Assembly: GCA_964568925.1 (NCBI GenBank) | Contig: CAZMSJ010000002.1 | Span: 12,339 to 76,338 of the forward strand | Direction of reading: 5' to 3' | Length of the DNA: 64,000 nt | Source of the DNA: an uncultured Gammaproteobacteria bacterium | GTDB lineage: Bacteria; Patescibacteriota; Microgenomatia; UBA8517 | In this document: positions 1-64,000 of the stretch, piece by piece | How the letters are laid out: every line of letters begins with the position of its first letter | How positions within the stretch are numbered: the first letter of the stretch is position 1 | Notes under the pieces: model-generated | The model's database searches: none | The model's input: only the letters and a program-made list of their open reading frames with translations | What the model was told of the DNA's origin: nothing | Translations under genes and position numbers: made by a program

Positions 1-329
1 TTTTTGCAAATCAAAAACAAGCTCTTAATTGGATCTACGAGGACGCTTCAGGTGCTGAATTTAACACTGACGTCTATGTTCCTCCAGTAATTCCGTATGC
101 ATATGATTATCTCTTTACTTGGTACTCTCAAAGTAGAAATGGATGGGTACACAATGGTGAGCTTTCTCGCCTCTACACTCTCTATGAAGAAGATCCCCCA
201 CATCCTGAACGATTGCTCGCATGGAAGAAGCGACAAGAAGGAATAGGTAAAATTCTCTATGAGAAGAAGTTTGGTGGCATAACAGTACAAAGACGAGAAC
301 GTATTCCACAAAAGACAAATGAAAAATAA
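1..329 (+). CDS. 3' fragment (truncated by the window edge) of a polytopic membrane protein. Its C-terminal soluble domain is paralogous to the C-termini of the 319..1842 and 17102..18628 products.
   Basis: Frame +3 is open from nt 3 to TAA at 327-329: FANQKQALNWIYEDASGAEFNTDVYVPPVIPYAYDYLFTWYSQ...LYTLYEEDPP...KKFGGITVQRRERI. By eye this aligns with ...AAVDYMYNKANGEPFTVNSLTSPLWVNIVWAYLFNWYGQ...HFLILEP...KTFGEIRIQYREPI of the 17102 product. It is absent from the ORF track because no start codon lies in the window. The antisense ORFs 48..311 and 115..369 are shadows of it. Confidence 0.7.
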   Translation, partial: FANQKQALNWIYEDASGAEFNTDVYVPPVIPYAYDYLFTWYSQSRNGWVHNGELSRLYTLYEEDPPHPERLLAWKKRQEGIGKILYEKKFGGITVQRRERIPQKTNEK

Positions 330-1842
330 GTCTTGGTTCTCTCAGATCGTTCGTTTTGTTGTTTCTCACAAGACTATTGTTGGTATTTGTCTCATTGGTG
401 TTTTCCTTCGCTCATATAAACCCCTGGAACTATTCATGTATAGTCACGATCAAGATCTTTTGTCTTGGTTTGTGAAAGATGTGGTAACAAATCACAATCT
501 TCGTTTGATTGGCCAAGAAACGTCAGTTCATGGAGTCTTTATAGGACCGTTGTGGTACTACACTGCCATTCCTTTCTACCTATTGACAGGGATGAATCCG
601 ACAGGAGGTCTACTCCTTGCGATATCCGTTGGTGGAGCAACGGTTGCTAGTATCTATTATGTCTTTTCTCGAATGATGAATCGAGTCGTAGGGATAATTG
701 CATCTCTTATGTATGCAACCTCCTTTTACTCGGTAATGACCGATCGAGAAGTGGTACCAACCACCCCTACAATCCTCTGGTCAGTTTGGGCATTTTTTAC
801 TGTTTTCTTGTTTCTTAAAAAACGCTATAAAACTGCATTTATCCTTACTGGAATCCTTGCAGGTCTTATTTGGCACATTAACATGGGCCTTATTTTAATA
901 ATTCCCATCATTGGTTTGTCGTACCTTGTTTCATTTTTACAAGAGAAAAAGAAAGTTACTCACCTTGTCTCACACAGGTATGGAATACTACTTGGCCTTC
1001 TGTTAGGACTCCTTATGTTATCCCCATATGTACTTTTTGAAGTACGTCATAATTTTGTACAAACAAAAAGCATCTTCACGTCATCAAGTACAGCTGCTAC
1101 TCAAACATTTATGGAGAAACTTGATCGAACAACAACGCTTGCTTCAAAAAATATCATAGGGTTTACTTGGGGACCATATTTACATGTTCAAGATAAGTAT
1201 CCTTTGTTCATGATTTTTGCAGTACTGTTGTTCCTTGTTTGGAAGAAGAAAGTGACAAAAACTTTTGCTGCCTTTATGTCTTTCTGGTTACTTCTTTTTA
1301 TTGGGTTTTTTAGTTATAACTCTCTTAACCTTTCTGAATACTATTTGAATGGAATGCTTGTGATTGAGCTTTTTGTTTTAGCTTCACTTTTTGCCTATCT
1401 GGTTGAATCAAAACGGTTTCGTTTTGGAGGATACTTTTTCCTCATCCTGTTTGTCATTGCAAACGTTACAAGACTAGTCACTATCCCTGTTAACAGGAGT
1501 GGGTATGTCGATCGTGTTGCATTGGTTCAGTTTATAAAAGCTGATGCCATGAAACATGGATATCCATGTGTTTCAGTAAGTTACATTACTGAGCCAGGAT
1601 TTAATTTGGGGTACCGGTATTTGTACTATGTAAATAATCTACGAGTAAGTCAGCCATCAAGTTTGGCACCTGTCTATACCGTAGTATTTCCTCACAGTAG
1701 GGTTGATCGAATTGATAAGAGCTTTGGTGCACTTGGGTTGATTTATCCTGATTACAATCGATACAAGCCAGAATCAATCGCTACTTCTTGTCAGGGACCT
1801 GATGCAAACTTGACTGATCCATTGTTCGGTTACGTTCAATAA
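319..1842 (+). CDS. Polytopic membrane protein, GT-C-fold glycosyltransferase candidate (DQ-loop subfamily)
   Basis: 507 aa with many hydrophobic segments. The loop after TM1 reads YSHDQDLLSWFVKD. It is a paralogue of the 17102 product (FGYDQARDAVLS) with a similar C-terminal soluble domain. Its start overlaps the upstream stop by 11 nt. Confidence 0.6.
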   Translation: MKNKSWFSQIVRFVVSHKTIVGICLIGVFLRSYKPLELFMYSHDQDLLSWFVKDVVTNHNLRLIGQETSVHGVFIGPLWYYTAIPFYLLTGMNPTGGLLLAISVGGATVASIYYVFSRMMNRVVGIIASLMYATSFYSVMTDREVVPTTPTILWSVWAFFTVFLFLKKRYKTAFILTGILAGLIWHINMGLILIIPIIGLSYLVSFLQEKKKVTHLVSHRYGILLGLLLGLLMLSPYVLFEVRHNFVQTKSIFTSSSTAATQTFMEKLDRTTTLASKNIIGFTWGPYLHVQDKYPLFMIFAVLLFLVWKKKVTKTFAAFMSFWLLLFIGFFSYNSLNLSEYYLNGMLVIELFVLASLFAYLVESKRFRFGGYFFLILFVIANVTRLVTIPVNRSGYVDRVALVQFIKADAMKHGYPCVSVSYITEPGFNLGYRYLYYVNNLRVSQPSSLAPVYTVVFPHSRVDRIDKSFGALGLIYPDYNRYKPESIATSCQGPDANLTDPLFGYVQ

Positions 1843-1890
1843 CAACACATCTTTTCGTTTCTTACCTATTTGTTTGCATTCAAACCTCAC

Positions 1891-1898
1891 TGTACAAT
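1891..1898 (+). promoter_or_regulatory. -10 box TGTACAAT, 5 nt before ATG 1904 (leaderless candidate)
   Basis: It lies in a 61-nt intergenic gap, with no SD between the box and the ATG. Confidence 0.35.
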
Positions 1899-1903
1899 AG
1901 GGA

Positions 1904-2665
1904 ATGGCTAAAGAGGCACAACCGTATCTGTCTGTCGTTATTCCTGCATATAAGGAAATTGATAATCTGAAACTTGGTGTTCTAGAAATGGTTCGTGACT
2001 ATCTTCAAAAGCAGACATACAGCTGGGAAGTATTAATTGTTGATGATGGATCTCCTGATAAAACTGCTGACGTAATTGAAAAGAAAATTGCTCATTGGAA
2101 AGGTTTTTCTCTCTCTCGTGAACCACATCGTGGTAAAGGGGGAACGGTTATTGCCGGTGTTCTTTCAGCTCATGGAAAAATTGTTTTGTTTACCGATATG
2201 GATCAGGCAACTCCGTTAAACCAAATAGAAAAGTTTTTCCCTTATTTTGAAAAAGGAGCTGCTCTTGTGATTGGTTCACGACAGGGGAGGAAGGGTGCTC
2301 CATTAACCAGAAAAGTTATGGCGTATGGTTTCCAGATGTTAAGAACACTCATTTTAAGACTTCCATATAAAGATACTCAGTGTGGGTTTAAAGCTGTTAC
2401 TCACGAAGCTGCTCAAAAAGTATTCCACCAAATGAAAATATTTGGATCTGGGACATCAGTCAACGCTGGTGTAACTGCAGGCTTTGATCTTGAAATGCTG
2501 TACTTAGCAAGGAAGATGAGGCTCAAGACAATTGAAGTTCCTGTTGAGTGGGAACACAAAGGAACAGCTCGTGTTAGTGCCATTCGTGATTCATATCAAG
2601 GGCTTCGTGATATGGTAAAGGTACGTATTAATGCCCTTTCTGGAAAATACAAAATCACAAAATGA
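1904..2665 (+). CDS. GT2 (GT-A) glycosyltransferase, soluble DPM1/ALG5-like candidate polyprenol-phosphate hexosyltransferase
   Basis: Motifs LSVVIPAYKE, VLIVDDGSPDKT, FTDMDQATP, TQCGFK. 253 aa with no TM segment. Confidence 0.7.
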   Translation: MAKEAQPYLSVVIPAYKEIDNLKLGVLEMVRDYLQKQTYSWEVLIVDDGSPDKTADVIEKKIAHWKGFSLSREPHRGKGGTVIAGVLSAHGKIVLFTDMDQATPLNQIEKFFPYFEKGAALVIGSRQGRKGAPLTRKVMAYGFQMLRTLILRLPYKDTQCGFKAVTHEAAQKVFHQMKIFGSGTSVNAGVTAGFDLEMLYLARKMRLKTIEVPVEWEHKGTARVSAIRDSYQGLRDMVKVRINALSGKYKITK

Positions 2666-4236
2666 AAAAGATCTTAAGTTCGTTTTTCAAGGATACACGC
2701 CTGGTTATCGCTCTTTGTACCTCCGCTGTTATTCTCATCGCTTCAACTGTCGTCCGTCTCTTTCACCTAACAATTCTTCCTGTATTTGCTGATGAGGCAA
2801 TTTATGTTAGATGGGCTCAAGTGATGAAAGCAGAGCCGACACTTCGATATCTTCCCTTGTCAGATGGTAAAGAGCCGTTGTACATGTGGATCCTAATGCC
2901 AGTATTTAAGATATTTTCTAATCCACTCTTTGCTGGTCGCTTTGTATCTGTTGCAGCTGGGATGGGAACTTCACTCGGTGTTATGGCCCTTGCCTATGTG
3001 TTGTTTCGTTCAAAGAAAGTAGCAGTATTGTCTCTTTTTCTCTATCTTGTTAGTCCCTTCACCTTCTTCTTTCATCGAATGGCACTGGTTGACTCGTTGT
3101 TATCTTTATTTGGAGTGTGGGTTGCCGTCTTTTCAGTACTGACTGTTAAAAATATTCAAAGAGGTGGGAGATCCTTTGATTTTCCACTCGCCACAGGTTT
3201 TTCATTAGGCTTTGCCTGGCTAACCAAGTCCCCAGCCTTATTCTTTGCACTTCTGTCTTCAGGTTCAGTTATCTTTATTCGAAAGCCATCAATAAAGGTT
3301 ATTGTTCTTTCACTCTTTGCTATTTTGTTTTCAATTGGAATTGGGTATGGAATGTACAACACGTTGCGTCTCGGTCCTAATTTTCAAATGATTGCGAGTC
3401 GCAATTTAGATTATGTATTCCCGGTAAGTCACATTATTGAAAACCCTCGTGATCCATTTATCTTTCATGTCGACCGCGCACTCGAGTGGTTCTTTATTTT
3501 GGGGCCATTTACAATACTTATCCTCGCAGCATTGGGTAGCATTGATTTAGTTAAAAAATATTCCCGAGAAGTTCTCTTTTTGCTCGCTTGGTTTGCGATA
3601 CCACTTCTTGTCGAGGCAGAATTTGCTAAGGTGTTTACCGCTCGATATGTGTTTTTCACCATTCCACCACTTGCCGTCTTAGCAGGCGCAATTGCGTTAA
3701 GTCAATCAAAGCTAATTCGAAGAGTTTCAGGGGTTATTATTTTTGCAGGTGTTGTTTTGTCTCTCCAAAACATCTTCTTGTTAATCACTAATCCAGCTCG
3801 TGCATACCTTCCAAATGGTGAACGCTCAGGGTACCTTGTTGAATGGACAGCTGGAACTGGGATATATGAGTCATCTCTTTTTGTTCGGCAAGAGCTGAAG
3901 GCTCACCCTGATCAGCATATCGTAATTGGGACTGAAGGGTATTTCGGTACGCTTCCAGATGGTTTGCAGATCTATTTAGAGAGAGTTCCCAATGTAACCA
4001 TTTTTGGAACTGGACTCAATTTCTCTGATGTACCCCAAAGTTTGAAGGATGCAAAAAAAGAAGGGAAACGAGTCTTTTTCGCAGTGAATGCATCACGGCT
4101 CAATTTGAAGAAATCTCCAGAGGAATATGGTTTGAAGACTGTCCTTTCCTTCCCGAAGGAATTGAGAGACCGAGATACTCGTGAATATGTTCAACTAGGA
4201 GACCGTGATACCTACTATTTCTTTGAACTTCAGTAG
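2662..4236 (+). CDS. GT-C-fold membrane glycosyltransferase, ArnT/PMT_2-like
   Basis: 524 aa. TM1 is followed by LPVFADEAIYVRWAQ (acidic DE loop), then at least 10 hydrophobic segments and a C-terminal soluble domain. ATGA overlap with the upstream GT2. Confidence 0.7.
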   Translation: MKKILSSFFKDTRLVIALCTSAVILIASTVVRLFHLTILPVFADEAIYVRWAQVMKAEPTLRYLPLSDGKEPLYMWILMPVFKIFSNPLFAGRFVSVAAGMGTSLGVMALAYVLFRSKKVAVLSLFLYLVSPFTFFFHRMALVDSLLSLFGVWVAVFSVLTVKNIQRGGRSFDFPLATGFSLGFAWLTKSPALFFALLSSGSVIFIRKPSIKVIVLSLFAILFSIGIGYGMYNTLRLGPNFQMIASRNLDYVFPVSHIIENPRDPFIFHVDRALEWFFILGPFTILILAALGSIDLVKKYSREVLFLLAWFAIPLLVEAEFAKVFTARYVFFTIPPLAVLAGAIALSQSKLIRRVSGVIIFAGVVLSLQNIFLLITNPARAYLPNGERSGYLVEWTAGTGIYESSLFVRQELKAHPDQHIVIGTEGYFGTLPDGLQIYLERVPNVTIFGTGLNFSDVPQSLKDAKKEGKRVFFAVNASRLNLKKSPEEYGLKTVLSFPKELRDRDTREYVQLGDRDTYYFFELQ

Positions 4237-4245
4237 TCAGGTCTG

Positions 4246-4254
4246 TGGTATGAT
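4246..4254 (+). promoter_or_regulatory. Extended -10 TGgTATGAT, 12 nt before ATG 4267
   Basis: It lies in a 30-nt intergenic gap with no SD. The predicted leader is about 6 nt. Confidence 0.35.
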
Positions 4255-4266
4255 CGATTAGCATTT

Positions 4267-6024
4267 ATGTCATTTTTTTGGAATAAATCACTTACAAAGG
4301 TCGTTAAAAGTCATGATTTCATAGCTCTTGTCATTGTCCTTTTTGCGGCATGGCTTGCTTCTCGTTCTCTTTTTGCTGGTGGTTATTTTAATATGCATGA
4401 CGATCTTCAGATGATGCGTCAGCTGTCGATGGAAAAGTGCTTCCTAGACTTACAAATTCCTTGTAGATGGATACCAGACATGGGGTATGGCTTCGGATAC
4501 CCATTGTTTAATTTTTATCCACCTCTTCCATATCTCGTTGGAGAGATTTTTCGTGTAATTGGATATTCATTTGTTGATACCGCAAAAGCCTTGTTTATCC
4601 TTTCATTCTTTGTGTCTGGCGTAACTATGTATTACTTGGCAAAGAATTTCTTCGGTCGAGCCGGTGGGGTATTGTCAGCAGTCTTTTATATTTGGGCCCC
4701 TTACCACGCAGTTGATGTATTTGTTCGCGGAGCAATGAACGAGTCATGGGGACTTATGTGGTTCCCTGCAATTTTATTGTTCTCATATAAATTACTCAGT
4801 AAACCTGTCTTATCTTTCAAAAAGAAAGATATAATAGATTCACTTCCTAACGTGATTCTTCTTTCTCTTTCATGGGCTGCATTGTTAACCTCACACAATT
4901 TGATGGTAATTATCTTTACTCCATTTTTTGCTTTGTGGTGTGGAGTTTGGCTCGTAAAGAGCAAAAACTGGAAGTCAGTTGTTCCACTTTTGGTCTCTGG
5001 TCTTTGGGCTGTTGGGTTAGCCGCATTTTTCACACTCCCTGTCTTTTTAGAAAAAAACATCGTTCAAACAGATACCTTAATAAAAGGATATTACGAATAT
5101 ACTGCTCATTTCCCAAGTGCCCGTCAGCTTCTGTTCTCTCGTTTTTGGGGTTTTGGTCCATCTGTTTGGCTTGAAAACGATGGGATGCCATTTCAGATTG
5201 GATGGTTCCATTGGATAACTCCACTTATTGTGGCTGCTTTGTTATTTGTTCGAACGCTAAAAACAAAGAAGTTTGATCAGTTGTTTTGGGTCATATCAAT
5301 TGCATTTGTTATTGGAGCAGCAGCTACCTTTATGTCTCACCCTCGTTCCACCCCAATCTGGGCACATATTCAAGCACTTCAATTTATTCAATTCCCATGG
5401 AGATATTTGACGATGGTTATCCTTGGGTTCTCATTCGCAGTTGGTGGTTTGGTGAGACTCGTACCAAAGGCTTTTTCATATCCAATCGCAGTTGTTCTTA
5501 TGGCTGGCGCTATCGCATATAGCTGGGGATATTTTCTTCCTGAACATGGAAAGCTTGGACCACTTACTGATCAAGAAAAGTTTACTGGAGCTGCTTGGGA
5601 ATTACAGCAGACAGCTGGTATTTATGATTATTTGCCAAATACTGCGTGGACCGCCCCACATGGACCACGAAAAGTGCAGGCTGAGATTATGGAAGGAACT
5701 GGTGAAGTTATTACTGGTACTTCAGGTACCAATTGGGAAAAGTTTTCAGTTAAAGCAGAAACAGATGTTACAGTTCGTGTGAGTCTCCTTCAGTTTCCAA
5801 CATGGCATGTCTTGGTTGATGGCGTAGAGACTGAAACGTTTGTACCAAAAACGGAAGAATGGGGAAGACTCTATGTCGTGATACCAAAAGGTGAGCATCA
5901 AGTATCAGTGAAGTTATCTGATACACCTATTCGTACTGCTGGAAACATTATATCAATTGTTTCATGGGTGTTGCTAGGATTGATTCTGTTTTTCCGACGC
6001 AATACACTCATGCATAAGGCATGA
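4267..6024 (+). CDS. Polytopic membrane protein, YfhO/PTPS-related-type GT-C candidate
   Basis: 585 aa with YFNMHDDLQMMRQLSMEKC...IPCRWIPDMGYGFGYPLFNFYPPLPY. Paralogue of the 27989 product. The C-terminus has a beta-rich domain (LLQFPTWHVLVDG) plus a terminal TM, as in YfhO-type proteins. Confidence 0.6.
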   Translation: MSFFWNKSLTKVVKSHDFIALVIVLFAAWLASRSLFAGGYFNMHDDLQMMRQLSMEKCFLDLQIPCRWIPDMGYGFGYPLFNFYPPLPYLVGEIFRVIGYSFVDTAKALFILSFFVSGVTMYYLAKNFFGRAGGVLSAVFYIWAPYHAVDVFVRGAMNESWGLMWFPAILLFSYKLLSKPVLSFKKKDIIDSLPNVILLSLSWAALLTSHNLMVIIFTPFFALWCGVWLVKSKNWKSVVPLLVSGLWAVGLAAFFTLPVFLEKNIVQTDTLIKGYYEYTAHFPSARQLLFSRFWGFGPSVWLENDGMPFQIGWFHWITPLIVAALLFVRTLKTKKFDQLFWVISIAFVIGAAATFMSHPRSTPIWAHIQALQFIQFPWRYLTMVILGFSFAVGGLVRLVPKAFSYPIAVVLMAGAIAYSWGYFLPEHGKLGPLTDQEKFTGAAWELQQTAGIYDYLPNTAWTAPHGPRKVQAEIMEGTGEVITGTSGTNWEKFSVKAETDVTVRVSLLQFPTWHVLVDGVETETFVPKTEEWGRLYVVIPKGEHQVSVKLSDTPIRTAGNIISIVSWVLLGLILFFRRNTLMHKA

Positions 6025-7817
6025 AAAAAATCTTCCAGGGTTTTCATGAAGTTGTAGGTGTTTCAGTGTGGGCTTTTAAGCTCTATTTTTCATTCGCTCC
6101 GTTTTACACATTACTATTTGTTATTACCCAGATACTTCTTTCTTCATCTGCAATTATTACCTCCTATTTACTGGGGGTCGCGGTAGATCAAGTCATAAAA
6201 GGAGCACAAACCTCAACCACGGCAGTTCAATTATCATTGGTGTTTCTTCCTCTTATTGTTTTTCAATCTGTAATGAGTCTTGTTGGAATATTCCAAAACC
6301 ATGCCAATCGAATGCTTGGCATTCTTGAGAATTTTAAATTACGTGAATATCTCTATAAGAGATTAAAAGTTCTTGGAATTACAAAACTTGAAGACCCTGA
6401 TGTTGTTAATTATATGTACCGTTTTAACGAGTCTATTGGTTTTATCGGAAATCACCTTAGCCTTTTAACGAGAACACTCGCATCTGCAATTTCACTTATT
6501 ACAACAGTTGGTGTCATCCTTATTTTTATACCTCAGGTTTTACCATTCGTCATTGTTGCTTCAATCGTTGAATGGTCGATCAATCAACACTTTTTGCGTA
6601 AGATTTGGCAATTCAGTCTTGATAATACCGTAGACCGTAGAAGTGCAATGCAGGACGTCTCTGCACTATCTGATCCGACCCCACTCAAAGAACTACTCAT
6701 TGTTGGTGGTGTTAACTTCTTTGAACGTCGATACGGTCACTTTGTGAATAGGTATGTAAAAAGGTATAAAGCTATTCGAGATCATTGGACGAGTTTGTTG
6801 GCTGGAAATGAGCTTTTACAAATTGCCACATATACTGCCGGAATATTTTTGGTTGTAGAGAAGTTTTTGCTACAAGCAATCTCTATTGGTCGGTTAACTT
6901 TCCTCTTTAGAAGTTTGAACATCTTTGTTGACTCGTTTACAGGGTTTGGTGGCAATTTGGTTGCACTTCGAGAGTCTTCGATTAAGCTTGCTGATTCCCG
7001 AGCATTGTTTGTTAAATTTGATCCCGAAGAAGATGGTTCAATTGAATTGACTCTAAATCGGTCTCCAGAGATAGAGTTTAAAAATGTGAATTTTACATAC
7101 CCAAATGCGAAGCGACAGATATTTAAGAATGTTAGTTTTACCATTAAGAGTGGAGAAAAGATCGCAATAGTAGGAGAAAACGGTGCAGGTAAAACTACTC
7201 TGGTTAAATTACTTTCTCGTTTGTATCGGATTGATTCAGGGGAAATTTTAATTGATGGAGTTAATTTGAATGATATTAAAATTAATAGTTGGTATGAAAA
7301 CTTGGGAGTACTTTTCCAAGATTACAGCAAGTTTGGCCACCTGACGGTTCACGAAAACATAGCACTTGGCCGTGGTGATGTATTGCCTGATTTTGAAAAA
7401 ATCAAACAAGCCGCAACAGATTCTGAGTCAATTGATTTTATTAACATGTACTCGAAGAAATTCAATCAGGTCTTGTCTGAACAATACCCTGGCGGTATTC
7501 GTCCAAGTACTGGGCAATGGCAAAAGATTGCAGTTGCTCGCTTCTTCTATCGTGAAGCACCAGTCCTTGTGCTAGATGAGCCAACAGCTTCAATTGATGC
7601 CGTATCTGAGTCAAAGATTTTTAATAATATTTATAAATTTATGAAAGGCAAGACTGTTGTCATTATTTCGCATCGTTTTTCAACCGTACGGAATGCAGAT
7701 CGAATATTTGTTGTTGATAGGGGTCATATTGTTGAGCAGGGAACTCACGATGAGCTTCTGAAGAAAAAAGGAACCTATGCAAAGGCTTTCAAGCTCCAAG
7801 CTGAAGGGTACGAGTAG
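6021..7817 (+). CDS. Fused TMD-NBD ABC exporter (MsbA/PglK-like half-transporter)
   Basis: N-terminal 6-TM region. Walker A GENGAGKTT, signature STGQWQKIAVAR, Walker B VLVLDEPTASID, H-loop VIISHR. ATGA overlap with the upstream gene. Confidence 0.85.
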   Translation: MKKIFQGFHEVVGVSVWAFKLYFSFAPFYTLLFVITQILLSSSAIITSYLLGVAVDQVIKGAQTSTTAVQLSLVFLPLIVFQSVMSLVGIFQNHANRMLGILENFKLREYLYKRLKVLGITKLEDPDVVNYMYRFNESIGFIGNHLSLLTRTLASAISLITTVGVILIFIPQVLPFVIVASIVEWSINQHFLRKIWQFSLDNTVDRRSAMQDVSALSDPTPLKELLIVGGVNFFERRYGHFVNRYVKRYKAIRDHWTSLLAGNELLQIATYTAGIFLVVEKFLLQAISIGRLTFLFRSLNIFVDSFTGFGGNLVALRESSIKLADSRALFVKFDPEEDGSIELTLNRSPEIEFKNVNFTYPNAKRQIFKNVSFTIKSGEKIAIVGENGAGKTTLVKLLSRLYRIDSGEILIDGVNLNDIKINSWYENLGVLFQDYSKFGHLTVHENIALGRGDVLPDFEKIKQAATDSESIDFINMYSKKFNQVLSEQYPGGIRPSTGQWQKIAVARFFYREAPVLVLDEPTASIDAVSESKIFNNIYKFMKGKTVVIISHRFSTVRNADRIFVVDRGHIVEQGTHDELLKKKGTYAKAFKLQAEGYE

Positions 7818-7839
7818 TGCTGATTGTACTCAAGCTAAA

Positions 7840-7848
7840 TGATACAAT
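7840..7848 (+). promoter_or_regulatory. Extended -10 TGaTACAAT, 6 nt before GTG 7855 (leaderless candidate)
   Basis: Exact TGnTAnAAT match in a 37-nt gap. Confidence 0.45.
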
Positions 7849-7854
7849 TGGTTT

Positions 7855-9369
7855 GTGAAAAGTACTCGTATTAAAGAAACAGTTGAGGTTCGTGATCCTG
7901 GTGAAGTTGAAATTGGGATTGCAGAGGTCAAAGCTAGATCTGTACGTGGAATTGTTGTTTTAACTGGACGAACCTTCTTTTTGCAAATCATTGCCGTTAT
8001 CGCCTCAGGCTTTTTGTGGGCATATCTAGGGCCATCAGAACTTGGGGTATTTTTCATTTTGAATGCTGTCATCAATTTCTTGAACTACTTCTCTGATGTA
8101 GGCTTAGCTGCAGCATTAATTCAAAAGAAAACACATCCAACGGATGTTGATTTAAAAACTACATTCTTCGTTCAGGAACTTCTTGTATTAACACTCATTG
8201 GTATTGTGGTATTACTTACTCCATTTTTTACTCAGAAGTATTCTTTAACTCAAGATGGTGTAGTCCTTTTGTATGCACTTGCCTTATCTTTCTTTTTGTC
8301 ATCTCTCAAAAGTATTCCGTCAATCTTGCTTGAAAGAAAGCTCGATTTTATTAAGCTCACGTTTCCACAAATCTTGGAGCAAGTGTTGTACTTTGTTGTA
8401 CTCGTTTACTTTGCGGTTAATGGATATGGTATTAAAAGTTTTACCATCGCAGTTATCGCTCGTGACATTATTGGACTTGTAAGTATTTATTGGCTACAGC
8501 CATGGATGCCAGGAATTGCATTTTCTCGCTCGACCTTGAAAGATCTCTTCCGGTTTGGGATACCGTTTCAAATTAATACATTGCTCGCGGCATTTAAGGA
8601 CGATGGAATGACGATTGTTCTTGGGGGAATACTTGGGCCCGCCGGGGTTGGTTTCCTTGGGACTGCTCAAAAATTTGCTCGTTATCCGTTAACCTTCTTT
8701 ATGGATACGGTTACTCGTGTAACCTTCCCAGCATTTTCCCGAATGCAAGATTCACCACTTGATCTGGCAAGAAGTGTAACCCGATCAATCTTTTTCATTT
8801 GTTTTCTCGTATTTCCTTCTCTCGTTGGGTTAGCCATTGTTGCACCATATATCGTTGAAGTTATCCCTCGGTACAATCAGTGGAAGCCGGCATTAGTTGC
8901 GCTCACATTTGTTTCTATTAACTTTATGTTTGCTGCAGCAACGACACAATTAACAAATCTACTAAATGCTATTGGCAAGATTCGTATTACATTCTTTTTG
9001 ATGATTATGTGGACGACCCTTACCTGGGTATTTATTCCACTGCTCGCTATGAGGTTTGGAGTAAATGGTGCAGCTCTCGGGTATTCACTTGTTGGTTCAT
9101 CATCGTTAATTGCAATCTATATTGCTAAAAAGCATGTTAATTTTTCTCTGTATCACTCAGTCGGTAAACCACTCATTGGAACGGGGATAATGGCTACCGT
9201 TCTTGTGTTATTACGCATTTTTCTTCCACTCAATAGTTATTCAATTATTATTCTTTCTCTTGTTGGTGCAATTGTGTACGTCGTAGTTATGGTTGCACTC
9301 GTTGGGGCATCACTCGTTGAAGATGCAAAAAAGAGTTTTAAAACGGTTATCGGGAAAAAGATTGCCTAA
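7855..9369 (+). CDS. MOP-superfamily polysaccharide flippase (Wzx-like)
   Basis: 504 aa with about 12-14 TM segments and a layout typical of polysaccharide biosynthesis proteins. GTG start lies 6 nt after TGATACAAT. Confidence 0.65.
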   Translation: MKSTRIKETVEVRDPGEVEIGIAEVKARSVRGIVVLTGRTFFLQIIAVIASGFLWAYLGPSELGVFFILNAVINFLNYFSDVGLAAALIQKKTHPTDVDLKTTFFVQELLVLTLIGIVVLLTPFFTQKYSLTQDGVVLLYALALSFFLSSLKSIPSILLERKLDFIKLTFPQILEQVLYFVVLVYFAVNGYGIKSFTIAVIARDIIGLVSIYWLQPWMPGIAFSRSTLKDLFRFGIPFQINTLLAAFKDDGMTIVLGGILGPAGVGFLGTAQKFARYPLTFFMDTVTRVTFPAFSRMQDSPLDLARSVTRSIFFICFLVFPSLVGLAIVAPYIVEVIPRYNQWKPALVALTFVSINFMFAAATTQLTNLLNAIGKIRITFFLMIMWTTLTWVFIPLLAMRFGVNGAALGYSLVGSSSLIAIYIAKKHVNFSLYHSVGKPLIGTGIMATVLVLLRIFLPLNSYSIIILSLVGAIVYVVVMVALVGASLVEDAKKSFKTVIGKKIA

Positions 9370-9382
9370 TTCTTCCTATCAG

Positions 9383-11140
9383 ATGTTAAAGAATCTTATG
9401 AAATACAAAGCAGCACTGCTCCTTGGCTTCTTTGGCGTATTGAGTTGGGTTCTAACCATGGTTAAAAGTAATTTGCCTACTGGATATGATGGAATAGGTT
9501 TTTGGGGGGCAAATGGTCATGATGGCATATGGCACATCGCACTTGCACAGAGCTTGGCACGGGGAACCTTTGATATGCCCGTTTTTTCTGGATATCTACT
9601 TAAAAATTATCATGTAGGTTTTGATCTTCTTCTCGCTTCACTTTCACTTCTCACAAGAATTTCAATTCCGACACTCTACTTTCAAATCATTCCTCCTCTT
9701 CTTGCTATTGGTTTAGCTTATTCTGTGTATCGATTTGTTCTTTCCTGGAAGAAGGATTCTATTGCTGCTTGGTGGTCAATGTTCTTTGTTTTTTTTGGAG
9801 GTAGTGCAGGTTGGATTATTACTCTTTTTAGAGGTCAAGGGTTTGGCGGGGAATCAATGTTTTGGAGTCAGCAGGCTGTTTCAACATTGATTAACCCTCC
9901 CTTTGCACTGTCACTCATTTTCTTACTGTTTGGAATGATGTCCTTTTCCTCATATTTGGCAAAAGGAGGCGTGAAGCATTTTTTCTTAACTGTTTTCTTC
10001 TTTGGGTTTTTAATAACGATAAAAAGCTATTTGGGGATACTTGCGTTAGTTAGTTTGCTCATCGTTTCTTTAATACAGATAGTTTTAAGACGACCCAAAT
10101 CTAAAAACTTTTTCCTTGTGTTTATCTCATCACTCGTTGTCTCCGTTCTTCTCTTTATCCCTCTTAACCGATTTTCAACCGGGTTACTCGTTTTTAAACC
10201 ATTTTGGTTTTTAGAGACAATGCTTGGTTTGTCTGACCGTTTGGGGTGGCCGCGTGCTTATGAGGCTTTAATGAACTGGCGAAGTGGTGGCATCTGGATT
10301 AAAGCAGCTCCAGCTATGTTGATTACCTTTGCAATTTTTGTAATTGGGAACCTTGGTAGTCGTATCATTTTCTTGGTTCACGCCCTTACTCTTGTACGAA
10401 AGCCAAAATCAATTGCATGGCAAGATCTTTTCTTGTTTAGCATTGCGACAGGAGGAGTACTTGCTCCAACCTTATTTCTTCAGCAAGGGACTCCTTGGAA
10501 TACAATTCAATTTTTCTATTACACACTTTTTGTAGGCAGTATTTATTCAGGGTGTGTCATGTCAAAGGTATCGACTCATCTCTCAGTCCAAAAATATCGT
10601 GTACTTGCTGTTTTCGTTATTCTTATAACCATCCCAACGACACTTTCAACCTTACTCTTAGTCTATCTACCAGGACGCCCACCGGCAAAAATTAGCACTT
10701 ATGAAGTGCAAGCTCTCGACTTTTTGTCAAAACAGCCTACTGGAGTAGTTCTAACCTATCCATTTGACTCAATTGCTGCAAGCCAAGCAGTAAACAATCC
10801 TCCACGGCCACTCTATCTCTATGATTCAACTGCTTATGTGTCAGCCTATTCAAATAAGCCGGTGTATTTAGAAGATGAGGTTAATCTTACGATCATGGGT
10901 TATCCATGGAAAGAAAGACGTGTTTTAACTGAAAAGTTTTATAAAGAGCCTGATTCATACAAAGCCCAATACTTTTTGTCGAGCAACAACATTCGATATA
11001 TATATTGGCATAAAGGACAACGAGCGTTACTTGGAGATAAGCAACTAGGTTTAAAACGGATTTTTGAAAATGAAGAGATTGATATCTATGCAGTTATTCC
11101 ACTTCTTGGGGATATAATTCCTGGAAAGATACAAAGATAA
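9383..11140 (+). CDS. Polytopic membrane protein of unknown function (candidate polymerase, ligase or GT-C)
   Basis: The ORF-track start at 9293 lies inside the flippase gene. The first non-overlapping ATG is 9383 (MLKNLMKYKAALLLGFFG...). Periplasmic-loop motif GANGHDGIWHIALAQSLARG, many TMs and a C-terminal soluble domain. I do not recognise the family. Confidence 0.4.
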   Translation: MLKNLMKYKAALLLGFFGVLSWVLTMVKSNLPTGYDGIGFWGANGHDGIWHIALAQSLARGTFDMPVFSGYLLKNYHVGFDLLLASLSLLTRISIPTLYFQIIPPLLAIGLAYSVYRFVLSWKKDSIAAWWSMFFVFFGGSAGWIITLFRGQGFGGESMFWSQQAVSTLINPPFALSLIFLLFGMMSFSSYLAKGGVKHFFLTVFFFGFLITIKSYLGILALVSLLIVSLIQIVLRRPKSKNFFLVFISSLVVSVLLFIPLNRFSTGLLVFKPFWFLETMLGLSDRLGWPRAYEALMNWRSGGIWIKAAPAMLITFAIFVIGNLGSRIIFLVHALTLVRKPKSIAWQDLFLFSIATGGVLAPTLFLQQGTPWNTIQFFYYTLFVGSIYSGCVMSKVSTHLSVQKYRVLAVFVILITIPTTLSTLLLVYLPGRPPAKISTYEVQALDFLSKQPTGVVLTYPFDSIAASQAVNNPPRPLYLYDSTAYVSAYSNKPVYLEDEVNLTIMGYPWKERRVLTEKFYKEPDSYKAQYFLSSNNIRYIYWHKGQRALLGDKQLGLKRIFENEEIDIYAVIPLLGDIIPGKIQR

Positions 11141-11160
11141 CCTCCTCCTTGTTTTTTTCG

Positions 11161-11168
11161 TGTACAAT
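11161..11168 (+). promoter_or_regulatory. -10 box TGTACAAT, 6 nt before GTG 11175 (leaderless candidate)
   Basis: Same octamer as at 1891-1898. Confidence 0.4.
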
Positions 11169-11174
11169 AAGGCT

Positions 11175-12068
11175 GTGAAGATTTCAGTTGTCATTAACAC
11201 CAGAAATGAATCAAGCAATATTGAGCGTGCTATAGCCTCAATTAAGTCTTTTGCCGATGAAATTATCGTGGTTGATATGGAGTCATCTGATGACACCGTT
11301 AAAAAGGCAAAAAAGGCAGGTGCGGTTGTCTTTCCTCACAAAAATACCCAATACGTAGAGCCTGCACGTAACTTTGCGATTAAAAAGGCTACAGGGGATT
11401 GGATATTTATTTTAGACGCAGATGAAGAAGTTCAGCCAGCACTTGTAAAAGAACTGAAAAAGATCGCCAAAGAGGGTAAGTATCATTTTGTGCGAATCCC
11501 ACGAAAAAATATTATCTTTGGAAAATGGATGGAACACGCGAGATGGTGGCCTGACTACAACATTCGATTCTTCAAGAAAAACGCGGTTACCTGGGATGAC
11601 GAAATCCATTCGATACCAATAACAGTAGGGGATGGAATTAACTTAGAGGAAAACGTTTCTTTAGCTATCATTCATCATAATTATCAAACGGTTGAACAAT
11701 ACCTCGACCGGCTAAATCGCTATACGACGGTACAAGCCGCACATCTTATCAAGATAAAGAATGTTACTGCTCGTGATTTTATCGTTCGACCTTCTTCAGA
11801 GTTTTTAACACGGTATTTTGCTGGTCATGGGTACAAAGATGGAATGCATGGACTGGCTCTGTCACTGTTACAATCCTTCTCAGAACTTATTGTTGTTGCT
11901 AAAGCATGGCAAAAAAATGATTTTGCTGAAACTGATGCTCCACTGCGAGAGGTAACTAAGGCACTCAAAGAAACACAAAAAGAAATTAACTATTGGTCTG
12001 CACATGCTCATGTCGAAGAAGGAGGAAGTGTCGTAGATCAAGTAAAAAGAAAATTTAAACTTCCATAA
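11175..12068 (+). CDS. GT2 glycosyltransferase (WaaE/KdtX-like subfamily)
   Basis: Motifs KISVVINTRNESSNIERAI, IIVVDMESSDDT, ILDADEE, ARWWPDY. GTG 11175 is preferred over the ORF-track GTG 11160 for two reasons: TGTACAAT (11161-11168) sits 6 nt upstream, and the N-terminus then matches paralogue 34583 (MKTLSVVLATRNEESN). Confidence 0.75.
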   Translation: MKISVVINTRNESSNIERAIASIKSFADEIIVVDMESSDDTVKKAKKAGAVVFPHKNTQYVEPARNFAIKKATGDWIFILDADEEVQPALVKELKKIAKEGKYHFVRIPRKNIIFGKWMEHARWWPDYNIRFFKKNAVTWDDEIHSIPITVGDGINLEENVSLAIIHHNYQTVEQYLDRLNRYTTVQAAHLIKIKNVTARDFIVRPSSEFLTRYFAGHGYKDGMHGLALSLLQSFSELIVVAKAWQKNDFAETDAPLREVTKALKETQKEINYWSAHAHVEEGGSVVDQVKRKFKLP

Positions 12069-12071
12069 CCT

Positions 12072-12992
12072 ATGACAAAAGTTGCGATCATAGTATTAAA
12101 TTGGAACGGCGCACCAGACACAATCGAGTGCCTGAAAAGTATTGAGAAACTAACGAGCTCTAATCTTCACTTACATACCTTTGTTATAGATAATGACTCT
12201 TCAGACGATTCCGTAAAAGAAATCACCTCATTTGTGAAGCAGAAAAAGACCATTACGATAATTGAAAACAAAAAAAATCTTGGATTTGCAGGTGGAAATA
12301 ATGTCGGAATACGTAAAGCCCTTGAGGAAAGATTTGATTATCTTTTTGTACTAAATAACGATACGATTCTTCACGAGGATTGTATGACAGAACTTGTTTT
12401 GGCCAGTCAGACATACACAGATGGAGGATTATTTACCCCAAAGATTTATTTTGCAAAAGGATTTGAATTTCACAAAGATAGATATCAGAAAGAATCGTTA
12501 GGCCATGTTATCTGGTCAGCTGGCGGTGATATGGATTGGAATAATGTATATGGCTCGAACCACGGAGTTGATCAAGTAGATATCGGACAATTTAATATGC
12601 ACTATGCAACCACGTTTGCCACAGGAGCTGCACTCTTTGGTCCTGCAGAAACGTTTAAAAAAATTGGAATGTTTGATGAAAAATATTTCTTGTATCTTGA
12701 GGATCTTGATTTATCTATTAGAGTCCAAAAGAAGCATAAATCAATCATTTATGTCCCTGATGCAATCGTTTGGCACAAAGTCTCACAAAGTTCTGGAATT
12801 GGGAGTGGATTAAATGACTATTACATCACAAGAAACAGATTGATGTTTGGAATGAGATATGCCTCCCTTCGTACTAAATTTGCACTGGCTCGAGAGTCTA
12901 TCCGGATGTATTTGTCAGCTAGACAGTGGCAAAAGATTGGTGTAAAAGACTATTATCTCGGGAATTTAGGAAAAGGTTCATATACATCATGA
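12072..12992 (+). CDS. GT2 glycosyltransferase (WbbL/rhamnosyltransferase-like layout)
   Basis: Motifs VAIIVLNWNG, FVIDNDSSDDS, NLGFAGGNN, VLNNDT, YLEDLDLSIR. Confidence 0.8.
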   Translation: MTKVAIIVLNWNGAPDTIECLKSIEKLTSSNLHLHTFVIDNDSSDDSVKEITSFVKQKKTITIIENKKNLGFAGGNNVGIRKALEERFDYLFVLNNDTILHEDCMTELVLASQTYTDGGLFTPKIYFAKGFEFHKDRYQKESLGHVIWSAGGDMDWNNVYGSNHGVDQVDIGQFNMHYATTFATGAALFGPAETFKKIGMFDEKYFLYLEDLDLSIRVQKKHKSIIYVPDAIVWHKVSQSSGIGSGLNDYYITRNRLMFGMRYASLRTKFALARESIRMYLSARQWQKIGVKDYYLGNLGKGSYTS

Positions 12993-13771
12993 AAAAGAAC
13001 ATACCTACAGATAAAAAAATACTTCTTTCTGCTGTTTTGATTGTTAAAAATGAATCAAAAATGCTTCAGGAATGTTTAGAGAGTTTGAGTTTCGCTGACG
13101 AAATTGTTGTTATTGATACTGGTTCAACTGACAAAACTATTGAAATTGCAAAGAAGGCAAAGGCACGAGTCATAACATACTTAACTGGCAAAAATTTTTC
13201 AGAGTGGAGAAACAAAGGCTTATCTGAAGCTCGAGGTGAGTGGATATTCTATATTGATGCAGATGAGAGAGTTTCTGTGAGGCTGAAACAGGAAATTCTT
13301 TCAAGTATTCAGTCAGATACTTTCTCTTGGTTTGTCATTCCACGAAGTAACAAGATATTTGGCAAAGAATTCCGTCACGGAGGATGGTGGCCAGACTACG
13401 TTAAAAGACTCTACAAACGAAAGTCTCTGAAAAAATGGACCGGAGTGTTACATGAGGAACCCGTTGTTGACGGAGAAATGGGGTATTTATCTTCACCGCT
13501 TACTCATATTAAGCATGAGACTGTTTTTGAAATGATGGAAAAAACAAATCAGTGGTCAGATTATGAAGCGAAACTTATGTTTGATGCGAAACATCCGCCA
13601 ATGACGGTACTTCGTTTCTTTTCAGCAATGTGGCGAGAGTTTTGGTACCGTATGATTCGAAAGCTTGGGTTCTTAGATGGAAGAGAAGGTGTCTCAATGG
13701 CAATGTACCAGGTATACAGCCGTTTCGTAAGTTATGCCAAGCTGTGGGAACTACAACAAAAAAACAAATGA
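12989..13771 (+). CDS. GT2 glycosyltransferase (WaaE/KdtX-like subfamily)
   Basis: ATG 12989 forms an ATGA overlap with the upstream stop, so the ORF-track start at 12926 is an over-extension. Motifs LSAVLIVKNES, IVVIDTGSTDKT, YIDADER, HGGWWPDY. Confidence 0.75.
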   Translation: MKKNIPTDKKILLSAVLIVKNESKMLQECLESLSFADEIVVIDTGSTDKTIEIAKKAKARVITYLTGKNFSEWRNKGLSEARGEWIFYIDADERVSVRLKQEILSSIQSDTFSWFVIPRSNKIFGKEFRHGGWWPDYVKRLYKRKSLKKWTGVLHEEPVVDGEMGYLSSPLTHIKHETVFEMMEKTNQWSDYEAKLMFDAKHPPMTVLRFFSAMWREFWYRMIRKLGFLDGREGVSMAMYQVYSRFVSYAKLWELQQKNK

Positions 13772-14787
13772 AAGCTGGAATATATTCACCATATTTAGAT
13801 ACATTGGGCGGCGGAGAGCGCTACCTAGCTGGAGTAATTGCGGCACTTACGTTACGCGGGTATGAGGTTGATGTCGAGTGGCCAGATGCTAGTATAAAAA
13901 AGAAACTCGAAGAACGGTTTAACGTAAAACTCAAGTGTAATATCGTTCCAAGTATCGAGAGAGGGGACAACTATGATGTGTGTTTTTGGGTAAGTGATGG
14001 AAGTATCCCTGCCTTGAAGGCTCGTCGGAATATGCTTCACTTTCAAGTTCCGTTTCATGGAACCCATGGTCGTAGTCTCATAAATAAAATGAAACTCTGG
14101 CGAGTAACCTGTGTATGTAATTCTGAATTTACGAAATCAATAATTGATAAAGAATATGGTGTAGATAGCGTAGTCATCTATCCTCCAATTGATACCGAGT
14201 CATTTAAGCCTAAGAAAAAAACGAGAATGATTCTCTACGTGGGTAGATTTTCAAATCTTATGCAATCTAAGCGACAAGATGTGTTAATCGATGCCTTCAA
14301 GAAAATTAAAGTATCGTATCCAGAATGGAAACTGGTACTGGCTGGTGGAGTAGAGGTTGGAGCTGAACAAGAAGTTGCTCGGTTAACGGCTTTAGCTCGA
14401 GGTGTTGAGATTGAAATCGTTCAGAGTCCATCTTTTAGTCAAATTAAAGATTTATATGGCAAGGCAACAATCTTTTGGTCAGCTGCTGGTTTTGAAGTAG
14501 ATGCAAATAAGTATCCTGAGAAAATGGAACACTTTGGTATGAGTGTCGTTGAAGGAATGTCAGCAGGTGCACTTCCGATTGTATTTAACGGAGGAGGATT
14601 TAAAGAGATAGTTTCACATGGGAAGACGGGAATCCTTTGGGATACAAAAGATGAACTAATTCGATTTACAAAAAGCATCATAAAAGAGAAAGAATACTTA
14701 GAAAAAATCGCGCTCGCTGCTCAAGAGCGCGCACAAACATTTTCATATTCAGCGTTTAATGAGCACCTTAATGCATTACTTCAATAA
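13768..14787 (+). CDS. GT4 (GT-B) glycosyltransferase
   Basis: ATG 13768 forms an ATGA overlap. MKAGIYSPYLDTLGGGERY at the N-terminus and EHFGMSVVEGMSAGALPIV (E-x7-E) at the C-terminus. Confidence 0.8.
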   Translation: MKAGIYSPYLDTLGGGERYLAGVIAALTLRGYEVDVEWPDASIKKKLEERFNVKLKCNIVPSIERGDNYDVCFWVSDGSIPALKARRNMLHFQVPFHGTHGRSLINKMKLWRVTCVCNSEFTKSIIDKEYGVDSVVIYPPIDTESFKPKKKTRMILYVGRFSNLMQSKRQDVLIDAFKKIKVSYPEWKLVLAGGVEVGAEQEVARLTALARGVEIEIVQSPSFSQIKDLYGKATIFWSAAGFEVDANKYPEKMEHFGMSVVEGMSAGALPIVFNGGGFKEIVSHGKTGILWDTKDELIRFTKSIIKEKEYLEKIALAAQERAQTFSYSAFNEHLNALLQ

Positions 14788-17092
14788 ATTCCTTACAGCC
14801 ACGTTTTCGACACATGGATATCTGTTACTGTGCTTTGTTATCCCTGCAATATTCTTTTATCGTTCACTTTTTGGAGGTCAGGTAAGTTTGCCAGCTGACT
14901 TTATCGTTGGTGTATACGAGCCATGGCTATCAAGTCATTTTGAAGGCTATCCAGCAGGTATTCCAGTCAAGAATCCAATAATGGCTGATGTTGTCTCCTT
15001 TACCTATCCGATGCAAACGCTTGTTGCTCGAGAGATTGCTTCTGGTCATCTTCCCCTGTGGAATCCGTATATCTTGGGTGGATCGCCACTGTTGGCAAAT
15101 TTCCAGTCAGCTCCGTTTGCAATTACAAATCTCGTCTATCTGTTTTTCTCTGAGGTAGTAGCTTGGAACGTAAAACTGTATTTAGCCCATGTGCTGTGCA
15201 TGGTCACTTTCTGTTTACTTATGCGTTCTTTTTCTCTGTCCAAAAAGGCTTCCCTGATTGGTGCCACACTCTATGCGTTCACTGGCTTTACGGTGATTTG
15301 GTCACAGTGGAGTGCCCACACGCTTGCTGCAAGCTTTATTCCAGCCATTATTTACTTTATTAAAAAGTATGGGGAAACCAAGTCTTTACGAGCTGGTGGA
15401 ATGATTTCACTTATGCTTGCCTTTCAAATATTTTCTGGCTATCCACAACTAACTATCTATACAGTTGGCGTAATTATCTTAAGTATTCTCTTTTTTTCAA
15501 ATTGGCAGAAACACATCATCTCTACAGCAACACACTACGCATTCTTTCTAGCATTAGGACTTTTGTTTGCAGCGATTCAGCTGGTTCCGGGTCTAGAACT
15601 ATTAAAACTTTCACAAAGAAGTACAGAACTGCATCCATTTGAATGGGCCTTTCTGCCTCTTTCGAAACTTATCACGTTTATTATTCCTGACTATTTTGGA
15701 AATCATGTAACGGCAAATTATTGGGGGCCACAGGACTACACATCAAACACAGGCTTTGTTGGGATGATTGCTGTTTTTCTAATGGGTATAGTAAGTAGTA
15801 GCAAGAAAACGAAGACTTTTTATTTTCTACTTGGTATCGCCGTCTATGGAGTAGTAATGTCATTTCCGACAACATTATCACTCATACTCTGGAAGAGTGG
15901 GGTCTTAGGTTTTAATGCGGCCTCTGCCCATCGTGCGATGGTTATGTGGTCACTAGGTGCATCTGGTCTTGCGGCGCTTGGGTTTGATGCGTTGCTTCAC
16001 AAGCGTGTTTCATATCAACGAGTTATTCGTTGGATTTTTCTATCATCAATCACAATTGCTGGAATAGTGTTCGTTGCCCTTTACAATCGATTTGTTAGTC
16101 ATGACCTCCATTACACAACGGCCTTAAGAAACATGGTGCTTCCAGTTGCACTCTTTCTGTCCGTTTCAACGTTTACAGTGCTGTTCCTTCGTAAAATAAT
16201 ATCAGAGGCAATTTTCTATGCGGTTGTGTTGTTGTTTATTGTTACTGAGCTATTTTCTTTTGGTTGGAAATTCACACCTTTTACGCCAAAACAGTTTTTA
16301 TATCCTGATACGGGGATTACCAAAGAACTAACTGCACCATGGGTTACTAGGACTACTGGAAATACCGTTATTCCTGTTAACTTTCGTATGAGTTATGTCA
16401 TCTCTGCACTCGAAGGGTACGATGCCGTCTACCCTGCACGGGCAGCACAATATATCTCCTCTCTAAACGCATTAAGTGGTACAAGCCGCGTATCTGGCAG
16501 ATATGCGTTAGTTGACGACATTCATTCAGCTCTTGTTCCTCTTGCCTCAGTTAACAGCATCATTACGAGCAACCCATCAGAATTTGATTCCCTCCGATAT
16601 AAAACAGTTTTGACTGAGAACAAGACCACTATTTTAGAAGATTCTCTTGCCCTTCCTTCTGCATACTTTGTGCAAAACACTCTATATAAAAAAACGGCAG
16701 ATGTTATTGAAACGCTCTTAAGTAAAGACTTTGATCAAAAGAACTCAGCTGTCATTGAAGGTAATCTAGCACAGGGTAATTGTGTATCAGGTCAGGTAAT
16801 TTCAAATGTGTCTTTGTTTGGAGAACGAACTATTGAAGTACAAACAAATGGTGGATGTGTCCTTGTTGTAACTGATTCTTTCTATCCGGGATGGATCGCA
16901 TCAATTGATGGAAATCAAACAAAAATATATGCTGCAAACTATTTATTTAGAGCAATCTATGTACCTGACGGCTACCATCGTGTTCGTTTTGTGTATCGTC
17001 CAGATTCATTTCTAGTTGGGTCAATCATTACCTTTTTGAGTGGCGTTGTTATTTTTATGTTGGTACTACGAAAGCACAAGAAGTCGAGCTAA
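14759..17092 (+). CDS. YfhO-family polytopic membrane protein (GT-C-type glycosyltransferase candidate)
   Basis: 777 aa with FFYRSLFGGQ...PADFIVGVYEPW...HLPLWNPYILGGSPLLANFQSAPF. C-terminus SFYPGWIASIDGNQTKIY...YHRVRFVYRP plus a terminal TM. Confidence 0.7.
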   Translation: MSTLMHYFNKFLTATFSTHGYLLLCFVIPAIFFYRSLFGGQVSLPADFIVGVYEPWLSSHFEGYPAGIPVKNPIMADVVSFTYPMQTLVAREIASGHLPLWNPYILGGSPLLANFQSAPFAITNLVYLFFSEVVAWNVKLYLAHVLCMVTFCLLMRSFSLSKKASLIGATLYAFTGFTVIWSQWSAHTLAASFIPAIIYFIKKYGETKSLRAGGMISLMLAFQIFSGYPQLTIYTVGVIILSILFFSNWQKHIISTATHYAFFLALGLLFAAIQLVPGLELLKLSQRSTELHPFEWAFLPLSKLITFIIPDYFGNHVTANYWGPQDYTSNTGFVGMIAVFLMGIVSSSKKTKTFYFLLGIAVYGVVMSFPTTLSLILWKSGVLGFNAASAHRAMVMWSLGASGLAALGFDALLHKRVSYQRVIRWIFLSSITIAGIVFVALYNRFVSHDLHYTTALRNMVLPVALFLSVSTFTVLFLRKIISEAIFYAVVLLFIVTELFSFGWKFTPFTPKQFLYPDTGITKELTAPWVTRTTGNTVIPVNFRMSYVISALEGYDAVYPARAAQYISSLNALSGTSRVSGRYALVDDIHSALVPLASVNSIITSNPSEFDSLRYKTVLTENKTTILEDSLALPSAYFVQNTLYKKTADVIETLLSKDFDQKNSAVIEGNLAQGNCVSGQVISNVSLFGERTIEVQTNGGCVLVVTDSFYPGWIASIDGNQTKIYAANYLFRAIYVPDGYHRVRFVYRPDSFLVGSIITFLSGVVIFMLVLRKHKKSS

Positions 17093-17095
17093 AAT
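17090..17095 (+). promoter_or_regulatory. -10 box TAAAAT, 6 nt before ATG 17102
   Basis: It overlaps the upstream TAA stop. Confidence 0.3.
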
Positions 17096-17101
17096 GTCTG
17101 T

Positions 17102-18628
17102 ATGAAATTGAATACATATATTCCATTTGTCCTTCTCTTCATCTTATCTTTCATTATTCGAGTATGGTTTCTTCCCGTTGGAGCGTTAACCTTTGGATAC
17201 GATCAAGCTCGAGACGCAGTACTTTCTCGTCAAATTGCACAAGGAGACTTCAAAATTTTAGGACCATCTTCATCAACCCCTGGTTTGTATCACGGTGTTT
17301 TGTACTATTACGTGCTCGCTCCTATTTATGGATTTACCCAAAATCCTATCGCTGCTGCTTATTGGATGGCATTTCTAAATTCTTTAACTGTCTTTGTCGT
17401 TGCTTATTTTGCGTACCTATTTACAAAAAACAAATGGGCAGGGATAGCCGCAGGATTGTTTTATGCTTTTTCATATGAAGCATCGCAATATGCAACATGG
17501 CTTTCAAATCCAACACTTGGTATGGTTACGGTGCCGCTTTTTTACCTTGGCCTTTGGCTTTGGACACATGTAGACAAGAAGCGGAATCGTATTCTTCCAA
17601 TTGTCCTTACTGCAGTTTCACTTGGATTTTCAATTCAGGCAGAGATATTTTTGGCATATCACATTGTGCCACTTCTTATTTTTCTTGTTGTATATCGAAA
17701 AAATCTCCACAGAAGAGATTTTCTTGTCTTTTTTGTAGCTTTCATTGCATCTCTTTCCACAATGATTCTTTCAGAAGTGAAGTTTGGTTTCAAAGGAGTG
17801 AGTGGTGTGTCTTCTCTTCTTTCAACTGGTGACGCAATCGTTGCAGGTCACGGACTTGGAGATTTTTTTGTTTTATTTCTCAATCAGATTGGCCGTGTGT
17901 ACTCTGCTGCAAGTTATCCAGGGAACGTTGGGTATGGTACATTCCTTGTTGTCCTTCCGTTAATTTACTTTTTAAATGGAACGAAAGAAAAGGCTCAATC
18001 ATGGGTAACTTTTCTTGCAGTTTGGCTTTTCTCCCATGCATCTGTTGTAACAGTTGGAGGTACAAGTACACCATTCCTTCTTGTTGGTATTAGTCCTGCC
18101 GTATCAATTCTTCTTGGAATTCTTTGCTATACACTCTTTAAAAACTCAAAACTTGTAGGTTTGTTTTTGATACTCTTTATAGTTGTTTTTCAAGTAAAAA
18201 CAATTGTTAAAGAAAATGCTCGTGGTTCAGCATACTTTGCCATCCAAAAAGATTTAGTTATATCAAAGGAAACAGCCGCAGTTGATTACATGTACAACAA
18301 AGCAAACGGTGAACCATTTACTGTAAATAGCTTAACAAGTCCTTTGTGGGTAAACATCGTCTGGGCATACCTGTTTAACTGGTATGGACAAGAACACTAT
18401 CAGTATCAACCATCTTGGACTGGTCGAGGACAGGAAGGCCAAGTAATTGCACTCCAAGCTACAAATAAGCCGATGAAACATCATTTCTTGATCCTTGAAC
18501 CTATGGCGGGTATTCCATTCCAGTATTTACCTGATATTATTTCCCAAGAGGATTCTATTACTCGACTTGTTGAAGAAAAGACATTTGGAGAAATCAGAAT
18601 TCAATATCGAGAACCAATTACAAAATGA
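17102..18628 (+). CDS. Polytopic membrane protein, GT-C-fold candidate (DQ-loop subfamily)
   Basis: 508 aa. Loop FGYDQARDAVLSRQIAQGDFKILG after TM1. Paralogue of the 319 product and of the fragment at 1..329. Confidence 0.6.
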   Translation: MKLNTYIPFVLLFILSFIIRVWFLPVGALTFGYDQARDAVLSRQIAQGDFKILGPSSSTPGLYHGVLYYYVLAPIYGFTQNPIAAAYWMAFLNSLTVFVVAYFAYLFTKNKWAGIAAGLFYAFSYEASQYATWLSNPTLGMVTVPLFYLGLWLWTHVDKKRNRILPIVLTAVSLGFSIQAEIFLAYHIVPLLIFLVVYRKNLHRRDFLVFFVAFIASLSTMILSEVKFGFKGVSGVSSLLSTGDAIVAGHGLGDFFVLFLNQIGRVYSAASYPGNVGYGTFLVVLPLIYFLNGTKEKAQSWVTFLAVWLFSHASVVTVGGTSTPFLLVGISPAVSILLGILCYTLFKNSKLVGLFLILFIVVFQVKTIVKENARGSAYFAIQKDLVISKETAAVDYMYNKANGEPFTVNSLTSPLWVNIVWAYLFNWYGQEHYQYQPSWTGRGQEGQVIALQATNKPMKHHFLILEPMAGIPFQYLPDIISQEDSITRLVEEKTFGEIRIQYREPITK

Positions 18629-19278
18629 ACACATCAACAAAATCAGCTGCACAACTTCATGAAAATGTTCCCCCAGATTGGTATTTTCAGTCGATGAAAG
18701 TAAACCTTGGTCAAAGATATTGGCATAATCGCCGCTTCTCAACAGTAATCGCTTTGTCAGAACGAGTAAACGGAAAAATTTTAGATATTGGTTGTGCTGA
18801 CGGGGTTTTTACCAATGAAATTGCGAAGAAAACAAAGGCAAAAAAAGTTATTGGAATTGATGTTTTAAAGTCATCGGTTGATTGGGCAAAAAAACATTGG
18901 AGTAAAAAGAAAAACCTCACATTTAAAGTTGGTAATGCTCATGAATTAACCTATCCAGATAACTCGTTTGGTGCTGTATACGCTCTTGAGGTCTTGGAGC
19001 ATGTTCCAGAACCATTGAAGGTTTTAAAAGAGGTGAAACGGGTACTCGCTCCTCAAGGCTATGCAATATTTTTAGTACCTTCAGACAACAAGTTATTTCA
19101 AGGAGTCTGGTTTTTATGGACAAAATTTTGGAGAGGTCGTATTTGGGACGACTGTCATATCCAATCATATAAAGATCACTCGCTTGGTAAGTTAGCTAAA
19201 AAGGCAGGACTTTCTGTTGAAGTTGATGATACCTTTATCCTTGGCATGCTGAATGTAGTCAAAGTGAGAAAAGTATGA
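18625..19278 (+). CDS. Class I SAM-dependent methyltransferase
   Basis: Motif I ILDIGCADGVF, then YALEVLEHVPEP. ATGA overlap. Confidence 0.8.
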   Translation: MNTSTKSAAQLHENVPPDWYFQSMKVNLGQRYWHNRRFSTVIALSERVNGKILDIGCADGVFTNEIAKKTKAKKVIGIDVLKSSVDWAKKHWSKKKNLTFKVGNAHELTYPDNSFGAVYALEVLEHVPEPLKVLKEVKRVLAPQGYAIFLVPSDNKLFQGVWFLWTKFWRGRIWDDCHIQSYKDHSLGKLAKKAGLSVEVDDTFILGMLNVVKVRKV

Positions 19279-20186
19279 GCAAAGATTCATTTGCATCAAT
19301 CGTGATTCCGAATTGGAACGGGAGAGCACTTCTTGAAAAAAATTTGCCGGGTATCCTTCTTGCAAAGAAAAACAAAAAGAATCGAATTCTAGAAATCATC
19401 ATTGTTGATGATGGTTCAACTGACGATTCAGTCGCCTTCCTTAAAAAAGAATATGCAACTTCAATTCGCCTCATTAAGCACACGAAAAATCGAGGTTTTG
19501 CGTCAGCTGTAAACAATGGAGTGCGTATGGCGAAAGGAGCCTACGTTTGTTTACTAAATACAGATGTTATTCCGAGTAAAAATTTCCTAGAACCCACACT
19601 CACACATTTTACTGACAAGAATGTTTTCTCTGTGGTGTTTCATGAGGAAAACGCTGGTCCAGCAGTTGGGTTTTTTAAGAATGGTTTTATTGAACACAAA
19701 GGGGGAAAAGAGGCAAAGAATGAAACAATCTCATTTTGGGCGAGTGGGGGAAGTGCTATTTTTCGAAGAAGCCAGTGGATGGAACTAAAGGGTTTTGATG
19801 AGGAACTGTTATCGCCTTTTTATTGGGAAGACGTGGATTTAGGCTACAGAGCTTGGAAGCGGGGCTACAAAATACTTTGGGAGCCAAAATCTCATGTTAT
19901 CCATAAACATGAAAGCACGATTAATAAAAATAGCTTTCAAGTTGCATTTATGAATCGAGTAAAGGAGCGAAACCAATTACTAGTTATCTGGAAAAATATT
20001 ACCAGTGAGAAAATGTTTGCAAGTCATATTCAGTGGCTTATTCATCGAATTGTCGCTCACCCTGGGTATATCCGAGTTGTGATCGATGCACTCAAGCATC
20101 GAAAACTCGTTCTTTCAAGAAGAGCTCGAGAGAAAAAAGAATGTACTATTTCAGATGAAGCTGTTTTTGCAAAATTTAGTATATGA
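19275..20186 (+). CDS. GT2 glycosyltransferase
   Basis: Motifs SIVIPNWNG, IIIVDDGSTDDS, NRGFASAVNNG, LLNTDV, WEDVDLGYR. ATGA overlap. Confidence 0.8.
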   Translation: MSKDSFASIVIPNWNGRALLEKNLPGILLAKKNKKNRILEIIIVDDGSTDDSVAFLKKEYATSIRLIKHTKNRGFASAVNNGVRMAKGAYVCLLNTDVIPSKNFLEPTLTHFTDKNVFSVVFHEENAGPAVGFFKNGFIEHKGGKEAKNETISFWASGGSAIFRRSQWMELKGFDEELLSPFYWEDVDLGYRAWKRGYKILWEPKSHVIHKHESTINKNSFQVAFMNRVKERNQLLVIWKNITSEKMFASHIQWLIHRIVAHPGYIRVVIDALKHRKLVLSRRAREKKECTISDEAVFAKFSI

Positions 20187-20977
20187 AACGAGTTACTCTC
20201 TCAATTATTATTGTTAGTTATAACACCCAAAAATTAACGGTTGCTTGTATAAAATCTATTATTAAGCACAAGCCTTCATTCCCTTTTGAAATAATCGTTA
20301 TTGATAATGCTTCAACTGATAACTCTGTTTCAGAGATTAAAAAGCTTGGAATAAAAAACCTGCTGTTACTTGAAAATGAAAATAATGAAGGTTTTTCAAA
20401 AGCAAACAACATGGGATTGGAACTTTCCTATGGTGAATATGCGTTACTCCTGAATTCTGATACAGAAATCATTGATTCTAGTCTGACCCAGCTTGTCAAT
20501 TTTGCAAAGCAAACAAAAGATGCTGGAATCGTTGCCCCTCAATTGCTTAACCCTGACAAGACTGTCCAACCATCAATTTATAAACTGCCAACAATTTCTC
20601 GTGCGATCGCACAATATATCTTTAAGAGAAAAGGTATTCTCAATAAATATTCTCTAGAGGGAACAGCTTCATTTGTTGTTGAATCAGTTGTTGGTGCAGC
20701 CTTCCTTATTACGCCTGTTGCTCGTAAGCGAGTAGGAGAGTTGGATGAGAAGTTCTTTATGTATTTTGAAGACTTAGATTATTGTAGAAGAGTTAGTAGC
20801 ATGGGACTTAAAGTATATTATCTTCCAGATGTTCACTTGATTCATGTTCATGGAGCCAGTGGCAAGGGTGGTGTGAATACGTTGCTCATAGAGTCAAGTA
20901 AAAAATATTTTGGAATTGTGAGATACTATTTATACACATTCGTTTTGTGGTTTGGACAAAAATATGGCACCAACTAA
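20183..20977 (+). CDS. GT2 glycosyltransferase
   Basis: Motifs LSIIIVSYN, IIVIDNASTDNS, NEGFSKANN, LLNSDT, FEDLDYCRR. ATGA overlap. Confidence 0.8.
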   Translation: MKRVTLSIIIVSYNTQKLTVACIKSIIKHKPSFPFEIIVIDNASTDNSVSEIKKLGIKNLLLLENENNEGFSKANNMGLELSYGEYALLLNSDTEIIDSSLTQLVNFAKQTKDAGIVAPQLLNPDKTVQPSIYKLPTISRAIAQYIFKRKGILNKYSLEGTASFVVESVVGAAFLITPVARKRVGELDEKFFMYFEDLDYCRRVSSMGLKVYYLPDVHLIHVHGASGKGGVNTLLIESSKKYFGIVRYYLYTFVLWFGQKYGTN

Positions 20978-22724
20978 AACTGCACACTCACTACTTAGTA
21001 CAAAAGGCATATTATTTGCCATTGTTGTTATTGCTTCAATTTTGCGTTTGTTTCATTTATCCCAAGTACCAGTATCACTCTTCGGAGATGAACTTGATGT
21101 CGGATATCATGCCTACTCAATTCTAAAGACAGGTCGTGATTATTCAGGAAACTATATGCCTCTTCATTTGCAAAGTCTTGCTGAGTGGCGAACGCCTCTA
21201 TATTTGTATTCAGCCGTTCCAACTGTTGCGATATTTGGCATAAGCCCTCTTGGTGTACGTCTGCCAGCTGCTTTGTTTGGAATAGCAACTATCCCAATGT
21301 TTTATTTGTTAGTATCTGAACTCATCGGAGGAGAAAATGAATCTCGCAAAAGAAAGCTTGGTTTATTTGCTGCCTTTTTACTTGCTGTTTCCCCGTGGCA
21401 TATTCAGTACAGTAGAGCCGCTTTTGAAGTGACCCAACTTTTGTTCTTCCTGATCTCTGGAATCTATTTGTTTATCAGATCATTACGAACCAAAGGCTCT
21501 CTTTTGTGGCTTTCAGGCATATCCTTTGGATTAATGCCATGGGTGTATAGCACAGCAAAAATGTTTACTCCTTTCTTTTTTGTTGTTTTAGGTTTGGTTT
21601 ATCTAAAGGAAATTTTCGCTCTTCCCAAAAAGACACTCCTCATCGGATTACTTGCTGCAGGTCTAGTCTTAACTCCAATTACGTGGAGTACGTTGTTTGG
21701 AGGAGGAACCCAGAGATTTAATTACATAAGTATCTTCTCTGATCCAACCGTTGAGCCTGAAATTGGGACGGCTCGTGGAAATGATGCACATAATCGTGGT
21801 GAGACTGGAACAGGATTAAACCCTACTCCAATTGATAAAATGTTTCATAATAAGTTCACCTATTGGGGTGAATCACTTCTGCAACACTCTTTCATGCCGT
21901 TTTCGACAGAATTTCTATTTTTGACTGGCGATCCAAATCCTCGTCATTCAATCGAGGGTATGGGTGAGTTTTACAAATTTGAGATAATAGGTTTACTTGC
22001 AGGTTTAGCCTTCTTTATTGCAAAATCCGAGCAGCGAAAAAGCAAAATCTTCATTGCTCTGTGGATTATTCTTGGTGTATTTCCATCAAGTCTCACACGC
22101 GATGGGGGAAACCATGCAACTCGATTAATACTTATTTTACCGCCACTCGTATTTCTTGTTGCATATGGATTTATGTATCTTCTTAATAACGTTAAATCGA
22201 TATTTAAGCGTCCTCTGGTGGTTTTATACGTCATTGTTTTCGCGTTATCTTTTGTTTCGTACCAACATTTATATTGGGTCCATAATCCTTCACAGTCAGA
22301 ACGTTGGTGGCACTATGGATGGGGACCGGCTATTACTGAAGTAAAACAAATTCAATCTCAGTATGACAATGTTGTTATCACAAGCGCGGATGAACCACCT
22401 TGGATATTTTTCGCAGGTTGGTATGAATACGATCCAGTATTGTGGCATCAAGGATATCCAATGAAGAAGCATCAGTTATCTGGTTTTGGAGAAGTAAGTT
22501 ATATGGGTAAGTTTTCATTTGGTAGCTTTGAAGGTAAAAAGGGACTCTACGATTGGGGAAAGATACTGGATAGTAAAACCTTGTATTTAGCTTCGGCAAA
22601 AGAGGTGAACGTTAACCTTATTGCTGAGCCAGAACGTACACCTAAAGATATTAAACTTATTAAGTCTTTTGCATATCCTTCAGGAGAACCTGCTTTTTAC
22701 TTATTCACCGGTATCTCTCGATGA
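20952..22724 (+). CDS. GT-C-fold membrane glycosyltransferase, PMT_2/GT39-like (array paralogue A)
   Basis: 590 aa. Loop LFGDELDVGYHAYSILKTGRDYSG after TM1, AVSPWHIQYSRAAFE, mid-loop FLFLTGDPNPRH, and a C-terminal soluble domain. Confidence 0.7.
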   Translation: MDKNMAPTKTAHSLLSTKGILFAIVVIASILRLFHLSQVPVSLFGDELDVGYHAYSILKTGRDYSGNYMPLHLQSLAEWRTPLYLYSAVPTVAIFGISPLGVRLPAALFGIATIPMFYLLVSELIGGENESRKRKLGLFAAFLLAVSPWHIQYSRAAFEVTQLLFFLISGIYLFIRSLRTKGSLLWLSGISFGLMPWVYSTAKMFTPFFFVVLGLVYLKEIFALPKKTLLIGLLAAGLVLTPITWSTLFGGGTQRFNYISIFSDPTVEPEIGTARGNDAHNRGETGTGLNPTPIDKMFHNKFTYWGESLLQHSFMPFSTEFLFLTGDPNPRHSIEGMGEFYKFEIIGLLAGLAFFIAKSEQRKSKIFIALWIILGVFPSSLTRDGGNHATRLILILPPLVFLVAYGFMYLLNNVKSIFKRPLVVLYVIVFALSFVSYQHLYWVHNPSQSERWWHYGWGPAITEVKQIQSQYDNVVITSADEPPWIFFAGWYEYDPVLWHQGYPMKKHQLSGFGEVSYMGKFSFGSFEGKKGLYDWGKILDSKTLYLASAKEVNVNLIAEPERTPKDIKLIKSFAYPSGEPAFYLFTGISR

Positions 22725-23410
22725 AACTCATTCATTTTGTATTGATATTTTTAGTCCCCTGGTCTCTTGTTTTAATTCCAAACATTACAGTATTCGCACT
22801 CGTTTTTCTTGTGGTATATATTTCAATTTTTCATGAGAAGAAACGGGGACTACTATTCTTTTCAATTATCTTTTTGTGTGTTGTCCAACTAATTCACCTT
22901 GAAAAGGAACCACTTATCGAGAAGAGCCCAAGTAATGATATTGAAATAAAAAATAATTTGGCTGCATATCCACCACTTCGGGTCCCAATTGCGTATTGGT
23001 TTGAACAAAAAACTATTACACAAGAAGTGTATGCACTGACAAAGCGAGGCAGTATTGTTTTAAGTCCATCTCTCTATTTCTTTTCTAACCACCCACGAGA
23101 GCGGTCCGGTTTTCGAGAATTTGAAAAGTTTCAATATGTTCTCCTTCCGTTTTTTGTCATTGGTCTTTTGAGTAGACTGCGTGACAAAACATATCTTCAA
23201 TTAGGCTTACTATTTTCATTACCTTTTCTTTTACTTACTTTTTATGGAAGTAGAGGAGAATTAGGTCCGTTTGCAATGTTTCCGTTCTTAGCTGTAAGTA
23301 TCTACCATGGTTTGGAATTTACTTTTAAGAATCACAAGAAAGCATTCTTTTTATTTATGATGATTTTTGTCTTTGTTTCAATACAAACATATGCGTACAC
23401 GATTTACTAA
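22721..23410 (+). CDS. Truncated paralogue of the array GT-C family (C-terminal TM bundle only, no catalytic DE loop)
   Basis: 229 aa. LSPSLYFFSNHPRERSGFREFEKFQYVLLPFFVIGLL aligns by eye with YFSPQFLLFEGPHE...IEFVGLFGLLLI and its equivalents in the six full-length paralogues. ATGA overlap with paralogue A. Confidence 0.5.
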   Translation: MKLIHFVLIFLVPWSLVLIPNITVFALVFLVVYISIFHEKKRGLLFFSIIFLCVVQLIHLEKEPLIEKSPSNDIEIKNNLAAYPPLRVPIAYWFEQKTITQEVYALTKRGSIVLSPSLYFFSNHPRERSGFREFEKFQYVLLPFFVIGLLSRLRDKTYLQLGLLFSLPFLLLTFYGSRGELGPFAMFPFLAVSIYHGLEFTFKNHKKAFFLFMMIFVFVSIQTYAYTIY

Positions 23411-25085
23411 AACTCTACTAATTCAATTGGCCTTTCTTCTTGTTTTAGGAAGTATCATCTTCTTTATCAAGTTATCTTCTATTCCTTCTGGCGTATATAT
23501 TGACGAAACATTACCTGCCTACAGTGCATATTCAATTTTAAAAACAGGAAGAGACGAGTACGGAAAAGTCTTTCCACTGGTGTTTCGGTTTTATGGATCA
23601 TACAATCCGCCTCTCTTTATTTATCTAACCGTTGTGTCTGAGGTAGTCTTTGGGTTAACAACCTTTGCTGTGAGGTTCCCTTCGGCCTTAGCAGGTATGC
23701 TGTCAGTTTTTCCTATCTTCTTTCTTTTGAAAGAAAAGCAAATTGCAGGACAAAAACATACGGCTTTTATTTCTTCTCTTTTATTCCTGTTTACTCCGTG
23801 GATTATCCTCCACAGTCGTGTTGGCTATGAAGTAAGCCTTGGGTTCCTTCTCTTCTCAATTGGAACGTATTTTTCATTCCGAGGCTTAACTCATCCTCGT
23901 TTTCTAAAGTATGCGATGTTGTTTTTGTCATTATCTACATATGCAGCATACGCTGAACGCTTTATTGTCCCAATGTTTATTGTTTTCTTTATCCTTTTTT
24001 TTAAGAAAACGGTAATACAGAAAGGGCATATGAAGGATTTGCTTATTACGATTGGTATTGGTTTGGTTACACAAATCCCCAACCTCTGGCTCCTAACAAC
24101 TCCAGCCTTCTTTCCGAAGCAAAATCTTGTAGGTAGCGGAATCGTCCTTTCCTCAGCAGAGAAGATTTCTCATTTTTTGCCTTATCCTCTCAGCTTTACG
24201 TTGGCGTTTATACGTGAATTTCTGTCTCAGTATGTTACATATTTTTCTCCACAGTCATTGTTCTTCCTTCCTGATCCAGATCTCCAGCGTTCGATTCCAT
24301 ATCTTTCAGTTTTTTATAGTTGGATGATTGTACCTTTCTGTATTGGAGTGTATGTATTGTTCAAAAACAGAGATACGATTTGGGCACGTTTTATAATCCT
24401 TCTTGCATTGATTACTCCAATCCCTGCAGCACTCACCCTTGATCCATTTTCTACACATCGAGCTCTTCCTCATTTATTACCATTGTTTCTCATTATTTCA
24501 TTGGGAATTGACCGAGTTTTAGTTTTGTTTCACAAAAGGCAGAAAACACTTGTATTTGTTTGTTTGTCCCTTTTTACCATTTCCTTACTTTTCCTTTGGA
24601 GAAGTTACTTTATTTTATTACCCTATACTCGAGCACAATATTGGGGATATGGACATGAACAATTAGCAATATATATCGTGAATCATCCACAGGATCATTT
24701 TGTAATCGATCAAACACGAATCAAACCTGTATACAGTCAGTTAGCTTTCTATATGAAAACCGAGCCACGAGATTTTCAAAAGACAATTGATCCATTTGTA
24801 CTCGAAAACTATTACAAAAACACGCCGTTTGATGGGCACTTTACCTTTGGAAATATTGATACTCGAGGAATTGTTTGGGAAACAGATATTTACGAGGAAC
24901 AAGTGCTTGTAGGTGATCCTCTTACGATTTCAACCAAGCAAGCTGAAGAGCATAGCCTTACGAAAGTATTTGAATTTACTGATCACTTAAATACCAGTGT
25001 ATTTGTTGGATATAAAACAAATCCTACAAAAAAATGTAGAATAAGTAATTATGCGAGTGAAAAATGTTCTATCTATAAAAACTAG
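23367..25085 (+). CDS. GT-C-fold membrane glycosyltransferase, PMT_2/GT39-like (array paralogue B)
   Basis: Motifs IDETLPAYSAYSILKTGRDEYG, FTPWIILHSRVGYE, YFSPQSLFFLPDPDLQR. An alternative start is ATG 23391. Confidence 0.7.
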   Translation: MSLFQYKHMRTRFTKTLLIQLAFLLVLGSIIFFIKLSSIPSGVYIDETLPAYSAYSILKTGRDEYGKVFPLVFRFYGSYNPPLFIYLTVVSEVVFGLTTFAVRFPSALAGMLSVFPIFFLLKEKQIAGQKHTAFISSLLFLFTPWIILHSRVGYEVSLGFLLFSIGTYFSFRGLTHPRFLKYAMLFLSLSTYAAYAERFIVPMFIVFFILFFKKTVIQKGHMKDLLITIGIGLVTQIPNLWLLTTPAFFPKQNLVGSGIVLSSAEKISHFLPYPLSFTLAFIREFLSQYVTYFSPQSLFFLPDPDLQRSIPYLSVFYSWMIVPFCIGVYVLFKNRDTIWARFIILLALITPIPAALTLDPFSTHRALPHLLPLFLIISLGIDRVLVLFHKRQKTLVFVCLSLFTISLLFLWRSYFILLPYTRAQYWGYGHEQLAIYIVNHPQDHFVIDQTRIKPVYSQLAFYMKTEPRDFQKTIDPFVLENYYKNTPFDGHFTFGNIDTRGIVWETDIYEEQVLVGDPLTISTKQAEEHSLTKVFEFTDHLNTSVFVGYKTNPTKKCRISNYASEKCSIYKN

Positions 25086-26325
25086 TTTAGTAGTTCTCTT
25101 TTTGATTGGATTCGTGTTTCGTGTCTTTCTTTTTGCAATTGCAAGACATGGGGACATAAATAACAATATTTCCTGGGGAGAAGAGCTTTTAATGCGTGGG
25201 CCAATTAACTTCTATGAAGGGCTCTCCTGGACTTTTTCTGCACCTAACCAACCACCGTTGTATTTATATCTCTTTGGCATTGTGGCGCTGGTTATCACAA
25301 GTATTACTTCACTCATTACGTACTTAAACGGACATGTCGGAGTATTTCCTTCATCTCTTGTTTGGTGGTGGAGTACGAATGGTGAATTGCTTATGGCGAA
25401 GATACCAAGCATATTGGCTGACCTTGGGATTGCATTCATTTTATATCGTTTTTTTGAGGACAAGAGAAAGGGACTTCTAGCTGCTTTCTTGTGGATTGTT
25501 AACCCTGTTGTTTGGTACAACTCATCTATTTGGGGTGGAACTGATTCAATCGTTAATTTGTTTGGTTTATTATCTTTCTATTTTCTTTTTAAGAAAAACA
25601 TTACAAAGAGTTCCGCATTTATAGTAATAAGTATTCTTTTCAAAGGATCACTCGCGCTCTTTATTCCACTTTGGTTCATTGTTGTTTTCTATCAGAAATA
25701 CAAGATCAGGCAACTCTTTTTGGCGGTAGCTCTCATGGGACTTATCACAATTCTTGTTTCTTACCCATTTCATCCTTCCCTTGATTTGCCTGTGTGGCTT
25801 TATAATTTGTATACTCAGCGCTTTTTCCCTGGTGAGATCGGTAGCTTGACCGCTAATGCGTTCAATTTCTGGTGGATTGTTGATCCAGGTAAAACACTTG
25901 ATTCTATTACGTATTTTGGACTCTCAGCCAGGAATTGGGGTTTTGCAGCACTTGTGAGTGGATATGTGATTATTCTTTCAAAAATAAAGAAGCATTTAGA
26001 TGTTTTTCAGATTGTGTTTGCTATATCTATTCTTGCCATTATTTCGTTCCTGTTTATGACTCGTATTCATGAGCGTTACCTCTATCCGATGTTCCCATAC
26101 CTAACGATATATTCAGTTCAACGAAAATGGGCTCGACTACCTCTTGCAGTTTTTAGTTTAATTAACCTTGCAAATTTATATCATCTCTTTTGGGCACCAG
26201 GAATAGATACGCTAAAAGCTTTGTACTTAAATTCGAATTTTGCACTTAATCTGTCAGTTATTTCAATTCTAGTCTTTGTTGTTTTATTCATTGGTTTTCT
26301 TACAATGAAGCCAAGTAAAAAATAG
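25051..26325 (+). CDS. Polytopic membrane protein, GT-C candidate (DUF2029/GT87- or PIG-V-like layout)
   Basis: 424 aa with ARHGDINNNISWGEELLMRGPINFYEG...APNQPPLYLYLFG and PSILADLGIAFILYRFF. About 10 TMs and no soluble C-terminal domain. Confidence 0.55.
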   Translation: MRVKNVLSIKTSLVVLFLIGFVFRVFLFAIARHGDINNNISWGEELLMRGPINFYEGLSWTFSAPNQPPLYLYLFGIVALVITSITSLITYLNGHVGVFPSSLVWWWSTNGELLMAKIPSILADLGIAFILYRFFEDKRKGLLAAFLWIVNPVVWYNSSIWGGTDSIVNLFGLLSFYFLFKKNITKSSAFIVISILFKGSLALFIPLWFIVVFYQKYKIRQLFLAVALMGLITILVSYPFHPSLDLPVWLYNLYTQRFFPGEIGSLTANAFNFWWIVDPGKTLDSITYFGLSARNWGFAALVSGYVIILSKIKKHLDVFQIVFAISILAIISFLFMTRIHERYLYPMFPYLTIYSVQRKWARLPLAVFSLINLANLYHLFWAPGIDTLKALYLNSNFALNLSVISILVFVVLFIGFLTMKPSKK

Positions 26326-26369
26326 TCGTTGATCAATTGTTGTAAGTAACTTTTTCACCTAAAAGACGC

Positions 26370-26375
26370 TATACT
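26370..26375 (+). promoter_or_regulatory. -10 box TATACT, 6 nt before ATG 26382
   Basis: It lies in a 56-nt gap with no SD. Confidence 0.35.
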
Positions 26376-26381
26376 ATCTTC

Positions 26382-27992
26382 ATGAACAAGTGGATTGTCT
26401 TAAGCATATTTGTCATAGCTTTTATGCTACGAGTTATTAATCTTGGTGGTTCACCCGCAGGATTTACGCCAGACGAGGCTTCATTCGGGTATGACGCCTA
26501 TTCAATAATTAAAACTGGTCGTGACCAATGGGGAATGTCACTTCCACTTACCTTTAAATCATTTGGAGATTTCAAGCTTCCAGTTTATACCTACCTTACT
26601 ATTCCTAGTGTTTTCATTTTTGGTCTAAATGAATTTGCGGTACGTGTCCCGAATGCACTTCTCGGAGTTGCAGCAGTTATTGCCACCTATTTTGTAACGC
26701 GAGAATTGTTTGGAAAGCGAGATAATCGAATAGCTATTCTCGCAACACTTTTTATGGCTGTGTCTCCATGGCATATTGCACTATCTCGTGGTGCATTTGA
26801 GGCTAATTTAACCACGTTCTTTTTAACTGCAGGCATATACTTTTTCCTTGCTGCTCGTGCCAGACAATCTTTACTGTCAGTCGCAATGTTATTTTTTGGT
26901 TTAAACTTGTTTACCTATCACTCAGCCCGACTCGTAACTCCACTTGTTGTTATGTCTCTGTTGTGGTTATACCGTGCAGACTTTCCACGTACAAAAAAAT
27001 ATTCATTGGCGAGTGCTATCTTTCTTTTGTTTTTCATAACCGCGGCGTTTAGTGTTGTAAGCGGATCTGCAGGTAGAGCTGCTACTTCTACTGTTTTTTC
27101 TCAGAATCTTGGGTCAGGAGTTGTGAGAGCCCATGTTGTGAACTCTGGTCTTCCGAGTATCGTTGCCCGAGCTATCTACAACGAACCAAGTTTCAAGATC
27201 GTTAAAGTTGTTTCTCAGTATGTAACGTACTTTTCTCCACAATTTCTTTTGTTTGAAGGACCACATGAGGTCACGTATGGAATGGTACCTGGTATGGGTG
27301 TTTTGTCTATCATTGAATTTGTAGGTTTGTTTGGTCTTTTACTCATAAAAAACAAAGAGAAGTCTATTAGTTTATTAGCTGTATGGATCATCGTTGGGGC
27401 TCTCCCTGCTGCAATTTCAATTGGTCCAGGACACGCGGCTAACCGTGCTGCAATTTTAATGCCTGCAGTTCAAATACTTGCAGCCTACGGATGTTATTTA
27501 ATTCTTACCAGTAAAAAATCATATGAAAAAATCTTTTTACCGATTGTTGGGTTTGCCATGCTTATTGGTGTAATTACTTTTAGCCGTTTCTATTATGAGC
27601 AAAAAACAGTTGCTAATTATGGAATGATGTATGGAATGAACGAATTGTATTCATTTCTTCAGGAGTATCCGACAAAAAGAATTATATTAAGTCGTTCTCT
27701 CTCAGAGGCACACATCTATGCGGCATTCTATGACCCAATCGATCCTTCGCTCTTTCAGCAGGCAACCAAAAATTGGGATTTTGAGTCAAAAGGACTTTCT
27801 TGGGTTGACCAGCAGGAAGGCTATTTCGTAGGAAGATATAAAATCAATTCAATCGACAAAATTAGAGACTTTAATTACAAAGATACCTTTGTAATTGGTA
27901 AACCAGAAGAGATGCCTGAAAACGCACGAATAGTAAAGACTATTATGTCTCCTGCCGCAAGTACTTTGTGGGTTGTAGCCGAAAGACCATGA
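26382..27992 (+). CDS. GT-C-fold membrane glycosyltransferase, PMT_2/GT39-like (array paralogue C)
   Basis: Motifs PDEASFGYDAYSIIKTGRDQWG, AVSPWHIALSRGAFE, YFSPQFLLFEGPHE. Confidence 0.7.
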   Translation: MNKWIVLSIFVIAFMLRVINLGGSPAGFTPDEASFGYDAYSIIKTGRDQWGMSLPLTFKSFGDFKLPVYTYLTIPSVFIFGLNEFAVRVPNALLGVAAVIATYFVTRELFGKRDNRIAILATLFMAVSPWHIALSRGAFEANLTTFFLTAGIYFFLAARARQSLLSVAMLFFGLNLFTYHSARLVTPLVVMSLLWLYRADFPRTKKYSLASAIFLLFFITAAFSVVSGSAGRAATSTVFSQNLGSGVVRAHVVNSGLPSIVARAIYNEPSFKIVKVVSQYVTYFSPQFLLFEGPHEVTYGMVPGMGVLSIIEFVGLFGLLLIKNKEKSISLLAVWIIVGALPAAISIGPGHAANRAAILMPAVQILAAYGCYLILTSKKSYEKIFLPIVGFAMLIGVITFSRFYYEQKTVANYGMMYGMNELYSFLQEYPTKRIILSRSLSEAHIYAAFYDPIDPSLFQQATKNWDFESKGLSWVDQQEGYFVGRYKINSIDKIRDFNYKDTFVIGKPEEMPENARIVKTIMSPAASTLWVVAERP

Positions 27993-29638
27993 AACACCTA
28001 TTAACCAAAAACGGCTTTGCAAAGTGGATACTTCTTGTCATTGTGCTATCAATACCAACATTCGTTCGTATGCTTCAACCTGGTATATATTCTATGCAAG
28101 ACTTCCCGTACTTTCGTGTTGTTGAATACTCTCGTTGTTTCCAAATTGGTGAATTTCCTTGTAGGTGGGCACAGGACTCAGGTCTTGGTTATGGTGAACC
28201 AGTATTTAATTTTTATTCACACGTACCGTTTTTGCTCGGTGCTTTACTAACAAATGTTATATCTTCAAGTGTTACCTCTCTTAAAATTGTGTTTGCCCTT
28301 TCCTTAGTTGGGTCTGCAATTGCGATGTTTTTCCTCTCTCGTGAAGTCTGGAAAAATAACTATTCAGCACTTGTTTCAAGTGTCTTGTATTTATATGCAC
28401 CATATCGGGCAGTGAACGTATGGGTTCGTGGTGCTCTTCCTGAGTCTTTTGCATTTATATTCTTCCCACTAATCATTTATTTCTTTGAAAGATATAGTAA
28501 GACGAAGAGAGTTCGATGGTTGGCGGCCTTCACTATTTCACTGTCACTTCTTATCCTTACACATAATTTGTCAGTTCTGATGTTTGGACCAGTTTTATTG
28601 GTTTGGTGTATGTTTAGAGCATTTTTAAGTAAAAGTGTTAAAACGCTGGTTCCTGTTTTTCTTTCAATCTGCCTCTCTCTTGGTTTAAGTGCCTTTTATC
28701 TTTTGCCAACAGTACTTGAGTCTCAGTACGTTCGATTAGCAACAACTACGGTAGGGTATTTTGATTTCCGAGCACATTTCATTACCTTGAATCAAATATT
28801 TATATCTCGTTTTTGGGGGTATGGGGGATCAACGTGGGGTGATGGAGATGGCTTAAGTTTGTCTTTTGGACAAGCGCAAGGATTTTTCCTTTTTATAACC
28901 ATTGCCGTTTCTATCTATACTTTTTTTAAAAGCAAACAAAAGCAACAATCTGCTACAGCACTTATTCTTTCTTTCCTCACAGTTCTTTTTCTTCTCCTAA
29001 CTCACAACAAAACCGCATTTATCTGGGAAGCGTTTTCTCCAGTTATGAAATATATTCAGTTTCCATGGCGTTTCCTTGGTGTATCTCTGTTTTGTTTGTC
29101 GTTGTCTTCAGGATATGTTATCTCCGTCCTTAACAAAAAATTTGTTACGGTCGTGACTGTTATTCTTGTGACTATTACATTGTTACTAAACACACCGTAC
29201 TTTAAAGAAGACCTTTGGTTTAATCAAACTGACCGTGAGCTTCAAAGTGGAGAGCTGTGGGTGGAACAATCTCGTGCATCAATAGGTGATTATTGGCCTA
29301 CTTACGGTCCAATTCCAACTACTGCTTCAGGACGCTTCACTATGAATAATCAACTTGTTAGTGGTTCAATCATCCCAGTAACAAGTGCTCCTCAGTATAT
29401 TGAGCTGCCAATTGCGTATTTTCCAGGATGGTCAGTTTTTCAAGATAATGATGTCGTCGAAACACAGGCAACGAAAGACGGACTTATTTCCTTTACTGCA
29501 AATTCAGTAGGTAATTATCAGATTCGTTTTACAAACACTCCTGTTCGAGAATGGGGAAATGGGATCTCTGTATTTTCTCTCATGGTACTTTTATGTGTAT
29601 TTAAATATTATTCATTTAAAGAAAAGCAGATATCATGA
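27989..29638 (+). CDS. Polytopic membrane protein, YfhO/PTPS-related-type GT-C candidate (paralogue of 4267..6024)
   Basis: ATG 27989 forms an ATGA overlap, so the ORF-track start at 27968 is an over-extension. Motifs IYSMQDFPYFRVVEYSRCFQIGEFPCRWAQDSGLGYGEPVFNFYSHVPF. C-terminus IAYFPGWSVFQDN plus a terminal TM. Confidence 0.6.
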   Translation: MKHLLTKNGFAKWILLVIVLSIPTFVRMLQPGIYSMQDFPYFRVVEYSRCFQIGEFPCRWAQDSGLGYGEPVFNFYSHVPFLLGALLTNVISSSVTSLKIVFALSLVGSAIAMFFLSREVWKNNYSALVSSVLYLYAPYRAVNVWVRGALPESFAFIFFPLIIYFFERYSKTKRVRWLAAFTISLSLLILTHNLSVLMFGPVLLVWCMFRAFLSKSVKTLVPVFLSICLSLGLSAFYLLPTVLESQYVRLATTTVGYFDFRAHFITLNQIFISRFWGYGGSTWGDGDGLSLSFGQAQGFFLFITIAVSIYTFFKSKQKQQSATALILSFLTVLFLLLTHNKTAFIWEAFSPVMKYIQFPWRFLGVSLFCLSLSSGYVISVLNKKFVTVVTVILVTITLLLNTPYFKEDLWFNQTDRELQSGELWVEQSRASIGDYWPTYGPIPTTASGRFTMNNQLVSGSIIPVTSAPQYIELPIAYFPGWSVFQDNDVVETQATKDGLISFTANSVGNYQIRFTNTPVREWGNGISVFSLMVLLCVFKYYSFKEKQIS

Positions 29639-31293
29639 AATTCATAAAGAAGAACATTCTCCTAATAAGTATTGTTATCTTTGCTTTTATACTCCGTTTT
29701 TTTAATCTTTCTTCCTTTCCACCATCCTTAAATTGGGATGAAATATCCCATGGTTATAATGCCTATTCAATACTTAAGACTGGAACTGACGAATGGGGAG
29801 CTTTACCAATCGGCAATTTTAGAGCGTACGGTGACTATCCACTGACCGCTAATTTATATCTGACGGTACCCTTTGTTGCACTATTTGGGTTAACAGAGTT
29901 TGCCATCAGATTTCCACATGTGTTATTGGGGGTAGGAACGGTGATTGCTACTTACTTTTTAGCCAAAGGCGTAACAAAAAGAAAAGATATTGCTCTTTTA
30001 TCCTCGTTTCTTATCGCGGTTGATCCCTGGACATTCTTTACCAGCAGATTTGTATTACAAAGTAATATTTCTATCTTTTTATTAGTAAGTGCCTTTGCCT
30101 GCTTTTTCAATCGAGATAAGTATCCAAAACTGCTTACCTTGGCCACAGTGTTGTTTGGTATGAGTCTTTTTGCGTATCACACAACTCGTATTGTGACGCC
30201 ATTGGTTATGCTTCTTCTTTTACTTGTTTACCGAAGGTCTGTTATTACAAAGTCTACCGTGATACTTACGATTCTGTTTGCGGCCGCCCTGGGTGTAATT
30301 CTTCTTCAGTCTTCATCTCGTGCTAGAGCAAATGAAGTGTTCCTCTTGAATCCAGGGGTTGTTGCTCAAATAGAAAGTCAAAGAAATGAGTCAAGCTGGT
30401 CTCCTCTTGTCTCAAAGATCATATATAACCGACCTGTTTATTTATTGACTCATACTGCAAAAAATTACATCGAATACTTCAGTCCAACATATCTTTTTAT
30501 TGAAGGTGGAACTCAATATCAGTTTAGCGTACCTCACCATGGTCTTATGTATGTGGTATGGTTACCGTTTTTTTACATTGGTCTTTTCACAATAGTGAAA
30601 CGTGCGTCAAAAAAAGATACTATTTCTCTCGTTCTCTTAGGGTGGCTGTTAATAGCGCCGATTCCAGCAAGTATTACAGTTGAGAGATTTGCAGTCTTAC
30701 GAGCAACCTCACTTCTTCCTCTGCCAGAACTGTTTTCTGCAATCGGTATATTTGCTTTTTGTGAACTTGTCCTAAAAAGTAAACGTCATGCGATTCGTTT
30801 AATTTCAATTGTGATCGTAATAACACTGCTTTTATTAGCCAGATACCTTACTATCTATACAACGACGTATACAAAAGACTACTCTTGGGCGTGGCAGTAT
30901 GGATACAAACAAGCTGTTATTTTTTCACAAGAAAATTATTCTCGTTTTGACAAGATTATCGTTACCAAAAAATATGGAGAACCACACGAATTTTTCCTGT
31001 TCTACGGTAAGATCGATCCGATGACGTACAAAACAAGTAAGACACTCAATAGATTTACTCAGTCAAACTGGTGGTGGGTAGATAGCTTTGAAAAATATGT
31101 CTTTATAAATGACTGGCAAATTCCCAAACAAGGAGATACATTTGTAACAGAAAGTAAGCAGTTAACTGACTGTACATCTCAACGCTGTTTATTAATCACA
31201 ACACCTGGAAATGCACCAAGTAAGTGGAGCAAAATAAAAACGATATACTTTTTAGATATGAAGCCTGCATTTGAACTATATGAAAATAACTAA
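29635..31293 (+). CDS. GT-C-fold membrane glycosyltransferase, PMT_2/GT39-like (array paralogue D)
   Basis: Motifs NWDEISHGYNAYSILKTGTDEWG, YFSPTYLFIEGGTQYQF, and C-terminal YGYKQAVIFSQENYSRFDKIIV...PHEFFLFYGKIDP. ATGA overlap. Confidence 0.7.
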   Translation: MKFIKKNILLISIVIFAFILRFFNLSSFPPSLNWDEISHGYNAYSILKTGTDEWGALPIGNFRAYGDYPLTANLYLTVPFVALFGLTEFAIRFPHVLLGVGTVIATYFLAKGVTKRKDIALLSSFLIAVDPWTFFTSRFVLQSNISIFLLVSAFACFFNRDKYPKLLTLATVLFGMSLFAYHTTRIVTPLVMLLLLLVYRRSVITKSTVILTILFAAALGVILLQSSSRARANEVFLLNPGVVAQIESQRNESSWSPLVSKIIYNRPVYLLTHTAKNYIEYFSPTYLFIEGGTQYQFSVPHHGLMYVVWLPFFYIGLFTIVKRASKKDTISLVLLGWLLIAPIPASITVERFAVLRATSLLPLPELFSAIGIFAFCELVLKSKRHAIRLISIVIVITLLLLARYLTIYTTTYTKDYSWAWQYGYKQAVIFSQENYSRFDKIIVTKKYGEPHEFFLFYGKIDPMTYKTSKTLNRFTQSNWWWVDSFEKYVFINDWQIPKQGDTFVTESKQLTDCTSQRCLLITTPGNAPSKWSKIKTIYFLDMKPAFELYENN

Positions 31294-32947
31294 GCAAACA
31301 CTTATTTTGTTAGCAATTCTTGTCTTGTCCTTTGTTTTGCGTTTCTATCAATTAAGCACCGTCCCTCCACACTTAACTCCAGATGAAGCATCTCTTGGTT
31401 ACAATGCATATTCAATCTTAAAGACGGGACGAGATGAATATGGTCAACTATTGCCAATCATTTTCAAATCATTCGGTGATTACAAACCTGGTTTATATGT
31501 CTATACAACAATTCCCTTTGTTGCGCTCTTTGGCTTAAACGAATTCTCGGTTCGCGCGACGAGTGCTATAAGCGGGGTTATTGCAGTCATATTGCTTTAT
31601 CTTATTACTAAAAAGCTTTTTCCAGATAAAGAACATCGGAATTTACCCTACATTACAAGCTTCCTACTATCAGTCGCTCCTTGGCATATTATGTTCTCAC
31701 GAGGTGCTTGGGAAATTAACTTATCACTGACACTAACGCTTCTTGGAACCTATTTCTTTTTAAAGATTCCAGATAACATTCGCAATTTGTATTACTCAGT
31801 GTTGGCTTTCGCGTTAACATTTTCAGCCTATCAGGGAGCAAAGTTATCTACTGGTATTGTTGTATTACTGCTTATTGTTACCCATTTTGAAACGGTGAGA
31901 AGAATTCCTGTTAAAAGATATTTTTCAGCAGGACTAATCGCCTTATTAGTTTCATTGCCAATCCTCATGAGTTTATTTAACGGAAAGGCAGGAAGACTAG
32001 CTGTTTTTAGTGTGTTTTCATATCCACGTTCTGAAAGTTATATAGCTCACTTTATAGCTGAATCAGGAATCTCTAAAAATACACTTCCGTACTATCTGTA
32101 TTATTCTGAAACACAAAATTTTGCTCGAGGGGTATTAGGACGATGGTTTAATCATTTTTCAGGAAGATTTTTATTCTTTGAAGGTGATTGGCAGAACCCT
32201 CGACATACTGCCCCAAACCACGGTGTACTTAATTTGGCAGATATGGTGCTGTTACCGATTGGTGTATTTGTGTTAATTAAAAATTCTCGAAGCAAGAATG
32301 TTATCTTTGTGATTCTATGGCTTTTGACTGCCTGCTTGCCTGCAGTGCTGTCACGAGATCAGGTTCATGCCGTTCGTTCATATAACATGGTTATTCCAGT
32401 TGTTATAACACTTGGTTTGGGAATTCAATTTCTTTTGAATTCGTTTCGTGGAGTATCGAAAAATGTGGTTATCCTCACTACTGTCATGGTCTATCTGGTT
32501 GGTTTCATCTATTTTCTTGACGCCTTTTTTGTCCATGTACCCTCACATGCTTCAAAGCTGTGGGAATATGGATATAAGCAGATAGTTGAGACGGTAAGCC
32601 CACTTGAAAACGATTATGACAATATTTATGTCCAACAAAGCTACGCTCAGCCATATATATTCTTCTTGTTTTTTAACAAAGTTGATCCTGCTACATATCA
32701 AAAACAAGCAAAGCTTGCAGAAAGCACCAGTGGTGATGTTGGACACATTGAAAAGGTAGGTAAAATATCTTTTATAGATATTGATTGGTCTCGTGTTCGT
32801 GGTGAGAAGGGGAGCATTATTGTTGGTGATACCCTGCATATTCCCGTCACTGACTCAAAAGAAGGTAAAGAGTTCCATATAATAAAAGAGATTCCGTATC
32901 TTGATGGTAAAAACATCGCATTCCGTATTATCGCTATAAATAAATAA
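31271..32947 (+). CDS. GT-C-fold membrane glycosyltransferase, PMT_2/GT39-like (array paralogue E)
   Basis: Motifs PDEASLGYNAYSILKTGRDEYG, SVAPWHIMFSRGAWE, FLFFEGDWQNPRH, YGYKQIVETVSPLENDYDNIYV...PYIFFLFFNKVDP. An alternative start is ATG 31280. Confidence 0.7.
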   Translation: MNYMKITKQTLILLAILVLSFVLRFYQLSTVPPHLTPDEASLGYNAYSILKTGRDEYGQLLPIIFKSFGDYKPGLYVYTTIPFVALFGLNEFSVRATSAISGVIAVILLYLITKKLFPDKEHRNLPYITSFLLSVAPWHIMFSRGAWEINLSLTLTLLGTYFFLKIPDNIRNLYYSVLAFALTFSAYQGAKLSTGIVVLLLIVTHFETVRRIPVKRYFSAGLIALLVSLPILMSLFNGKAGRLAVFSVFSYPRSESYIAHFIAESGISKNTLPYYLYYSETQNFARGVLGRWFNHFSGRFLFFEGDWQNPRHTAPNHGVLNLADMVLLPIGVFVLIKNSRSKNVIFVILWLLTACLPAVLSRDQVHAVRSYNMVIPVVITLGLGIQFLLNSFRGVSKNVVILTTVMVYLVGFIYFLDAFFVHVPSHASKLWEYGYKQIVETVSPLENDYDNIYVQQSYAQPYIFFLFFNKVDPATYQKQAKLAESTSGDVGHIEKVGKISFIDIDWSRVRGEKGSIIVGDTLHIPVTDSKEGKEFHIIKEIPYLDGKNIAFRIIAINK

Positions 32948-34581
32948 TGAAAAGACTTTTTGTTAAAAATACTTATCTGATTGCAATTCTTGCTGTCGCT
33001 TTTGTTTTGCGATTTTACAATCTAGGTTCATACCCAACCTTTAATGCGGATGAGGCTGCACTTGGGTATAACGCATATTCGCTTCTTCAGACGGGGAAAG
33101 ATGAGCATGGTCATTTCTGGCCAATTCACTTTCAGTCGTTCAACGATTGGAAACCAGGCTTAACAGTTTACCTAATTATGCCAATGGTTCAGTTTTTTGG
33201 ATTGAATGAGTGGAGTGTGCGCGTTTTACCAGCCTTTTTCGGTGTCCTCGGAGTTCTCGGAATATATCTACTGGTTTCTGAATTAACAAATAAAAATAGA
33301 AATATTTCCTTAGCTGCTGCTTTTCTCCTCGCAGTTTCTCCTTGGCATATCCATTTTTCTCGAGGTGCATGGGAAGTAACAATTGCTACGACATTTATCA
33401 CCTTTGGTTTGGTTTTTCTGCTTCGATCTTTTAAACAAAAAAAGTATCTTTATCTTTCCGTAATCTTATTTGTGTTGTCACTCTATACCTATCACGCTGC
33501 CCGAATAGTTGCTCCTTTGCTCGTTTTTATGACCTTTGTTACGCATATTCCACAATTTAGAAAGAATATAAAAGGTCTTCTCGTTGCAATCGTTTTAGGA
33601 GTAGTCCTTACTGTGCCGCTCGCCATTGATATGACAAAGCCTGAAGCACTTTCTCGAGCCGCTGGTGTTGGTCTCTTTGCAGACCCTGGACCACGCTCCC
33701 GAATTGAAGAGCAGAGAGGAGAACATATCGATTATCAATCTCTCTTCCCTAAATTGCTTCATAACAAGGCCGTTAACTATGGTCTGGCATTTCTTGATAA
33801 TTGGACAGCACATTTTCATGGAGAATTCCTATTCCTATCAGGCGATGAGATCCAACGAAATCGTGTTCCTGAAACAGGGGAGCTCTATACTATTGAAATT
33901 TTGTTTCTAGGTACTGCTCTGTTTGTTTTGTCACGAACAAATACCTACCTTCGTAGAAAGACACCATTCTTGTGGCTTCTGATTGCCCCTGTTGCTGCAG
34001 CACTTACATTTCAGGCACCACATGCTCTTCGTGCACAAAACATGATAATCCCTCTGACGATATTTTCTGGGTTTGGACTATCATTTTTGTGGAACTATCC
34101 GTTTAAGAAAAAACAGTTTTTAAAGATTACCCGAATAGTGCTCAGTCTTATTTTAGCCGTCAGTATATCTCGGTATCTGTTAATGTATTACTCACATATG
34201 TCTCAGGAATACTCGTATTCATCACAATATGGCGTTAAAGAGCTTGTAACCTACGTAAGTGAAAACAGTAGCAACTATGCTCATGTTCTCGTTACAGACC
34301 GATATGACCAACCATATGTATTATTCTTGTTTTATTTGAAGTACCCTCCACAACTATTCCAAAATGAGGGGAGACTTACTGATAAGGATGGGTTTGGTTT
34401 TTCAACAGTCCGGTCTTTCGGTAAATACGAATTCCGTTCAATTAAGTTTGATGAAGATAGACCTAAAGCAACAAACACGTTAATTGCTGGAACAAAAGAA
34501 GAAATACCAGATGAGGCCAATATTGTTAAAAACATTTACGGCAGCAATGGTTTCCTCTATTTTAGAGTAGTCGCAAACTAA
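32947..34581 (+). CDS. GT-C-fold membrane glycosyltransferase, PMT_2/GT39-like (array paralogue F)
   Basis: Motifs ADEAALGYNAYSLLQTGKDEHG, AVSPWHIHFSRGAWE, FLFLSGDEIQRNR, YGVKELVTYVSENSSNYAHVLV...PYVLFLFYLKYPP. TAATG 1-nt overlap. Confidence 0.7.
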   Translation: MKRLFVKNTYLIAILAVAFVLRFYNLGSYPTFNADEAALGYNAYSLLQTGKDEHGHFWPIHFQSFNDWKPGLTVYLIMPMVQFFGLNEWSVRVLPAFFGVLGVLGIYLLVSELTNKNRNISLAAAFLLAVSPWHIHFSRGAWEVTIATTFITFGLVFLLRSFKQKKYLYLSVILFVLSLYTYHAARIVAPLLVFMTFVTHIPQFRKNIKGLLVAIVLGVVLTVPLAIDMTKPEALSRAAGVGLFADPGPRSRIEEQRGEHIDYQSLFPKLLHNKAVNYGLAFLDNWTAHFHGEFLFLSGDEIQRNRVPETGELYTIEILFLGTALFVLSRTNTYLRRKTPFLWLLIAPVAAALTFQAPHALRAQNMIIPLTIFSGFGLSFLWNYPFKKKQFLKITRIVLSLILAVSISRYLLMYYSHMSQEYSYSSQYGVKELVTYVSENSSNYAHVLVTDRYDQPYVLFLFYLKYPPQLFQNEGRLTDKDGFGFSTVRSFGKYEFRSIKFDEDRPKATNTLIAGTKEEIPDEANIVKNIYGSNGFLYFRVVAN

Positions 34582-34582
34582 T

Positions 34583-35446
34583 ATGAAAACATTGTCTGTA
34601 GTCCTCGCAACTAGAAACGAAGAATCAAATATTGGTGCGTGTCTATCTTCTGTCAAAGATATTGCCAATGAAATAATTGTTTTTGATGAATATTCGACAG
34701 ATGATACTCAGAAAATAGCAAAGTCATTTGGTGCCATTGTCCATTCAGTACAACACGAAGATATTTTTCATGCTACAAAGCAGAAGGCAATTTCTGCAGC
34801 AGGTTGTGATTGGATACTTCAACTTGATGCAGATGAGATCGTTTCAAAAGAACTTGCACAAGAAATACAGGAAGTGCTTTCTATGTCAGATGAGGAGATT
34901 AAACGTCGTAGACCAGAAAGCTCGAGACAATGGAACTTATTTAAAAGGCATCAGCACGTTGTTGAAGCTCGTGATGGAAAATTAGGTAAGAAGACAAACG
35001 AAGTTGTAGCCTTTTTCATACCACGAAGAAATTTATTTATTGGTGAACCACTTATTCATGCTGGTGTTTATCCAGATGGAGTAATAAGACTTGTTAAAAG
35101 AAACAAGGCGTATTTACCAGCCAAAAGCGTACACGAGCAGATGGTTATTGATGGAGAGGTTGCCTGGCTCTTTTCTGATCTTATACATAATGACTCGCCA
35201 ACTCTCACTAAATATTTAAAGAGAATGAACAGATATACCGATTTGCGGGCAGCTGATTTAAAGGTAATGCAAATACCTAAAAATATAACCCAGTTATTCG
35301 TCGCTACATTTCTTTCTCTGCCTTCACAATTTGCATTACGATACCTTCGAAGAAGGGGATACAAAGATGGAATCAGAGGTTTTTTATGGGCACTTCTTTC
35401 AGCCTGGCAGTACCCACTTGCCTACTACAAATATTACTTCAATTGA
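34583..35446 (+). CDS. GT2 glycosyltransferase (WaaE/KdtX-like subfamily)
   Basis: Motifs LSVVLATRNEESNIGACLSS, IIVFDEYSTDDT, QLDADE, HAGVYPDG, LKRMNRYTDLRAADL. Confidence 0.75.
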   Translation: MKTLSVVLATRNEESNIGACLSSVKDIANEIIVFDEYSTDDTQKIAKSFGAIVHSVQHEDIFHATKQKAISAAGCDWILQLDADEIVSKELAQEIQEVLSMSDEEIKRRRPESSRQWNLFKRHQHVVEARDGKLGKKTNEVVAFFIPRRNLFIGEPLIHAGVYPDGVIRLVKRNKAYLPAKSVHEQMVIDGEVAWLFSDLIHNDSPTLTKYLKRMNRYTDLRAADLKVMQIPKNITQLFVATFLSLPSQFALRYLRRRGYKDGIRGFLWALLSAWQYPLAYYKYYFN

Positions 35447-35471
35447 CTTAGCTTCTTTTGTATCTTATAAT
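35443..35471 (+). promoter_or_regulatory. Canonical sigma70-type promoter: TTGACT, 17-nt spacer, TATAAT
   Basis: TTGACT at 35443-35448 overlaps the TGA stop of the upstream GT2 gene. TATAAT is at 35466-35471, giving a 17-nt spacer. This is the only full -35/-10 pair with ideal spacing that I found. Confidence 0.55.
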
Positions 35472-35485
35472 ATAATACTCAAAAA

Positions 35486-35492
35486 GGGAGGT
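35486..35492 (+). promoter_or_regulatory. Shine-Dalgarno site AGGGAGG
   Basis: AGGGAGG ends 4 nt before GTG 35497. Confidence 0.6.
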
Positions 35493-35496
35493 TACC

Positions 35497-35811
35497 GTGT
35501 CACAACTAACCGTGTATTATTGCCCATTTGTAGATGGACAGCCGCTCATTCTGATGCTCATCGACGATGCTTCACAGCAGATGCAGATTTATGCTCGGAC
35601 ACATTTCATACAGAGAGTAAAGGAGATTGTCGCGATCGCAGAAGGATTTGGAGTTACTCCCGAGCAGAAAACAGATTTGGAGTATGGATTCGTATCATCC
35701 GTGATCGAATGCAGAACTTCTTGGGAAGCGATTCGCGGGGAAGTTATTGATCACATCTCTGCCTGCATATCAGAGTGGAAGCGAACGAGTTCACTTATTT
35801 GTTTCGATTGA
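35497..35811 (+). CDS. Small cytoplasmic hypothetical protein (104 aa), monocistronic
   Basis: GTG start after a strong SD. No TM segment or signal peptide, and no motif I recognise. By hand count it has 142/315 = 45% G+C. It has its own promoter and terminator. Confidence 0.55.
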   Translation: MSQLTVYYCPFVDGQPLILMLIDDASQQMQIYARTHFIQRVKEIVAIAEGFGVTPEQKTDLEYGFVSSVIECRTSWEAIRGEVIDHISACISEWKRTSSLICFD

Positions 35812-35816
35812 GATAA

Positions 35817-35845
35817 GCCGCCCTTCAGTGGGCGGCCTATTTGTG
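35817..35845 (+). terminator. Intrinsic terminator candidate
   Basis: Perfect 7-bp GC stem: GCCGCCC (35817-23), loop TTCAGT, GGGCGGC (35830-36), followed by CTATTTGTG (a weak U-tract). It starts 6 nt after the stop codon. Confidence 0.55.
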
Positions 35846-35871
35846 CCTGACCAGATATAGCAAAAAACTTG

Positions 35872-35877
35872 TATACT
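35872..35877 (+). promoter_or_regulatory. -10 box TATACT, 7 nt before ATG 35885
   Basis: It sits downstream of the terminator and has no SD. Confidence 0.35.
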
Positions 35878-35884
35878 ATTGGTA

Positions 35885-36931
35885 ATGATAATTGCAATCG
35901 ATTGTGGCCCACTTAACGACGCAAATTCAATAAGAGGAGTTGGGGCATATACCAAAAACTTGGTTACAAGTTTGCAAAACCTTTCTAAACGAAAGGGTTT
36001 TACGCTTGATGCAATTGATGCTAAAAACAGCAATCTTTCACAGTACGACGTTATTCATTATCCATTTTTCGATTTCTTCAAAAACACACTACCCACACAC
36101 AAAAACGTGAAGACAGTGGTTACGATTCATGACACAATTCCACTTTTGTATCCATTACAGTATCCCCCAGGATTAAAGGGCTCAATCCAATTGTTTAGGC
36201 AGAAGAGGGCTTTGAAATCCGTAAGTCATGTAATAACGATCTCAGAAACTTCTAAAAAAGATATTGTCAGGTATTTACCGGTAGATGCAAATAAAATTAC
36301 TTCTATATACGAAGGCCCCACCATTGTAGAGAGAGATATCACCCAAAAAGAAATTATTCAACTGAAAGAGAAGTATGGGTTACCTGAAAAATTCATTTTA
36401 TATATAGGGGACGTGAATTGGAATAAAAACATACTTACTTTGTGTAAAGCTGCAGAAATGACAAAAATCCCTGTTGTAATTATTGGGAGTGCTGCCGTAC
36501 AAAACAATTTTGATCGTAACCATATAGAGAATCGATCACTAGTCGAGTTGCAAGATAGATATGGGAAAAGTCCGTACGTCATTCGACTTGGCTATGTAGC
36601 TGATGATTTAGCCGTATTTTTTAAAGCGGCCTTTTGTTATTGCCAACCATCTTTCTATGAAGGATTCGGGCTTTCCGTCCTGGATGCCCTGTTATCAAAA
36701 ACCCCAGTTGTTTGTGCAAAAACACAAGCATTAACAGAGATTTACGGAGATACGTGCACCTATTTTGATCCTAAGAATGTGCAATCTTTAGTTTTAGCTA
36801 TAGAAAGTATTACAAATCATATTGATACAAAAGAGCATATTGTCGCAGGTTACAAGTTAGCTAAGACATTCTCGTGGGAGAAAACGGCAGAACAAACATA
36901 TGAAGTCTATAAAAAAATCATTAGTAACTGA
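35885..36931 (+). CDS. GT4 (GT-B) glycosyltransferase
   Basis: ATG 35885 (MIIAIDCGPLNDANSIRGVGAYTKNL) is preferred over the ORF-track TTG 35879. C-terminal motif YEGFGLSVLDALLSKTPVV. Confidence 0.8.
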   Translation: MIIAIDCGPLNDANSIRGVGAYTKNLVTSLQNLSKRKGFTLDAIDAKNSNLSQYDVIHYPFFDFFKNTLPTHKNVKTVVTIHDTIPLLYPLQYPPGLKGSIQLFRQKRALKSVSHVITISETSKKDIVRYLPVDANKITSIYEGPTIVERDITQKEIIQLKEKYGLPEKFILYIGDVNWNKNILTLCKAAEMTKIPVVIIGSAAVQNNFDRNHIENRSLVELQDRYGKSPYVIRLGYVADDLAVFFKAAFCYCQPSFYEGFGLSVLDALLSKTPVVCAKTQALTEIYGDTCTYFDPKNVQSLVLAIESITNHIDTKEHIVAGYKLAKTFSWEKTAEQTYEVYKKIISN

Positions 36932-38075
36932 AAGCAGATATATTGGTATATTTTTCTTGTGGTTTATTGGGATTCTTTTGTTTGCGCTTATCGCAACAAA
37001 TATCCTACCTAATCAGAAGGACTATCTTGGTGGAGGATTAAGTAACTACATGAGGCTCCCTCTTTTTTGGGGATTTTCAAATTTTGATGGAGAGCATTAC
37101 GTTTCCATTGCGCAAAACGGATATGCCCCTCTTCAACATTTTTTCTTTCCTGTGTATCCATTATTAATTCGTATCATTTCTACAGTTCTTGGACATTCCT
37201 TGTTTTTATATAATCTGTCTGGAATTCTCGTTTCTTTTGTCTCAACTGCAATCTTTCTTCTTGGGTTAGTTCAGCTTCTTAAAATCGATTACTCAGAAAA
37301 AGTGACTGAATTAACTATTCTTTTGTTAGTACTTTCACCTGCATCGTTTTTCTTTTTTATGGTCTATACCGAATCACTTTTTCTCTCACTTGCCGTTTGG
37401 TGCCTGTATTTTTCAAGGCGCAGACTATTTCTACCTGCCGTAATTCTTGCTTCGATTGCCTCTGCTACAAAGGTAATTGGTTTTAGTTTAGGGGTAGCAA
37501 TCTTATTTGAAATATTGGCTCCGAGTTGGCCTATGAAGAACGTTTTTGAAGTTGTTAAAAAGAACATTAAAGAACTATTGTTAGTTCTTTTTTCAACAAC
37601 AGGACTATTTGGATATATGGCATTTCTGCAGAAAGAAACAGGAGATGCTCTCGTTTTTCTTCATAAAATATCTGTGTTTGGCGATCAGCGATCTTCAACA
37701 CTCATTTTCTTACCACAGGTTTTTTACCGATATGTTTTCAAGATTATTCCAAACTTAACCAACTATTGGCCGACAACATTTACAACCCTGCTTGAATTTG
37801 CAGTTGCTGTCCTCTTCCTTTTGATTTGTATATTCTCATTCCGTACTTTGAGAAAAAGTTACTGGATATACTTAGTCATTGGATTTTTGATTCCAACTTT
37901 AGCTGGCAGTTTCTCTTCTTTACCTCGTTATGTGATTGTCTTGTTCCCTGCGTTTTTGTACCTTTCTACACTTCTTGAAAACAAGAAAAAGGCGTCATAT
38001 ATTGTCTTTGCTATATTTGGACTCTTACAGATCATTTCATTAATGTTATTCTTTCGAGGATATTGGTTATCTTAA
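36900..38075 (+). CDS. PIG-V/Gpi18-like mannosyltransferase-type GT-C membrane protein
   Basis: FSNFDGEHYVSIAQNGYAPLQHFFFPVYPLLIR matches the W/F-D-x-x-x-Y-x-x-IA-x-x-GY...FFP-x-YP signature I recall for the Mannosyl_trans2 family. About 9 TMs. Confidence 0.7.
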   Translation: MKSIKKSLVTESRYIGIFFLWFIGILLFALIATNILPNQKDYLGGGLSNYMRLPLFWGFSNFDGEHYVSIAQNGYAPLQHFFFPVYPLLIRIISTVLGHSLFLYNLSGILVSFVSTAIFLLGLVQLLKIDYSEKVTELTILLLVLSPASFFFFMVYTESLFLSLAVWCLYFSRRRLFLPAVILASIASATKVIGFSLGVAILFEILAPSWPMKNVFEVVKKNIKELLLVLFSTTGLFGYMAFLQKETGDALVFLHKISVFGDQRSSTLIFLPQVFYRYVFKIIPNLTNYWPTTFTTLLEFAVAVLFLLICIFSFRTLRKSYWIYLVIGFLIPTLAGSFSSLPRYVIVLFPAFLYLSTLLENKKKASYIVFAIFGLLQIISLMLFFRGYWLS

Positions 38076-38084
38076 AAAAGCATC

Positions 38085-39356
38085 ATGAGACGGAAAATTT
38101 CTTTACTCCTTAAAAACCCACTCCTAACGGGAAGTTTCCTGATGATTGTTGGAAGTATGGGTATTAACGTTGTGAATTACGTTTACCACCTCTTGATGGG
38201 AAGAATATTAGGACCTGTTGATTATGGTGTGCTTGCAAGTATTTTTTCTCTTCTCTACATCATTTCTATTGTTCCTCAGTCAGCAAGTGTCACAATTGTT
38301 AAGTTTATTTCTTCAGCAAAAAGTGATGCCGAGAGGAATCATGTTTCATACGAAGTGATCCGATTTGTTAAAAAGATCGCTTTTTGGGGAAGCGTTATTA
38401 TTGTTGTTGCATCACCACTTGTTAGTAATTTCCTTAACCTCCCATCGGTCGTACCGGTCATATTAGTTGCCCCTGTATTTTATTACTCGATTATTACAAC
38501 CGTTAATCAAGCAATTTTACAAGGTGTTTTATCCTTCTTTGGTGTCGTAACTGCAAACGCGATATCAAGTATCGGGAAACTGCTCATAGGTTTATTGCTC
38601 ATTTATCTCGGGTTTAATGTATCCGGTGCGATTTTTGCCGTAGGACTTGGTGTGTGGTTTGCATATATCGCTTCAAACGTCTTTTTGAAAAATAAAGTTA
38701 CCCCGTCTAGTGAAGCTACTTCCTCATTTCACTTAACCAAATTCTTTGCTTATTCTGGTCCAGTTTTATTGCAAGCTTTTGCTTTTACCTCACTGTTTAC
38801 AATAGATCTAATTATCGTAAAGCACTTTTTTAGCGCATATGACGCTGGTGTGTATGCCGCGCTCTCAACACTCGGTAAAATTATTTTCTTTGCAAGTTCA
38901 CCAATCGCTTCAGTTATGTTCCCAATTGTTGCAAGAAGGCATTCAAATGGAGAACCAGCTCGGGATATCCTTATTGCCTCCTTGCTGTTGACGGGAATAG
39001 CTTCTGGAGTATTTGTGGGTATCTATTACTATTTGCCAAACTTAACAATCACGATGTTGTATGGAAGCAAATATATTGGAGCTGAATCTGCTCTTCCTTG
39101 GATGGGGCTGTTTATTGCAATTTATGGCTTTTGTCAGCTTCTTGTAAATTACTTTCTTTCGATCGGGAAACTAAAAATTGCGTATATCCCATTTGTTGCA
39201 GCCTTGCTGCAAATTGTTCTGCTCAGTATTTTTCATAGTTCTCTCATTCAAGTTATTCAGATTTCATTATCTATTCTTATTTGTATGTTTGTATTACTTG
39301 TAATAATCTTGTCGTATAATCAGCTGAATACCCATGACAAAAAAACAAATAAGTAA
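38085..39356 (+). CDS. MOP-superfamily oligosaccharide flippase (Wzx-like)
   Basis: 423 aa with about 12 TMs. N-terminus LLKNPLLTGSFLMIVGSMGINVVNYVYHLLMGRILGPVDYG is typical of flippase-family proteins. Confidence 0.7.
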   Translation: MRRKISLLLKNPLLTGSFLMIVGSMGINVVNYVYHLLMGRILGPVDYGVLASIFSLLYIISIVPQSASVTIVKFISSAKSDAERNHVSYEVIRFVKKIAFWGSVIIVVASPLVSNFLNLPSVVPVILVAPVFYYSIITTVNQAILQGVLSFFGVVTANAISSIGKLLIGLLLIYLGFNVSGAIFAVGLGVWFAYIASNVFLKNKVTPSSEATSSFHLTKFFAYSGPVLLQAFAFTSLFTIDLIIVKHFFSAYDAGVYAALSTLGKIIFFASSPIASVMFPIVARRHSNGEPARDILIASLLLTGIASGVFVGIYYYLPNLTITMLYGSKYIGAESALPWMGLFIAIYGFCQLLVNYFLSIGKLKIAYIPFVAALLQIVLLSIFHSSLIQVIQISLSILICMFVLLVIILSYNQLNTHDKKTNK

Positions 39357-40125
39357 AAAAGAACAGAATCGATTGATCTCAATCGTAGTTCCAGCTTATA
39401 AACAAGAAATATTTATTAAGGACGATCTCATTAATATCATTGATACACTGGAAAAGGGATTACCAGAGCTCTACTCTTTTGAAATCATTTGTGTTGTAGA
39501 CGGAGAACTTGATAATACTGCTCGTGAAGCTCGAAAGATCAAAGATAATCGTCTCAAGATCATTTCTTACCCAGTTAACTACGGTAAAGGATATGCAGTG
39601 CGTCAGGGAATGAAGGTCGCAAACGGTGATTTTATCTCATTTCTAGATGCTGGTATGGATATTAGTCCAAAAGGAGTCATGATGTTATTGGCTCATATGG
39701 AGTGGTATAACGCTGACGCCGTTGTGGGTTCAAAAAGGCATCCAGTTTCAAAAGTTAATTATCCATTTTTACGAAAGGTGTTAAGTACCGGTTATCATTG
39801 GTTTGTAAAATTAGCATTTGGTTTACCAATTACAGATACCCAAAGTGGTATAAAACTTTTCAAGAGAAGTGTGATTGAAAAAATACTACCAAGACTTCTT
39901 GTTAAAAGGTATGCAATGGATATCGAAATGTTGGCTGTTGCTAAGTATTTAGGATTTGAACGGATCTATGAAGCTCCAATTGAAGTTACCTTTGATAGTC
40001 GCACGAGTGCGATTAAGTGGAGCACCATATTTAAAATGTTGTGGGATAGCTTGGCAGTCTTTTATCGATTGAGAATCCTTCATTATTATGACGACTCAAA
40101 CAGAAAGAATTGGATAACTTCTTAA
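39334..40125 (+). CDS. GT2 glycosyltransferase, DPM1-like candidate polyprenol-phosphate sugar synthase
   Basis: Motifs ISIVVPAYKQE, ICVVDGELDNT, FLDAGMDISP, TDTQSGIKLF. Confidence 0.65.
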   Translation: MTKKQISKKEQNRLISIVVPAYKQEIFIKDDLINIIDTLEKGLPELYSFEIICVVDGELDNTAREARKIKDNRLKIISYPVNYGKGYAVRQGMKVANGDFISFLDAGMDISPKGVMMLLAHMEWYNADAVVGSKRHPVSKVNYPFLRKVLSTGYHWFVKLAFGLPITDTQSGIKLFKRSVIEKILPRLLVKRYAMDIEMLAVAKYLGFERIYEAPIEVTFDSRTSAIKWSTIFKMLWDSLAVFYRLRILHYYDDSNRKNWITS

Positions 40126-40132
40126 TATTTTT

Positions 40133-41242
40133 ATGAATATATTAGTACTTAGTTGGCGAGACCCAAAGCATCCGATGTCTGGTGGTGCTGAACAGGTAAT
40201 GCATGAGCACATGAAAGGCTGGATTTCTGCTGGTCACAAGGTAACTCTTTTTGCATCTGCATTTGGTGGAAAGGAAACGGAAGTACTTGATGGCGTAACA
40301 ATTGTTCGTCAAGGAAGACAAATTCTTGGTGTTCATATAAAAGCTTGTATTTGGTATATCACTGGTAATCATGAGAAGTTTGATCTAGTCGTTGATCAAT
40401 TCCATGGTATTCCATTTTTTACTCCTCTCTATGTTCGTGCTAAAAAACTTGCAGTTGTTCAAGAAGTCGCAAGAAATGTCTGGCTCAAGAATCATCTACC
40501 ATCACCGTTTAACTGGATTTTTGGGATTATTGGATATGTTACTGAACCAATCTATTACTTGTTTTACAAAAACGTGCCTTTTATGACTGGGTCGGCCTCA
40601 GCTTTGAAAGATCTTGAAACGATAGGTATATCTGCCAGACAAATTACAATTGTTCCTCATGGAGTGAAACTATCTCTTCCGAAGCATATACCACAAAAGG
40701 AGAAAATTCAGACAATTATATTTTTAGGAGCGATCGCAAAGGATAAAGGTATTGAAGATGCTCTGAAAGCATTTGCGTTATTAACACAAAATGGAACGTA
40801 TCAATTTTGGGTTGTCGGTAAAGCTGGCGAAGTATATTTATCTGAGGTTAAGCGCATGACAGAGCAGCTTGGTTTAACGAAAAACACTACCTTTTGGGGA
40901 TTTGTTTCAGAACAGAAAAAATTTGAGCTACTTTCAAAAGCACACCTCATGATAAACCCGTCTGCACATGAAGGATGGGGGTTAGTAAATATTGAAGCAA
41001 ATAGTGTTGAGACTCCTGTTATTGCTTATCCTTCTGCCGGTCTGGTTGATTCAGTGAAGAATAACGAGAGTGGAATTATAACAAAAGACTCAACACCTGA
41101 AAGTATTGCGTCTAATGTTTCTCGTGTATTGTCTGACCAAAAACTATATAAAAAACTGCAAAAAGGAGCACAAAAATGGTCACAACAATTCACCTGGCCG
41201 TCCTCACAAAAGAAAAGTCTGGACTTAATTGAATCTTTATAA
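40133..41242 (+). CDS. GT4 (GT-B) glycosyltransferase
   Basis: Motifs MNILVLSWRDPKHPMSGGAEQV and HEGWGLVNIEANSVETPVIA. Confidence 0.8.
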   Translation: MNILVLSWRDPKHPMSGGAEQVMHEHMKGWISAGHKVTLFASAFGGKETEVLDGVTIVRQGRQILGVHIKACIWYITGNHEKFDLVVDQFHGIPFFTPLYVRAKKLAVVQEVARNVWLKNHLPSPFNWIFGIIGYVTEPIYYLFYKNVPFMTGSASALKDLETIGISARQITIVPHGVKLSLPKHIPQKEKIQTIIFLGAIAKDKGIEDALKAFALLTQNGTYQFWVVGKAGEVYLSEVKRMTEQLGLTKNTTFWGFVSEQKKFELLSKAHLMINPSAHEGWGLVNIEANSVETPVIAYPSAGLVDSVKNNESGIITKDSTPESIASNVSRVLSDQKLYKKLQKGAQKWSQQFTWPSSQKKSLDLIESL

Positions 41243-41250
41243 ATTTATCG

Positions 41251-41259
41251 TGTTACACT
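41251..41259 (+). promoter_or_regulatory. Extended -10 TGtTACACT, 10 nt before ATG 41270
   Basis: It lies in a 27-nt gap. Confidence 0.35.
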
Positions 41260-41269
41260 TAATTTACCT

Positions 41270-41473
41270 ATGAGTGATGGTGTAACTTTCCAACCTTTGA
41301 TATCAATTGTTCCTCAAGAATCAAAGCCACACAGATCTTTTATTGCTTTAGTTGTTATTGGAGTCTCTATTGTGTTTCTTCTATTAACCATTGCGTTTGT
41401 ATATGTTTTGACAACAAACATACAGTTGAAATATAAGCTTGAAAGCTGCCAGAAAACAACACAATCGTCGTAA
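41270..41473 (+). CDS. Small single-pass membrane protein (67 aa)
   Basis: One hydrophobic segment, FIALVVIGVSIVFLLLTIAFVYVL. TGtTACACT lies 10 nt upstream. No recognisable family. Confidence 0.4.
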   Translation: MSDGVTFQPLISIVPQESKPHRSFIALVVIGVSIVFLLLTIAFVYVLTTNIQLKYKLESCQKTTQSS

Positions 41474-41509
41474 CAATCTTTCATACTTGTTGTTTTATAT
41501 TTTGGGTTA

Positions 41510-41515
41510 TATAGT
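41510..41515 (+). promoter_or_regulatory. -10 box TATAGT, 7 nt before ATG 41523
   Basis: It supports the signal-peptide start at 41523. Confidence 0.3.
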
Positions 41516-41522
41516 AGCGAAT

Positions 41523-42062
41523 ATGAAGTATATATTTCTTCTTCTTCTTACAATCTGTCTTTTGGTCCCAAAGTCAGTTTATGCACATAAAGATGGAGAG
41601 CCGCTTGTTACTGCCTCTGCTTCTGCGAAACCAACTCTCAACACCTTTGAAACTTTCTGGCCACTTACAGCGGGGAAGACAATGGGGGACAGTATGTATT
41701 TTCTTAAAACATTGAAAGAAAACCTTCGAGGGCTACTAATTTTTGGTGCACCTGAAAAGGGTGAATATCATGTGTTTCGTGCAACTAAAAGACTATTGGA
41801 GGCAGAATCCTTGATGAAGGCTGAAAAGAAAGATTTAGCACTACAGACAGTAATCGTTGCGAACGATTTCCTTACACAAACTAAGTCTGATTTTAAAGAT
41901 GTCTCCGGAAGAGATGAGCTAAAGGCGGGGGTTAAAAACAAACTTGATAAGCTTATTGTTTTGGTAGATGAGATGGTTGATAACTCAGATGGTGATCTAC
42001 ACAAAAAACTTCATCTAACACATTCTTTAATTGAAGAAAATTTAGTTTTTGTAAGAAAGTGA
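41523..42062 (+). CDS. Secreted helical protein (DUF5667-like, tentative)
   Basis: ATG 41523 yields a signal peptide, MKYIFLLLLTICLLVPKSVYA|HKDG, so the ORF-track start at 41439 is an over-extension. The rest is lysine/glutamate-rich and predicted helical. The family assignment is from memory only. Confidence 0.45.
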   Translation: MKYIFLLLLTICLLVPKSVYAHKDGEPLVTASASAKPTLNTFETFWPLTAGKTMGDSMYFLKTLKENLRGLLIFGAPEKGEYHVFRATKRLLEAESLMKAEKKDLALQTVIVANDFLTQTKSDFKDVSGRDELKAGVKNKLDKLIVLVDEMVDNSDGDLHKKLHLTHSLIEENLVFVRK

Positions 42063-42977
42063 TATTTCTTTCATTGATTTGATCTCAAGTTTACCTTCTT
42101 CTACCTTTTTATTTGCATAAGCAAGAATTTCTTCAAAGTCGTACATGAGTTTATTTGTTTGATCAGCGAAATCGATCGGATGAGACCATAAATGAAATAT
42201 CTCACCTTTTTTAATTGCATTGTCTATTCCTCTTTTTGCTTTATATGCACGAAACCCTTTAGGAATGTATTTTCTTATACCTCTTGCTGATGGGAAATAA
42301 TACGAACCTGGAATATTTATAAGTCCAGCATTTTTGCTAACTTTTACTGAAGAAGGCGAAATAGGCAATACGAAATCAAGTATTTGAAGAATGTGCTTAA
42401 AGATATTTGGAGCGGCTGAAAACCAGTTAACATCAGGACCTCTATACGTTGTAAATCCATTCTTTTTCAGAAGACTTAAGTGTCCTACTGAATTTTTAGG
42501 AAACACAAATGAAGTAGCTTTGATGCCGTAGGATTTTGCTACTTTAATCCATGCACTTAAATCACTTTCAGCACTTTCATGTGTACAACCCTCCTGACCC
42601 CAAAAAAAATGTGAATATGTATGAGAAGCAATTTCTTGTTTTGGAGTAGATTTGATTTTTAAAAAGAGTGATTTTCCATACCAGTCAGGATTTTGTTTTT
42701 CATCAGTACCAGGGTCGTATTTAAACCAGTCAAACTCTTGGTTTTTATATCTTGGTCGGACAACATCAAGATGATTTCCATCACAACTACTAAGCATCAT
42801 GTGACCAGTAACTGCCCATGTTGTTGCAACATCGTACTTTTCAAAAAGTGTAAGTAATTGAGGTATTGTTTTCCAATCTTTCCGTGCTCTGAGTTTAAAA
42901 CTATCAATCTCCTGAAGATGTACTCTGCCCCAAATCAATTCAGTATCAAGTGATATGCAAAGTATTCCTTTTTTCAT
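42042..42977 (-). CDS. Polysaccharide deacetylase (CE4/NodB-like)
   Basis: ATG 42977 forms an ATGA overlap with the upstream methyltransferase stop. Motifs ILCISLDTELIWG, TWAVTGHMM, IASHTYSHFFW (H-T-x-x-H). Confidence 0.7.
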   Translation of the reverse strand: MKKGILCISLDTELIWGRVHLQEIDSFKLRARKDWKTIPQLLTLFEKYDVATTWAVTGHMMLSSCDGNHLDVVRPRYKNQEFDWFKYDPGTDEKQNPDWYGKSLFLKIKSTPKQEIASHTYSHFFWGQEGCTHESAESDLSAWIKVAKSYGIKATSFVFPKNSVGHLSLLKKNGFTTYRGPDVNWFSAAPNIFKHILQILDFVLPISPSSVKVSKNAGLINIPGSYYFPSARGIRKYIPKGFRAYKAKRGIDNAIKKGEIFHLWSHPIDFADQTNKLMYDFEEILAYANKKVEEGKLEIKSMKEISLSYKN

Positions 42978-43714
42978 TTTACGAGTATCCAAAATGTAGT
43001 TGGAGCGATATATTTTGCGATTGAAGAGAACATATTAAAAAATACTTTTGGTACAAAATCAAAAACAGAATTGTTGTATCCAAATGTCTTTGGCCTTTGT
43101 AAAATCTTTGCAGTATAGTCGATTTGAACAAAACTCTTTGTTAATTTCATCAGCCCCCAATAGGTCACCGGAGTCTCGTAATATTCGTTTTTTCCTTTCA
43201 CTTTGATATATATGTTTGCAATAGATTTTGGCAAATAGGAGAGAAACGGTAAGTCGTAATGAGGCTCTATTGGCCAAAGAGCATTTATCGCTGCAAGGTA
43301 ACAAACGCCACCGGGTCGCAAAACTCTGTGCATTTCATCAAACAGTTTTTGTGCATTCGGTACATGCTCGTAGACATGAGTACACACAACGACGTCGAAC
43401 TGATTGTCTTTGAATGAGAGAGCCATTGCGTCCTCCTTTTTGAATACCAGGTTCTTTTGCTTAAACTTCTTTTTTGCAAAGGATATTCCTCCCTGATCAA
43501 TATCAGTTCCTATGACTTTTTTGAAGTGTTTTGCTAATACGCTATCAATAATTCCAGTGGATGCACCGACATCAAGAAGTGTAAGGTTTTTTAGCTTACT
43601 TTTTCCAAAGTAATCTTCAAGCGTTTTTACAATTCTAACGCCTTTTAGCTCTCTAGACTTCTTGTCATACATCTGTGGTCTGATTGATGCATACTCGTTT
43701 TGGTATTTTTTCAT
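42974..43714 (-). CDS. Class I SAM-dependent methyltransferase
   Basis: Motifs LLDVGASTGIIDS and FDVVVCTHVYEHVPN. Confidence 0.8.
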   Translation of the reverse strand: MKKYQNEYASIRPQMYDKKSRELKGVRIVKTLEDYFGKSKLKNLTLLDVGASTGIIDSVLAKHFKKVIGTDIDQGGISFAKKKFKQKNLVFKKEDAMALSFKDNQFDVVVCTHVYEHVPNAQKLFDEMHRVLRPGGVCYLAAINALWPIEPHYDLPFLSYLPKSIANIYIKVKGKNEYYETPVTYWGLMKLTKSFVQIDYTAKILQRPKTFGYNNSVFDFVPKVFFNMFSSIAKYIAPTTFWILVK

Positions 43715-43761
43715 GCCAATAGTATTGTACTAAATTTGCAGTATAATTGGTGAGCATTTCT

Positions 43762-44604
43762 ATGAAAAAGATACTTTTAACTGGTTCCAGTGGTTTTATT
43801 GGATCTGCTCTTCATGAAGCTCTAAAAAAAGACTACGAGGTTCTTGTTTTGGATCGAAAAGAAGTTTCGTTTGATAATACTGAAAAACTTATTTCCCTTT
43901 GTAAAAGAATAGATGTAATAGTCCATTTCGGAGGTCTAACAAGAGGTACCGTTCCAGAGCTTGTTGAAGCAAATGTTTTAAATACAACGCGTTTGGCCCA
44001 GGCTGCTATACAAAGTGGTCGAGATATCCACTTCATATTTGCATCATCTTTCGCAATCTATGCTCCATCTAATGAGTTATTGACTGAAGACTCCGCAACA
44101 CAACCTAAAAGTCCATATGGAAAAACAAAAAAATGGGCAGAAGAAATGCTCCAAACCATGTCAAAAAATACAAATCTTTCAGTTACTTCTTTGAGAATCG
44201 CAAACGCTTATGGACCTAACGTTCCTCCGTATGCACAATCTGTGATTGCAACATTTATTGATCAAATAAAAAACAGTAAACCAGTAACCATTAGTGGGGA
44301 CGGACATCAGAGAAGAGATTTTGTATTCGTAAACGATATCGTACGTGCTGTTAAGAAGTCTCTTCTTCATACACCAAAGTCAGAGTTTGAAACTTTCAAT
44401 ATCTGTTCTTCTACTGAAGTATCTTTAAACCAGCTTGTTGAAAAAATTAGCGCTCTATTGGGTATCCCTGCTTCAATTGATCGAAAAGCGGGTGAGGTTG
44501 AGACTGCCACATATATAGGAGATTATCACAAGGCAAAATCGGTATTAGGATGGAGTCCACGAACTTCATTTGAGGAAGGTCTACAAAAATGCGTATTGGA
44601 ATAA
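43762..44604 (+). CDS. NAD-dependent sugar-nucleotide epimerase/dehydratase (SDR)
   Basis: Motifs KKILLTGSSGFIGSAL and SPYGKTKKWAEE (YxxxK). ATG 43762 is preferred over the ORF-track TTG 43747. Confidence 0.8.
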   Translation: MKKILLTGSSGFIGSALHEALKKDYEVLVLDRKEVSFDNTEKLISLCKRIDVIVHFGGLTRGTVPELVEANVLNTTRLAQAAIQSGRDIHFIFASSFAIYAPSNELLTEDSATQPKSPYGKTKKWAEEMLQTMSKNTNLSVTSLRIANAYGPNVPPYAQSVIATFIDQIKNSKPVTISGDGHQRRDFVFVNDIVRAVKKSLLHTPKSEFETFNICSSTEVSLNQLVEKISALLGIPASIDRKAGEVETATYIGDYHKAKSVLGWSPRTSFEEGLQKCVLE

Positions 44605-45719
44605 TTACACACAATTTTCCGGCAACTTCTAAAGAAAGAAAAGATGCTGGTGTTTTTTTGCAAGATTTTGCTGTTGCACTTTCAAAAGAACACAAAGTAT
44701 TTATTTTATCTCCACATTTTACTGGTGATAAAGAGGTCTATAAAAATACTCCAGTAACATATTTTTCTTGGCGTGGAGGAAAAAACAAACTTGGAGATTT
44801 TAAGATCACGAGTCCTCAATCTTTTATTCATTTTTTAAGTTTAATCAGAAATGGTAGAAAGGCCGCTGTTTCCTTTGCACAAGAGAATAAACTAGATTTT
44901 ATTCTTGCTGCATGGGCACTCCCCTCGGGCGACTTTGCATATGTTGCCAGTAAAAAGACCAAGATTCCCTATGCTGTTTGGACATTGGGTTCAGACATGA
45001 ATAAGTTTATAAAATACCCAATCCTCAAAGGTATGATTGTTCGATCTTTGCGTTCTGCTACCTTGTGTTTTGCAAATAGCTATTCCTTGATCAAAAAGGT
45101 GGAGAAAATTACAAATAAATCATGTGAGTTTCTTCCAGCTGTAACTGATTTGCAAATGCCTACTGGAACAAGACGAAAACAAAAACATTTTAGTTTTCTC
45201 TTTGTAGGTAGACTTGAAAAAGTTAAAGGACCAGATGTTTTGCTTGAAGCGGCTACTAAACTCCCAAAGAACGTAAACTGGAAAATAAAGATTGGTGGGG
45301 ATGGTACCTTACAAAAGGAGCTTGAGTCATATATTACAAATAATAACCTGAGTGATCACGTTGAATTACTTGGGAGGCTTGATGCACATGGTGTTTCTGA
45401 ACAAATGATGCAAGCTGACTGCCTTGTTGTACCATCGCGAAACGAAAGCTTACCTTTGGTTGTTATTGAATCATCCCGTGCTAATTTACCTGTTATCGTG
45501 ACAGATGTCGGGGACTGTAGATACATCGTAAATAAGTATGATGTTGGTCTTGTTACAAAATCAGAAGATCCAAGCCTGTTAGCAAAATCGATGATTAAAG
45601 CGATGAAAACTAAGAACTTTAGAGGCAAGTATCGCAAAGGATTACATAATTTATCAATTGATTTTACACAGGATAAAGTAGTTTCTCTTTTTAATTCTTA
45701 TGTCAAAAACAAAATTTAA
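44589..45719 (+). CDS. GT4 (GT-B) glycosyltransferase
   Basis: Motifs MRIGIITHNFP and SRNESLPLVVIESSRANLPVIVTDVGD. Confidence 0.8.
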   Translation: MRIGIITHNFPATSKERKDAGVFLQDFAVALSKEHKVFILSPHFTGDKEVYKNTPVTYFSWRGGKNKLGDFKITSPQSFIHFLSLIRNGRKAAVSFAQENKLDFILAAWALPSGDFAYVASKKTKIPYAVWTLGSDMNKFIKYPILKGMIVRSLRSATLCFANSYSLIKKVEKITNKSCEFLPAVTDLQMPTGTRRKQKHFSFLFVGRLEKVKGPDVLLEAATKLPKNVNWKIKIGGDGTLQKELESYITNNNLSDHVELLGRLDAHGVSEQMMQADCLVVPSRNESLPLVVIESSRANLPVIVTDVGDCRYIVNKYDVGLVTKSEDPSLLAKSMIKAMKTKNFRGKYRKGLHNLSIDFTQDKVVSLFNSYVKNKI

Positions 45720-47115
45720 AAAAGTGCTTATTGTAGGGGCTGGTGTTGCCGGTCGCAATGTTGTGTCTCAAATCACAAAAAACAGTGATTTCGGGCTGAA
45801 AACGGTGGGTTTTATTGACGATAATATTGAGATCGGAGAAAAGATAAAAGGTTTTCCAATTCTAGGGAAGAGAAATGATTTACCGAAGATACTTAAAGAG
45901 AAAAAAATTGATCAAGTTATTATAGCTATCCCTTCGGCTGAAGGAAGTGCAATTGCTGAATATGTAAAAATTTGTAGTAACGCGAGAGTTGCAGCAAGAA
46001 TAGTACCAAGAGTAAAAGAAATTATTGAGGGCAAAGCACACGTTAAAACCCTCCGAGAAGTACGAGTTGAAGATTTGCTCGGTAGACCAGTTGTTAAATC
46101 TGATGTAAATACATTGTTTGATTTTTTCTCAGATAAAGTTGTACTTATTACTGGTGCCGCAGGTTCAATTGGTTCTGAACTCTCAAGACAGGTCGCCGCA
46201 TATAAACCAAAGCAGTTAATACTTCTTGATTGGTGGGAAAATGGTTTGTTCGATATACAACAAGAACTCTTACAAACGTTTCCTCGACTATCATTGGATT
46301 TCGTCATCGCAAATATTCAGGATGTTGAAAATCTGGATCATGTTTTCAAAAAATATAAGCCTCATTATGTTTTTCATGCTGCTGCATACAAGCATGTTCC
46401 TTTAATGGAAGACCATCCAGTTCAAGCTGTTAAAAATAATATATTTGGCACTCAGAATGTAGCTCAAACTGCCAAGAAGTATGCGGTCGAACGGTTTGTT
46501 CTTATTTCTACTGATAAGGCCGCAAGTCCAGTGAATGTCATGGGAGCAACAAAACTTGTTACTGAAGGAATCGGGAAAAGTTTAAATGGAAAGACGAAAT
46601 ATATGGCAGTACGCTTTGGTAACGTTCTTGATAGTTTTGGTAGTGTTATTCCGACATTTAAGAAGCAAATTGCCAAAGGTGGACCACTCACCATTACTGA
46701 CAAAAGAATGACACGATATTTTATGACCATACCTGAGGCCGCTCAACTTATTTTAAAGGCAGGCCAAATGGGAAATGGGGGAGAATTATATGTTTTGGAT
46801 ATGGGGGAACCTGTAAAAATTGTAGATTTGGCAGAAAATCTGATTCGTTTGTCAGGCTATATTCCCGGAAAAGATATTGAAATAGCATCCACAGGAATTC
46901 GTCCTGGTGAGAAACTAAAAGAGAAGCTTTTAAACAAGAAAGAAACTCTTGTTTTAACCCAGGACCCTAAAATCTTTAGAACCGAAAGCTTGGGGTTTGA
47001 TATTGAGAAATTGGAAGAATCGCTTACAAATTTAAAACGGTGCGTTGATGCTGGTGATGGTCAGTCTATTCGTAAAGTTCTTTCACGTCTCATTCCTACT
47101 CTAAAAGTTCGTTGA
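45700..47115 (+). CDS. CapD/PglF/WbpM-like NDP-sugar 4,6-dehydratase, soluble form without N-terminal TMs
   Basis: Motifs LITGAAGSIGSEL, FHAAAYKHVPLME, ISTDKAASPVNVMGATK. The N-terminal Rossmann-like linker domain reads VLIVGAGVAGRNV. Confidence 0.8.
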   Translation: MSKTKFKKVLIVGAGVAGRNVVSQITKNSDFGLKTVGFIDDNIEIGEKIKGFPILGKRNDLPKILKEKKIDQVIIAIPSAEGSAIAEYVKICSNARVAARIVPRVKEIIEGKAHVKTLREVRVEDLLGRPVVKSDVNTLFDFFSDKVVLITGAAGSIGSELSRQVAAYKPKQLILLDWWENGLFDIQQELLQTFPRLSLDFVIANIQDVENLDHVFKKYKPHYVFHAAAYKHVPLMEDHPVQAVKNNIFGTQNVAQTAKKYAVERFVLISTDKAASPVNVMGATKLVTEGIGKSLNGKTKYMAVRFGNVLDSFGSVIPTFKKQIAKGGPLTITDKRMTRYFMTIPEAAQLILKAGQMGNGGELYVLDMGEPVKIVDLAENLIRLSGYIPGKDIEIASTGIRPGEKLKEKLLNKKETLVLTQDPKIFRTESLGFDIEKLEESLTNLKRCVDAGDGQSIRKVLSRLIPTLKVR

Positions 47116-47145
47116 TTGTCGCCTCGTGAGGTGAGACAATAGCGC

Positions 47146-49224
47146 ATGCGTTTAAAGCTTTCACTTTTCCTCGGTGTTCTTTTCTTTGTAGCTGGGCTTG
47201 CAACCCTACCTCATTACGGAATTAACTGGGACACCATTAACCACTTGCCTCGAGGACAAGCATATTTAAGATATATGCTCACGGGAAAGACCAACTACAA
47301 TGATATGCAAGGTCTCTTTCAAGATTGGTTTAAATCAAGTGACTGGTTTTTTCAAAACCCAGACTCATTATTTGTCCAAACGAACTTACCTGAAGGGAAA
47401 TTTGTAAGCAGGAGTTACTATCAGAATGACAGTTTAAATTACGAATATTTTATAGAGCATGATGGAGGAGGACATCCACCGCTTAGTGATATCTTGTCAG
47501 CTGCTACAAACCGATTACTGTACTCAAAGCTTCGCCTTATTAACGATGTCGATGCCTACCATGTATATGGAGTAGTATTGGCTGCAGCTTTGATTGGTCT
47601 TGTTTATTATTGGACATCCCTCCGGTATGGCACAGGCGCAGGACTTATCGCAGCTCTGTCGCTTGCCACCTATCCTCTCTTTTGGGCAGAGTCACACTTC
47701 AATACTGAAAAGGATATCCCTGAAGCCGTTTTCTGGTCTTTCTTTATGTTCGCTGTGTGGAGTGCAGTAAAGACTAAAAAGCTTCGATGGTTTTTGTTAA
47801 GTGGTCTTTTTGCCGGACTTGCACTTGGTACAAAATTTAATATTCTGTTTAGCGTTTTTGTCATTGTTCCCTGGTTCTTTATGTATCTTTTCGCTCGTAA
47901 AGATCGGTTTAAGTTCGCTCTCAAATATGTAAAAAGTGTAAAAGTTTGGTTTGGGTTTCTGTTAATACCTGTGTTAATGGTTGGAGTCTTTATTTTATTC
48001 TGGCCATATTTGTGGGCAGACCCAATTGGTAGAGTGCAGTCTGTAATTTCTTTTTATAAAGAAATTGGAACAACGAGTAGTGATTTGGCCCGTTTTAGAA
48101 CACTTTTGGGATTTAATCTATTTCCTCTTATTTGGATTATTACAACTACCCCACCGATTGTGTTGGCTTTATCAGTAATTGGAATTATCTATTCTGCTAT
48201 TAAAGGGTTAAAGAGTGAGGATCACTTTGAATATCTCATACTCTTTTGGCTCCTTGTTCCAATAGCTCGAGTTGTTTGGCCACACGCAAATACCTATGGA
48301 GGAGTGAGACAGTTGATGGAGTATATTCCGGCAATGGCTATTCTGTCAGGAATTGGATTTTCTGCGCTTCTGAGTTTCTCTAGAAAGTATATGTATATGG
48401 CCCAAGCGTCTGTCGCTGTTGTTTTAATAGGTTTTGTCGTGTTAGTTAGTACCCTTATTAAAATTCATCCAAACGAAAATGTGTATTTCAATAGCCTCAT
48501 TGGAGGATTGTCTGGTGCAAAAGAGCAAAACCTTCCATTTTGGGGTTTTAGCTTTGGAAATCCGTATCGTCAGGCAATTTCTTGGATCAATGCAAATGCA
48601 GAAGAAAACGCCACCCTTGTTTTTGCATATGAACTTATTCCTAATTTCCCGAGGTTATGGTTACGCCCTGATATTTTCCTCATAAATGCAGAGCGAAGTG
48701 GTTATCTTCAGAAAGGGGAGTACGCTGTCACTCTTAATTATCAAGGAACAGACACCCGTTCCTACTACGATCTGTTTCTCACGAAGTATGTAAACCCTGT
48801 CTATACATCAAAGGTCGATGGAGTACCGGTTGTGACGGTTTGGAAAAACGATAAGGCTCATCTGAGTAAATCAATTGATGAACACGAAGTTCGAGGCGCA
48901 AGCTTTACCACAGACGATACGGGTATTCTTATTTCATTTAAAGAACCTATTCCACTTTGGAGAATTGAGATCGATTTTTCAGAAAAGAATTGTAAGAAGC
49001 TTGTCTGGGGGTATACACAAACCTCACTCGATATGAAAACCTGGGATCGATTACCTGGAACACTTCCTGAAGATTGGAGAATCTCAGCAATGGGTGAGCA
49101 GCCAAAGGCCGGTCGCTTTATCGAACCATTTGTTGGTGATAAAGCTCAATATGTTCGTTTTAATCTAAACCCAGTGGAAGCTTGTTTGAAGAAGATAACG
49201 AAGCTAAAGGTGTTTTCTCTTTAA
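47146..49224 (+). CDS. GT-C-fold membrane glycosyltransferase (PMT_2/ArnT-like) with a C-terminal beta-rich putative carbohydrate-binding domain
   Basis: 692 aa with LPHYGINWDTINHLPRGQAYLRY...HDGGGHPPLSD and about 11 TMs. The C-terminal ~115 aa (WRIEIDFSE...TSLDMKTWDRL...AQYVRFNLNP) looks discoidin-like. Confidence 0.6.
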   Translation: MRLKLSLFLGVLFFVAGLATLPHYGINWDTINHLPRGQAYLRYMLTGKTNYNDMQGLFQDWFKSSDWFFQNPDSLFVQTNLPEGKFVSRSYYQNDSLNYEYFIEHDGGGHPPLSDILSAATNRLLYSKLRLINDVDAYHVYGVVLAAALIGLVYYWTSLRYGTGAGLIAALSLATYPLFWAESHFNTEKDIPEAVFWSFFMFAVWSAVKTKKLRWFLLSGLFAGLALGTKFNILFSVFVIVPWFFMYLFARKDRFKFALKYVKSVKVWFGFLLIPVLMVGVFILFWPYLWADPIGRVQSVISFYKEIGTTSSDLARFRTLLGFNLFPLIWIITTTPPIVLALSVIGIIYSAIKGLKSEDHFEYLILFWLLVPIARVVWPHANTYGGVRQLMEYIPAMAILSGIGFSALLSFSRKYMYMAQASVAVVLIGFVVLVSTLIKIHPNENVYFNSLIGGLSGAKEQNLPFWGFSFGNPYRQAISWINANAEENATLVFAYELIPNFPRLWLRPDIFLINAERSGYLQKGEYAVTLNYQGTDTRSYYDLFLTKYVNPVYTSKVDGVPVVTVWKNDKAHLSKSIDEHEVRGASFTTDDTGILISFKEPIPLWRIEIDFSEKNCKKLVWGYTQTSLDMKTWDRLPGTLPEDWRISAMGEQPKAGRFIEPFVGDKAQYVRFNLNPVEACLKKITKLKVFSL

Positions 49225-50159
49225 AGGTATTTGTTTTTAATAATGTTCTCAATACTGTCTCTCTTTTGGTTGTAGCTTGCTATCATTTCCCCCATAAGCC
49301 CCGTAACGATAAGTTGTACTCCAATGATCATAAGCAGCATACCTAAAATAAGTAATGGTTGGTGAAATTGTATTCCTCCAGTCGTGATACGAAGATAGGT
49401 AATGTAGAGCCCAATTGCAAATCCACCAGAAAAAGATAATAACCCGAAACCGCCAAAAAAGTGACCTGGTCTGCGAATGTATCCAGTTAAAAACACCACC
49501 GTTAAGAGGTCCAAGAATCCCTTTATATTTCTTTCAATTCCGAATTTAGATTTTCCAAACTTTCTTGGATTATGTTTAACAACAATTTCGCCAACCTTGA
49601 AGTTTTGTTTTGCAGCCAGCACCGGGATATAGCGATATTGTTCACCATAGAGGTTAAGTGATTCAACGACTTCACGACGATATGCCTTATATCCACAGTT
49701 TGTATCGTGAACAGAAACTCCAGTTACTTTTCGAATAATAAAGTTTAGGATTCTAGATGGAATAACTTTGGATACTGGATCATGTCGCACCTTTTTCCAT
49801 CCTGATACTAAATCGTAACCTTCTGCGATTTTTTTAAGAAAACGTGGAATTTCATCAGGTTCATCTTGAAGATCAGCATCAAGAGTGAAAATAATTTCTC
49901 CCTTGGTATGCATAAATCCAGTTTCAAGTGCCATAGACTTTCCCCAATTTCCCCGGAGAGCGATTACTTTAATCTGTTTGTTTTTCTTGCGTAAATCAGT
50001 GAGTTTTTGGAGCGTTTTGTCTGTCGACCCGTCGTCGACAAATATAATTTCGTATTTTCGTTTCAATTTAAGGCAGACAGATTCAATCTTCTTAGCCAAA
50101 ATGGCAACAGATTCTTCCTCGTTCTTAGCTGGTATTACAAAACTTAATATATCTTTCAT
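49221..50159 (-). CDS. GtrB/ArnC/CsbB-like polyprenol-phosphate glycosyltransferase (GT2 with two C-terminal TMs)
   Basis: Motifs LSFVIPAKNEEES, IIFVDDGSTDKT, TLDADLQDEPDEIP, and C-terminal TMs GGFGLLSFSGGFAIGLYITYL and LLILGMLLMIIGVQLIVTGL. SD AAGAGGA lies 7 nt upstream of the ATG. Confidence 0.8.
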   Translation of the reverse strand: MKDILSFVIPAKNEEESVAILAKKIESVCLKLKRKYEIIFVDDGSTDKTLQKLTDLRKKNKQIKVIALRGNWGKSMALETGFMHTKGEIIFTLDADLQDEPDEIPRFLKKIAEGYDLVSGWKKVRHDPVSKVIPSRILNFIIRKVTGVSVHDTNCGYKAYRREVVESLNLYGEQYRYIPVLAAKQNFKVGEIVVKHNPRKFGKSKFGIERNIKGFLDLLTVVFLTGYIRRPGHFFGGFGLLSFSGGFAIGLYITYLRITTGGIQFHQPLLILGMLLMIIGVQLIVTGLMGEMIASYNQKRDSIENIIKNKYL

Positions 50160-50180
50160 ACAAATATCCTCTTTTCGTGT

Positions 50181-50189
50181 ATGATATCA
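50181..50189 (-). promoter_or_regulatory. Extended -10 TGaTATCAT (minus strand), followed by a leader carrying SD AAGAGGA (plus-strand 50167-50173) before ATG 50159
   Basis: The reverse complement of 50181-50189 reads TGATATCAT. It overlaps a plus-strand TATGAT (50180-50185) that faces the divergent gene at 50203. Confidence 0.35.
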
Positions 50190-50202
50190 CTAGACTTACG
50201 GT

Positions 50203-51015
50203 ATGCCAAAAGTAACAATAATTATTACCACTAAGAATTCTGCAAAAACACTAGAACCTCTCCTTTCTAGCCTCAAAAAGCAGACGTACACTGATTTTGA
50301 GACTCTTGTTGTTGATAACAATTCAACTGATGTAACGAAGGAGATTTCAAATAAGTACAAAGCCTCTTTTTTTACAAAAGGGCCTGAGCGGAGTGTCCAA
50401 AGAAATTTTGGGGCAAGTAAGGCTAAGGGGAAATACCTCTTTTTCCTTGATTCGGATATGACTTTAAGTGAAACAGTCATTGCTGATTGTGTGAAGAAAA
50501 TCTCTACTTCAGACTCAATTGGTGGTGTAATTGTTCCAGAGAAATCTTTTGGAAATAATTTCTGGGCAAAAGCAAAAGCCTTTGAGCGTGAAATCAATGA
50601 AGGTGAGGCTTATTTCGAAGCAGCACGGTTTTTCCCGACAAAGGTTTTTGAAGAATTTAAAGGATACCAGCCTGATATAACTGGCCCGGAAGACTGGGAT
50701 CTTCCCAAGCGTATCTCGAAAAAATATCAAATAAAAAGAATTAGTAGTTATATTTTCCATAACGAGGGTTCTCCTACTCCACTAAAACTTATGAAACGAA
50801 AATATTACTATGGTTTAACAGCACATATTTATTTGCAAAAAAACAATCTACCTACTTTTAGCAGTCAAACGGTCTATCTTTTGCGGCCGGCTTTTTACCG
50901 CCAATGGAAAAAATTACTTTCTAAACCATTGTTAACACTTGGTATGATCGTTTTGTTGTTTTTTGAAACATTGGGAGGGGGAGTTGGGTACATTCGGGGT
51001 AGATTCTCAATATGA
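50203..51015 (+). CDS. GT2 glycosyltransferase
   Basis: Motifs KVTIIITTKNS, LVVDNNSTDVT, FLDSDM. Confidence 0.75.
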   Translation: MPKVTIIITTKNSAKTLEPLLSSLKKQTYTDFETLVVDNNSTDVTKEISNKYKASFFTKGPERSVQRNFGASKAKGKYLFFLDSDMTLSETVIADCVKKISTSDSIGGVIVPEKSFGNNFWAKAKAFEREINEGEAYFEAARFFPTKVFEEFKGYQPDITGPEDWDLPKRISKKYQIKRISSYIFHNEGSPTPLKLMKRKYYYGLTAHIYLQKNNLPTFSSQTVYLLRPAFYRQWKKLLSKPLLTLGMIVLLFFETLGGGVGYIRGRFSI

Positions 51016-52034
51016 AAAAGCCACTTGTTTCAATTATCATCGTAAATTACAACGGGTATGACGTACTGGTCCCTTGCATTAAAAGTCTTCAAAAGCTTGA
51101 GTATTCAAATTTTGAAATAATTATTGTTGATAACGGTTCGGAGGATGCTTCAATTGAGTTTATTAAGAATTTGAAAATTAAGAATGTATCGTTAATTCAA
51201 AGCTCAGAAAATCTTGGATTTGCAGGAGGAAACAATTTAGCACTAACCAAAGCAAAAGGTGAATACTTATTGCTCTTAAACAACGATACGGTTGTCCCAT
51301 CAAATCTATTAACAGTTCTCGTTGATAAGCTTGAACAAGACCCAACAATCGGTGCCCTACAGCCAAAAATCAAATTTATGGATGAACCAAAGCGCCTCGA
51401 TAACGCGGGTGCATTTTTAAATAGACTAGGGCTAACGGTTCATTGGGGGTTTGGAGAGATTGATCGTGATGAATTCGATCATGAAGCAGAAATATTCAGT
51501 GCAAAGGGTGCATGTCTACTTACCAGATCATCACTTGTAAAGCATATCGGCTTATTTGATGATCATTTTGGATCATACTTTGAAGAAAGTGACTTTTGTT
51601 GGAGAGTATGGCTTGCGGGCTTTCGAGTCATCTATTACCCAAAAGTATCAATTTTGCATAAGGTTGGCTTTACCAGCGAAAAGATGGACACTGTTTTTGT
51701 GATGTTACATTCCACAAAAAACCGTATATTTTCGCTTTTTAAAAACCTTTCATTCATAAATCTCTTTTTGATATTTCTACCTCATCTCGCATTTTTGTGT
51801 ATGCTTGGAACATACTACTTAGTTAAGTTACAGCCTAAAAAGGCATGGATGCTTTTTGGAGCGATCTGGTGGAACATAACTCATGCTGGTCTGTTAGCTA
51901 AAGAGCGGAGTGCAACCCAAAAATTACGTACTGTCTCTGACATTTCGTTAACCAATAAAATCATGAGGCCACTTGATATACCAGCTCTCTTTCGTCATTT
52001 TAAAAAGGTAGAAGCAAATTTAGATAGAACCTGA
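51012..52034 (+). CDS. GT2 glycosyltransferase with C-terminal TM segment(s)
   Basis: Motifs VSIIIVNYNG, IIIVDNGSEDAS, NLGFAGGNN, LLNNDT, FEESDFCWR. Hydrophobic tail FINLFLIFLPHLAFLCMLGTYYLV. ATGA overlap. Confidence 0.8.
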   Translation: MKKPLVSIIIVNYNGYDVLVPCIKSLQKLEYSNFEIIIVDNGSEDASIEFIKNLKIKNVSLIQSSENLGFAGGNNLALTKAKGEYLLLLNNDTVVPSNLLTVLVDKLEQDPTIGALQPKIKFMDEPKRLDNAGAFLNRLGLTVHWGFGEIDRDEFDHEAEIFSAKGACLLTRSSLVKHIGLFDDHFGSYFEESDFCWRVWLAGFRVIYYPKVSILHKVGFTSEKMDTVFVMLHSTKNRIFSLFKNLSFINLFLIFLPHLAFLCMLGTYYLVKLQPKKAWMLFGAIWWNITHAGLLAKERSATQKLRTVSDISLTNKIMRPLDIPALFRHFKKVEANLDRT

Positions 52035-52040
52035 TACAGT
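52032..52040 (+). promoter_or_regulatory. Extended -10 TGaTACAGT, 6 nt before ATG 52047 (leaderless candidate)
   Basis: The TGA of the motif is the stop codon of the upstream gene. Confidence 0.45.
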
Positions 52041-52046
52041 ATCACT

Positions 52047-52715
52047 ATGAAATCTTTTCCAAAGACTATACCAATTAATGGTCGAGTACGTGTATGTTTA
52101 GAATTGTTGCGTGGGGAGAGTATTAAAAACAAACAAATTATTGATGTTGGATCTACGTTTGGTTGGTTAGCTCGTGAAATAGAGAAGGATAAGCCTAAGG
52201 GATATATTGGAGTGGAGCCAAATGCAGAAGCAGTAGCTTTTTCAAAAAAGAATGCTAAATACGCACAATTTTTCGAAGGAGATGCCGCACATATGCCGAT
52301 AAAAAATGGCATAGGAGACATTGCTGTTTTCTTTGATGTTATTGAACATGTCCCCGTTGATACTGAAATTGAATGTTTAAAAGAAATTCATCGTGTATTA
52401 AAGCCAAAAGCAACACTTCTTCTTTCAACCCCATTTGATCATCCGGTTACAAAATTACTAGATCCTGCCTACTATTTTGGACACCGTCACTATACAAAGG
52501 AAAGGCTACAAAAAATGCTAAAGCAGTCAGGATTTACATTAGAGAGTTTTGAAGTACGTGGTGGTTATGTTTCTCTGACATATATGATTCTTTTTTATAT
52601 AGCCAAATGGGTTTTCAATAAGGATCTTAATGGTACTTGGATTCAGAAAGAGGACGATAAGTCATATTCAAAAGAAGGTATCGCAACAGTGTATTTGAAG
52701 GCTGTTAAAAAGTAA
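52047..52715 (+). CDS. Class I SAM-dependent methyltransferase
   Basis: Motifs IIDVGSTFGWLA and VFFDVIEHVP. Confidence 0.7.
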   Translation: MKSFPKTIPINGRVRVCLELLRGESIKNKQIIDVGSTFGWLAREIEKDKPKGYIGVEPNAEAVAFSKKNAKYAQFFEGDAAHMPIKNGIGDIAVFFDVIEHVPVDTEIECLKEIHRVLKPKATLLLSTPFDHPVTKLLDPAYYFGHRHYTKERLQKMLKQSGFTLESFEVRGGYVSLTYMILFYIAKWVFNKDLNGTWIQKEDDKSYSKEGIATVYLKAVKK

Positions 52716-52717
52716 TA

Positions 52718-54328
52718 TTACCCTCGTTTTAATATCTTTGAAGGAATGGACTGCCCCATTGAGTGTTCAAATTGTTGGAGTCTATTATGTCCAATTTGAT
52801 TTAGCTGTAATTTCTCTCTGGTATAACCTTCTGCAATTTCTCTTAATTGTACTAATTCTTGTGCATTGAGATAGTCTGTCCACACATATGCCGTGTATTC
52901 TCCAGGTACACCTTTGTAGTAATTTGCATCTTTCAAATAATCGACTTCACTACTCCATAACCGGGCAACTTCGCCATTTTTTTTGTTTTTCATTTCATAC
53001 AACCACGCATTTCTTTCAGGTACATATACTGAGTGATCAAAATATGGTGAACCAGGGTATTGGGTGATAATTGTCCAGTCAACGTCGTCACCAACTGACA
53101 GGTTATTTGAAACCCACTCAATTGATTCTCCAATAGTTGTTTCACTCTCACCTGGATGTCCGATTGACATAAGTGCTTTGAAACTAAGACCTGCATTATG
53201 TGCGGTTTCTACACAGCGACTGTTAATTGCTCGTGAGGTGTGCTTTTTCATGACAGACAGTATGCTGTCGCTTCCAGATTCAACTCCAGACAAGAGTATT
53301 TTAAATCCTGCTTGATACATGAGACGAGCTTGCTCAGGGGTAAAGAGCTCAGCTTTGACAAAACCTCTAAATCTCATTTCATGCCCCAATCTGTCTTGCA
53401 TATCAATTAGCCCGGTACAGAGTTTTTCAAGGTTTGATGGAGAAACATTCAATTCGTCATCGTAGAACATAACGCCACCGTAGGGGGTGTCAGTATCAAG
53501 TGAAGGAGTAACGACTGATTCAATTTCTCGAATCACATCGTTGATGTCTCGAGTTCGTGCTATTCGAAATACTTGTGAATCACGTCCTCCACAAAAACCA
53601 CATTCAAATGGACACCCAAGTTGGCCAATAACTGAGAATGCTCTTCTTCCGTCAATTGAATAATGGTAACTATCAAGATCAATTAAATGTCTTGCTGGAT
53701 GCTCAAAGCTTTCGAGTGTCCCTTTCTGTAAAAAGAGCGGTGACTTAGTCGTGCTGCTATCGATTACTTGTTGAGTTTGATCTGGGTCTATTGCATAAAA
53801 AATTGATTCTTCTCCATCACCTGACACTATGCGATCAAACAAATTTGTGAGCTGCATAAAGGCGTGTGTTCCACGTCCTTTTCTTCCTGTTTTTGCATCT
53901 TCAGTAAAAGCTGCGTGTGTAAGTGTCGCGTGTGGCCCTCCAAGGATGACTGTTGACTGTGAACTTACATCTTTGATTGCTTGAGTGATTGATGCTGCCG
54001 TTGGAATTTGTGGTGTCGTGGCTGTAATTCCATAAACGGCATCCTGATTTTCAGCTGCATATTGTCTGACGATATCAAGATAATTTGAGTAACCTGACAA
54101 ATCTAAAACATTTGTTTGATTTCCGTTTTTTGATAATTCAGCTGCAACTTTCAAAGGACCGAGAAACGGAAATACTCGTTCATCTGCAAGAAACGGAGAA
54201 GGGGGAATAACAATTGTTACTGGAATGTCTCGTACCTTTTCTTTTTGTTCCTGAAGGGGCGTAATGCGCTCAGAGAATTCGACGTTTGAGTTTGATGGAG
54301 ATTTTTGTTCGAATTCGTAACGTGACAT
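52718..54328 (-). CDS. B12-binding-domain radical SAM enzyme (class B rSAM)
   Basis: CxxxCxxC cluster motif GCPFECGFCGG. The N-terminal Rossmann-like domain (VTIVIPPSP...GPLKVAAEL...ITATTPQIP...VILGGPHATL) is typical of B12-binding rSAM proteins. Confidence 0.8.
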   Translation of the reverse strand: MSRYEFEQKSPSNSNVEFSERITPLQEQKEKVRDIPVTIVIPPSPFLADERVFPFLGPLKVAAELSKNGNQTNVLDLSGYSNYLDIVRQYAAENQDAVYGITATTPQIPTAASITQAIKDVSSQSTVILGGPHATLTHAAFTEDAKTGRKGRGTHAFMQLTNLFDRIVSGDGEESIFYAIDPDQTQQVIDSSTTKSPLFLQKGTLESFEHPARHLIDLDSYHYSIDGRRAFSVIGQLGCPFECGFCGGRDSQVFRIARTRDINDVIREIESVVTPSLDTDTPYGGVMFYDDELNVSPSNLEKLCTGLIDMQDRLGHEMRFRGFVKAELFTPEQARLMYQAGFKILLSGVESGSDSILSVMKKHTSRAINSRCVETAHNAGLSFKALMSIGHPGESETTIGESIEWVSNNLSVGDDVDWTIITQYPGSPYFDHSVYVPERNAWLYEMKNKKNGEVARLWSSEVDYLKDANYYKGVPGEYTAYVWTDYLNAQELVQLREIAEGYTREKLQLNQIGHNRLQQFEHSMGQSIPSKILKRG

Positions 54329-54334
54329 GATGCT

Positions 54335-54365
54335 AAAGTATCATGCAAACAACGTGAAGCGTCAA
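54335..54365 (-). promoter_or_regulatory. Promoter of the radical SAM gene: -35 TTGACG, 19-nt spacer, extended -10 TGaTACTTT, then 6 nt to ATG 54328
   Basis: The minus strand reads TTGACGCTTCACGTTGTTTGCATGATACTTTAGCATC-ATG. Confidence 0.45.
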
Positions 54366-54371
54366 GCTATA

Positions 54372-55070
54372 TTATCTTAATTGCCACCACAGTTTAAATG
54401 CGTTGGAAAATGTAGCAAACACTACGTTCCACTTTGCGTTTTTCACTTCACCAGAAATTCTTGGATGATAATAACTTGGTGCTTCTACAATTCGTAGACC
54501 TTTCTTTCGGAATTTAACAAGAATCTCAGTCAGGATAAATATGCCACCCAACGCTTCAAGTCTCACTCTTTTAACAGCATTTGTTCTCCATATATTTACC
54601 CAGCCAACATCCATGTATTTAACATCAAACAACATAAGAAGAAGCAACAGATATCCATATGAGAAGAATATTCGTTTTGTTGCATAATCGGTTCTTCCTC
54701 CTCGATACCCGAGTATCAAGTCAGCTTCATCAAGAACCTCAAAACAGTGGCGCATATCATCTACCAGAAATTGACCATCAGCTGGCATGTATGCAACAAA
54801 TTCCTTTGTAGATTTTTTAATTCCAGCAAGCATTGCTCTACTAAATCCAACATTTTTATCCATCTGAACAACTGTGACTTCTTTGCATTTCTCAGCGACT
54901 TGCTTTGCAATTTTGGCTGTTTTGTCATGACTTCCATCATCAACTAGGATTATTTCCCAGTCTTTAAAATACTTTGGAAGTTTTTTGATTGAATCCCTAA
55001 GCACAAGTCGAACGTTTTCTTCTTCGTTGTATGCAGGAATTACAATTGAAATTGAGTGTCCTTTCTTCAT
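54372..55070 (-). CDS. GT2 glycosyltransferase, DPM1-like candidate polyprenol-phosphate sugar synthase
   Basis: Motifs ISIVIPAYNEEEN, IILVDDGSHDKT, YMPADGQF. ATG 55070 (MKKGHSISIV) is preferred over the ORF-track TTG 55091 because TGaTATAGT sits 7 nt upstream of it. Confidence 0.7.
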   Translation of the reverse strand: MKKGHSISIVIPAYNEEENVRLVLRDSIKKLPKYFKDWEIILVDDGSHDKTAKIAKQVAEKCKEVTVVQMDKNVGFSRAMLAGIKKSTKEFVAYMPADGQFLVDDMRHCFEVLDEADLILGYRGGRTDYATKRIFFSYGYLLLLLMLFDVKYMDVGWVNIWRTNAVKRVRLEALGGIFILTEILVKFRKKGLRIVEAPSYYHPRISGEVKNAKWNVVFATFSNAFKLWWQLR

Positions 55071-55077
55071 AAGCCAC

Positions 55078-55086
55078 ACTATATCA
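55078..55086 (-). promoter_or_regulatory. Extended -10 TGaTATAGT (minus strand), 7 nt before ATG 55070
   Basis: The minus strand reads CTGATATAGTGTGGCTT-ATG. Confidence 0.4.
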
Positions 55087-55116
55087 GTCAATTGCCATTT
55101 ATTCTATAAATAAATT

Positions 55117-55125
55117 TGCTACAAT
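55117..55125 (+). promoter_or_regulatory. Extended -10 TGcTACAAT, 6 nt before GTG 55132 (leaderless candidate)
   Basis: Exact TGnTACAAT match in a divergent 61-nt region. Confidence 0.45.
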
Positions 55126-55131
55126 CGACTG

Positions 55132-55779
55132 GTGAAGCAAAACGCAAAAAACAAAGTCATTAGTCTCTATCAGAAGGGTAGTTATACTCGTCTCTTCTCA
55201 TATATACGTTTTTGGGATGCACCCTACTCACAAGTAGAAAAGCTTATTCCAAAAAAAGGCACAATAGTTGAACTAGGTTGCGGTGAAGGGCTCTTCAGCA
55301 ACTTCCTTGCTGTTTCAGAACCAAAAAGAAAAGTTATTGGTATTGAGATTGATAAAAATCGTTTTAAAAATGCAGATAAGGGTTTACCAAATGCCACTTT
55401 CTCATATGGTGACATAACAAAGGTTACGATTCCAAAAGCTGATACTGTAGTGCTTTTCCATGTATTGCATCACCTTCGTTCATATACAGCACAATCCACA
55501 CTCTTAAGACGTGTTTCTTTAGGTATCCCTAAAAACGGGCGATTGATTGTGGTTGAGGTTGAACCAGTATTTTCATTCAAATATTTTGTAACTTGGTTTA
55601 CTGATCATTTCTTAGTACCTTGGCTTTTTGAAAAACGATTCTATTCGCCTATTTATTTTAGAGAGGCACAGGATTGGAAGGAACAATTTACTGAACTTAA
55701 TTTTGATGTAAAGATAAAGCGATATCGAAAAAATATGCCGTTTTCACATATTGTCTATGAATGTATCAAGATTAAGTAA
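55132..55779 (+). CDS. Class I SAM-dependent methyltransferase
   Basis: GTG start. Motifs IVELGCGEGLFS and VVLFHVLHHL. Confidence 0.75.
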   Translation: MKQNAKNKVISLYQKGSYTRLFSYIRFWDAPYSQVEKLIPKKGTIVELGCGEGLFSNFLAVSEPKRKVIGIEIDKNRFKNADKGLPNATFSYGDITKVTIPKADTVVLFHVLHHLRSYTAQSTLLRRVSLGIPKNGRLIVVEVEPVFSFKYFVTWFTDHFLVPWLFEKRFYSPIYFREAQDWKEQFTELNFDVKIKRYRKNMPFSHIVYECIKIK

Positions 55780-57949
55780 AAGTAGATTTGGAATTATCAT
55801 TCTTGTAGTGCTTTTTTTCGGTGGACTTTTCAGATTTCTTGGAGTTAACCCTGGCTTTAATCAGTTTCATTCTGATGAGGGGATATCATACTCAGCAGCC
55901 GTTTCAATGCTTCGAAACAGTAATTTTGATCCGCTTCGATACGACTATCCAGCTCTTGTTCCAGAAGTGAATTGGCTTACTTTCCGCTTTATTTTTACGC
56001 CACTATATTGGACAAAGTATTACATTACAAATATTAATCAAATGATTGATGGCTATTTGCCATACATTCCCAAAGAAGTGGATATGAATCGTATTTTTCA
56101 AAACGATATTTTGGGGAACAGAGAGATTAATGCACTTTTTTGGGGAAGATATACTACAGCATTTGTCAGTACTGCTTCAATTTTTGCTCTGTATTTACTC
56201 GCACTACGTTTGTTTAATCGGAAGGTTGCAATACTTTCTGCTATTTTTCTCGCATTTCATTTTAGATCAGTTACAAATTCACACTTGGGGTTACCTGACA
56301 CGTATAACGCATTTTTCTTGTTATTTTCACTGATTGCATCTTGGAGTATTCAAAAATATCCAACAAAGGGATCATATATATTAGCTGGTGTTGCTGTGGG
56401 ATTGAGTTTAGCAACAAAGTATCAGGTCTTTGCAATTTTACCTTTTATCTTTTCTCACATACTTCGATATTGGAATCCACAGAAACCTCGTTCTTTTTTC
56501 TCCATCTTTAAGGACTTTAAGATAGTAATTGCTGGTTTATCAGCGGTATTTGTTTTTATTATCCTAAACCCGTACCTAATTATTAACTTTGATTTCGCAA
56601 CCTATTCAATTCACGAAGTGTCTTTAAAGTATGCAATGGGAAAGAGTGTAATTTCACTATTTCCTCTCCACTATTGGATTTTTAATGATTTTGGGTTAGT
56701 GCTTGTTGGTGTAATTTTTGCAGGTATTCTTTTTTCTCTGTATCTAAGATCTTCACAAGCTCTTTTTCTTTTATGTCATGTAATTCCATTCCTTTTCGTC
56801 ATGTTGTATTACTCAAATGGAGGTTTTTATGTGAGAAATTTTATTACGGTTTCACCGCTATTTTTACTGTTTGCGGCTTGGCTTGTTGTAGAAATATATA
56901 CATTCCTTCGAAGATTTAATCTTTTATTTGCAAGTTTTGCGACAGCGGCTCTCATTTCTCTTCTGGTTTATATGCCTATCACAAACATTTTGATACATAC
57001 TCGTGAATACCAAAAACCTTGGAACTATAAAACAATTGTTGAGGATGTCCGTTCCGTTTTACCTAAAAATGCTGTGGTTGTAGGGCATCCTTTTGATCCT
57101 CTTCCTTCTGAACTAGAACCGAAACGCATTTCAATAAGTACTGCAAATCTTTATTCTTTGCAGGAATTTCGTAAGGTGAAGGCAGATTTTGCTCTTATAA
57201 ATATGGATTGGGCAGCCGATCCATTTTATGGATGGATGACTTCAGCTGGTAGGGAATCTTTGTCTTATGTGTTGCACAAGCCATATGACCAAATGAGAGA
57301 GACGTATTGGGGCCTTTCAATTGAGGAAATGATGCATTATGCGGTTACTGGTCGGTATAAGCCATGGCAAGCTCCAGAAGCAAACTTGTTTTTAATAGCT
57401 GTTCCACAATTTACCTCATATACATTTAGTTCCCCAGATCAAGTAACACTCGACACGAAGTGGAGGAAGATGAACCAATCTGATGCTCCTAATACTTTTT
57501 TGCTGTTACGAGAGAACAACACATTAGCACTAGGCCCAGGTTCAGGAAAGTTTGGCATTGCACGCTTTGTCTCTCCAGAAATGCCCGTGGAACCAGGAGT
57601 TGTGTATCGGTTGAGTGCACAACTTGAGTCTGAAAAAGATTTTGCAAACGCGACACCAAACGTTTTTATACGTGTTGATTTTTACAATAAAGAACAAGGA
57701 AAAATCCTCACTTCTGTATCAGATAGATTTGTTGGTAAAAAAGGTAGTATTGAGGTTCTTACTCAGGTACCACCTAATGCCCAATATTTAACGATTTCAT
57801 ATCAGGCTACAAACGCGCTTGCAGGGTCTGTAATGTTGTCTTCAGTTTCAATGGCAAAGGCGAAAGCAAAGGAACCATTCCCACAACAATTTGTATCATT
57901 TTCTGATTATCAAGATCTTTTGTATCCAAACTCTCATGGGAATTTATAA
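55751..57949 (+). CDS. GT-C-fold membrane glycosyltransferase (PMT_2-like) with a C-terminal CBM_4_9-like jelly-roll domain
   Basis: 732 aa. Loop FNQFHSDEGISYSAAVSMLRN after TM1, and about 12 TMs. The C-terminal ~145 aa (PGVVYRLSAQLESE...FIRVDFYNKEQ...YLTISYQATN..GSVMLSSVSM) resembles carbohydrate-binding modules. Confidence 0.6.
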   Translation: MSMNVSRLSKSRFGIIILVVLFFGGLFRFLGVNPGFNQFHSDEGISYSAAVSMLRNSNFDPLRYDYPALVPEVNWLTFRFIFTPLYWTKYYITNINQMIDGYLPYIPKEVDMNRIFQNDILGNREINALFWGRYTTAFVSTASIFALYLLALRLFNRKVAILSAIFLAFHFRSVTNSHLGLPDTYNAFFLLFSLIASWSIQKYPTKGSYILAGVAVGLSLATKYQVFAILPFIFSHILRYWNPQKPRSFFSIFKDFKIVIAGLSAVFVFIILNPYLIINFDFATYSIHEVSLKYAMGKSVISLFPLHYWIFNDFGLVLVGVIFAGILFSLYLRSSQALFLLCHVIPFLFVMLYYSNGGFYVRNFITVSPLFLLFAAWLVVEIYTFLRRFNLLFASFATAALISLLVYMPITNILIHTREYQKPWNYKTIVEDVRSVLPKNAVVVGHPFDPLPSELEPKRISISTANLYSLQEFRKVKADFALINMDWAADPFYGWMTSAGRESLSYVLHKPYDQMRETYWGLSIEEMMHYAVTGRYKPWQAPEANLFLIAVPQFTSYTFSSPDQVTLDTKWRKMNQSDAPNTFLLLRENNTLALGPGSGKFGIARFVSPEMPVEPGVVYRLSAQLESEKDFANATPNVFIRVDFYNKEQGKILTSVSDRFVGKKGSIEVLTQVPPNAQYLTISYQATNALAGSVMLSSVSMAKAKAKEPFPQQFVSFSDYQDLLYPNSHGNL

Positions 57950-60560
57950 AGCTATTTTAAAGTATCTTCACACCTTCCCTGCTTTTCTTTTTCTTGTTGC
58001 ATTAATTTCCTCAGGGCAAATGATGCTTATGTATATATGGAAAGATGACAATGCGATATTTTTTAAATTCACTCATTTAGCTGAACCAGCCGGGTATCTG
58101 GGTCGAGGTCTATTTGGAGAAGGCCCATACAAATTATCAGTGGCACCCTATTGGTTCATTTATAAACTGGTTGGTTACAGTCCTGTTTTCCCATATTACA
58201 TATTGGCTTTTGCTACCTATTTTGCTGCAATCCTCGCAGTCTATTTGTTGTTCACTCTTTTCTTTGAAAAAAAGACTGCAAAAATCAGTGCGTTTCTTTT
58301 TGCGTCAGGTTACATAGCGTCCGAAGGTTTTTATTGGCTTGCAAGCTCTTGGATTTTGAGTGTATCAATTATCCTTACTGTTTTAGCCGTAGCTGCGACC
58401 TATGTGTACACACAAAAGCCTACGAAGTTATATTATCTTTTTTCAGTTGCATCATACCTCCTCGCTTTGTTAGTTACTCCTGTGAGAACTCACTATGTTA
58501 TTGCACTTGTCCTACTCATACATTTTTTGTGGGGTAAGTATGAATTTACATTGAGAGGACTAGGGGGACTTGTTATTCGACTCACACCGTATCTATTTCT
58601 TTTTTATTGGTTTTATATCCTATCAGCTGATTCTCGGACCACCTCATTTGGTGATTTTTTTAGATCACTTCTGCATGGTGATTTGTATGTACTTTATTCC
58701 TCTCTTACAACCACGGGAAGTATGTTTATCACTGATTTACAATGGAATGTCATTTTAAAGTTGAGTCGCCCACTATTTGGAAGGAATATTTTGAGCACTT
58801 TTGTTGTACTTACCTTTACCGCACTAACCTCAGTTCTTTTATATCGAAAGTCAAGTAAACGATTAACCACTGGAATTGCCGTACTCTATATTGTTTCCTC
58901 GTTCATCATTTTTCTCCTTAGCAGAAAAATAATTTTCTCTCCACAAATTAATAGTTTTGCTGGGGCAGTGTTTGTTACATCCTTTGGTGGTATTATCCTT
59001 GCATTTTTTACGTTCCTTTCTCTTGTTGTCTCAAAAGAGAATAGGAAAACAATATTGTTTTTCTTAATGTGGTTTATTACAAGCTTGATTGTGTATACGG
59101 CGTATATCCCAACCAGTAGTTATGCAACGATTGATCGATACCTTGGGCACTCTTTTATTGCTGTAGCAGTTTTATATGGACTGCTCGCTACCTATACCAA
59201 ACGTAGAATTATTACGGTTCTTGTTATCGTATTTGGAGCACTAAACATTTTTGCCTCAATTCAAACCCAACGTACAATTGTTCAAACGAGAAGTATCCTA
59301 GCTCGTTCCTTTTACACCCAGTTAGCAGAACAACTACCAATCCTTACCAAAGGTGACACATTGTATTTTGACTTGAGTCCAAAAGGGCGTGAAGTCTTTG
59401 CTGCAGCTTTCTCTGTGGGTCAAATGCCAGAGTCTACTGCTCTTGCGTGGAGGTATGGTTTAGACCGGTATGATTTTAATCTTGTGACTGACTATTCGGA
59501 CTTAGTAAAGAAAGTAGAAAGCAAAAAAGTTGATCAGCAAAAGATTCATACATTTTACTTTGACGGAATTAAATTGCTTGATACAACAAACGAGTATCAG
59601 AGAAAAAACAAAGACACTAAAATAGATTTTACCCTTGGTGGTCGATTGCTCGATGAATATACATTTATGCAACCCACATCTTCAGTACGTGAAGTTCACT
59701 TTGAAATTGTAATGACAGCTTTCCCAAAACGGTTATTGATAACAGATTTTCCAGTTATGACCAGTACTATCGATCCGATTGTTAAGGATGCTTCTTTTCA
59801 AGCTGTTGCAAAAAAGTATCTCGCATTTCGAGCAGCTAGTGTAAAAACCCTCGAGGCAACATCCTCAAGTCAGTGGCAAGAAAGAGTAATCGCAAATATA
59901 CACGATAATAATGAAAATACCGTTTGGCAGCCTGATCGTATATTGTGGCACGATGGTTTACAAAGTTTTACGCTTGATACTGGTGCAGTACAAAACATTG
60001 ATCGATTGGTTTGGAAGAATGGCTTTGATAACAATACTCCGACAGACTATATAATCTTTGTTTCAAAAGACAATCAAAATTTTGAAGAAGTATTGCATAT
60101 TGAAAAGACAAGAAAACTACTTGGAGGACAGCTACAAGAAGAACGTTTCACACCTAAGAGCGCCAGATTTGTACGAATGCAGATAGTAAAAAGCTTGAAT
60201 GATGATGCACCTGGTATTAGTGAGGCTTGGGTTATACCAAGTGAGTTTGCTAATTATTCTGCAAACGATCTTGAGGCTTACTACAAACATCCATTTGCTT
60301 ATATCCCTGACTTAAAATCGTATATCCAAAGCTTACAAACTTTAAATTACAAAGGTATCTTGAATTTTTACTGGTTTAACAACAAGAATATGACGTTCCA
60401 AACAAGCGAGACAAGCAATTTTGAGGTAGTTTACGATGGCAAGCCACACAGCTACAAATTTACTGTCCCAGCAGGAGGTACAGAATTACTAAAACTTCGG
60501 TTAGAAAGTACAACCATACCTGGCGAGGTTCAAATAACACAAATAAAACGAACACAATGA
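57936..60560 (+). CDS. Large polytopic membrane protein (GT-C candidate) with a C-terminal F5/8-type-C (discoidin) domain
   Basis: ATG 57936 is preferred over the ORF-track 57891. After TM1 the loop is YIWKDDNAIFFKF, followed by about 12 TMs. The discoidin-like segment is EATSSSQWQERVIANIHDNNENTVWQ...FTLDTGAVQNIDRLVW...YIIFVSKDNQNFEEV...ARFVRMQIV...ISEAWV. Confidence 0.6.
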   Translation: MGIYKAILKYLHTFPAFLFLVALISSGQMMLMYIWKDDNAIFFKFTHLAEPAGYLGRGLFGEGPYKLSVAPYWFIYKLVGYSPVFPYYILAFATYFAAILAVYLLFTLFFEKKTAKISAFLFASGYIASEGFYWLASSWILSVSIILTVLAVAATYVYTQKPTKLYYLFSVASYLLALLVTPVRTHYVIALVLLIHFLWGKYEFTLRGLGGLVIRLTPYLFLFYWFYILSADSRTTSFGDFFRSLLHGDLYVLYSSLTTTGSMFITDLQWNVILKLSRPLFGRNILSTFVVLTFTALTSVLLYRKSSKRLTTGIAVLYIVSSFIIFLLSRKIIFSPQINSFAGAVFVTSFGGIILAFFTFLSLVVSKENRKTILFFLMWFITSLIVYTAYIPTSSYATIDRYLGHSFIAVAVLYGLLATYTKRRIITVLVIVFGALNIFASIQTQRTIVQTRSILARSFYTQLAEQLPILTKGDTLYFDLSPKGREVFAAAFSVGQMPESTALAWRYGLDRYDFNLVTDYSDLVKKVESKKVDQQKIHTFYFDGIKLLDTTNEYQRKNKDTKIDFTLGGRLLDEYTFMQPTSSVREVHFEIVMTAFPKRLLITDFPVMTSTIDPIVKDASFQAVAKKYLAFRAASVKTLEATSSSQWQERVIANIHDNNENTVWQPDRILWHDGLQSFTLDTGAVQNIDRLVWKNGFDNNTPTDYIIFVSKDNQNFEEVLHIEKTRKLLGGQLQEERFTPKSARFVRMQIVKSLNDDAPGISEAWVIPSEFANYSANDLEAYYKHPFAYIPDLKSYIQSLQTLNYKGILNFYWFNNKNMTFQTSETSNFEVVYDGKPHSYKFTVPAGGTELLKLRLESTTIPGEVQITQIKRTQ

Positions 60561-61264
60561 AGAAAAAGGTGGTTATCGTTCTCCCTGCATATAACGCTGC
60601 AAAAACTCTTAAAAAAACAGTAGATGATATCCCAGACAAAGGATACAAAATCATTCTTGTTGATGACATGAGCAAGGACAATACTGTGCGCTTAGCACAG
60701 AAAATGGGTTTAGAAGTTTTTAAACATCCCCAAAATCGAGGTTACGGAGCAAACCAAAAGACCTGCTACACAATCGCACTATCAATAGGTGCAGATATCA
60801 TTGTGATGATACACCCAGATTATCAGTATGACGCGACAAAAACTGAAGATATGGTACGCCCTATTCAAAAAGGCGAAGTGGACATAATGCTTGGTTCACG
60901 TATCCGAACTCGTAAAGAAGCACTTGCGGGTGGTATGCCCTTTTACAAATATATAAGCAACAGGTTTTTAACGATTGTCGAAAATATTGTACTTGGACTT
61001 AACCTTTCTGAATATCATACTGGGTATAGAGCATACAGTCGTGAAGCACTTGAAAAAGTCCCTTTCCATAAATTTTCTGATGATTTTGTTTTCGATCAGC
61101 AAATGTTAATCAGTGCAGCAAAATTAGAATTATCTATTGGTGAGATTCCTGTACCTGTTCGCTATTTTTCGGAAGCGTCATCTATTGGTCTTATAAAATC
61201 GATACGTTATGGTACTATGACGATAATCTATTTATTTTTGTCAATATTTACTCGAGATGAATAA
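60557..61264 (+). CDS. GT2 glycosyltransferase, DPM1-like candidate polyprenol-phosphate sugar synthase
   Basis: Motifs VVIVLPAYNAAKTL, IILVDDMSKDNT, MIHPDYQYD, YHTGYRAY. ATGA overlap. Confidence 0.7.
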   Translation: MKKKVVIVLPAYNAAKTLKKTVDDIPDKGYKIILVDDMSKDNTVRLAQKMGLEVFKHPQNRGYGANQKTCYTIALSIGADIIVMIHPDYQYDATKTEDMVRPIQKGEVDIMLGSRIRTRKEALAGGMPFYKYISNRFLTIVENIVLGLNLSEYHTGYRAYSREALEKVPFHKFSDDFVFDQQMLISAAKLELSIGEIPVPVRYFSEASSIGLIKSIRYGTMTIIYLFLSIFTRDE

Positions 61265-62231
61265 AAAATACAAGCCATTTGTCAGTATTATAATTCCATT
61301 GTATGTTGATGTCCCTCGTTTCTACCTCGACTTATCAAAATTTAGTTTGTTAACATACAAAAATTACGAAATTCTTGTAGTTACTGACCGTAAAGATCTA
61401 CGTATAAACCAAAAGAATGTTCGCGTGATAAAAACAAAAAGTGGTAGAACGGGACCCGCTGAAAAAAGAGATATCGCGATAAAAGCTTGTACCGGTGAAA
61501 TTTGTGCATTTATCGACGACGACGCTTATCCGAACAAGGATTGGATTACAACCGCGATTAAGTATTTTGAAAATCCTCTAGTTGCAGCAGTTGGAGGCCC
61601 AGGTATTACGCCGAATGAAGATACCTATTGGGAACAGCTCACAGGCCTTGTTTACTCATCATTTTTTTGTAGCGGAAACGCACAATATCGGTTTGTACAT
61701 GGAAGAAAACAATTTGTAGACGATTATCCGGCATATAATTTGTTGGTACGAAAATCTGTCTTATTAGAAGTTGATGGATATGGAAGCCATTTTTACGGTG
61801 GGGAAGACACTCTGCTTTGTATGAAGATAGTTAATGCGGGACATAAGATTCTATACAGTCCAAAGGTTATTGTATTTCATCATAGAAGAGCTTTATTCAT
61901 TCCTTATTTGTTACAAATTGCAAACGTTGGTAAGCATCGTGGATATTTTGCACGAGTGTATCCCGGGACCTCACGTCGTCTTGGATACTTTTTACCTAGC
62001 CTGTTGTCTATCGGGCTAGCATTTTTATTGATAGTATCTGTCTTTAACTATATGTTTGCGATATTCACACTTCTATCATTTCTATTTTTTTGGGTAATTG
62101 CTTCGCTATCAGTAGCTTCAAAGACCAATATTTTGAACGCGATTGTAGTAGGACTTGGTATAATCCTCACACATATAAGCTATGGTCTATCCTTTATTCA
62201 AGGATTTTTTACAAAAAGTCTATTAAGATAG
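61257..62231 (+). CDS. GT2 glycosyltransferase with C-terminal TM segments
   Basis: Motifs VSIIIPLY, FIDDDAYP, GGEDTLLC. Three hydrophobic C-terminal segments. Confidence 0.75.
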   Translation: MNKKYKPFVSIIIPLYVDVPRFYLDLSKFSLLTYKNYEILVVTDRKDLRINQKNVRVIKTKSGRTGPAEKRDIAIKACTGEICAFIDDDAYPNKDWITTAIKYFENPLVAAVGGPGITPNEDTYWEQLTGLVYSSFFCSGNAQYRFVHGRKQFVDDYPAYNLLVRKSVLLEVDGYGSHFYGGEDTLLCMKIVNAGHKILYSPKVIVFHHRRALFIPYLLQIANVGKHRGYFARVYPGTSRRLGYFLPSLLSIGLAFLLIVSVFNYMFAIFTLLSFLFFWVIASLSVASKTNILNAIVVGLGIILTHISYGLSFIQGFFTKSLLR

Positions 62232-62927
62232 TTTTTCCGCGATTATGTGATTTTCAAAGAAACCCCCTTTTTGATATTCATAATTCACTAACTGATTGAT
62301 AAAATTCGGCCATTTAATTTCGTTGTACTTGAGTAAATGCTTCATGATCAATTCAATATTTACGGTTAGTATCCTCGTTATACCGCCAGTTTGGTACGTG
62401 TTTCTAATTTTAAAATTGTTCTTTTGAAGCATTTCAATTAGATATTTCATACTGTAATGTCTATGCCCAATCAAAAAAAACGCAGGATCTCCTAAAATTG
62501 ATAAAATATGTTTGTTGGGAGTTGAAATGATAAGTATGCCCTTCTTTCTCATGACCCTGGATATCTCCTTAATCACGGTATCTTCTAAATTGGCAGGCAC
62601 ATGTTCAATTACTTCAAACAACAACACAGTATCAAAGGAATTATTGTTGAACGGAAGTTTTTGTGCATTCGCAACTTTTAATGAAGCATCTGGTAACTTC
62701 TTTCTTGCGATAGCTATAGCTTCTGCTCCTGGGTCAATACCCGATATCGATTTTGCATCCAACTTAATACAATCCAGAACCATACCTGTCCAGCAACCTA
62801 TATCAAGGACATCTTTTTTCTGAATATGTTTTTTAGCGATTTTTAAGTTGAATTTATGATGAACAGATAATCTTTCATCAAAAGCCATATTTACCTTTCT
62901 TCGAGTAGATTCATCAATTCTTTTCAT
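62223..62927 (-). CDS. Class I SAM-dependent methyltransferase
   Basis: Motifs VLDIGCWTGMV and VLLFEVIEHVP. ATGA overlap with the upstream GT2. Confidence 0.8.
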   Translation of the reverse strand: MKRIDESTRRKVNMAFDERLSVHHKFNLKIAKKHIQKKDVLDIGCWTGMVLDCIKLDAKSISGIDPGAEAIAIARKKLPDASLKVANAQKLPFNNNSFDTVLLFEVIEHVPANLEDTVIKEISRVMRKKGILIISTPNKHILSILGDPAFFLIGHRHYSMKYLIEMLQKNNFKIRNTYQTGGITRILTVNIELIMKHLLKYNEIKWPNFINQLVNYEYQKGGFFENHIIAEKLS

Positions 62928-63955
62928 ATATGGAATAAGTTGCGAATCATTTTATAGATTAGTTTTTGGCCGTCTTTAGCTGCTATCAGATTAAAAACTA
63001 GTATGTCAGTTGTTGCAATTGTAATTAAAGGTTCAGCAAGCAAAACAGAGTCCTTCTCCTTTATAGCTCTATAAATTCCTCTTATTGTTGCCGGAATAAT
63101 TAAGTTTGCATATATAATCCAAGCAATAATTTTAAATATATCCTTTTTGTTGGATACATCGAACCATTTAAAATACGTGGTCTCTTGATACGGGAAAAAA
63201 TGCATGTGTAGATTCCTAACTCTCTTATAAACAAGATGAGAAAGAGTTTTTGCGTGAAAATGATATATTCCTGCAGACGGTACATATGCAAACGTATGAT
63301 ACCCATCCTTTACAAGCGCACATACGCTATCAAGGTCAAAGAATCCGGGCCAATTCCAAGACTCGTTTGCTTTGATAACACTTGTTCGAAAGAGCATTCG
63401 CCCTGCAGGTGGAATTTTAAAGTTTGCATAATTTAAAATCCAATAATTTTTTGTCTTTTTTACTACACGAGAGTTAATCGATGCTGAAAAATACTCGTAC
63501 ATCGGGTCACACTGTATGGGATGATACGATATGAACTTTGTAACCCAGGTCATTTTTTTACTTGGAACTCCCTCCCTCCCAAAACTTGCTACAATTTTTT
63601 CATCAGCTTCTAAGGGATATACTAGTTTTTCAAAAAAGTTATTTCCAACGAGTTCAATATCTTGTTCTAAAACATACACATACTTGCCTTTAGCATTGTG
63701 TAAACCGATACTTTTACCTACCTCTGATCGATTTATCGTTTTGTTACCATCAAAAATATTATCAAGATATATTGCTTTATACTTTCTAATAATAGATGCA
63801 GTGTTATCTTTTGATCGATCGTTTACAACAATAATTTCAAGTTTATTTTGAGGATATGATTGCCTTTTAATTGAAAGGATACACTTTTCGAGCCCTTTTG
63901 CATCATCTTTTGTAGGAATAATTATGGATATTTTTGGATAACTCTGACTGGTCAT
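62924..63955 (-). CDS. GT2 glycosyltransferase
   Basis: Motifs KISIIIPTKDD, IIVVNDRSKDNT, VLEQD. Confidence 0.75.
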   Translation of the reverse strand: MTSQSYPKISIIIPTKDDAKGLEKCILSIKRQSYPQNKLEIIVVNDRSKDNTASIIRKYKAIYLDNIFDGNKTINRSEVGKSIGLHNAKGKYVYVLEQDIELVGNNFFEKLVYPLEADEKIVASFGREGVPSKKMTWVTKFISYHPIQCDPMYEYFSASINSRVVKKTKNYWILNYANFKIPPAGRMLFRTSVIKANESWNWPGFFDLDSVCALVKDGYHTFAYVPSAGIYHFHAKTLSHLVYKRVRNLHMHFFPYQETTYFKWFDVSNKKDIFKIIAWIIYANLIIPATIRGIYRAIKEKDSVLLAEPLITIATTDILVFNLIAAKDGQKLIYKMIRNLFHI

Positions 63956-63960
63956 TCGGT

Positions 63961-63966
63961 ATTATA
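63961..63966 (-). promoter_or_regulatory. -10 box TATAAT (minus strand), 5 nt before ATG 63955
   Basis: The minus strand reads TTATATATTATAATACCGA-ATG. Confidence 0.3.
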
Positions 63967-63981
63967 ATATATAAATCGAAT

Positions 63982-64000
63982 ATGAACATTATTATTACGG
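63982..64000 (+). CDS. Possible 5' end of a divergently transcribed gene (MNIIIT...), truncated by the window edge
   Basis: There is only an ATG plus 5 codons after an AT-rich divergent promoter region, which is too short to support a call. Confidence 0.2.

Follow-up and report, generated by a model that had tools for sequence, protein, structure and literature searches.

Promoter -10 elements next to start codons suggest leaderless first cistrons in a Microgenomates-like CPR bacterium

What is the role of a -10-like hexamer that stands only 5–7 nt before a start codon, with no SD in between? The question is raised by a stretch of 64,000 nt of DNA, here called the window, in which nearly all genes are glycosyltransferases or related. 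Gene content and nearest relatives indicate a Microgenomates-like CPR bacterium, related to Woesebacteria/Daviesbacteria; since both are those of CPR bacteria, an archaeal origin does not fit. We report the motif, its spacing, its enrichment, its restriction to first genes, its conservation and its distribution over lineages. The reading that we prefer, with a probability of about 0.78, is that most transcription units would be driven by the -10 element with +1 at the start codon, the first cistron being leaderless and without SD, and the internal cistrons SD-independent.

Twelve sites had been quoted in an earlier note on this DNA, and every hexamer, spacing and start codon is present exactly as given. 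Leaderless candidates on the plus strand are ctgTACAAT, 5 nt before ATG 1904 (1890..1906; GT2 gene), the same in the 96%-identical strain L092; TGaTACAAT, 6 nt before GTG 7855 (7840..7857; polysaccharide flippase-like gene), an extended -10; gtgTACAAT, 6 nt before GTG 11175 (11160..11177; GT2 gene); TATACT, 6 nt before ATG 26382 (26367..26384; PMT_2-like glycosyltransferase); ttgTATACT, 7 nt before ATG 35885 (35869..35887; GT4 gene); TATAGT, 7 nt before ATG 41523 (41507..41525; DUF5667 protein); and TGcTACAAT, 6 nt before GTG 55132 (55117..55134; methyltransferase), divergent from 55070 and conserved in L003, a syntenic relative of about 71% nucleotide identity. TGaTACAGT, 6 nt before ATG 52047 (52032..52049, plus strand; methyltransferase), is kept in L003, where the spacer differs; its hexamer starts directly after the stop codon of the upstream gene. 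On the minus strand are TGaTATAGT, 7 nt before ATG 55070 (55068..55086; GT2 gene; TGcTATAGT, 7 nt and ATG in L003) and TATAAT, 5 nt before ATG 63955 (63953..63969; GT2 gene), both leaderless candidates. The list had overlooked TAGACT, 6 nt before ATG 50203 (50188..50205, plus strand), of which hexamer and spacing, not the spacer sequence, are conserved in L003. At 17 nt upstream of the 50203 site there is a TGTATGAT that looks stronger.

One quoted site makes a weaker case. TAAAAT, 6 nt before ATG 17102 (17087..17104, plus strand), is a candidate internal promoter that overlaps the stop codon of the gene before it (gap 9 nt); the sites at 17102 and 52047 lie partly or wholly inside the 9–12 nt gap after the upstream gene. 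The sites at 17102, 51012 and 52047 are placed at the 3' end of the upstream gene or inside it, and some could be chance. At TGaTACTTT, 6 nt before ATG 54328 (54326..54343, minus strand; B12-binding radical SAM gene; TTGACG upstream), L003 has lost the T at -7, a point against the preferred reading; as L003 has TACTTG at this position, the real -10 may be GATACT/AATACT, shifted upstream by one base.

No SD core was found in any of the 14 candidates with spacers of 5–7 nt. The earlier note had singled out the TGn extension. The extended -10 does peak at 6 nt, but its canonical form occurs in only 5 of the 12 quoted sites; TG is at -15/-14 at 7855, 52047, 55132, 54328 (minus), 55070 (minus) and 47146, also at 4267, 41270 and 50159 (minus), and is lacking or displaced at the other sites, at 1904 and 11175 by one base relative to the canonical extended -10 (TGTACAAT). 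The start codon is GTG in three or four candidates, a point against the leaderless reading; GTG on leaderless mRNAs is poor in E. coli and functional in mycobacteria. Starts that had been revised to 11175 and 55070 are those chosen by an independent gene caller, as is 41523 (297-aa product from 11175, 179-aa product from 41523), and the upstream GTG 11160 falls inside the putative promoter of 11175.

How far could such a pattern arise from AT-rich intergenic DNA and selective choice of starts? The 40 nt upstream are 67% A+T, and four starts had been shifted by the earlier reader to fit the pattern. The motif had been said to occur in nearly every intergenic gap; the real count, TANNNT 5–7 nt before the start, is 11 of 17 operon-leading genes (curated), plus a variant hexamer at 47146, against 3 of 35 internal genes (Fisher p = 4.8e-5), and is nevertheless strongly enriched over chance. 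Of all ATG/GTG triplets in the window, 5.4% have TANNNT 5–7 nt before them, and 0.46% have it with TGn; allowing for alternative-start choice, about 1.5 would be expected among the 17 leading genes (Poisson-binomial P = 5e-9). The enrichment over shuffled upstream regions, which the earlier note had proposed as a check, was borne out in the window: dinucleotide-preserving shuffles of the 17 regions gave 2.36 ± 1.40, and 0 of 20,000 reached 11. Within 0–30 nt, 13 of 39 TANNNT sit at 5–7 nt (p = 4.7e-5), and a histogram free of start choice has its maximum at 6 nt; in the window, five copies of TGNTANNNT have a spacing of 6 nt and a single copy one of 7 nt, with about zero at other distances. 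Chance was rejected by the shuffles and positional tests, also after the start-choice correction, and with revised starts that agree with the independent caller and low-GC controls from other phyla that are flat, we consider it practically negligible.

Comparison with relatives points the same way. The 96%-identical strain differs at 1 of 202 intergenic nt versus 4.0% overall (p = 0.0025), the short gaps being almost invariant. In L003, positions -15..-8 are 85% identical versus 59% for the spacer at -7..-1 (p = 9e-4), and 8 of 9 upstream regions are without indels; the hexamer and its distance from the start persist and the letters of the spacer differ. These comparisons indicate that the -10-to-start spacing is under constraint. 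Homologues of the GT4 gene at 35885 in 78 metagenome loci mostly have TATAAT/TATACT 5–11 nt before the start.

In 69 independent, related metagenome loci (dereplicated; 812 kb with 675 genes), TGNTANNNT stands exactly 6 nt before the start in 27 cases, where the background would give about 1.5; a spacing of 7 nt is seen in 8 cases and one of 5 nt in 2. TANNNT was counted 61 times against about 22. Counts over loci take in orthologous promoters and are not fully independent. An extended -10 at 5–7 nt is carried by 4.5–4.9% of genes in CPR, 9.4% in Elusimicrobia and 0.5% in other phyla; no 6-nt peak was seen in low-GC non-CPR control loci, which are flat, nor in the other phyla sampled. This distribution bears on whether TGnTACAAT could be the operator of a regulator of this glycosylation cluster, with its proximity to start codons incidental. 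The near-uniform gene content of the cluster and the recurrence of TACAAT at five sites would suit an operator. In loci of other CPR and of Elusimicrobia, however, unrelated genes by the hundred have the same geometry with varied hexamers, the invariant letters of TANNNT are T, A and T alone, and a palindrome or second half-site is not evident; we regard an operator as very improbable.

Not all units follow the pattern. TGgTATGAT stands 12 nt before ATG 4267 (4246..4269, plus strand), a unit with a short leader of about 5 nt and without SD; TACAAT stands 9 nt before ATG 43714 (43712..43732, minus strand; leader about 2 nt; conserved in L003); TATAAT stands 14 nt before ATG 43762 (43739..43764, plus strand), with a short leader of which the length is not conserved (12 nt in L003). 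Together with a small ORF at 41270 these four units have spacings of 9–14 nt, and so predicted leaders of 2–7 nt. The earlier note had counted three genes with real SD sites, and two of these are classical contrast cases: GTG 35497 (35446..35499, plus strand), with a TTGACT-17-TATAAT promoter and GGGAGG 6 nt before the start, and ATG 50159 (50157..50209, minus strand), with a TTGGCA-17-TGaTATCAT promoter and AAGAGGA, the SD being kept in L003 as AAGGGG. The third, at 47146, did not hold: its SD (GAGGTGAG) is not conserved, and the element conserved in L003 is instead the -10-like TGaGACAAT, 5 nt before ATG 47146 (47132..47148, plus strand), a variant with G at -12. With four leading genes at 9–14 nt and two SD-led, the architecture is mixed.

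Real promoters might also start transcription a few bases further upstream throughout, giving very short leaders (1–6 nt) that use an SD-independent 30S pathway. The four longer spacings speak for this, as do the homologous GT4 genes in relatives, which cluster at 8 and 11 nt besides 5–7 nt, and the close-relative loci L004–L010, which spread more widely (6–12 nt). Against it, the pooled independent loci peak at exactly 6 nt, which under the conserved 7-bp rule makes the codon's first base +1, and a spacing of 5–7 nt leaves no room for a leader; short leaders as the general arrangement therefore seem unlikely to us.

Upstream regions fall into two distinct classes. Internal genes, two thirds of all genes, mostly overlap the preceding gene (ATGA), often have AAA as second codon, and are A-rich and G-poor at -1..-5 (A 41%, G 7%); the leaderless candidates have a 5-nt 'discriminator' with G/C (G 30%, p = 1e-5). 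No SD 4-mer core was found in 33 of 35 internal genes, and one is present in 4 of 127 genes of Microgenomates-like loci. 'Largely leaderless', as the earlier note had it, is valid per transcription unit (about 65–80%), not per gene. An organism that almost never uses SD must have another translation signal, and AT-rich elements can bind protein S1; on leadered mRNAs the TA-rich hexamer could then serve to bind ribosomes without SD or to enhance translation, not as a promoter, as in the Bacteroidetes-type 'group B'. The internal cistrons here resemble group B in their A-rich, G-poor upstream regions, lack of SD and frequent AAA second codons. In group B, however, one non-SD motif precedes all genes (PMC6028130) on leadered mRNAs; here, first genes are preceded by a promoter hexamer, which is rare at internal cistrons (3 of 35) and matches the sigma-70 -10 consensus, TGn included, at the correct offset. 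A translation element of this kind appears improbable.

The preferred reading, a -10 that sets +1 on the start codon, has well-described counterparts. Bacterial leaderless genes have been defined by this very signature, as 'TA-led' genes (Zheng 2011, PMC3160421), as 'group C' of GeneMarkS-2 (Lomsadze 2018, PMC6028130) and as the '-10-motif' of Deinococcus-Thermus, validated experimentally in Deinococcus (PMC12340547); leaderless transcriptomes have been mapped in M. tuberculosis (PMC3898074) and D. deserti (PMC4007540). The window resembles group C in having TANNNT 6–8 nt before ATG/GTG at first operon genes only, no SD and a weak -35, and in the share of genes with an ORF-adjacent -10, about a quarter (14 of about 52) versus 20–30% in Actinobacteria/Deinococcus-Thermus. 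It differs in lineage (low-GC CPR/Microgenomates), in the frequency of TGn, and in that internal genes are essentially without SD, whereas in group C the SD sites are retained where genes are internal or leadered. The TG one base upstream and little or no -35 match are shared with the extended -10 (TGn) promoters known from E. coli and Gram-positive bacteria; here the element is set so that +1 would land on the start codon. A generic two-hexamer promoter scan was not enriched (35 found versus 44 expected), so that promoter calls depend on the -10 alone; -35 matches occurred only at 54328 (minus) and 50159 (minus), and the extended -10 may act independently of the -35. Archaeal leaderless genes ('group D') likewise have no 5' UTR and a start codon at the 5' end, as predicted here, but their TATA lies about 26 nt upstream, and here the element is at -12..-7 in a bacterium; no TATA/BRE-like peak near 20–30 nt upstream is seen in the spacing histograms.

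Promoters of sigma-70 type, the -35 weak or absent, would drive most units, their -10 (consensus TAcAaT/TATAcT, often with TGn) ending 5–7 nt, mostly 6, before ATG/GTG. The transcription start site and mode of translation are predicted via the -10-to-TSS distance, which is conserved at 7 bp in 49 bacteria (PMC12641261): RNA polymerase would start about 7 nt past the hexamer, as the earlier note had stated and as the modal 6 intervening bases match, placing the transcript 5' end at the start codon or within one or two bases of it. With a -10 box about 6 nt before the start, the mRNAs would probably be without leader and without ribosome-binding site; a 5'-terminal AUG/GUG would be recognised directly, without SD pairing, and downstream cistrons would presumably be served by termination-reinitiation coupling or SD-independent loading. 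All in-silico tests, namely confinement to first genes, spacing, conserved geometry, revised starts and related loci, agree with the earlier leaderless reading and with +1 on the start codon.

We found no literature description of an ORF-adjacent -10 leaderless arrangement for this lineage; the known in-silico signature of bacterial leaderless genes here occurs in a low-GC Microgenomates-like CPR bacterium. Loss of the anti-SD is reportedly rare in CPR, one subgroup of Parcubacteria excepted (PMC9297842). The ORF-adjacent -10, not the loss of SD, is also seen independently in high-GC Elusimicrobia. Tentatively, and at somewhat less than even odds, we suggest that Microgenomates-type CPR gave up SD-dependent initiation almost entirely, as a lineage-wide regime with leaderless first cistrons (extended -10 exactly 6 nt away) and downstream cistrons served via overlaps and A-rich, G-poor junctions. 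If true, this SD-free regime would possibly be tied to the reduced CPR ribosome.

In most transcription units of the window, a -10 element of sigma-70 type, frequently with the TGn extension and mostly lacking a -35 match, precedes the start codon of the first (leading) gene by 5–7 nt (mode 6 nt). All twelve sites quoted in the earlier note were recovered with the hexamer, spacing and start codon claimed for them, and a further site absent from it was found at 50203 (TAGACT, 6 nt). The gene list was curated and then divided into 17 leading genes (at least 25 nt away from the upstream gene, or with a divergent neighbour) and 35 internal genes (overlapping the preceding gene or within a few bases of it). 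TANNNT ended 5–7 nt before the start in 11/17 leading genes (1904, 7855, 11175, 26382, 35885, 41523, 50203, 54328-, 55070-, 55132, 63955-; minus-strand genes are marked '-') vs 3/35 internal genes (17102, 51012, 52047; Fisher p = 4.8e-5).

The background of this pattern before any ATG or GTG in the window is 5.4%, and 1.5 leading genes are expected when all alternative starts are allowed per gene (P(>=11) = 5e-9). The predicted excess over shuffled upstream regions was borne out within the window: dinucleotide-preserving shuffles of the 17 leading regions (67% A+T) gave 2.36 ± 1.40 genes, and at least 11 in 0 of 20,000. Among the 39 TANNNT hexamers at 0–30 nt in these regions, 13 are placed at 5–7 nt (p = 4.7e-5). 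When spacings were tallied for every candidate start of every ORF, which makes the result independent of start choice, the maximum lay at 6 nt, with TGNTANNNT essentially only at 6 nt. A generic promoter and terminator scan of 41000–56000 showed neither class enriched over shuffles; its promoter part recovered candidate sites only at 54328- and 50159-.

Bacterial transcription generally starts about 7 bp past the -10 element (PMC12641261), and an ORF-adjacent -10 signature is an accepted predictor of leaderless genes (PMC3160421; PMC6028130); in Deinococcus it was demonstrated experimentally to be the promoter of leaderless genes, spacing requirement included (PMC12340547). Candidate transcripts in the window would thus start at the A or G of the start codon, leaderless first cistrons would be translated without a Shine-Dalgarno (SD) sequence, and SD-less downstream cistrons would be read through translational coupling.

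No SD signal was detected at internal genes of the window, 33/35 lacking even a 4-mer core (for example 2662, 18625, 29635 and 60557). The 10 nt upstream of internal genes are rich in A (44–53%; genome 29%) and poor in G (6–12%), AAA is the second codon in 16/32, and there is overlap with the preceding gene in 27/32 (as ATGA in 14). The hexamer-to-codon spacer of the leaderless candidates, in contrast, contains G and C (G 30% vs 7% in internal genes; p = 1e-5). Two distinct upstream classes are thus present, which argues against the hexamer being a general translation signal. A pyrimidine at -1 ('start element') did not separate the two, being found at 10/14 candidates and 22/32 internal genes. 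The lineage looks essentially SD-free; unlike textbook genomes of group C (the GeneMarkS-2 class of genomes with leaderless genes), the window has internal genes almost totally without SD.

The SD sites proposed for 35497 and 50159(-) were both present. Gene 35497 (window 35446–35845, plus strand) has a GGGAGG SD behind a TTGACT-17-TATAAT promoter, and its 104-aa ORF (35497–35811) is followed by a GC-rich hairpin (GCCGCCC..GGGCGGC) and a T-rich run, making it a self-contained classical unit among SD-less operons; the gene could be strongly expressed or have been acquired recently. Gene 50159(-) has an AAGAGGA SD with a canonical promoter (TTGGCA-17-TGaTATCAT). Both genes indicate that the polymerase recognises canonical promoters and that SD sites are not wholly missing. 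A 43-nt gap separates the divergent genes 50159(-) and 50203(+); within it (50180–50196) the minus-strand -10 TATCAT and a plus-strand TATGAT overlap by five bases, beside the TAGACT hexamer; this block is entirely kept in L003, a syntenic relative (~71% nucleotide identity).

Four units have the hexamer at 9–14 nt (4267, 43714-, 43762 and the 41270 ORF), and so would have leaders of a few bases; in every leading gene of the window, the closest -10-like hexamer is within 25 nt of the start. The ORF at 41270–41473 (plus strand; 67 aa, one predicted hydrophobic helix) is unannotated and was missed by the public gene caller; it has TGtTACACT 10 nt before its ATG and lies in the largest intergenic gap (41243–41522), immediately 5' of the DUF5667 gene. 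Neither this small ORF nor the SD-led 104-aa protein had a Pfam match. The window contains no tRNA, and an Rfam scan of its whole length had no hits, so that this 280-nt gap is not a known RNA.

The revised starts that the earlier note had proposed at 55070 (232 aa) and 11175 (297 aa) were also chosen by the gene caller of the public collection, as was 41523 (179 aa), and the L003 orthologue of 55070 has no alternative start upstream. The hexamer region might instead be a leader if translation began further downstream; the Pfam GT2 and GT4 domains begin at most ~10 residues from the proposed N-termini, leaving no room for such a start. At window 319–436, the longest ORF starts from ATG 319, with an ATGA overlap with the upstream ORF; the public caller's product in a 96%-identical strain (468 aa) matches ATG 436 rather than 319, and neither ATG has a -10-like hexamer at 5–7 nt.

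That strain (L092/L093; contigs of 227 kb, SRR25018358_1497, and 122 kb) spans window 1175–22068 only and differs from it by 834 mismatches and 0 gaps over 20.9 kb. One of 202 intergenic bases is mismatched, whereas the overall rate is 4.0% (p = 0.0025); the short gaps are thus more constrained than coding sequence. Of nine orthologous leading upstream regions in L003, eight can be aligned with no indel, and the sole indel falls in the 43762 leader (12–14 nt). Identity is 85% at -15 to -8 and only 59% in the spacer at -7 to -1 (p = 9e-4); hexamer and codon distance are kept while the spacer letters are free, as a -10/+1 geometry predicts. The third proposed SD, at 47146 (GAGGTGAG), did not hold up: its sequence is not kept in L003, where instead TGaGACAAT, 5 nt before the ATG, is kept. 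The T at -7 of the 54328 site is missing in L003; TTGACG-17-GATACT/AATACT, one base upstream, is kept there and may be the true promoter.

The window (G+C 38%) holds ~52 tightly packed genes, mostly for glycosyltransferases (PMT_2/GT39-like, GT2, GT4), with methyltransferases, a flippase-like protein, a B12-binding radical SAM enzyme and the DUF5667 protein; window evidence comes from a single functional gene cluster. The PMT_2-like membrane glycosyltransferases (~550 aa) form six diverged paralogues (24–34% identity) almost in tandem at 20964–34581 (starts 20964, 23391, 26382, 29635, 31280, 32947); 4267/27989 is a further paralogous pair. With the radical SAM probe, the nearest genome was L003 (a syntenic MAG; 84% amino-acid identity), followed by Woesebacteria and Daviesbacteria MAGs, and judged by these relatives the source belongs to the candidate phyla radiation (CPR) and is Microgenomates-like. 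Several MAG records among the nearest relatives of this CPR locus (L003, L006, L007, L009, L010) are titled 'uncultured Gammaproteobacteria bacterium', labels that look wrong given a G+C and gene content like those of Woesebacteria and Daviesbacteria. For several window proteins, exact copies were confined to Logan assemblies from environmental runs; the metagenome runs containing these contigs are SRR13287410-21 and SRR25018317-58. Exact-protein look-ups outward from the window ends, for flanking sequence of the same genome, gave short contigs or no records only.

In 80 genome loci collected with the radical SAM probe, the extended -10 was counted 5–7 nt from the first ATG or GTG. The share of genes preceded by it is 7.7% for the window, 4.5% for Microgenomates-like loci, 4.9% for the remaining CPR loci, 9.4% for Elusimicrobia loci (64% G+C) and 0.5% (3/639 genes) for all other phyla; these counts include orthologous sites and so are partly non-independent. 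Low-GC loci of other phyla had a flat spacing profile, with no peak. The ORF caller for related loci was crude, which made an automated leading/internal split too noisy, and pooled spacing histograms were used. A second, independent set was obtained with a GT4 probe (69 dereplicated metagenome loci without taxonomic labels, 35–45% identity to the probe; 812 kb, 675 genes, G+C 37.6%). There, TANNNT occurred 61 times at 6 nt vs ~22 elsewhere, and for TGNTANNNT the counts were 27 (6 nt), 8 (7 nt) and 2 (5 nt) vs ~1.5 elsewhere; the majority of 78 GT4 homologues have TATAAT or TATACT 5–11 nt before the start. In the Elusimicrobia MAG loci (L021, L028, L032, L037, L039; 56–66% G+C), TGNTANNNT lies 6–7 nt before the starts of 9/96 genes; an ORF-adjacent -10 (leaderless) architecture is possible in this phylum as well.

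SD cores were found in 4/127 genes of Microgenomates-like loci. The radical SAM orthologue has a clear SD (AGGAGG, GGAGG) in Parcubacteria- or Saccharibacteria-type CPR loci (L013, L015, L017, L019, L027, L031, L052, L060, L067) and none in the Microgenomates-like loci L003–L010; CPR classes thus appear to differ in SD usage. The anti-SD is reported to be rarely lost in CPR, except in one Parcubacteria subgroup (PMC9297842).

In the papers searched, no description of leaderless architecture was found for CPR, Patescibacteria, Microgenomates or Elusimicrobia; leaderless genes were mentioned together with CPR, Patescibacteria, Microgenomates or Saccharibacteria only in reference lists. Possibly, CPR genomes are already classed as group C in the GeneMarkS-2 tables. 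The -10-adjacent leaderless architecture itself is already known, being well established in Actinobacteria and Deinococcus-Thermus; Microgenomates-like CPR bacteria are, on sequence grounds, a probable further example, which would widen its known range and is not a new mechanism. Start-codon calls in CPR genomes could become more accurate with a -10 box modelled 6 nt upstream, three window starts having been so corrected, and TGnTAcAaT is a usable promoter consensus for organisms that do not grow in pure culture. The ribosomal protein set of CPR bacteria is reduced, and the architecture suggests that these bacteria depend on leaderless and coupled translation instead of SD pairing.

Follow-up and report, generated by a model that had tools for sequence, protein, structure and literature searches.

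Candidate polyprenyl-phosphate sugar synthases and a putative Gac-like MOP module in a glycosylation island of a Woesebacteria-like bacterium

How might lipid-linked sugars be made and moved across the membrane in a locus with five putative sugar-lipid synthases and no recognizable GtrA-type flippase or priming phosphoglycosyltransferase (PGT)? The question is raised by a 64-kb stretch of DNA (the window), part of a large envelope-glycosylation island rich in GT-C and GT2 genes. Its host is Woesebacteria-like (Microgenomatia, CPR/Patescibacteria) and belongs to a small-genome lineage. A partial ORF at the left window edge (3-329, family unassigned) indicates that the island runs past that edge. 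Overlapping genes are common (28 of 43 same-strand neighbour pairs), and intergenic gaps of at least 40 bp sum to about 1.2 kb across the window. Genes are named by their lower window coordinate (Table 1); the enzyme and flippase functions assigned to them are drawn from homology and gene order.

Table 1. Synthase candidates, GT-C genes, transporters and further genes of the window.
Coordinates	Strand	Feature	Basis
319..1842	+	PMT_2 GT-C 5' of GT2 1904	PF13231 4.4e-9
1904..2665	+	Soluble DPM1-like PPGT candidate, DMD motif	PF00535 over 1-167/168
2662..4236	+	PMT/PMT_2 GT-C overlapping the 1904 stop codon	PF13231 5.8e-10, PF02366 5.5e-7
6021..7817	+	MsbA/PglK/HepA-like fused ABC exporter	PF00005
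7855..9369	+	Second MOP flippase	PF13440 3.4e-52
20952..34581	+	Six paralogous PMT_2 GT-C genes (20952, 23367, 26382, 29635, 31271, 32947)	Pfam
22721..23410	+	Conserved 229-aa membrane protein	Sole small membrane ORF in window
36900..38075	+	PIG-V/Gpi18-like GT-C, 391 aa, 11 TM	Homologues with PF04188 or PF13231
38085..39356	+	MOP (Wzx-like) flippase, overlaps 39334 start	PF13440/PF01943
39334..40125	+	Soluble DPM1/PpgS-like PPGT candidate, DAGMD motif, long C-terminal helix	PF00535 over 1-167/168
45700..47115	+	PglF/PseB-like UDP-GlcNAc 4,6-dehydratase	PF02719 1.5e-112, PF13727
47146..49224	+	PMT_2-type GT-C, convergent and overlapping with 49221(-)	PF13231 3.6e-12
49221..50159	-	Membrane-anchored ArnC/GtrB-like PPGT, two C-terminal TM helices	PDB sequence search
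52718..54328	-	B12-binding radical SAM enzyme, directly downstream of 54372	PF04055, PF02310
54372..55091	-	Soluble PPGT-like GT2, PAD motif, insertion in D-T-x-x-G region	Sequence and fold search
55751..57949	+	PMT-type GT-C 5' of 60557	PF02366 4.7e-11
57891..60560	+	889-aa protein, 12 TM, C-terminal F5/8 type C (discoidin) domain	PF00754 8.8e-13, residues 656-768
60557..61264	+	Soluble AglJ/PpgS-like PPGT candidate, HPD motif	NCBIfam and PDB search

Five synthase candidates among the GT2 proteins

The window encodes 15 GT2 proteins, five of which had been singled out in a first-pass annotation for their DPM1/ALG5/GtrB-like motifs. An ORF check recovered all five (1904, 39334, 49221(-), 54372(-) and 60557) at the coordinates and strands of Table 1, and all match PF00535 in a Pfam scan. 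The motifs are present in the alignment as first quoted: LFTDMDQATP in 1904, FLDAGMDISP in 39334, TLDADLQDEPDE in 49221(-), YMPADGQF in 54372(-) and MIHPDYQYD in 60557. Measured against the D-A-D-x-Q of DPMS/GtrB, D-x-D is canonical in 49221(-) (DADLQ) and 1904 (DMDQ) and variant in 39334 (DAGMD), 54372(-) (PADGQ) and 60557 (HPDYQ); DAGMD is the consensus within the 39334 family and not private to the window protein.

A PDB sequence search returned DPMS, ArnC or GtrB as the nearest solved relative of each of the five, with alignments of the four soluble proteins to solved PPGTs extending to residues 172-236. As a control, the ten other GT2s were searched jointly against the PDB, and no DPMS/GtrB/ArnC match was found at E ≤ 1e-3. 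All-vs-all phmmer comparison gave other members of the five as top matches for four of them; the exception, 60557, places the non-member 11160 third, above 54372(-). Best or near-best NCBIfam matches among the five are the ArnC, PgfS, PpgS, AglJ and Dol-P-hexose transferase models. By these sequence comparisons, the five are classed among the polyprenyl-phosphate glycosyltransferases (PPGTs) of the DPM1/GtrB/ArnC type, the sole ones in the window, and the initial separation of this group from ordinary GT2s is borne out.

A TM scan predicted two C-terminal helices in 49221(-), as annotated, and none in 1904, 39334, 54372(-) or 60557. Missing TM helices do not rule out PPGT membership, because the family has soluble members, among them PpgS (NCBIfam model length, 226 positions). 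GacI is likewise a cytoplasmic PPGT (PMC8035078). In the AF2 models the C-terminus forms a long helix in both 39334 (residues 229-248, rich in aromatic residues) and 54372 (221-238).

The clearest individual case is 49221(-), which matches ArnC structures at 1.3e-50 over residues 5-294 of 299, the C-terminal membrane region included, and GtrB at 4e-32. It was rejected as an ArnC equivalog (204.8 bits against the 529-bit NCBIfam cutoff) and is called ArnC-like instead. Its convergent pairing with 47146 is kept, adjacent or within ~1.4 kb, in five loci (L003, L007, L009, L012 and L061), and 47146 probably uses its product. Among the soluble candidates, 1904 has DPMS as its top PDB match (1.2e-11) and PgfS as its top NCBIfam match, and 60557 matches AglJ (2.5e-25) and PpgS (4.1e-21) in NCBIfam and DPMS (2.8e-6) as its top PDB entry. 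For 39334 the best NCBIfam match is PpgS; DPMS was found at 4.5e-12 in the PDB sequence search, and its family profile reached DPMS at 2.4e-33, ArnC at 1.8e-27 and GtrB at 3.8e-26. At E ≤ 1e-5, a homologue search with 39334 collected 5850 proteins. Identity is at least 67% throughout the best 120 of the 5850, and the source-named entries among these 120 are labelled Patescibacteria or Woesebacteria.

Fold searches bear on another reading of the soluble proteins as well. The AF2 model of 39334 (pLDDT 85) has ArnC/DPMS/GtrB as its first 18 PDB fold matches, with glucosyl-3-phosphoglycerate synthases (GpgS) close behind (1e-11 vs 1e-14). The most divergent of the five, 54372(-), matches DPMS at 9.1e-14 across residues 12-234 in the PDB sequence search, and its model (pLDDT 81) has GtrB/ArnC/DPMS for all of its first 21 fold matches, although the underlying alignment is made of PPGT-like paralogues and could bias the model; its top NCBIfam matches are N-terminal and non-specific (generic GT2s such as PgaC and PRK10073). 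Together with the missing TM helices and the three non-canonical D-x-D motifs, these points would fit some or all of the four being GT-A enzymes with a different acceptor, phosphorylated or lipid-linked, such as GpgS-like enzymes or enzymes extending an Und-PP-glycan. We consider this quite unlikely: PPGTs are the nearest solved relatives of all four, soluble PPGTs are known, the ten control GT2s behave otherwise, and all four lie amid GT-C genes, which need such donors.

This GT-C setting is seen at each soluble candidate. GT-C genes flank 1904 on both sides (319 and 2662), and the start of 60557 overlaps the end of 57891, which is GT-C-like by topology alone (TM scan) and whose membrane part gave no family match in profile searches. 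Directly beside 54372(-), the top NCBIfam match of 52718 is a PhpK-family rSAM methyltransferase model (1.3e-24), and in one other locus (L010) a 52718 orthologue (61% identical) lies ~1 kb from the 54372 orthologue.

The window encodes about 15-18 GT-C enzymes. The first estimate of roughly 18 holds for 15 of them, namely 13 with PMT_2/PMT/YfhO/PTPS_related matches, 4267 (a paralogue of 27968; phmmer, 4e-68) and 36900, counted via its PIG-V-like homologues, which are named 'Gpi18-like mannosyltransferase'. The remaining three (9293, 25051 and 57891) are multi-TM proteins without a family match, counted by topology only. Three of the GT-C proteins (14759, 27968 and 4267) are YfhO-like. Paralogy E-values within the six-gene PMT_2 array range from 1e-28 to 1e-90 (phmmer); the array is broken by 22721, 25051 and the PTPS_related/YfhO-like 27968, and its gene order is repeated in L083/L086.

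The search for GtrA, DUF2304 and a priming PGT

Initial inspection had found neither a WecA/MraY- or WbaP-like initiating transferase nor a GtrA-type gene, and profile searches of the window agree. No window ORF of at least 100 aa matched PF00953, PF02397 or PF04138 at E ≤ 0.01, nor did the unassigned membrane proteins even at E ≤ 10, and a six-frame motif scan of the window found no PGT signature (DGxDGL; PGxTGxWQ). DUF2304 (PF10066) had no match in the window either; the C-terminal TM region of 61257, checked separately, was negative for it, while the DUF2304 protein of a related locus (L088) scored 5.3e-19 as a positive control. No membrane partner for the four soluble synthases was found in the window.

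Coding density is so high that a small four-TM gene has no space in the window, and just one ORF of at most 260 aa with at least two predicted TM helices, 22721, lies clear of larger genes. It was rejected as a GtrA-like small flippase and has no match in Pfam or NCBIfam. Its nine homologues carry an invariant NHPxER...ExEKF motif, and it aligns to the post-core segment of adjacent GT-C paralogues with an hhalign E-value of 1.2e-4 (probability 55%). Two proteins were rejected as PGTs: 36900, of WecA-like size and topology but with PIG-V-like homologues, and 45700, which has a CoA_binding_3 domain at its N-terminus, similar to the non-catalytic portion of WcaJ-type PGTs, and is matched by WcaJ/EPS_sugtrans models only at model positions ~125-270, outside the catalytic domain.

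The related loci give a similar picture. Neither PGT nor GtrA was found in eight syntenic loci of 15-21 kb each, and precomputed Pfam annotation of the seven related loci L086-L092 lists no GtrA, DUF2304 or PGT, save DUF2304 in L088, where a GT2+DUF2304 pair and an EamA transporter lie near similar genes. Around the ArnC-like gene, a TM-ORF scan and a motif scan of 13 CPR loci found no GtrA or PGT within ±10 kb.

What these absences mean depends on what the pathway needs. The first-pass annotation had offered, as one of two explanations, that essential pathway parts lie outside the window, and they may do so. The route from Pren-P-monosaccharide donors to GT-C enzymes needs no priming PGT. For the GT4/Wzx genes of the island, a PGT encoded elsewhere would be ordinary; most E. 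coli O-antigen clusters do not include wecA. The need for GtrA that was first noted applies to the Gtr and CsbB-GtcA-YfhO systems but not in general, as the Wzx-type GacK and SMR-like flippases have been proposed elsewhere (PMC8035078, PMC11127046). In L. lactis, three GT-A/GT-C pairs share a single GtrA-type gene, CflA, which is encoded at another locus (PMC8035078). Because GtrA is not universal, CflA is remote and the Pren-P-sugar route has no need of a PGT, little follows from their absence in a window of 64 kb.

A candidate synthase/flippase/GT-C module

Gene order is more informative for one of the five synthases. Across the eight loci compared (the window and L086-L092), the MOP 38085 orthologue lies immediately 5' of the 39334 orthologue in all eight, and a PIG-V-like GT-C lies immediately 5' of the MOP in six, completing the triad. 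Where compared, identity is 67-89% for the GT2 (L086-L088) and 46-49% for the MOP (L087, L088). Genes 3' of the pair vary between loci, so that the MOP-PPGT adjacency persists through rearrangements that alter other neighbours. The overlap of the two genes is not in itself evidence of coupling, because genes in this window usually overlap. A cytoplasmic PPGT, a Wzx-type MOP and a GT-C are encoded together here, which is the Gac-type gene combination. We infer that 36900-38085-39334 is a Gac-like synthase/flippase/GT-C module in which the MOP would replace GtrA; 38085 is the best flippase candidate for the 39334 product, and 36900 the likely acceptor-side transferase.

In the reading that we favour, and consider somewhat probable, the five PPGTs feed the GT-C enzymes via lipid-linked sugars and, without a local GtrA, MOP 38085 serves 39334. 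Each PPGT would load a monosaccharide onto polyprenyl phosphate at the cytoplasmic face, the lipid-linked sugar would then move across the membrane, and the flipped product would be the donor for the surrounding GT-C enzymes, with no GtrA-type protein used for translocation in this locus. The 39334 product would be flipped by 38085 with 36900 as partner, an arrangement like the one put forward for GacI-GacK-GacL of Streptococcus pyogenes. Candidate flippases for the other four synthases would be the second MOP, 7855 (NCBIfam matches 'MOP flippase family' and 'O-glycosylation flippase'), the ABC exporter 6021 (MsbA model, 1.3e-78 over residues 23-594, under the model cutoff) or a shared one elsewhere. 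The earlier suggestion that MOP or ABC proteins act as flippases is thus retained as regards the MOP of 39334, on its adjacency; nothing specific was found for the ABC exporter.

The conserved cassette around this MOP has three GT4s as well, along with a PglF-like dehydratase, an epimerase, a deacetylase and a methyltransferase. Such a set is typical of repeat-unit synthesis and resembles an ordinary Wzx-dependent route to an Und-PP-oligosaccharide, with the MOP in its usual role. Both MOPs could then be ordinary Wzx proteins for oligosaccharides made by the GT4s and non-PPGT GT2s, with a WecA-, WbaP- or PglC-type PGT encoded elsewhere and the Pren-P-sugars flipped by a shared GtrA-/SMR-type or other small flippase, also elsewhere. 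The remote CflA, the small partners and transporters near similar genes in relatives (DUF2304 and EamA in L088) and the continuation of the island beyond the left edge all speak for such a division of labour. We regard it as possible, if on the unlikely side, given that PGT and GtrA are absent from the eight syntenic and 13 ArnC-like loci and that the MOP-PPGT adjacency outlasts neighbour rearrangements. Should the GT4, GT2 and MOP genes make an Und-PP-linked oligosaccharide in addition to the favoured Pren-P-sugar route, its primer enzyme would be encoded outside the window.

From crystallographic data it has been proposed that P. furiosus DPMS (PfDPMS) could flip its own product by means of its TM domain (PMC12992685), and flippase activity has not been directly demonstrated for GtrA-type and related proteins (PMC11127046). 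A dedicated flippase might on these grounds be dispensable, with the synthases or GT-C enzymes carrying Pren-P-sugars across themselves. This is highly improbable here: four of the five synthases have no TM domain, 49221(-) has two TM helices where type-III DPMS has a GtrA-like domain of four, and the island encodes three candidate transporters.

A wider form of the favoured MOP hypothesis, which we think unlikely, is that Microgenomatia MOPs are dedicated polyprenyl-monophosphate-sugar flippases and that a unit of PIG-V-like GT-C, MOP and soluble PPGT replaces GtrA lineage-wide. If so, GT-C enzymes would assemble much of the envelope glycan of these minimal-genome bacteria on the outer side of the membrane, directly from Pren-P-sugars, and no PGT-primed Und-PP intermediate would come from this island.

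Comparison with known systems

The mycobacterial PpgS-Rv3632-Rv3779 and Ppm1/PMT systems resemble the island in that many GT-C enzymes are fed by polyprenyl-P-sugar donors, and PpgS is the best NCBIfam match of 39334 and the second best of 60557. Soluble DPM1-like synthases are the norm in the mycobacterial family. Rv3632 (DUF2304) stimulates PpgS, whereas no Rv3632-like partner is found here, and lineage and envelope type differ. With the Arn pathway the window shares a synthase nearest to ArnC, paired with a PMT_2-family GT-C (47146); ArnT is a PMT_2/GT83-type enzyme. Unlike that pathway, it has no ArnC orthologue in 49221(-) and no ArnE/F-like SMR pair, and its Polysacc_deac_1 protein 42042(-) gave no ArnD-specific match in the NCBIfam search. 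Likeness to the Gtr and CsbB-GtcA-YfhO systems lies in 49221(-), a GtrB/CsbB-like synthase that ends in two TM helices, in GT-C partners that include YfhO-like proteins, and in a shared overall scheme, in which the lipid is charged in the cytoplasm, flipped, and used for transfer on the extracytoplasmic side; the difference is that no GtrA/GtcA (PF04138) was found either in the window or in any related locus that was examined.

The closest parallel for the triad is GacI-GacJ-GacK-GacL of S. pyogenes, a 'type b' multi-component transmembrane glycosylation system (Rismondo, Gillis, Gründling 2021, PMC8035078). There, GlcNAc-P-Und is the proposed cargo of GacK, a Wzx-type protein (PMC8035078; bioRxiv 10.1101/180810), and this role is itself a hypothesis from mutant phenotype (bioRxiv 10.1101/180810). 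The triad and the Gac system both have a TM-less GT-A synthase, an adjoining Wzx-type MOP and a GT-C, and the presumed donor is an Und-P-sugar. The window differs in having no DUF2304/GacJ-type small membrane partner, in a GT-C that is PIG-V/Gpi18-like, in its CPR host and in the far larger island around the module, with four further synthases and ~17 further GT-C-like proteins. The arrangement is interesting and not unprecedented, because a Wzx-like flippase beside a synthase has already been proposed in streptococci; the new points are the Woesebacteria-like (CPR) source, the MOP-39334 adjacency in all eight loci and the PIG-V-like GT-C directly before the MOP in six of them.

Gene content of the window and related loci

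Pfam was scanned against every ORF of at least 100 aa in the window. Together with the ORF listing, this describes a block of about 50 genes, almost gap-free and nearly all for glycan synthesis: 15 GT2 proteins (PF00535), four GT4 proteins, 13 multi-TM proteins matching PMT_2, PMT, YfhO or PTPS_related, several multi-TM proteins with no Pfam match, two MOP proteins (Polysacc_synt_3), one fused ABC exporter, five SAM methyltransferases, one radical SAM enzyme, and sugar-modifying enzymes (a dehydratase, an epimerase and, by a weak match, a polysaccharide deacetylase). GT-C enzymes number 15 by assignment, to which three multi-TM proteins of no assigned family (9293, 25051 and 57891) may be added, so that the 'roughly 18' of the first-pass annotation is a fair count. 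Neither the Rfam nor the tRNA scan gave a match in the window, whose G+C content is 33-41%. The glycosylation island probably extends leftward past the window edge. Looking up window proteins by exact match led to Logan contigs of 1.7-5 kb or to nothing.

Features of the window and of related loci (starts or coordinates; E-values after matches)
Position	Feature	Details
3-329 (+)	Gene cut by window start	C-terminal 108 residues; stop codon 327-329
1904	PPGT-like GT2	Best PDB match DPMS 1.2e-11; top NCBIfam match PgfS
6021	Fused ABC exporter	MsbA-like
7855	MOP protein	
11160-12068, 12926-13771, 34583-35446	Three paralogous GT2s	Mutual E 1e-29 to 1e-41
20952-34581	Six paralogous PMT_2 GT-C genes	One co-directional array
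22721-23410	Membrane protein, 229 aa	Loop motif S-P-S-L-Y-F-F-x-N-H-P-x-E-R...E-x-E-K-F, invariant
35447-35878	Sole long non-coding stretch, 432 bp	Between GT2 34583 and GT4 35879; its ORFs have no family match; equivalent junction in relative L086 only ~80 bp
36900	PIG-V/Gpi18-like GT-C	391 aa, 11 TM
38085	MOP (Wzx-like) protein	
39334-40125	PPGT-like GT2	Best PDB match DPMS 4.5e-12; top NCBIfam match PpgS
45700-47115	PglF/PseB-like UDP-GlcNAc 4,6-dehydratase	No TM helices
49221(-)	PPGT-like GT2	Best PDB match ArnC 1.3e-50 (residues 5-294 of 299, including the membrane region); GtrB 4e-32
52718-54328 (-)	B12-binding radical SAM enzyme	Top NCBIfam match PhpK-family P-methyltransferase model, 1.3e-24, below cutoff
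54372(-)	PPGT-like GT2	Best PDB match DPMS 9.1e-14; N-terminal NCBIfam matches unspecific
57891-60560	Membrane protein, 889 aa	~12 N-terminal TM helices, membrane part of no assigned family; C-terminal F5/8 type C (discoidin, carbohydrate-binding) domain
60557	PPGT-like GT2	Best PDB match DPMS 2.8e-6; AglJ 2.5e-25, PpgS 4.1e-21
L088 (GCA_040961665.1) 13636-14508	EamA transporter	Two genes downstream of MOP-GT2 pair
L088 19154-20195	226-aa GT2, then DUF2304 (GacJ/Rv3632-type) protein	GT2 closest to window 60557
L092 1719-2763, 7837-9126	AbiEii/DUF6922 pair and AAA ATPase (DUF4143)	Break up conserved cassette

Within the GT-C array, the paralogues are 22-30% identical to the first one, 20952, and are interleaved with three other proteins: the 229-aa membrane protein, a 424-aa one of no assigned family, and one that is PTPS_related/YfhO-like. 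This gene order is retained in a relative (L083/L086) at about 52-65% identity, and a GT2 of the 34583 type follows the array directly in all related loci. Among solved structures, 34583 and its paralogues 11160 and 12926 are closest to GmaR and to SunS, a peptide S-glycosyltransferase; the three may therefore glycosylate proteins or peptides.

For the ArnC-like protein 49221(-), the nearest matches in genomes come from MAGs of Daviesbacteria, Woesebacteria and Microgenomates and are 58-68% identical; its gene is kept together with the convergent GT-C 47146 in five Microgenomates loci, which also retain the neighbouring GT2s and methyltransferases. The same identity range is found in loci L003, L004, L008, L010, L011 and L061, TPA_asm MAGs titled 'uncultured Gammaproteobacteria bacterium' that are syntenic with this Microgenomates-type island, and their labels look wrong. 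A homologue of 36900 at 98% identity is annotated 'Candidatus Woesebacteria bacterium'. From these relatives, the window is assigned to a Woesebacteria-like member of the CPR/Patescibacteria. A literature search on Patescibacteria, GT-C and glycosyltransferase found no paper.

Five GT2s resembling polyprenyl-phosphate glycosyltransferases

The first-pass annotation had singled out five GT2s as candidate polyprenyl-phosphate glycosyltransferases (PPGTs), and alignment located the quoted motifs in all five ORFs. Judged by sequence comparison, the nearest solved relatives of all five are PPGTs. As a control, the ten remaining GT2s of the window were searched jointly against solved structures; they match GmaR, SunS, chondroitin synthase and the like, and none matched DPMS, GtrB or ArnC at E<=1e-3. 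When all were compared with all, the top matches were fellow members for four of the five, and for 60557 the non-member 11160 ranks third. The 39334 family profile retrieved DPMS (2.4e-33), ArnC (1.8e-27) and GtrB (3.8e-26) from the PDB. Likewise, ArnC, DPMS and GtrB make up the top 18 fold matches of the AlphaFold model of 39334 (pLDDT 85), with glucosyl-3-phosphoglycerate synthases ranking closely behind, and the top 21 of that of 54372(-), the most divergent member (pLDDT 81), whose model was built on an alignment of PPGT-like paralogues. Together, the sequence matches, the control, the 39334 profile and the models indicate that the choice of these five was exactly right.

Three of the five depart from the canonical DXD motif (DAGMD, PAD and HPD). 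D-A-G-M-D replaces the metal-binding DXD as the consensus of the 39334 family (alignment A4), and the Asp of the 39334 motif occupies the position of Gln93 of DPMS. This placement of the Asp suggests that the metal ligand is shifted. The gene immediately downstream of 54372(-) encodes the radical SAM enzyme, and a 61% identical orthologue of this enzyme is found near the 54372 orthologue in L010; the enzyme could methylate a sugar or a lipid-linked intermediate.

Priming transferases and small membrane partners

The reported absence of a priming phosphoglycosyltransferase (PGT) and of a GtrA-type flippase from the window was borne out: no ORF of at least 100 aa matched PF00953, PF02397 or PF04138, and no PGT signature motif was found in its six frames. 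Intergenic gaps of at least 40 bp sum to about 1.2 kb across the window. Nevertheless, this absence from one window is weak evidence and carries little weight by itself, because the genes for both may lie elsewhere and a Pren-P-sugar/GT-C route does not depend on either.

Several candidates were considered and rejected. Only one window protein, 36900, resembles WecA in size and topology; it lacks PGT motifs, and its homologues bear PF04188/PF13231 and are named Gpi18-like mannosyltransferase. The N-terminal 140 residues of the dehydratase 45700 match the non-catalytic middle domain (CoA_binding_3) of WcaJ/WbaP-type phosphoglycosyltransferases; a PGT remnant was dismissed here, as WcaJ/EPS_sugtrans models matched over this region only. 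The window contains no DUF2304 (PF10066) protein, a member of the family to which the synthase partners GacJ and Rv3632 belong, nor a fusion of this domain in the GT2 61257, whose C-terminal TM region matched the DUF2304 protein of L088 at 23.5 bits and gave no PF10066 match (positive control, 5.3e-19). An NCBIfam search of the deacetylase 42042(-) found no match to support an ArnD-like enzyme, which thus remains speculation.

The sole small multi-TM ORF free of overlap with a larger gene is 22721-23410. Although conserved, it is rare: only nine homologues turned up among 5.8 billion proteins, and it is flanked by two GT-C genes wherever context is visible. Similarity to other proteins was detectable only at a weak level, to one segment of the adjacent GT-C paralogues (hhalign E=1.2e-4, probability 55%). 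With so few homologues and no family match, it was rejected as a GtrA-like small flippase.

The GT-C/MOP/synthase unit and candidate flippases

In the proposed route, the five synthases would charge polyprenyl phosphate on the cytoplasmic side, the lipid-linked sugar would be translocated, and GT-C enzymes would transfer the sugar outside the membrane. A search with 39334 gave 5850 proteins at E<=1e-5; each of the best 120 has 67% identity or more, and the ones named by source are labelled Patescibacteria or Woesebacteria. Across the window and seven related loci, the 39334 orthologue is immediately preceded by a MOP gene (protein of 415-423 aa) in 8/8, and the MOP gene in turn by a PIG-V-like GT-C gene in 6/8, while the genes downstream of the GT2 differ. 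Since overlap is usual in the window (28 of 43 same-strand gene pairs), the evidence for a unit is the conserved adjacency and not the overlap. Precomputed Pfam annotations of the seven loci contain neither GtrA nor PGT. The GT2-DUF2304 pair and the EamA transporter of L088 indicate that a small-partner solution exists in the lineage, though not in the window.

The main alternative is that the 38085 MOP protein is an ordinary Wzx for Und-PP-oligosaccharide, with a PGT and a shared small flippase encoded elsewhere; the GT4s and other GT2s, which sit in the same conserved cassette, would then make this oligosaccharide. There is precedent for a shared flippase in L. lactis, where three GT-A/GT-C pairs share one GtrA-type gene, CflA, which has a locus of its own (PMC8035078). 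That MOP proteins may flip monophosphate-linked sugars is a hypothesis already in the literature: GtrA-type flippases are common and Wzx-type ones have also been suggested (PMC8035078), the role of GacK being based on a mutant phenotype (bioRxiv 10.1101/180810). In addition, an SMR-like flippase has been proposed for the modification of Citrobacter O antigen (PMC11127046), and a further suggestion is that PfDPMS itself flips the product it makes (PMC12992685). Given these proposals, a GtrA protein is needed in the Gtr and CsbB-GtcA-YfhO systems, as the first-pass annotation held, but is not a general requirement; its observation is confirmed and its interpretation partly supported.

In no domain of life is it settled which protein flips polyprenyl-monophosphate sugars; what is added here is a conserved unit of MOP, synthase and GT-C genes in a lineage with minimal genomes. 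The genome size of about 1 Mb, estimated from relatives' contigs of 0.93-0.95 Mb, implies few alternative transporters in these organisms. At least 64 kb given to surface glycosylation is a large share of such a genome for a CPR bacterium, and matters for understanding how the surface of these episymbionts is built and varied. The compact, highly conserved three genes are well suited to testing whether Wzx-type proteins flip monophosphate-linked sugars. Unlike the Gac system, the window unit has no GacJ-type partner; in its cytoplasmic GT-A, Wzx-type flippase and GT-C, 36900-38085-39334 fits the 'type b' scheme proposed for GacI/GacK/GacL (PMC8035078).

Follow-up and report, generated by a model that had tools for sequence, protein, structure and literature searches.

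Gene content of the locus

Three proteins in which a multi-spanning membrane part is followed by a large soluble tail are encoded on the forward strand of the DNA analysed here (64,000 nucleotides in length, hereafter the window). P1 (47146..49224) was assigned as a 692-aa GT-C (PMT_2-type, 'GT39') glycosyltransferase with a predicted extracytoplasmic tail of 255 aa, P2 (55751..57949) as a 732-aa GT-C (PMT/PMT_2-type) glycosyltransferase with a predicted extracytoplasmic tail of 324 aa, and P3 (57936..60560) as an 874-aa GT-C-type membrane protein whose tail, likewise predicted to be extracytoplasmic, comprises 433 aa. The three open reading frames are as described in the original prediction, and the peptide strings quoted there are present in the translations. 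P3 starts at the ATG at 57936, giving a 14-nt overlap with the P2 stop, and comparison with relatives showed that members of the P3 family begin at the matching ATG. The host is an uncultured, groundwater-type bacterium of the Microgenomates (Patescibacteria).

The locus is mostly of the polysaccharide type, with Wzx-like flippase genes, many GT2 genes and a gene for a PglF-like dehydratase. The window alone contains at least 13 GT-C genes, and methyltransferase genes lie between those encoding P1, P2 and P3. An ArnC-like gene abuts P1 and a DPMS-like GT2 gene abuts P3. The former (49221..50159, reverse strand) is convergent with P1 and encodes an ArnC/GtrB-like polyprenyl-phosphate glycosyltransferase, composed of a GT2 domain and C-terminal TM helices, that matched ArnC (9hwj) over its full length (phmmer, E = 1.3e-50) as well as the GtrB homologue sll0501 (4e-32) and DPMS (2.8e-17). 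The latter (60557..61264, forward strand) has a start that overlaps the P3 stop codon and encodes a DPM-synthase-like GT2, matching dolichol-phosphate mannose synthase from P. furiosus (5mlz; phmmer, E = 2.8e-6) and ArnC (2.4e-4). Both products matched PF00535.

The P1, P2 and P3 families are abundant in Microgenomates (Patescibacteria) and often co-located. For P1, over 1000 full-length relatives (~690 aa) were retrieved from Patescibacteria, P2 has 110 relatives, and the P3 family comprises 357 cluster representatives at 50% identity (E ≤ 1e-30). Of 16 genomic loci, 9 have a high-scoring P2-family gene beside a P3-family gene, and 6 have a P1-like gene beside one. In the literature, we found nothing specific on GT39, PMT_2 or discoidin domains combined with Patescibacteria/CPR or GT-C.

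Membrane domains and predicted topology

As originally proposed, the membrane parts of all three proteins are of the GT-C type, judged by Pfam matches for P1 and P2 and by profile and fold comparisons for P3. P1 matched PF13231 (PMT_2) with E = 3.6e-12 and 47.2 bits against a Pfam cut-off of 26.1, and P2 matched both PF02366 (PMT; E = 4.7e-11, 43.2 bits, cut-off 22.7) and PF13231 (PMT_2; E = 3.6e-7, 31 bits, cut-off 26.1). P3 alone gave no PMT_2/PMT match above the Pfam cut-off; PMT_2 was detected in 4 of 31 and 4 of 53 relatives in two sets (best E = 4.1e-7). The significant comparison for P3 was made with a TM profile of 87 sequences, with the family of PMT_2 paralogs from the window as the target (hhalign, 94.6% probability, E = 7.2e-8, 169 columns), and the same profile matched the N-terminal part of P2 (83%, E = 9.3e-6). 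An earlier TM profile of 31 sequences had given no significant hhalign match to P1 and P2 (0.3 and 16%, respectively). The full-length AlphaFold model of P3 (m71653f3f495e; pLDDT 88, pTM 0.80) matched the AftD entries 6w98, 6wby and 6wbx at E = 4e-7, and these were its only full-length structural matches in Foldseek. Neither a GT-C chain nor a CBM chain was returned when PDB sequences were searched with profiles of the P1 and P2 families.

Acidic residues follow TM1 in each of the three family alignments. D29, located directly after TM1, is invariant in P1; D42 is invariant and E43 near-invariant in P2 (62 sequences); and D38 is invariant and D37 near-invariant in P3. A simple script for alignment-averaged hydropathy identified 11 hydrophobic segments in P1, 11 in P2 and 13 in P3, with an N-in start, and the short loops of the three proteins alternate between K/R-rich (2.1-5.5) and K/R-poor (0-1.2), the positive-inside pattern of P3 being clean over its 13 TM segments. 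Given the odd TM count, the basic N-terminus and the K/R alternation, the tails of P1, P2 and P3 are predicted to be extracytoplasmic, as had been anticipated; the prediction comes from a home-made hydropathy and positive-inside analysis rather than a trained predictor.

C-terminal modules of P3, P1 and P2

By sequence and by model, the P3 tail contains a genuine F5/8-type-C (CBM32) domain (aa 641-768, 59856..60239, forward strand), recognized by PF00754, PF22633, a PDB profile search and Foldseek. The Pfam model PF00754 (F5_F8_type_C) matched aa 641-753 (nt 59856-60194) at E of about 8.5e-13 and 49 bits against a cut-off of 28.2, covering profile positions 2-115 of 127, and PF22633 scored 33.4 bits against 27.8. 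The F5/8-type-C domain originally placed at 59850-60240 was thus borne out, both by a Pfam match above the cut-off and by a CBM32 fold match. The PF00754 domain is present in 31 of 31 and 52 of 53 P3 relatives in two sets. Searched against the PDB, the P3 family profile matched CBM32 modules of Clostridium perfringens (E = 4.5e-12), with marginal matches to neuropilin and factor-type domains (E > 0.01). The domain is modelled with a pLDDT of ~90-97, and Foldseek aligned the model with CpGH89CBM32-5 (4a41) at a TM-score of 0.81, an rmsd of 2.7 Å and 22% identity, followed by 2v72 (TM-score 0.79) and 4lqr (0.76), all TM-scores being normalised by target.

The Gal/GalNAc-binding His of CpGH89CBM32-5 is H1392 (PMC11992087). 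The equivalent position of this WH motif is Q665 in P3, and among 31 P3-family sequences the column holds Gln in 15, Arg in 13, Glu in 3 and His in none. The Asn position of the reference CBM32 is mostly kept (N699 in 21 of 31). The replacement of the His concerns the specificity of the P3 domain and not its membership of the fold. Several loop residues (W647, D657, W664, R668, W671, N695 and P702) are strongly conserved, a pattern that would be compatible with a conserved ligand site. In the model, the domain is preceded by an alpha/beta plus beta region (aa ~467-640, 59334..59855, forward strand; secondary structure of m71653f3f495e) with the conserved motifs FSVGQMPETTA and DRYD, and followed by a small C-terminal beta-sandwich (aa ~790-874, 60303..60557, forward strand) of five strands (E806-873, pLDDT ~88-93) with a conserved PAGGT motif. 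Neither of these flanking regions was assigned to a family, and the small sandwich gave no family match. The AftD CBM model of Pfam, PF24607, was matched by 6 of 31 and 7 of 53 P3 relatives.

The P1 tail starts with a soluble region that is highly conserved in the family alignment (aa ~438-584, 48457..48897, forward strand), its invariant residues including P442, E444, N449, W466, G467, Y474, R475, R517, S518 and G519. This region gave no Pfam or PDB sequence match and is probably the GT-C soluble domain. The module that follows (aa 585-675, 48898..49170, forward strand) is, by hhalign and by PF00754 matches in relatives, best described as a divergent, truncated discoidin-like (F5/8 type C-related) domain homologous to the discoidin domain of P3. 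The P1-family tail aligned with the P3-family discoidin domain at 96% probability (hhalign, E = 2.5e-9, 83 columns), while the controls, the P2 tail and the first half of the P1 tail, gave at most 2%. The tail of the window protein itself had no Pfam or NCBIfam match, even at E ≤ 10. PF00754 was detected in 14 of 44 P1 relatives at E ≤ 0.1, the best of which, P0024, reached E = 5.5e-6 and 27.0 bits, under the cut-off of 28.2, in a match restricted to profile positions 35-111. The alignment of the P1 module starts at about position 35-40; the N-terminal third of the discoidin profile is missing, and neither Pfam nor hhalign revealed a counterpart of the N-terminal S-S-x-W and D-x-x-x-T-x-W motifs. 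In CBM32 modules, the missing part holds the sugar-contacting His of the WH motif. C616 and C680 are invariant in the P1 family alignment. Given the hhalign match to the P3 discoidin domain, the earlier description of a shorter discoidin-like segment in P1 was accurately worded, although PF00754 remained below its threshold.

The AlphaFold model of the P2 tail (m3f3ef682927d; pLDDT 94, pTM 0.92) comprises an alpha/beta subdomain of helices and strands (aa ~421-550, tail residues 17-146, 57011..57400, forward strand), which may represent the GT-C soluble domain, and a CBM4/16/22-like beta-sandwich, or jelly roll (aa ~559-709, strands at tail residues 159-303, 57425..57877, forward strand). Between the three tails, hhalign detected no mutual relation in their first halves (≤ 12%). 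Foldseek returned 240 matches to the P2 tail at E ≤ 0.001. In the PDB, the best match of the sandwich was the CBM16 structure 2zew (E = 5.7e-7, TM-score 0.60), and others were the hyaluronan-binding CBM70 module 4d0q, 2w5f (CBM22), 1gui (CBM4) and 1gny (CBM15); the leading matches had E ~6e-7, TM-scores of ~0.6 (normalised by target, as for 2zew) and identities of 10-17%, so that the superfamily is supported but membership of a family is not. CBM16, CBM22 and CBM4 all fall within Pfam CBM_4_9 (PF02018; CBM4/9/16/22). The tail of the window protein had no Pfam or NCBIfam match, even at E ≤ 10, and PF02018 was detected in 1 of 62 P2 relatives: P0185 scored 25.5 bits, short of the 25.9 cut-off, with aa 578-706 covering profile positions 2-129 of 136. 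The fold of the CBM_4_9-like jelly roll proposed at 57437-57870 was therefore recovered in the model, at 57425-57877, and a PF02018 match was not. A discoidin-like nature of the P2 tail was also considered and rejected (hhalign against the discoidin profile ≤ 2%). P2 ends in a peptide, LYPNSHGNL (57920..57946, forward strand), that is near-invariant in the family alignment, with S728, G730, N731 and L732 at least 90% conserved in 62 sequences.

The domain observations made originally are thus confirmed for all three proteins, with unequal support. PF00754 and PF02018 had been suggested as the profiles to search; PF00754 matched P3, but PF00754 did not match P1 and PF02018 did not match P2. Chance resemblance to CBMs was rejected in view of the above-threshold Pfam score, the family-wide conservation and the high-confidence models.

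Comparison with known systems

The combination of a GT-C membrane domain and an extracytoplasmic CBM is already known from mycobacterial cell-wall enzymes. The original claim that such a fusion is unusual for ArnT/PMT-type enzymes was overstated, as the design is documented for EmbA/B/C, AftD and GT136 ORF12 (PMC11127046), Pfam already models the AftD CBM (PF24607), and the P1 and P3 families are large. The mycobacterial arabinofuranosyltransferase AftD (PDB 6W98) resembles P3 in pairing its GT-C membrane domain with a soluble GT-C domain and beta-sandwich CBMs that face outward, the side on which the P3 tail is predicted to lie. Of its three periplasmic CBMs, one has been compared to the CBM32 structure 4A45, and AftD bound long arabinans on glycan arrays (bioRxiv 10.1101/2019.12.22.885152). 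The two proteins nevertheless differ in several respects. AftD is ~1400 aa long with three CBMs, whereas P3 has 874 aa with one CBM32 and a small terminal beta-sandwich; the AftD chain re-enters the membrane via extra C-terminal TM helices, whereas P3 is predicted to end outside; AftD binds acyl carrier protein; sequence identity is ~9-11%; and arabinogalactan is absent from the Microgenomates host, unlike the organism of AftD.

Beyond their last TM helix, EmbA, EmbB and EmbC have a C-terminal extracytoplasmic domain with two subdomains, one of which is a lectin-like, acceptor-binding CBM, and the C-terminal CBM of EmbC binds arabinan acceptors and is required for full activity (PMC3044687). 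The model of the P2 tail is organized alike, with a jelly roll coming after an alpha/beta subdomain. The Emb proteins are members of GT53, whereas the models matched by P1 and P2 are those of PMT/PMT_2 (GT39/GT83-like), and the P1 and P2 family profiles had no sequence match to any PDB chain. GT136 ORF12 from Citrobacter youngae O1, a GT-C enzyme with an extracytoplasmic CBM, belongs to a three-component glycosylation system in which its partners are a polyprenyl-phosphate-sugar synthase and a flippase, and its CBM binds the O-antigen backbone (PMC11127046). The P1-P3 locus has ArnC-like, DPMS-like and flippase-like genes. ORF12 adds ribofuranose side chains to the O antigen of a Gram-negative host, and P1-P3 are likened to it by layout and gene setting. 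Patescibacteria are not known to possess an outer membrane or LPS.

In both sequence and structure, the P3 domain is nearest to the CBM32 modules of C. perfringens NagH, NagJ, GH31 and GH89, which sit on secreted hydrolases, whereas the P3 domain sits on a membrane transferase. PMT and ArnT enzymes resemble P1 and P2 in their PMT/PMT_2 membrane core, in the acidic motif of the first external loop and in having a soluble non-cytoplasmic domain (on the predicted side for P1 and P2). They use a lipid-phosphate-sugar donor made by DPMS or an ArnC-type GT2, and P1 and P2 may use a counterpart of this donor. Eukaryotic PMTs have a beta-trefoil MIR domain in a loop and no C-terminal CBM, and ArnT, unlike P1 and P2, has a small periplasmic domain and lipid A as its acceptor. 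The P1 and P2 family profiles reached no solved PMT or ArnT chain by sequence.

Proposed role of the modules

The domain identities, folds, predicted topology and gene neighbourhood described above suggest a model in which P1, P2 and P3 are, on balance probably, a GT-C trio of a cell-envelope glycan locus whose CBM-type modules bind the acceptor glycan outside the cell membrane. The ArnC/GtrB-like and DPMS-like GT2 neighbours would make a polyprenyl-phosphate-linked sugar at the cytoplasmic face, and this donor, which we infer to be lipid-linked, would then be flipped across the membrane. On the outer face, the membrane domains of P1, P2 and P3 would transfer the sugar by means of the acidic motif of the first external loop. 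Each of the three tails would have a soluble GT-C domain behind the last TM helix and, beyond it, a CBM-type beta-sandwich: for P3 this is the CBM32/discoidin domain, for P2 the CBM4/16/22-like jelly roll and for P1 the truncated discoidin-like module. By binding sugar, the modules may hold the acceptor glycan, which could be a polymer or the glycan of a glycoprotein, near the active site, and such holding would raise the local substrate concentration and help to select the glycan, or the glycan stage, for extension.

In analogy to EmbC, AftD and GT136 ORF12, acceptor-glycan binding on the outer side of the cell membrane is the most likely role of the modules. Holding of the acceptor by a CBM near a GT-C active site is a principle established for EmbC and AftD, and tethering of the enzyme to the polymer, as originally proposed, is an accepted role in both (PMC3044687; bioRxiv 10.1101/2019.12.22.885152); the original interpretation as a whole is partly supported. 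The contribution of the modules to activity may be small, as the CBM of ORF12 was dispensable (PMC11127046).

It is unlikely that the modules are structural or protein-recognition domains rather than lectins, serving as spacers by which the enzyme reaches up into the wall zone, or as places where partner enzymes or a protein acceptor such as an S-layer protein or pilin would dock. The docking version would resemble PMT enzymes acting on protein substrates, in keeping with the placement of P1 and P2 in the PMT/PMT_2 families, which were founded on protein O-mannosyltransferases, and a non-lectin role would also fit the truncation of the P1 module, the absence of the canonical CBM32 His from P3 and the presence in P3 of a further C-terminal beta-sandwich without a family match. 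AftD offers precedents, since its CBM2 has a poor binding site and a structural function has been ascribed to its fourth beta-sandwich (bioRxiv 10.1101/2019.12.22.885152). However, the nearest structure and sequence neighbours of the modules are overwhelmingly sugar-binding CBMs, the strongly conserved loop residues of the P3 domain are compatible with a ligand site, and the locus is dominated by polysaccharide-type genes such as those for the Wzx-like flippases, the many GT2 proteins and the PglF-like dehydratase.

The presence of three module types on three co-located GT-C enzymes could also indicate a molecular ruler or checkpoint that senses chain length or a terminal modification and controls termination or hand-over among P1, P2 and P3, in line with the original suggestion that a fused CBM might measure the polymer. 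The methyltransferases encoded between the genes could make terminal marks, and the CBMs of Wzt recognize such marks in ABC-transporter pathways (PMC11127046), but the GT-C CBMs known so far have been presented as helping to bind the substrate, not as rulers (PMC3044687; bioRxiv 10.1101/2019.12.22.885152). No coiled-coil or other ruler element is seen in the P2 and P3 models, and we consider a ruler improbable.

That the discoidin-type modules bind the lipid-linked donor or the membrane instead of the acceptor is very improbable. Phospholipid membranes are bound by the C2 (discoidin) domains of coagulation factors V and VIII, PF00754 is named for the factor V/VIII C domains, and the modules are tethered beside the membrane, but bacterial CBM32 sugar binders, and not C2 domains, gave the best matches, and ~175 residues of another soluble domain precede the P3 module in the chain, so that it would sit away from the bilayer, like the AftD CBMs.

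Implications

Building on the acceptor-binding model, the three families might constitute a conserved Microgenomates trio that assembles or decorates a glycan outside the cytoplasm in a set order, with distinct modules setting the stage at which each enzyme acts, an idea that we put forward tentatively, as having a minor chance of being correct. Each GT-C enzyme may then have a different CBM type and its own lipid-sugar synthase, and the product may be a glycopolymer or glycoprotein on the surface of these bacteria, which are ultra-small and probably episymbiotic. If true, this would be an order of action encoded in CBMs, which has not been described for GT-C enzymes outside mycobacteria.

With the modules of P1, P2 and P3, the GT-C-plus-CBM design, known from Actinobacteria and Enterobacteria, reaches a phylum far removed from them, an incremental advance. 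Patescibacteria/CPR have small genomes, yet numerous GT-C genes, and the soluble tails with CBM-type modules on three co-located enzymes provide practical handles toward the acceptor glycans.

Three GT-C-type proteins and their relatives

Three open reading frames of the window encode GT-C-type membrane glycosyltransferases with C-terminal soluble tails: P1 (47146-49224, + strand, 692 aa), P2 (55751-57949, + strand, 732 aa) and P3 (57891 or 57936 to 60560, + strand), whose relatives use the 57936 ATG, which gives 874 aa. The window has a G+C content of ~38%, and its closest relatives are MAGs of Microgenomates/Patescibacteria, Woesebacteria and Daviesbacteria among them. For P1, full-length relatives number more than 1000 and go by the NCBI name ‘glycosyltransferase family 39 protein’. 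For P3, a profile search (E ≤ 1e-30) among representatives of clusters at 50% identity returned 357 sequences, most of them 850-950 aa long and aligned end to end. P3-family genes are duplicated in tandem in a Woesebacteria genome (L006, 5977-11351) and a Microgenomates genome (L007, 3413-8721). Seven loci of relatives (L001, L004, L005, L009, L010, L012 and L013) bear the deposited title ‘uncultured Gammaproteobacteria bacterium’ despite a locus of the Microgenomates type, and these MAG records are probably mislabelled.

P1 matched Pfam PMT_2 (E 3.6e-12) and P2 matched PMT (E 4.7e-11) as well as PMT_2, all over the curated cut-offs. The membrane half of P3 had no match in the Pfam search, and a 31-sequence profile of it showed no significant similarity to P1 or P2. 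An 87-sequence P3 profile compared by hhalign, in turn, aligned with the PMT_2 paralog family of the window (94.6% probability, E 7.2e-8, 169 columns) and with the N-terminal part of P2 (83% probability), and some P3 relatives matched PMT_2 directly (4/31 and 4/53, best 4.1e-7). For the full-length AlphaFold model of P3 (pLDDT 88, pTM 0.80), the only top matches other than CBMs were to AftD, a GT-C enzyme with three cryo-EM entries (E 4e-7, 940-1300 aligned columns). The catalytic motif of GT-C enzymes usually lies directly after TM1, and acidic residues are kept at this place in all three families (P1 D29, P2 D42-E43, P3 D37-D38).

Alignment-averaged hydropathy, calculated with a simple script, gave basic N-termini and 11, 11 and 13 TM segments for P1, P2 and P3, respectively; the helices of the P3 model are consistent with 13. 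K/R-rich short loops (2.1-5.5 K/R residues each) alternate with K/R-poor ones (0-1.2), a pattern that in silico, by this script rather than a trained predictor, locates the three tails, along with the long first loop, outside. The odd TM count and positive-inside loops thus predict the extracytoplasmic location proposed for the tails.

C-terminal modules

The original prediction assigned lectin-like domains to the three tails. All the peptide strings it quoted occur in the translations, and Pfam, profile and model matches agree with its domain calls and their coordinates, with a certainty that decreases from P3 to P2 to P1.

The F5/8-type-C domain proposed for P3 was recovered as a PF00754 match at aa 641-753 (nt 59856-60194, E 8.5e-13), with PF22633 as a second Pfam match, and is present in all P3 relatives examined except one. 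The family profile matched CBM32 structures from Clostridium perfringens enzymes (E 4.5e-12), and the modelled module superposed on 4a41 with a TM-score (normalised by target) of 0.81 and an rmsd of 2.7 Å. In CpGH89CBM32-5, a His binds Gal/GalNAc (PMC11992087); the aligned residue of P3 is Gln and is never His in the family, so any P3 ligand would probably be held in another way than in the canonical Gal-type CBM32 modules. Beyond the CBM32 lies an additional small five-stranded beta-sandwich (60303-60557, aa ~790-874) with a conserved PAGGT motif and no family match.

The tail of P2 had no Pfam match in the window protein, PF02018 included; at the equivalent position, one relative (P0185) scored 25.5 against a cut-off of 25.9 bits. 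The predicted CBM_4_9-like jelly-roll was instead recovered by structure prediction. Modelled from 62 sequences with very high confidence (pLDDT 94, pTM 0.92), the tail shows an alpha/beta subdomain and, after it, a beta-sandwich (aa ~559-709) whose Foldseek neighbours are CBM16, CBM22, CBM4, CBM15 and a hyaluronan-binding module (E ~6e-7, TM-score normalised by target ~0.6). CBM4, CBM9, CBM16 and CBM22 fall under Pfam CBM_4_9. Past the sandwich, where model confidence drops, the last residues of the P2 family form a near-invariant peptide, LYPNSHGNL (57920-57946, aa 724-732), possibly a motif for docking or sorting.

The tail of the P1 window protein likewise lacked a Pfam match, with sub-threshold PF00754 matches in 14/44 relatives. 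The short discoidin-like segment is nevertheless discernible, as the last ~110 family residues matched the P3-family discoidin with 96% probability (E 2.5e-9). Alignments to both Pfam and the P3-family domain begin at position ~35-40 of the domain, indicating a module whose N-terminal third is cut short or highly divergent. Two cysteines of this tail, C616 (48991-48993) and C680 (49183-49185), are invariant across 44 relatives; a disulfide between them is possible and would be in keeping with a tail outside the cytoplasm.

Gene neighbourhood

Taken as a whole, the window is a single super-locus for glycan assembly, with at least 13 GT-C-type polytopic ORFs (PMT_2, PMT, YfhO, PTPS_related), two Wzx-like flippases (7855-9369, 38085-39356), an ABC transporter (6021-7817), a PglF-like dehydratase (45700-47115), about a dozen GT2 genes, one GT4 and five SAM methyltransferases. 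Six of the GT-C-type ORFs, all PMT_2 paralogs (20952-34581; starts 20952, 23367, 26382, 29635, 31271 and 32947; pairwise phmmer E 1e-28 to 1e-90) and each with a tail of ~140-160 aa, form a tandem array that is broken up by two other genes, a 424-aa membrane ORF (25051) and a PTPS_related/YfhO-type ORF (27968). Between GT-C genes, and flanked by methyltransferases, lies a 536-aa B12-binding radical-SAM enzyme (52718-54328, - strand) that might modify a sugar, e.g. by C-methylation.

Convergent with P1 lies a GT2 gene whose product is homologous to ArnC/GtrB over its full length (E 1.3e-50), and a second GT2, overlapping the stop of P3 with its start, is similar to dolichol-phosphate mannose synthase; enzymes of both types provide GT-C transferases with lipid-phosphate sugar donors. 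The latter overlap is 4 nt (60557-60560) and that of P2 and P3 is 14 nt (57936-57949), which suggests co-transcription and possibly translational coupling. Among 16 genomic loci with a P3-family gene, nine have a high-scoring P2-family gene within 6 kb, directly upstream in five, and six have a P1-like gene nearby; the three families thus tend to travel together.

Proposed function

At the outer face, the membrane domains would take sugars from polyprenyl-phosphate donors that have been flipped across and pass them on to an acceptor glycan. The beta-sandwich modules, which follow the soluble GT-C domain, would bind this acceptor so as to hold it near the active site. By analogy, acceptor binding is the probable role of the modules. 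One precedent is EmbC, whose lectin-like C-terminal CBM binds arabinan acceptors and in which Trp mutations of the CBM inhibit LAM extension (PMC3044687). In AftD, three CBMs lie in the periplasm, and on arrays the enzyme bound arabinans that are long and branched (bioRxiv 10.1101/2019.12.22.885152). The GT136 enzyme ORF12 binds the O-antigen backbone through its own CBM, and CBMs are stated to occur in other GT-C enzymes (PMC11127046). The ORF12 CBM is dispensable (PMC11127046), which, together with the Gln of P3 at the sugar-binding His position and the incomplete P1 module, calls for caution in assigning acceptor binding. Three rival roles each have less support than acceptor binding: structure or protein docking, gauging of chain length as a ruler, and binding of lipids.

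The fusion of GT-C enzyme and CBM was originally considered unusual for ArnT/PMT-type enzymes, a view that EmbC, AftD, ORF12 and the large families found here do not bear out: the architecture is in principle not unusual, and here not rare. Pfam already models an AftD CBM, which some P3 relatives match, and our literature search found no paper describing these Patescibacteria families. They are uncharacterised examples of a known design, GT-C plus extracytoplasmic CBM, and their value is a practical one, since the surface glycans of CPR bacteria could be probed with the soluble tails.
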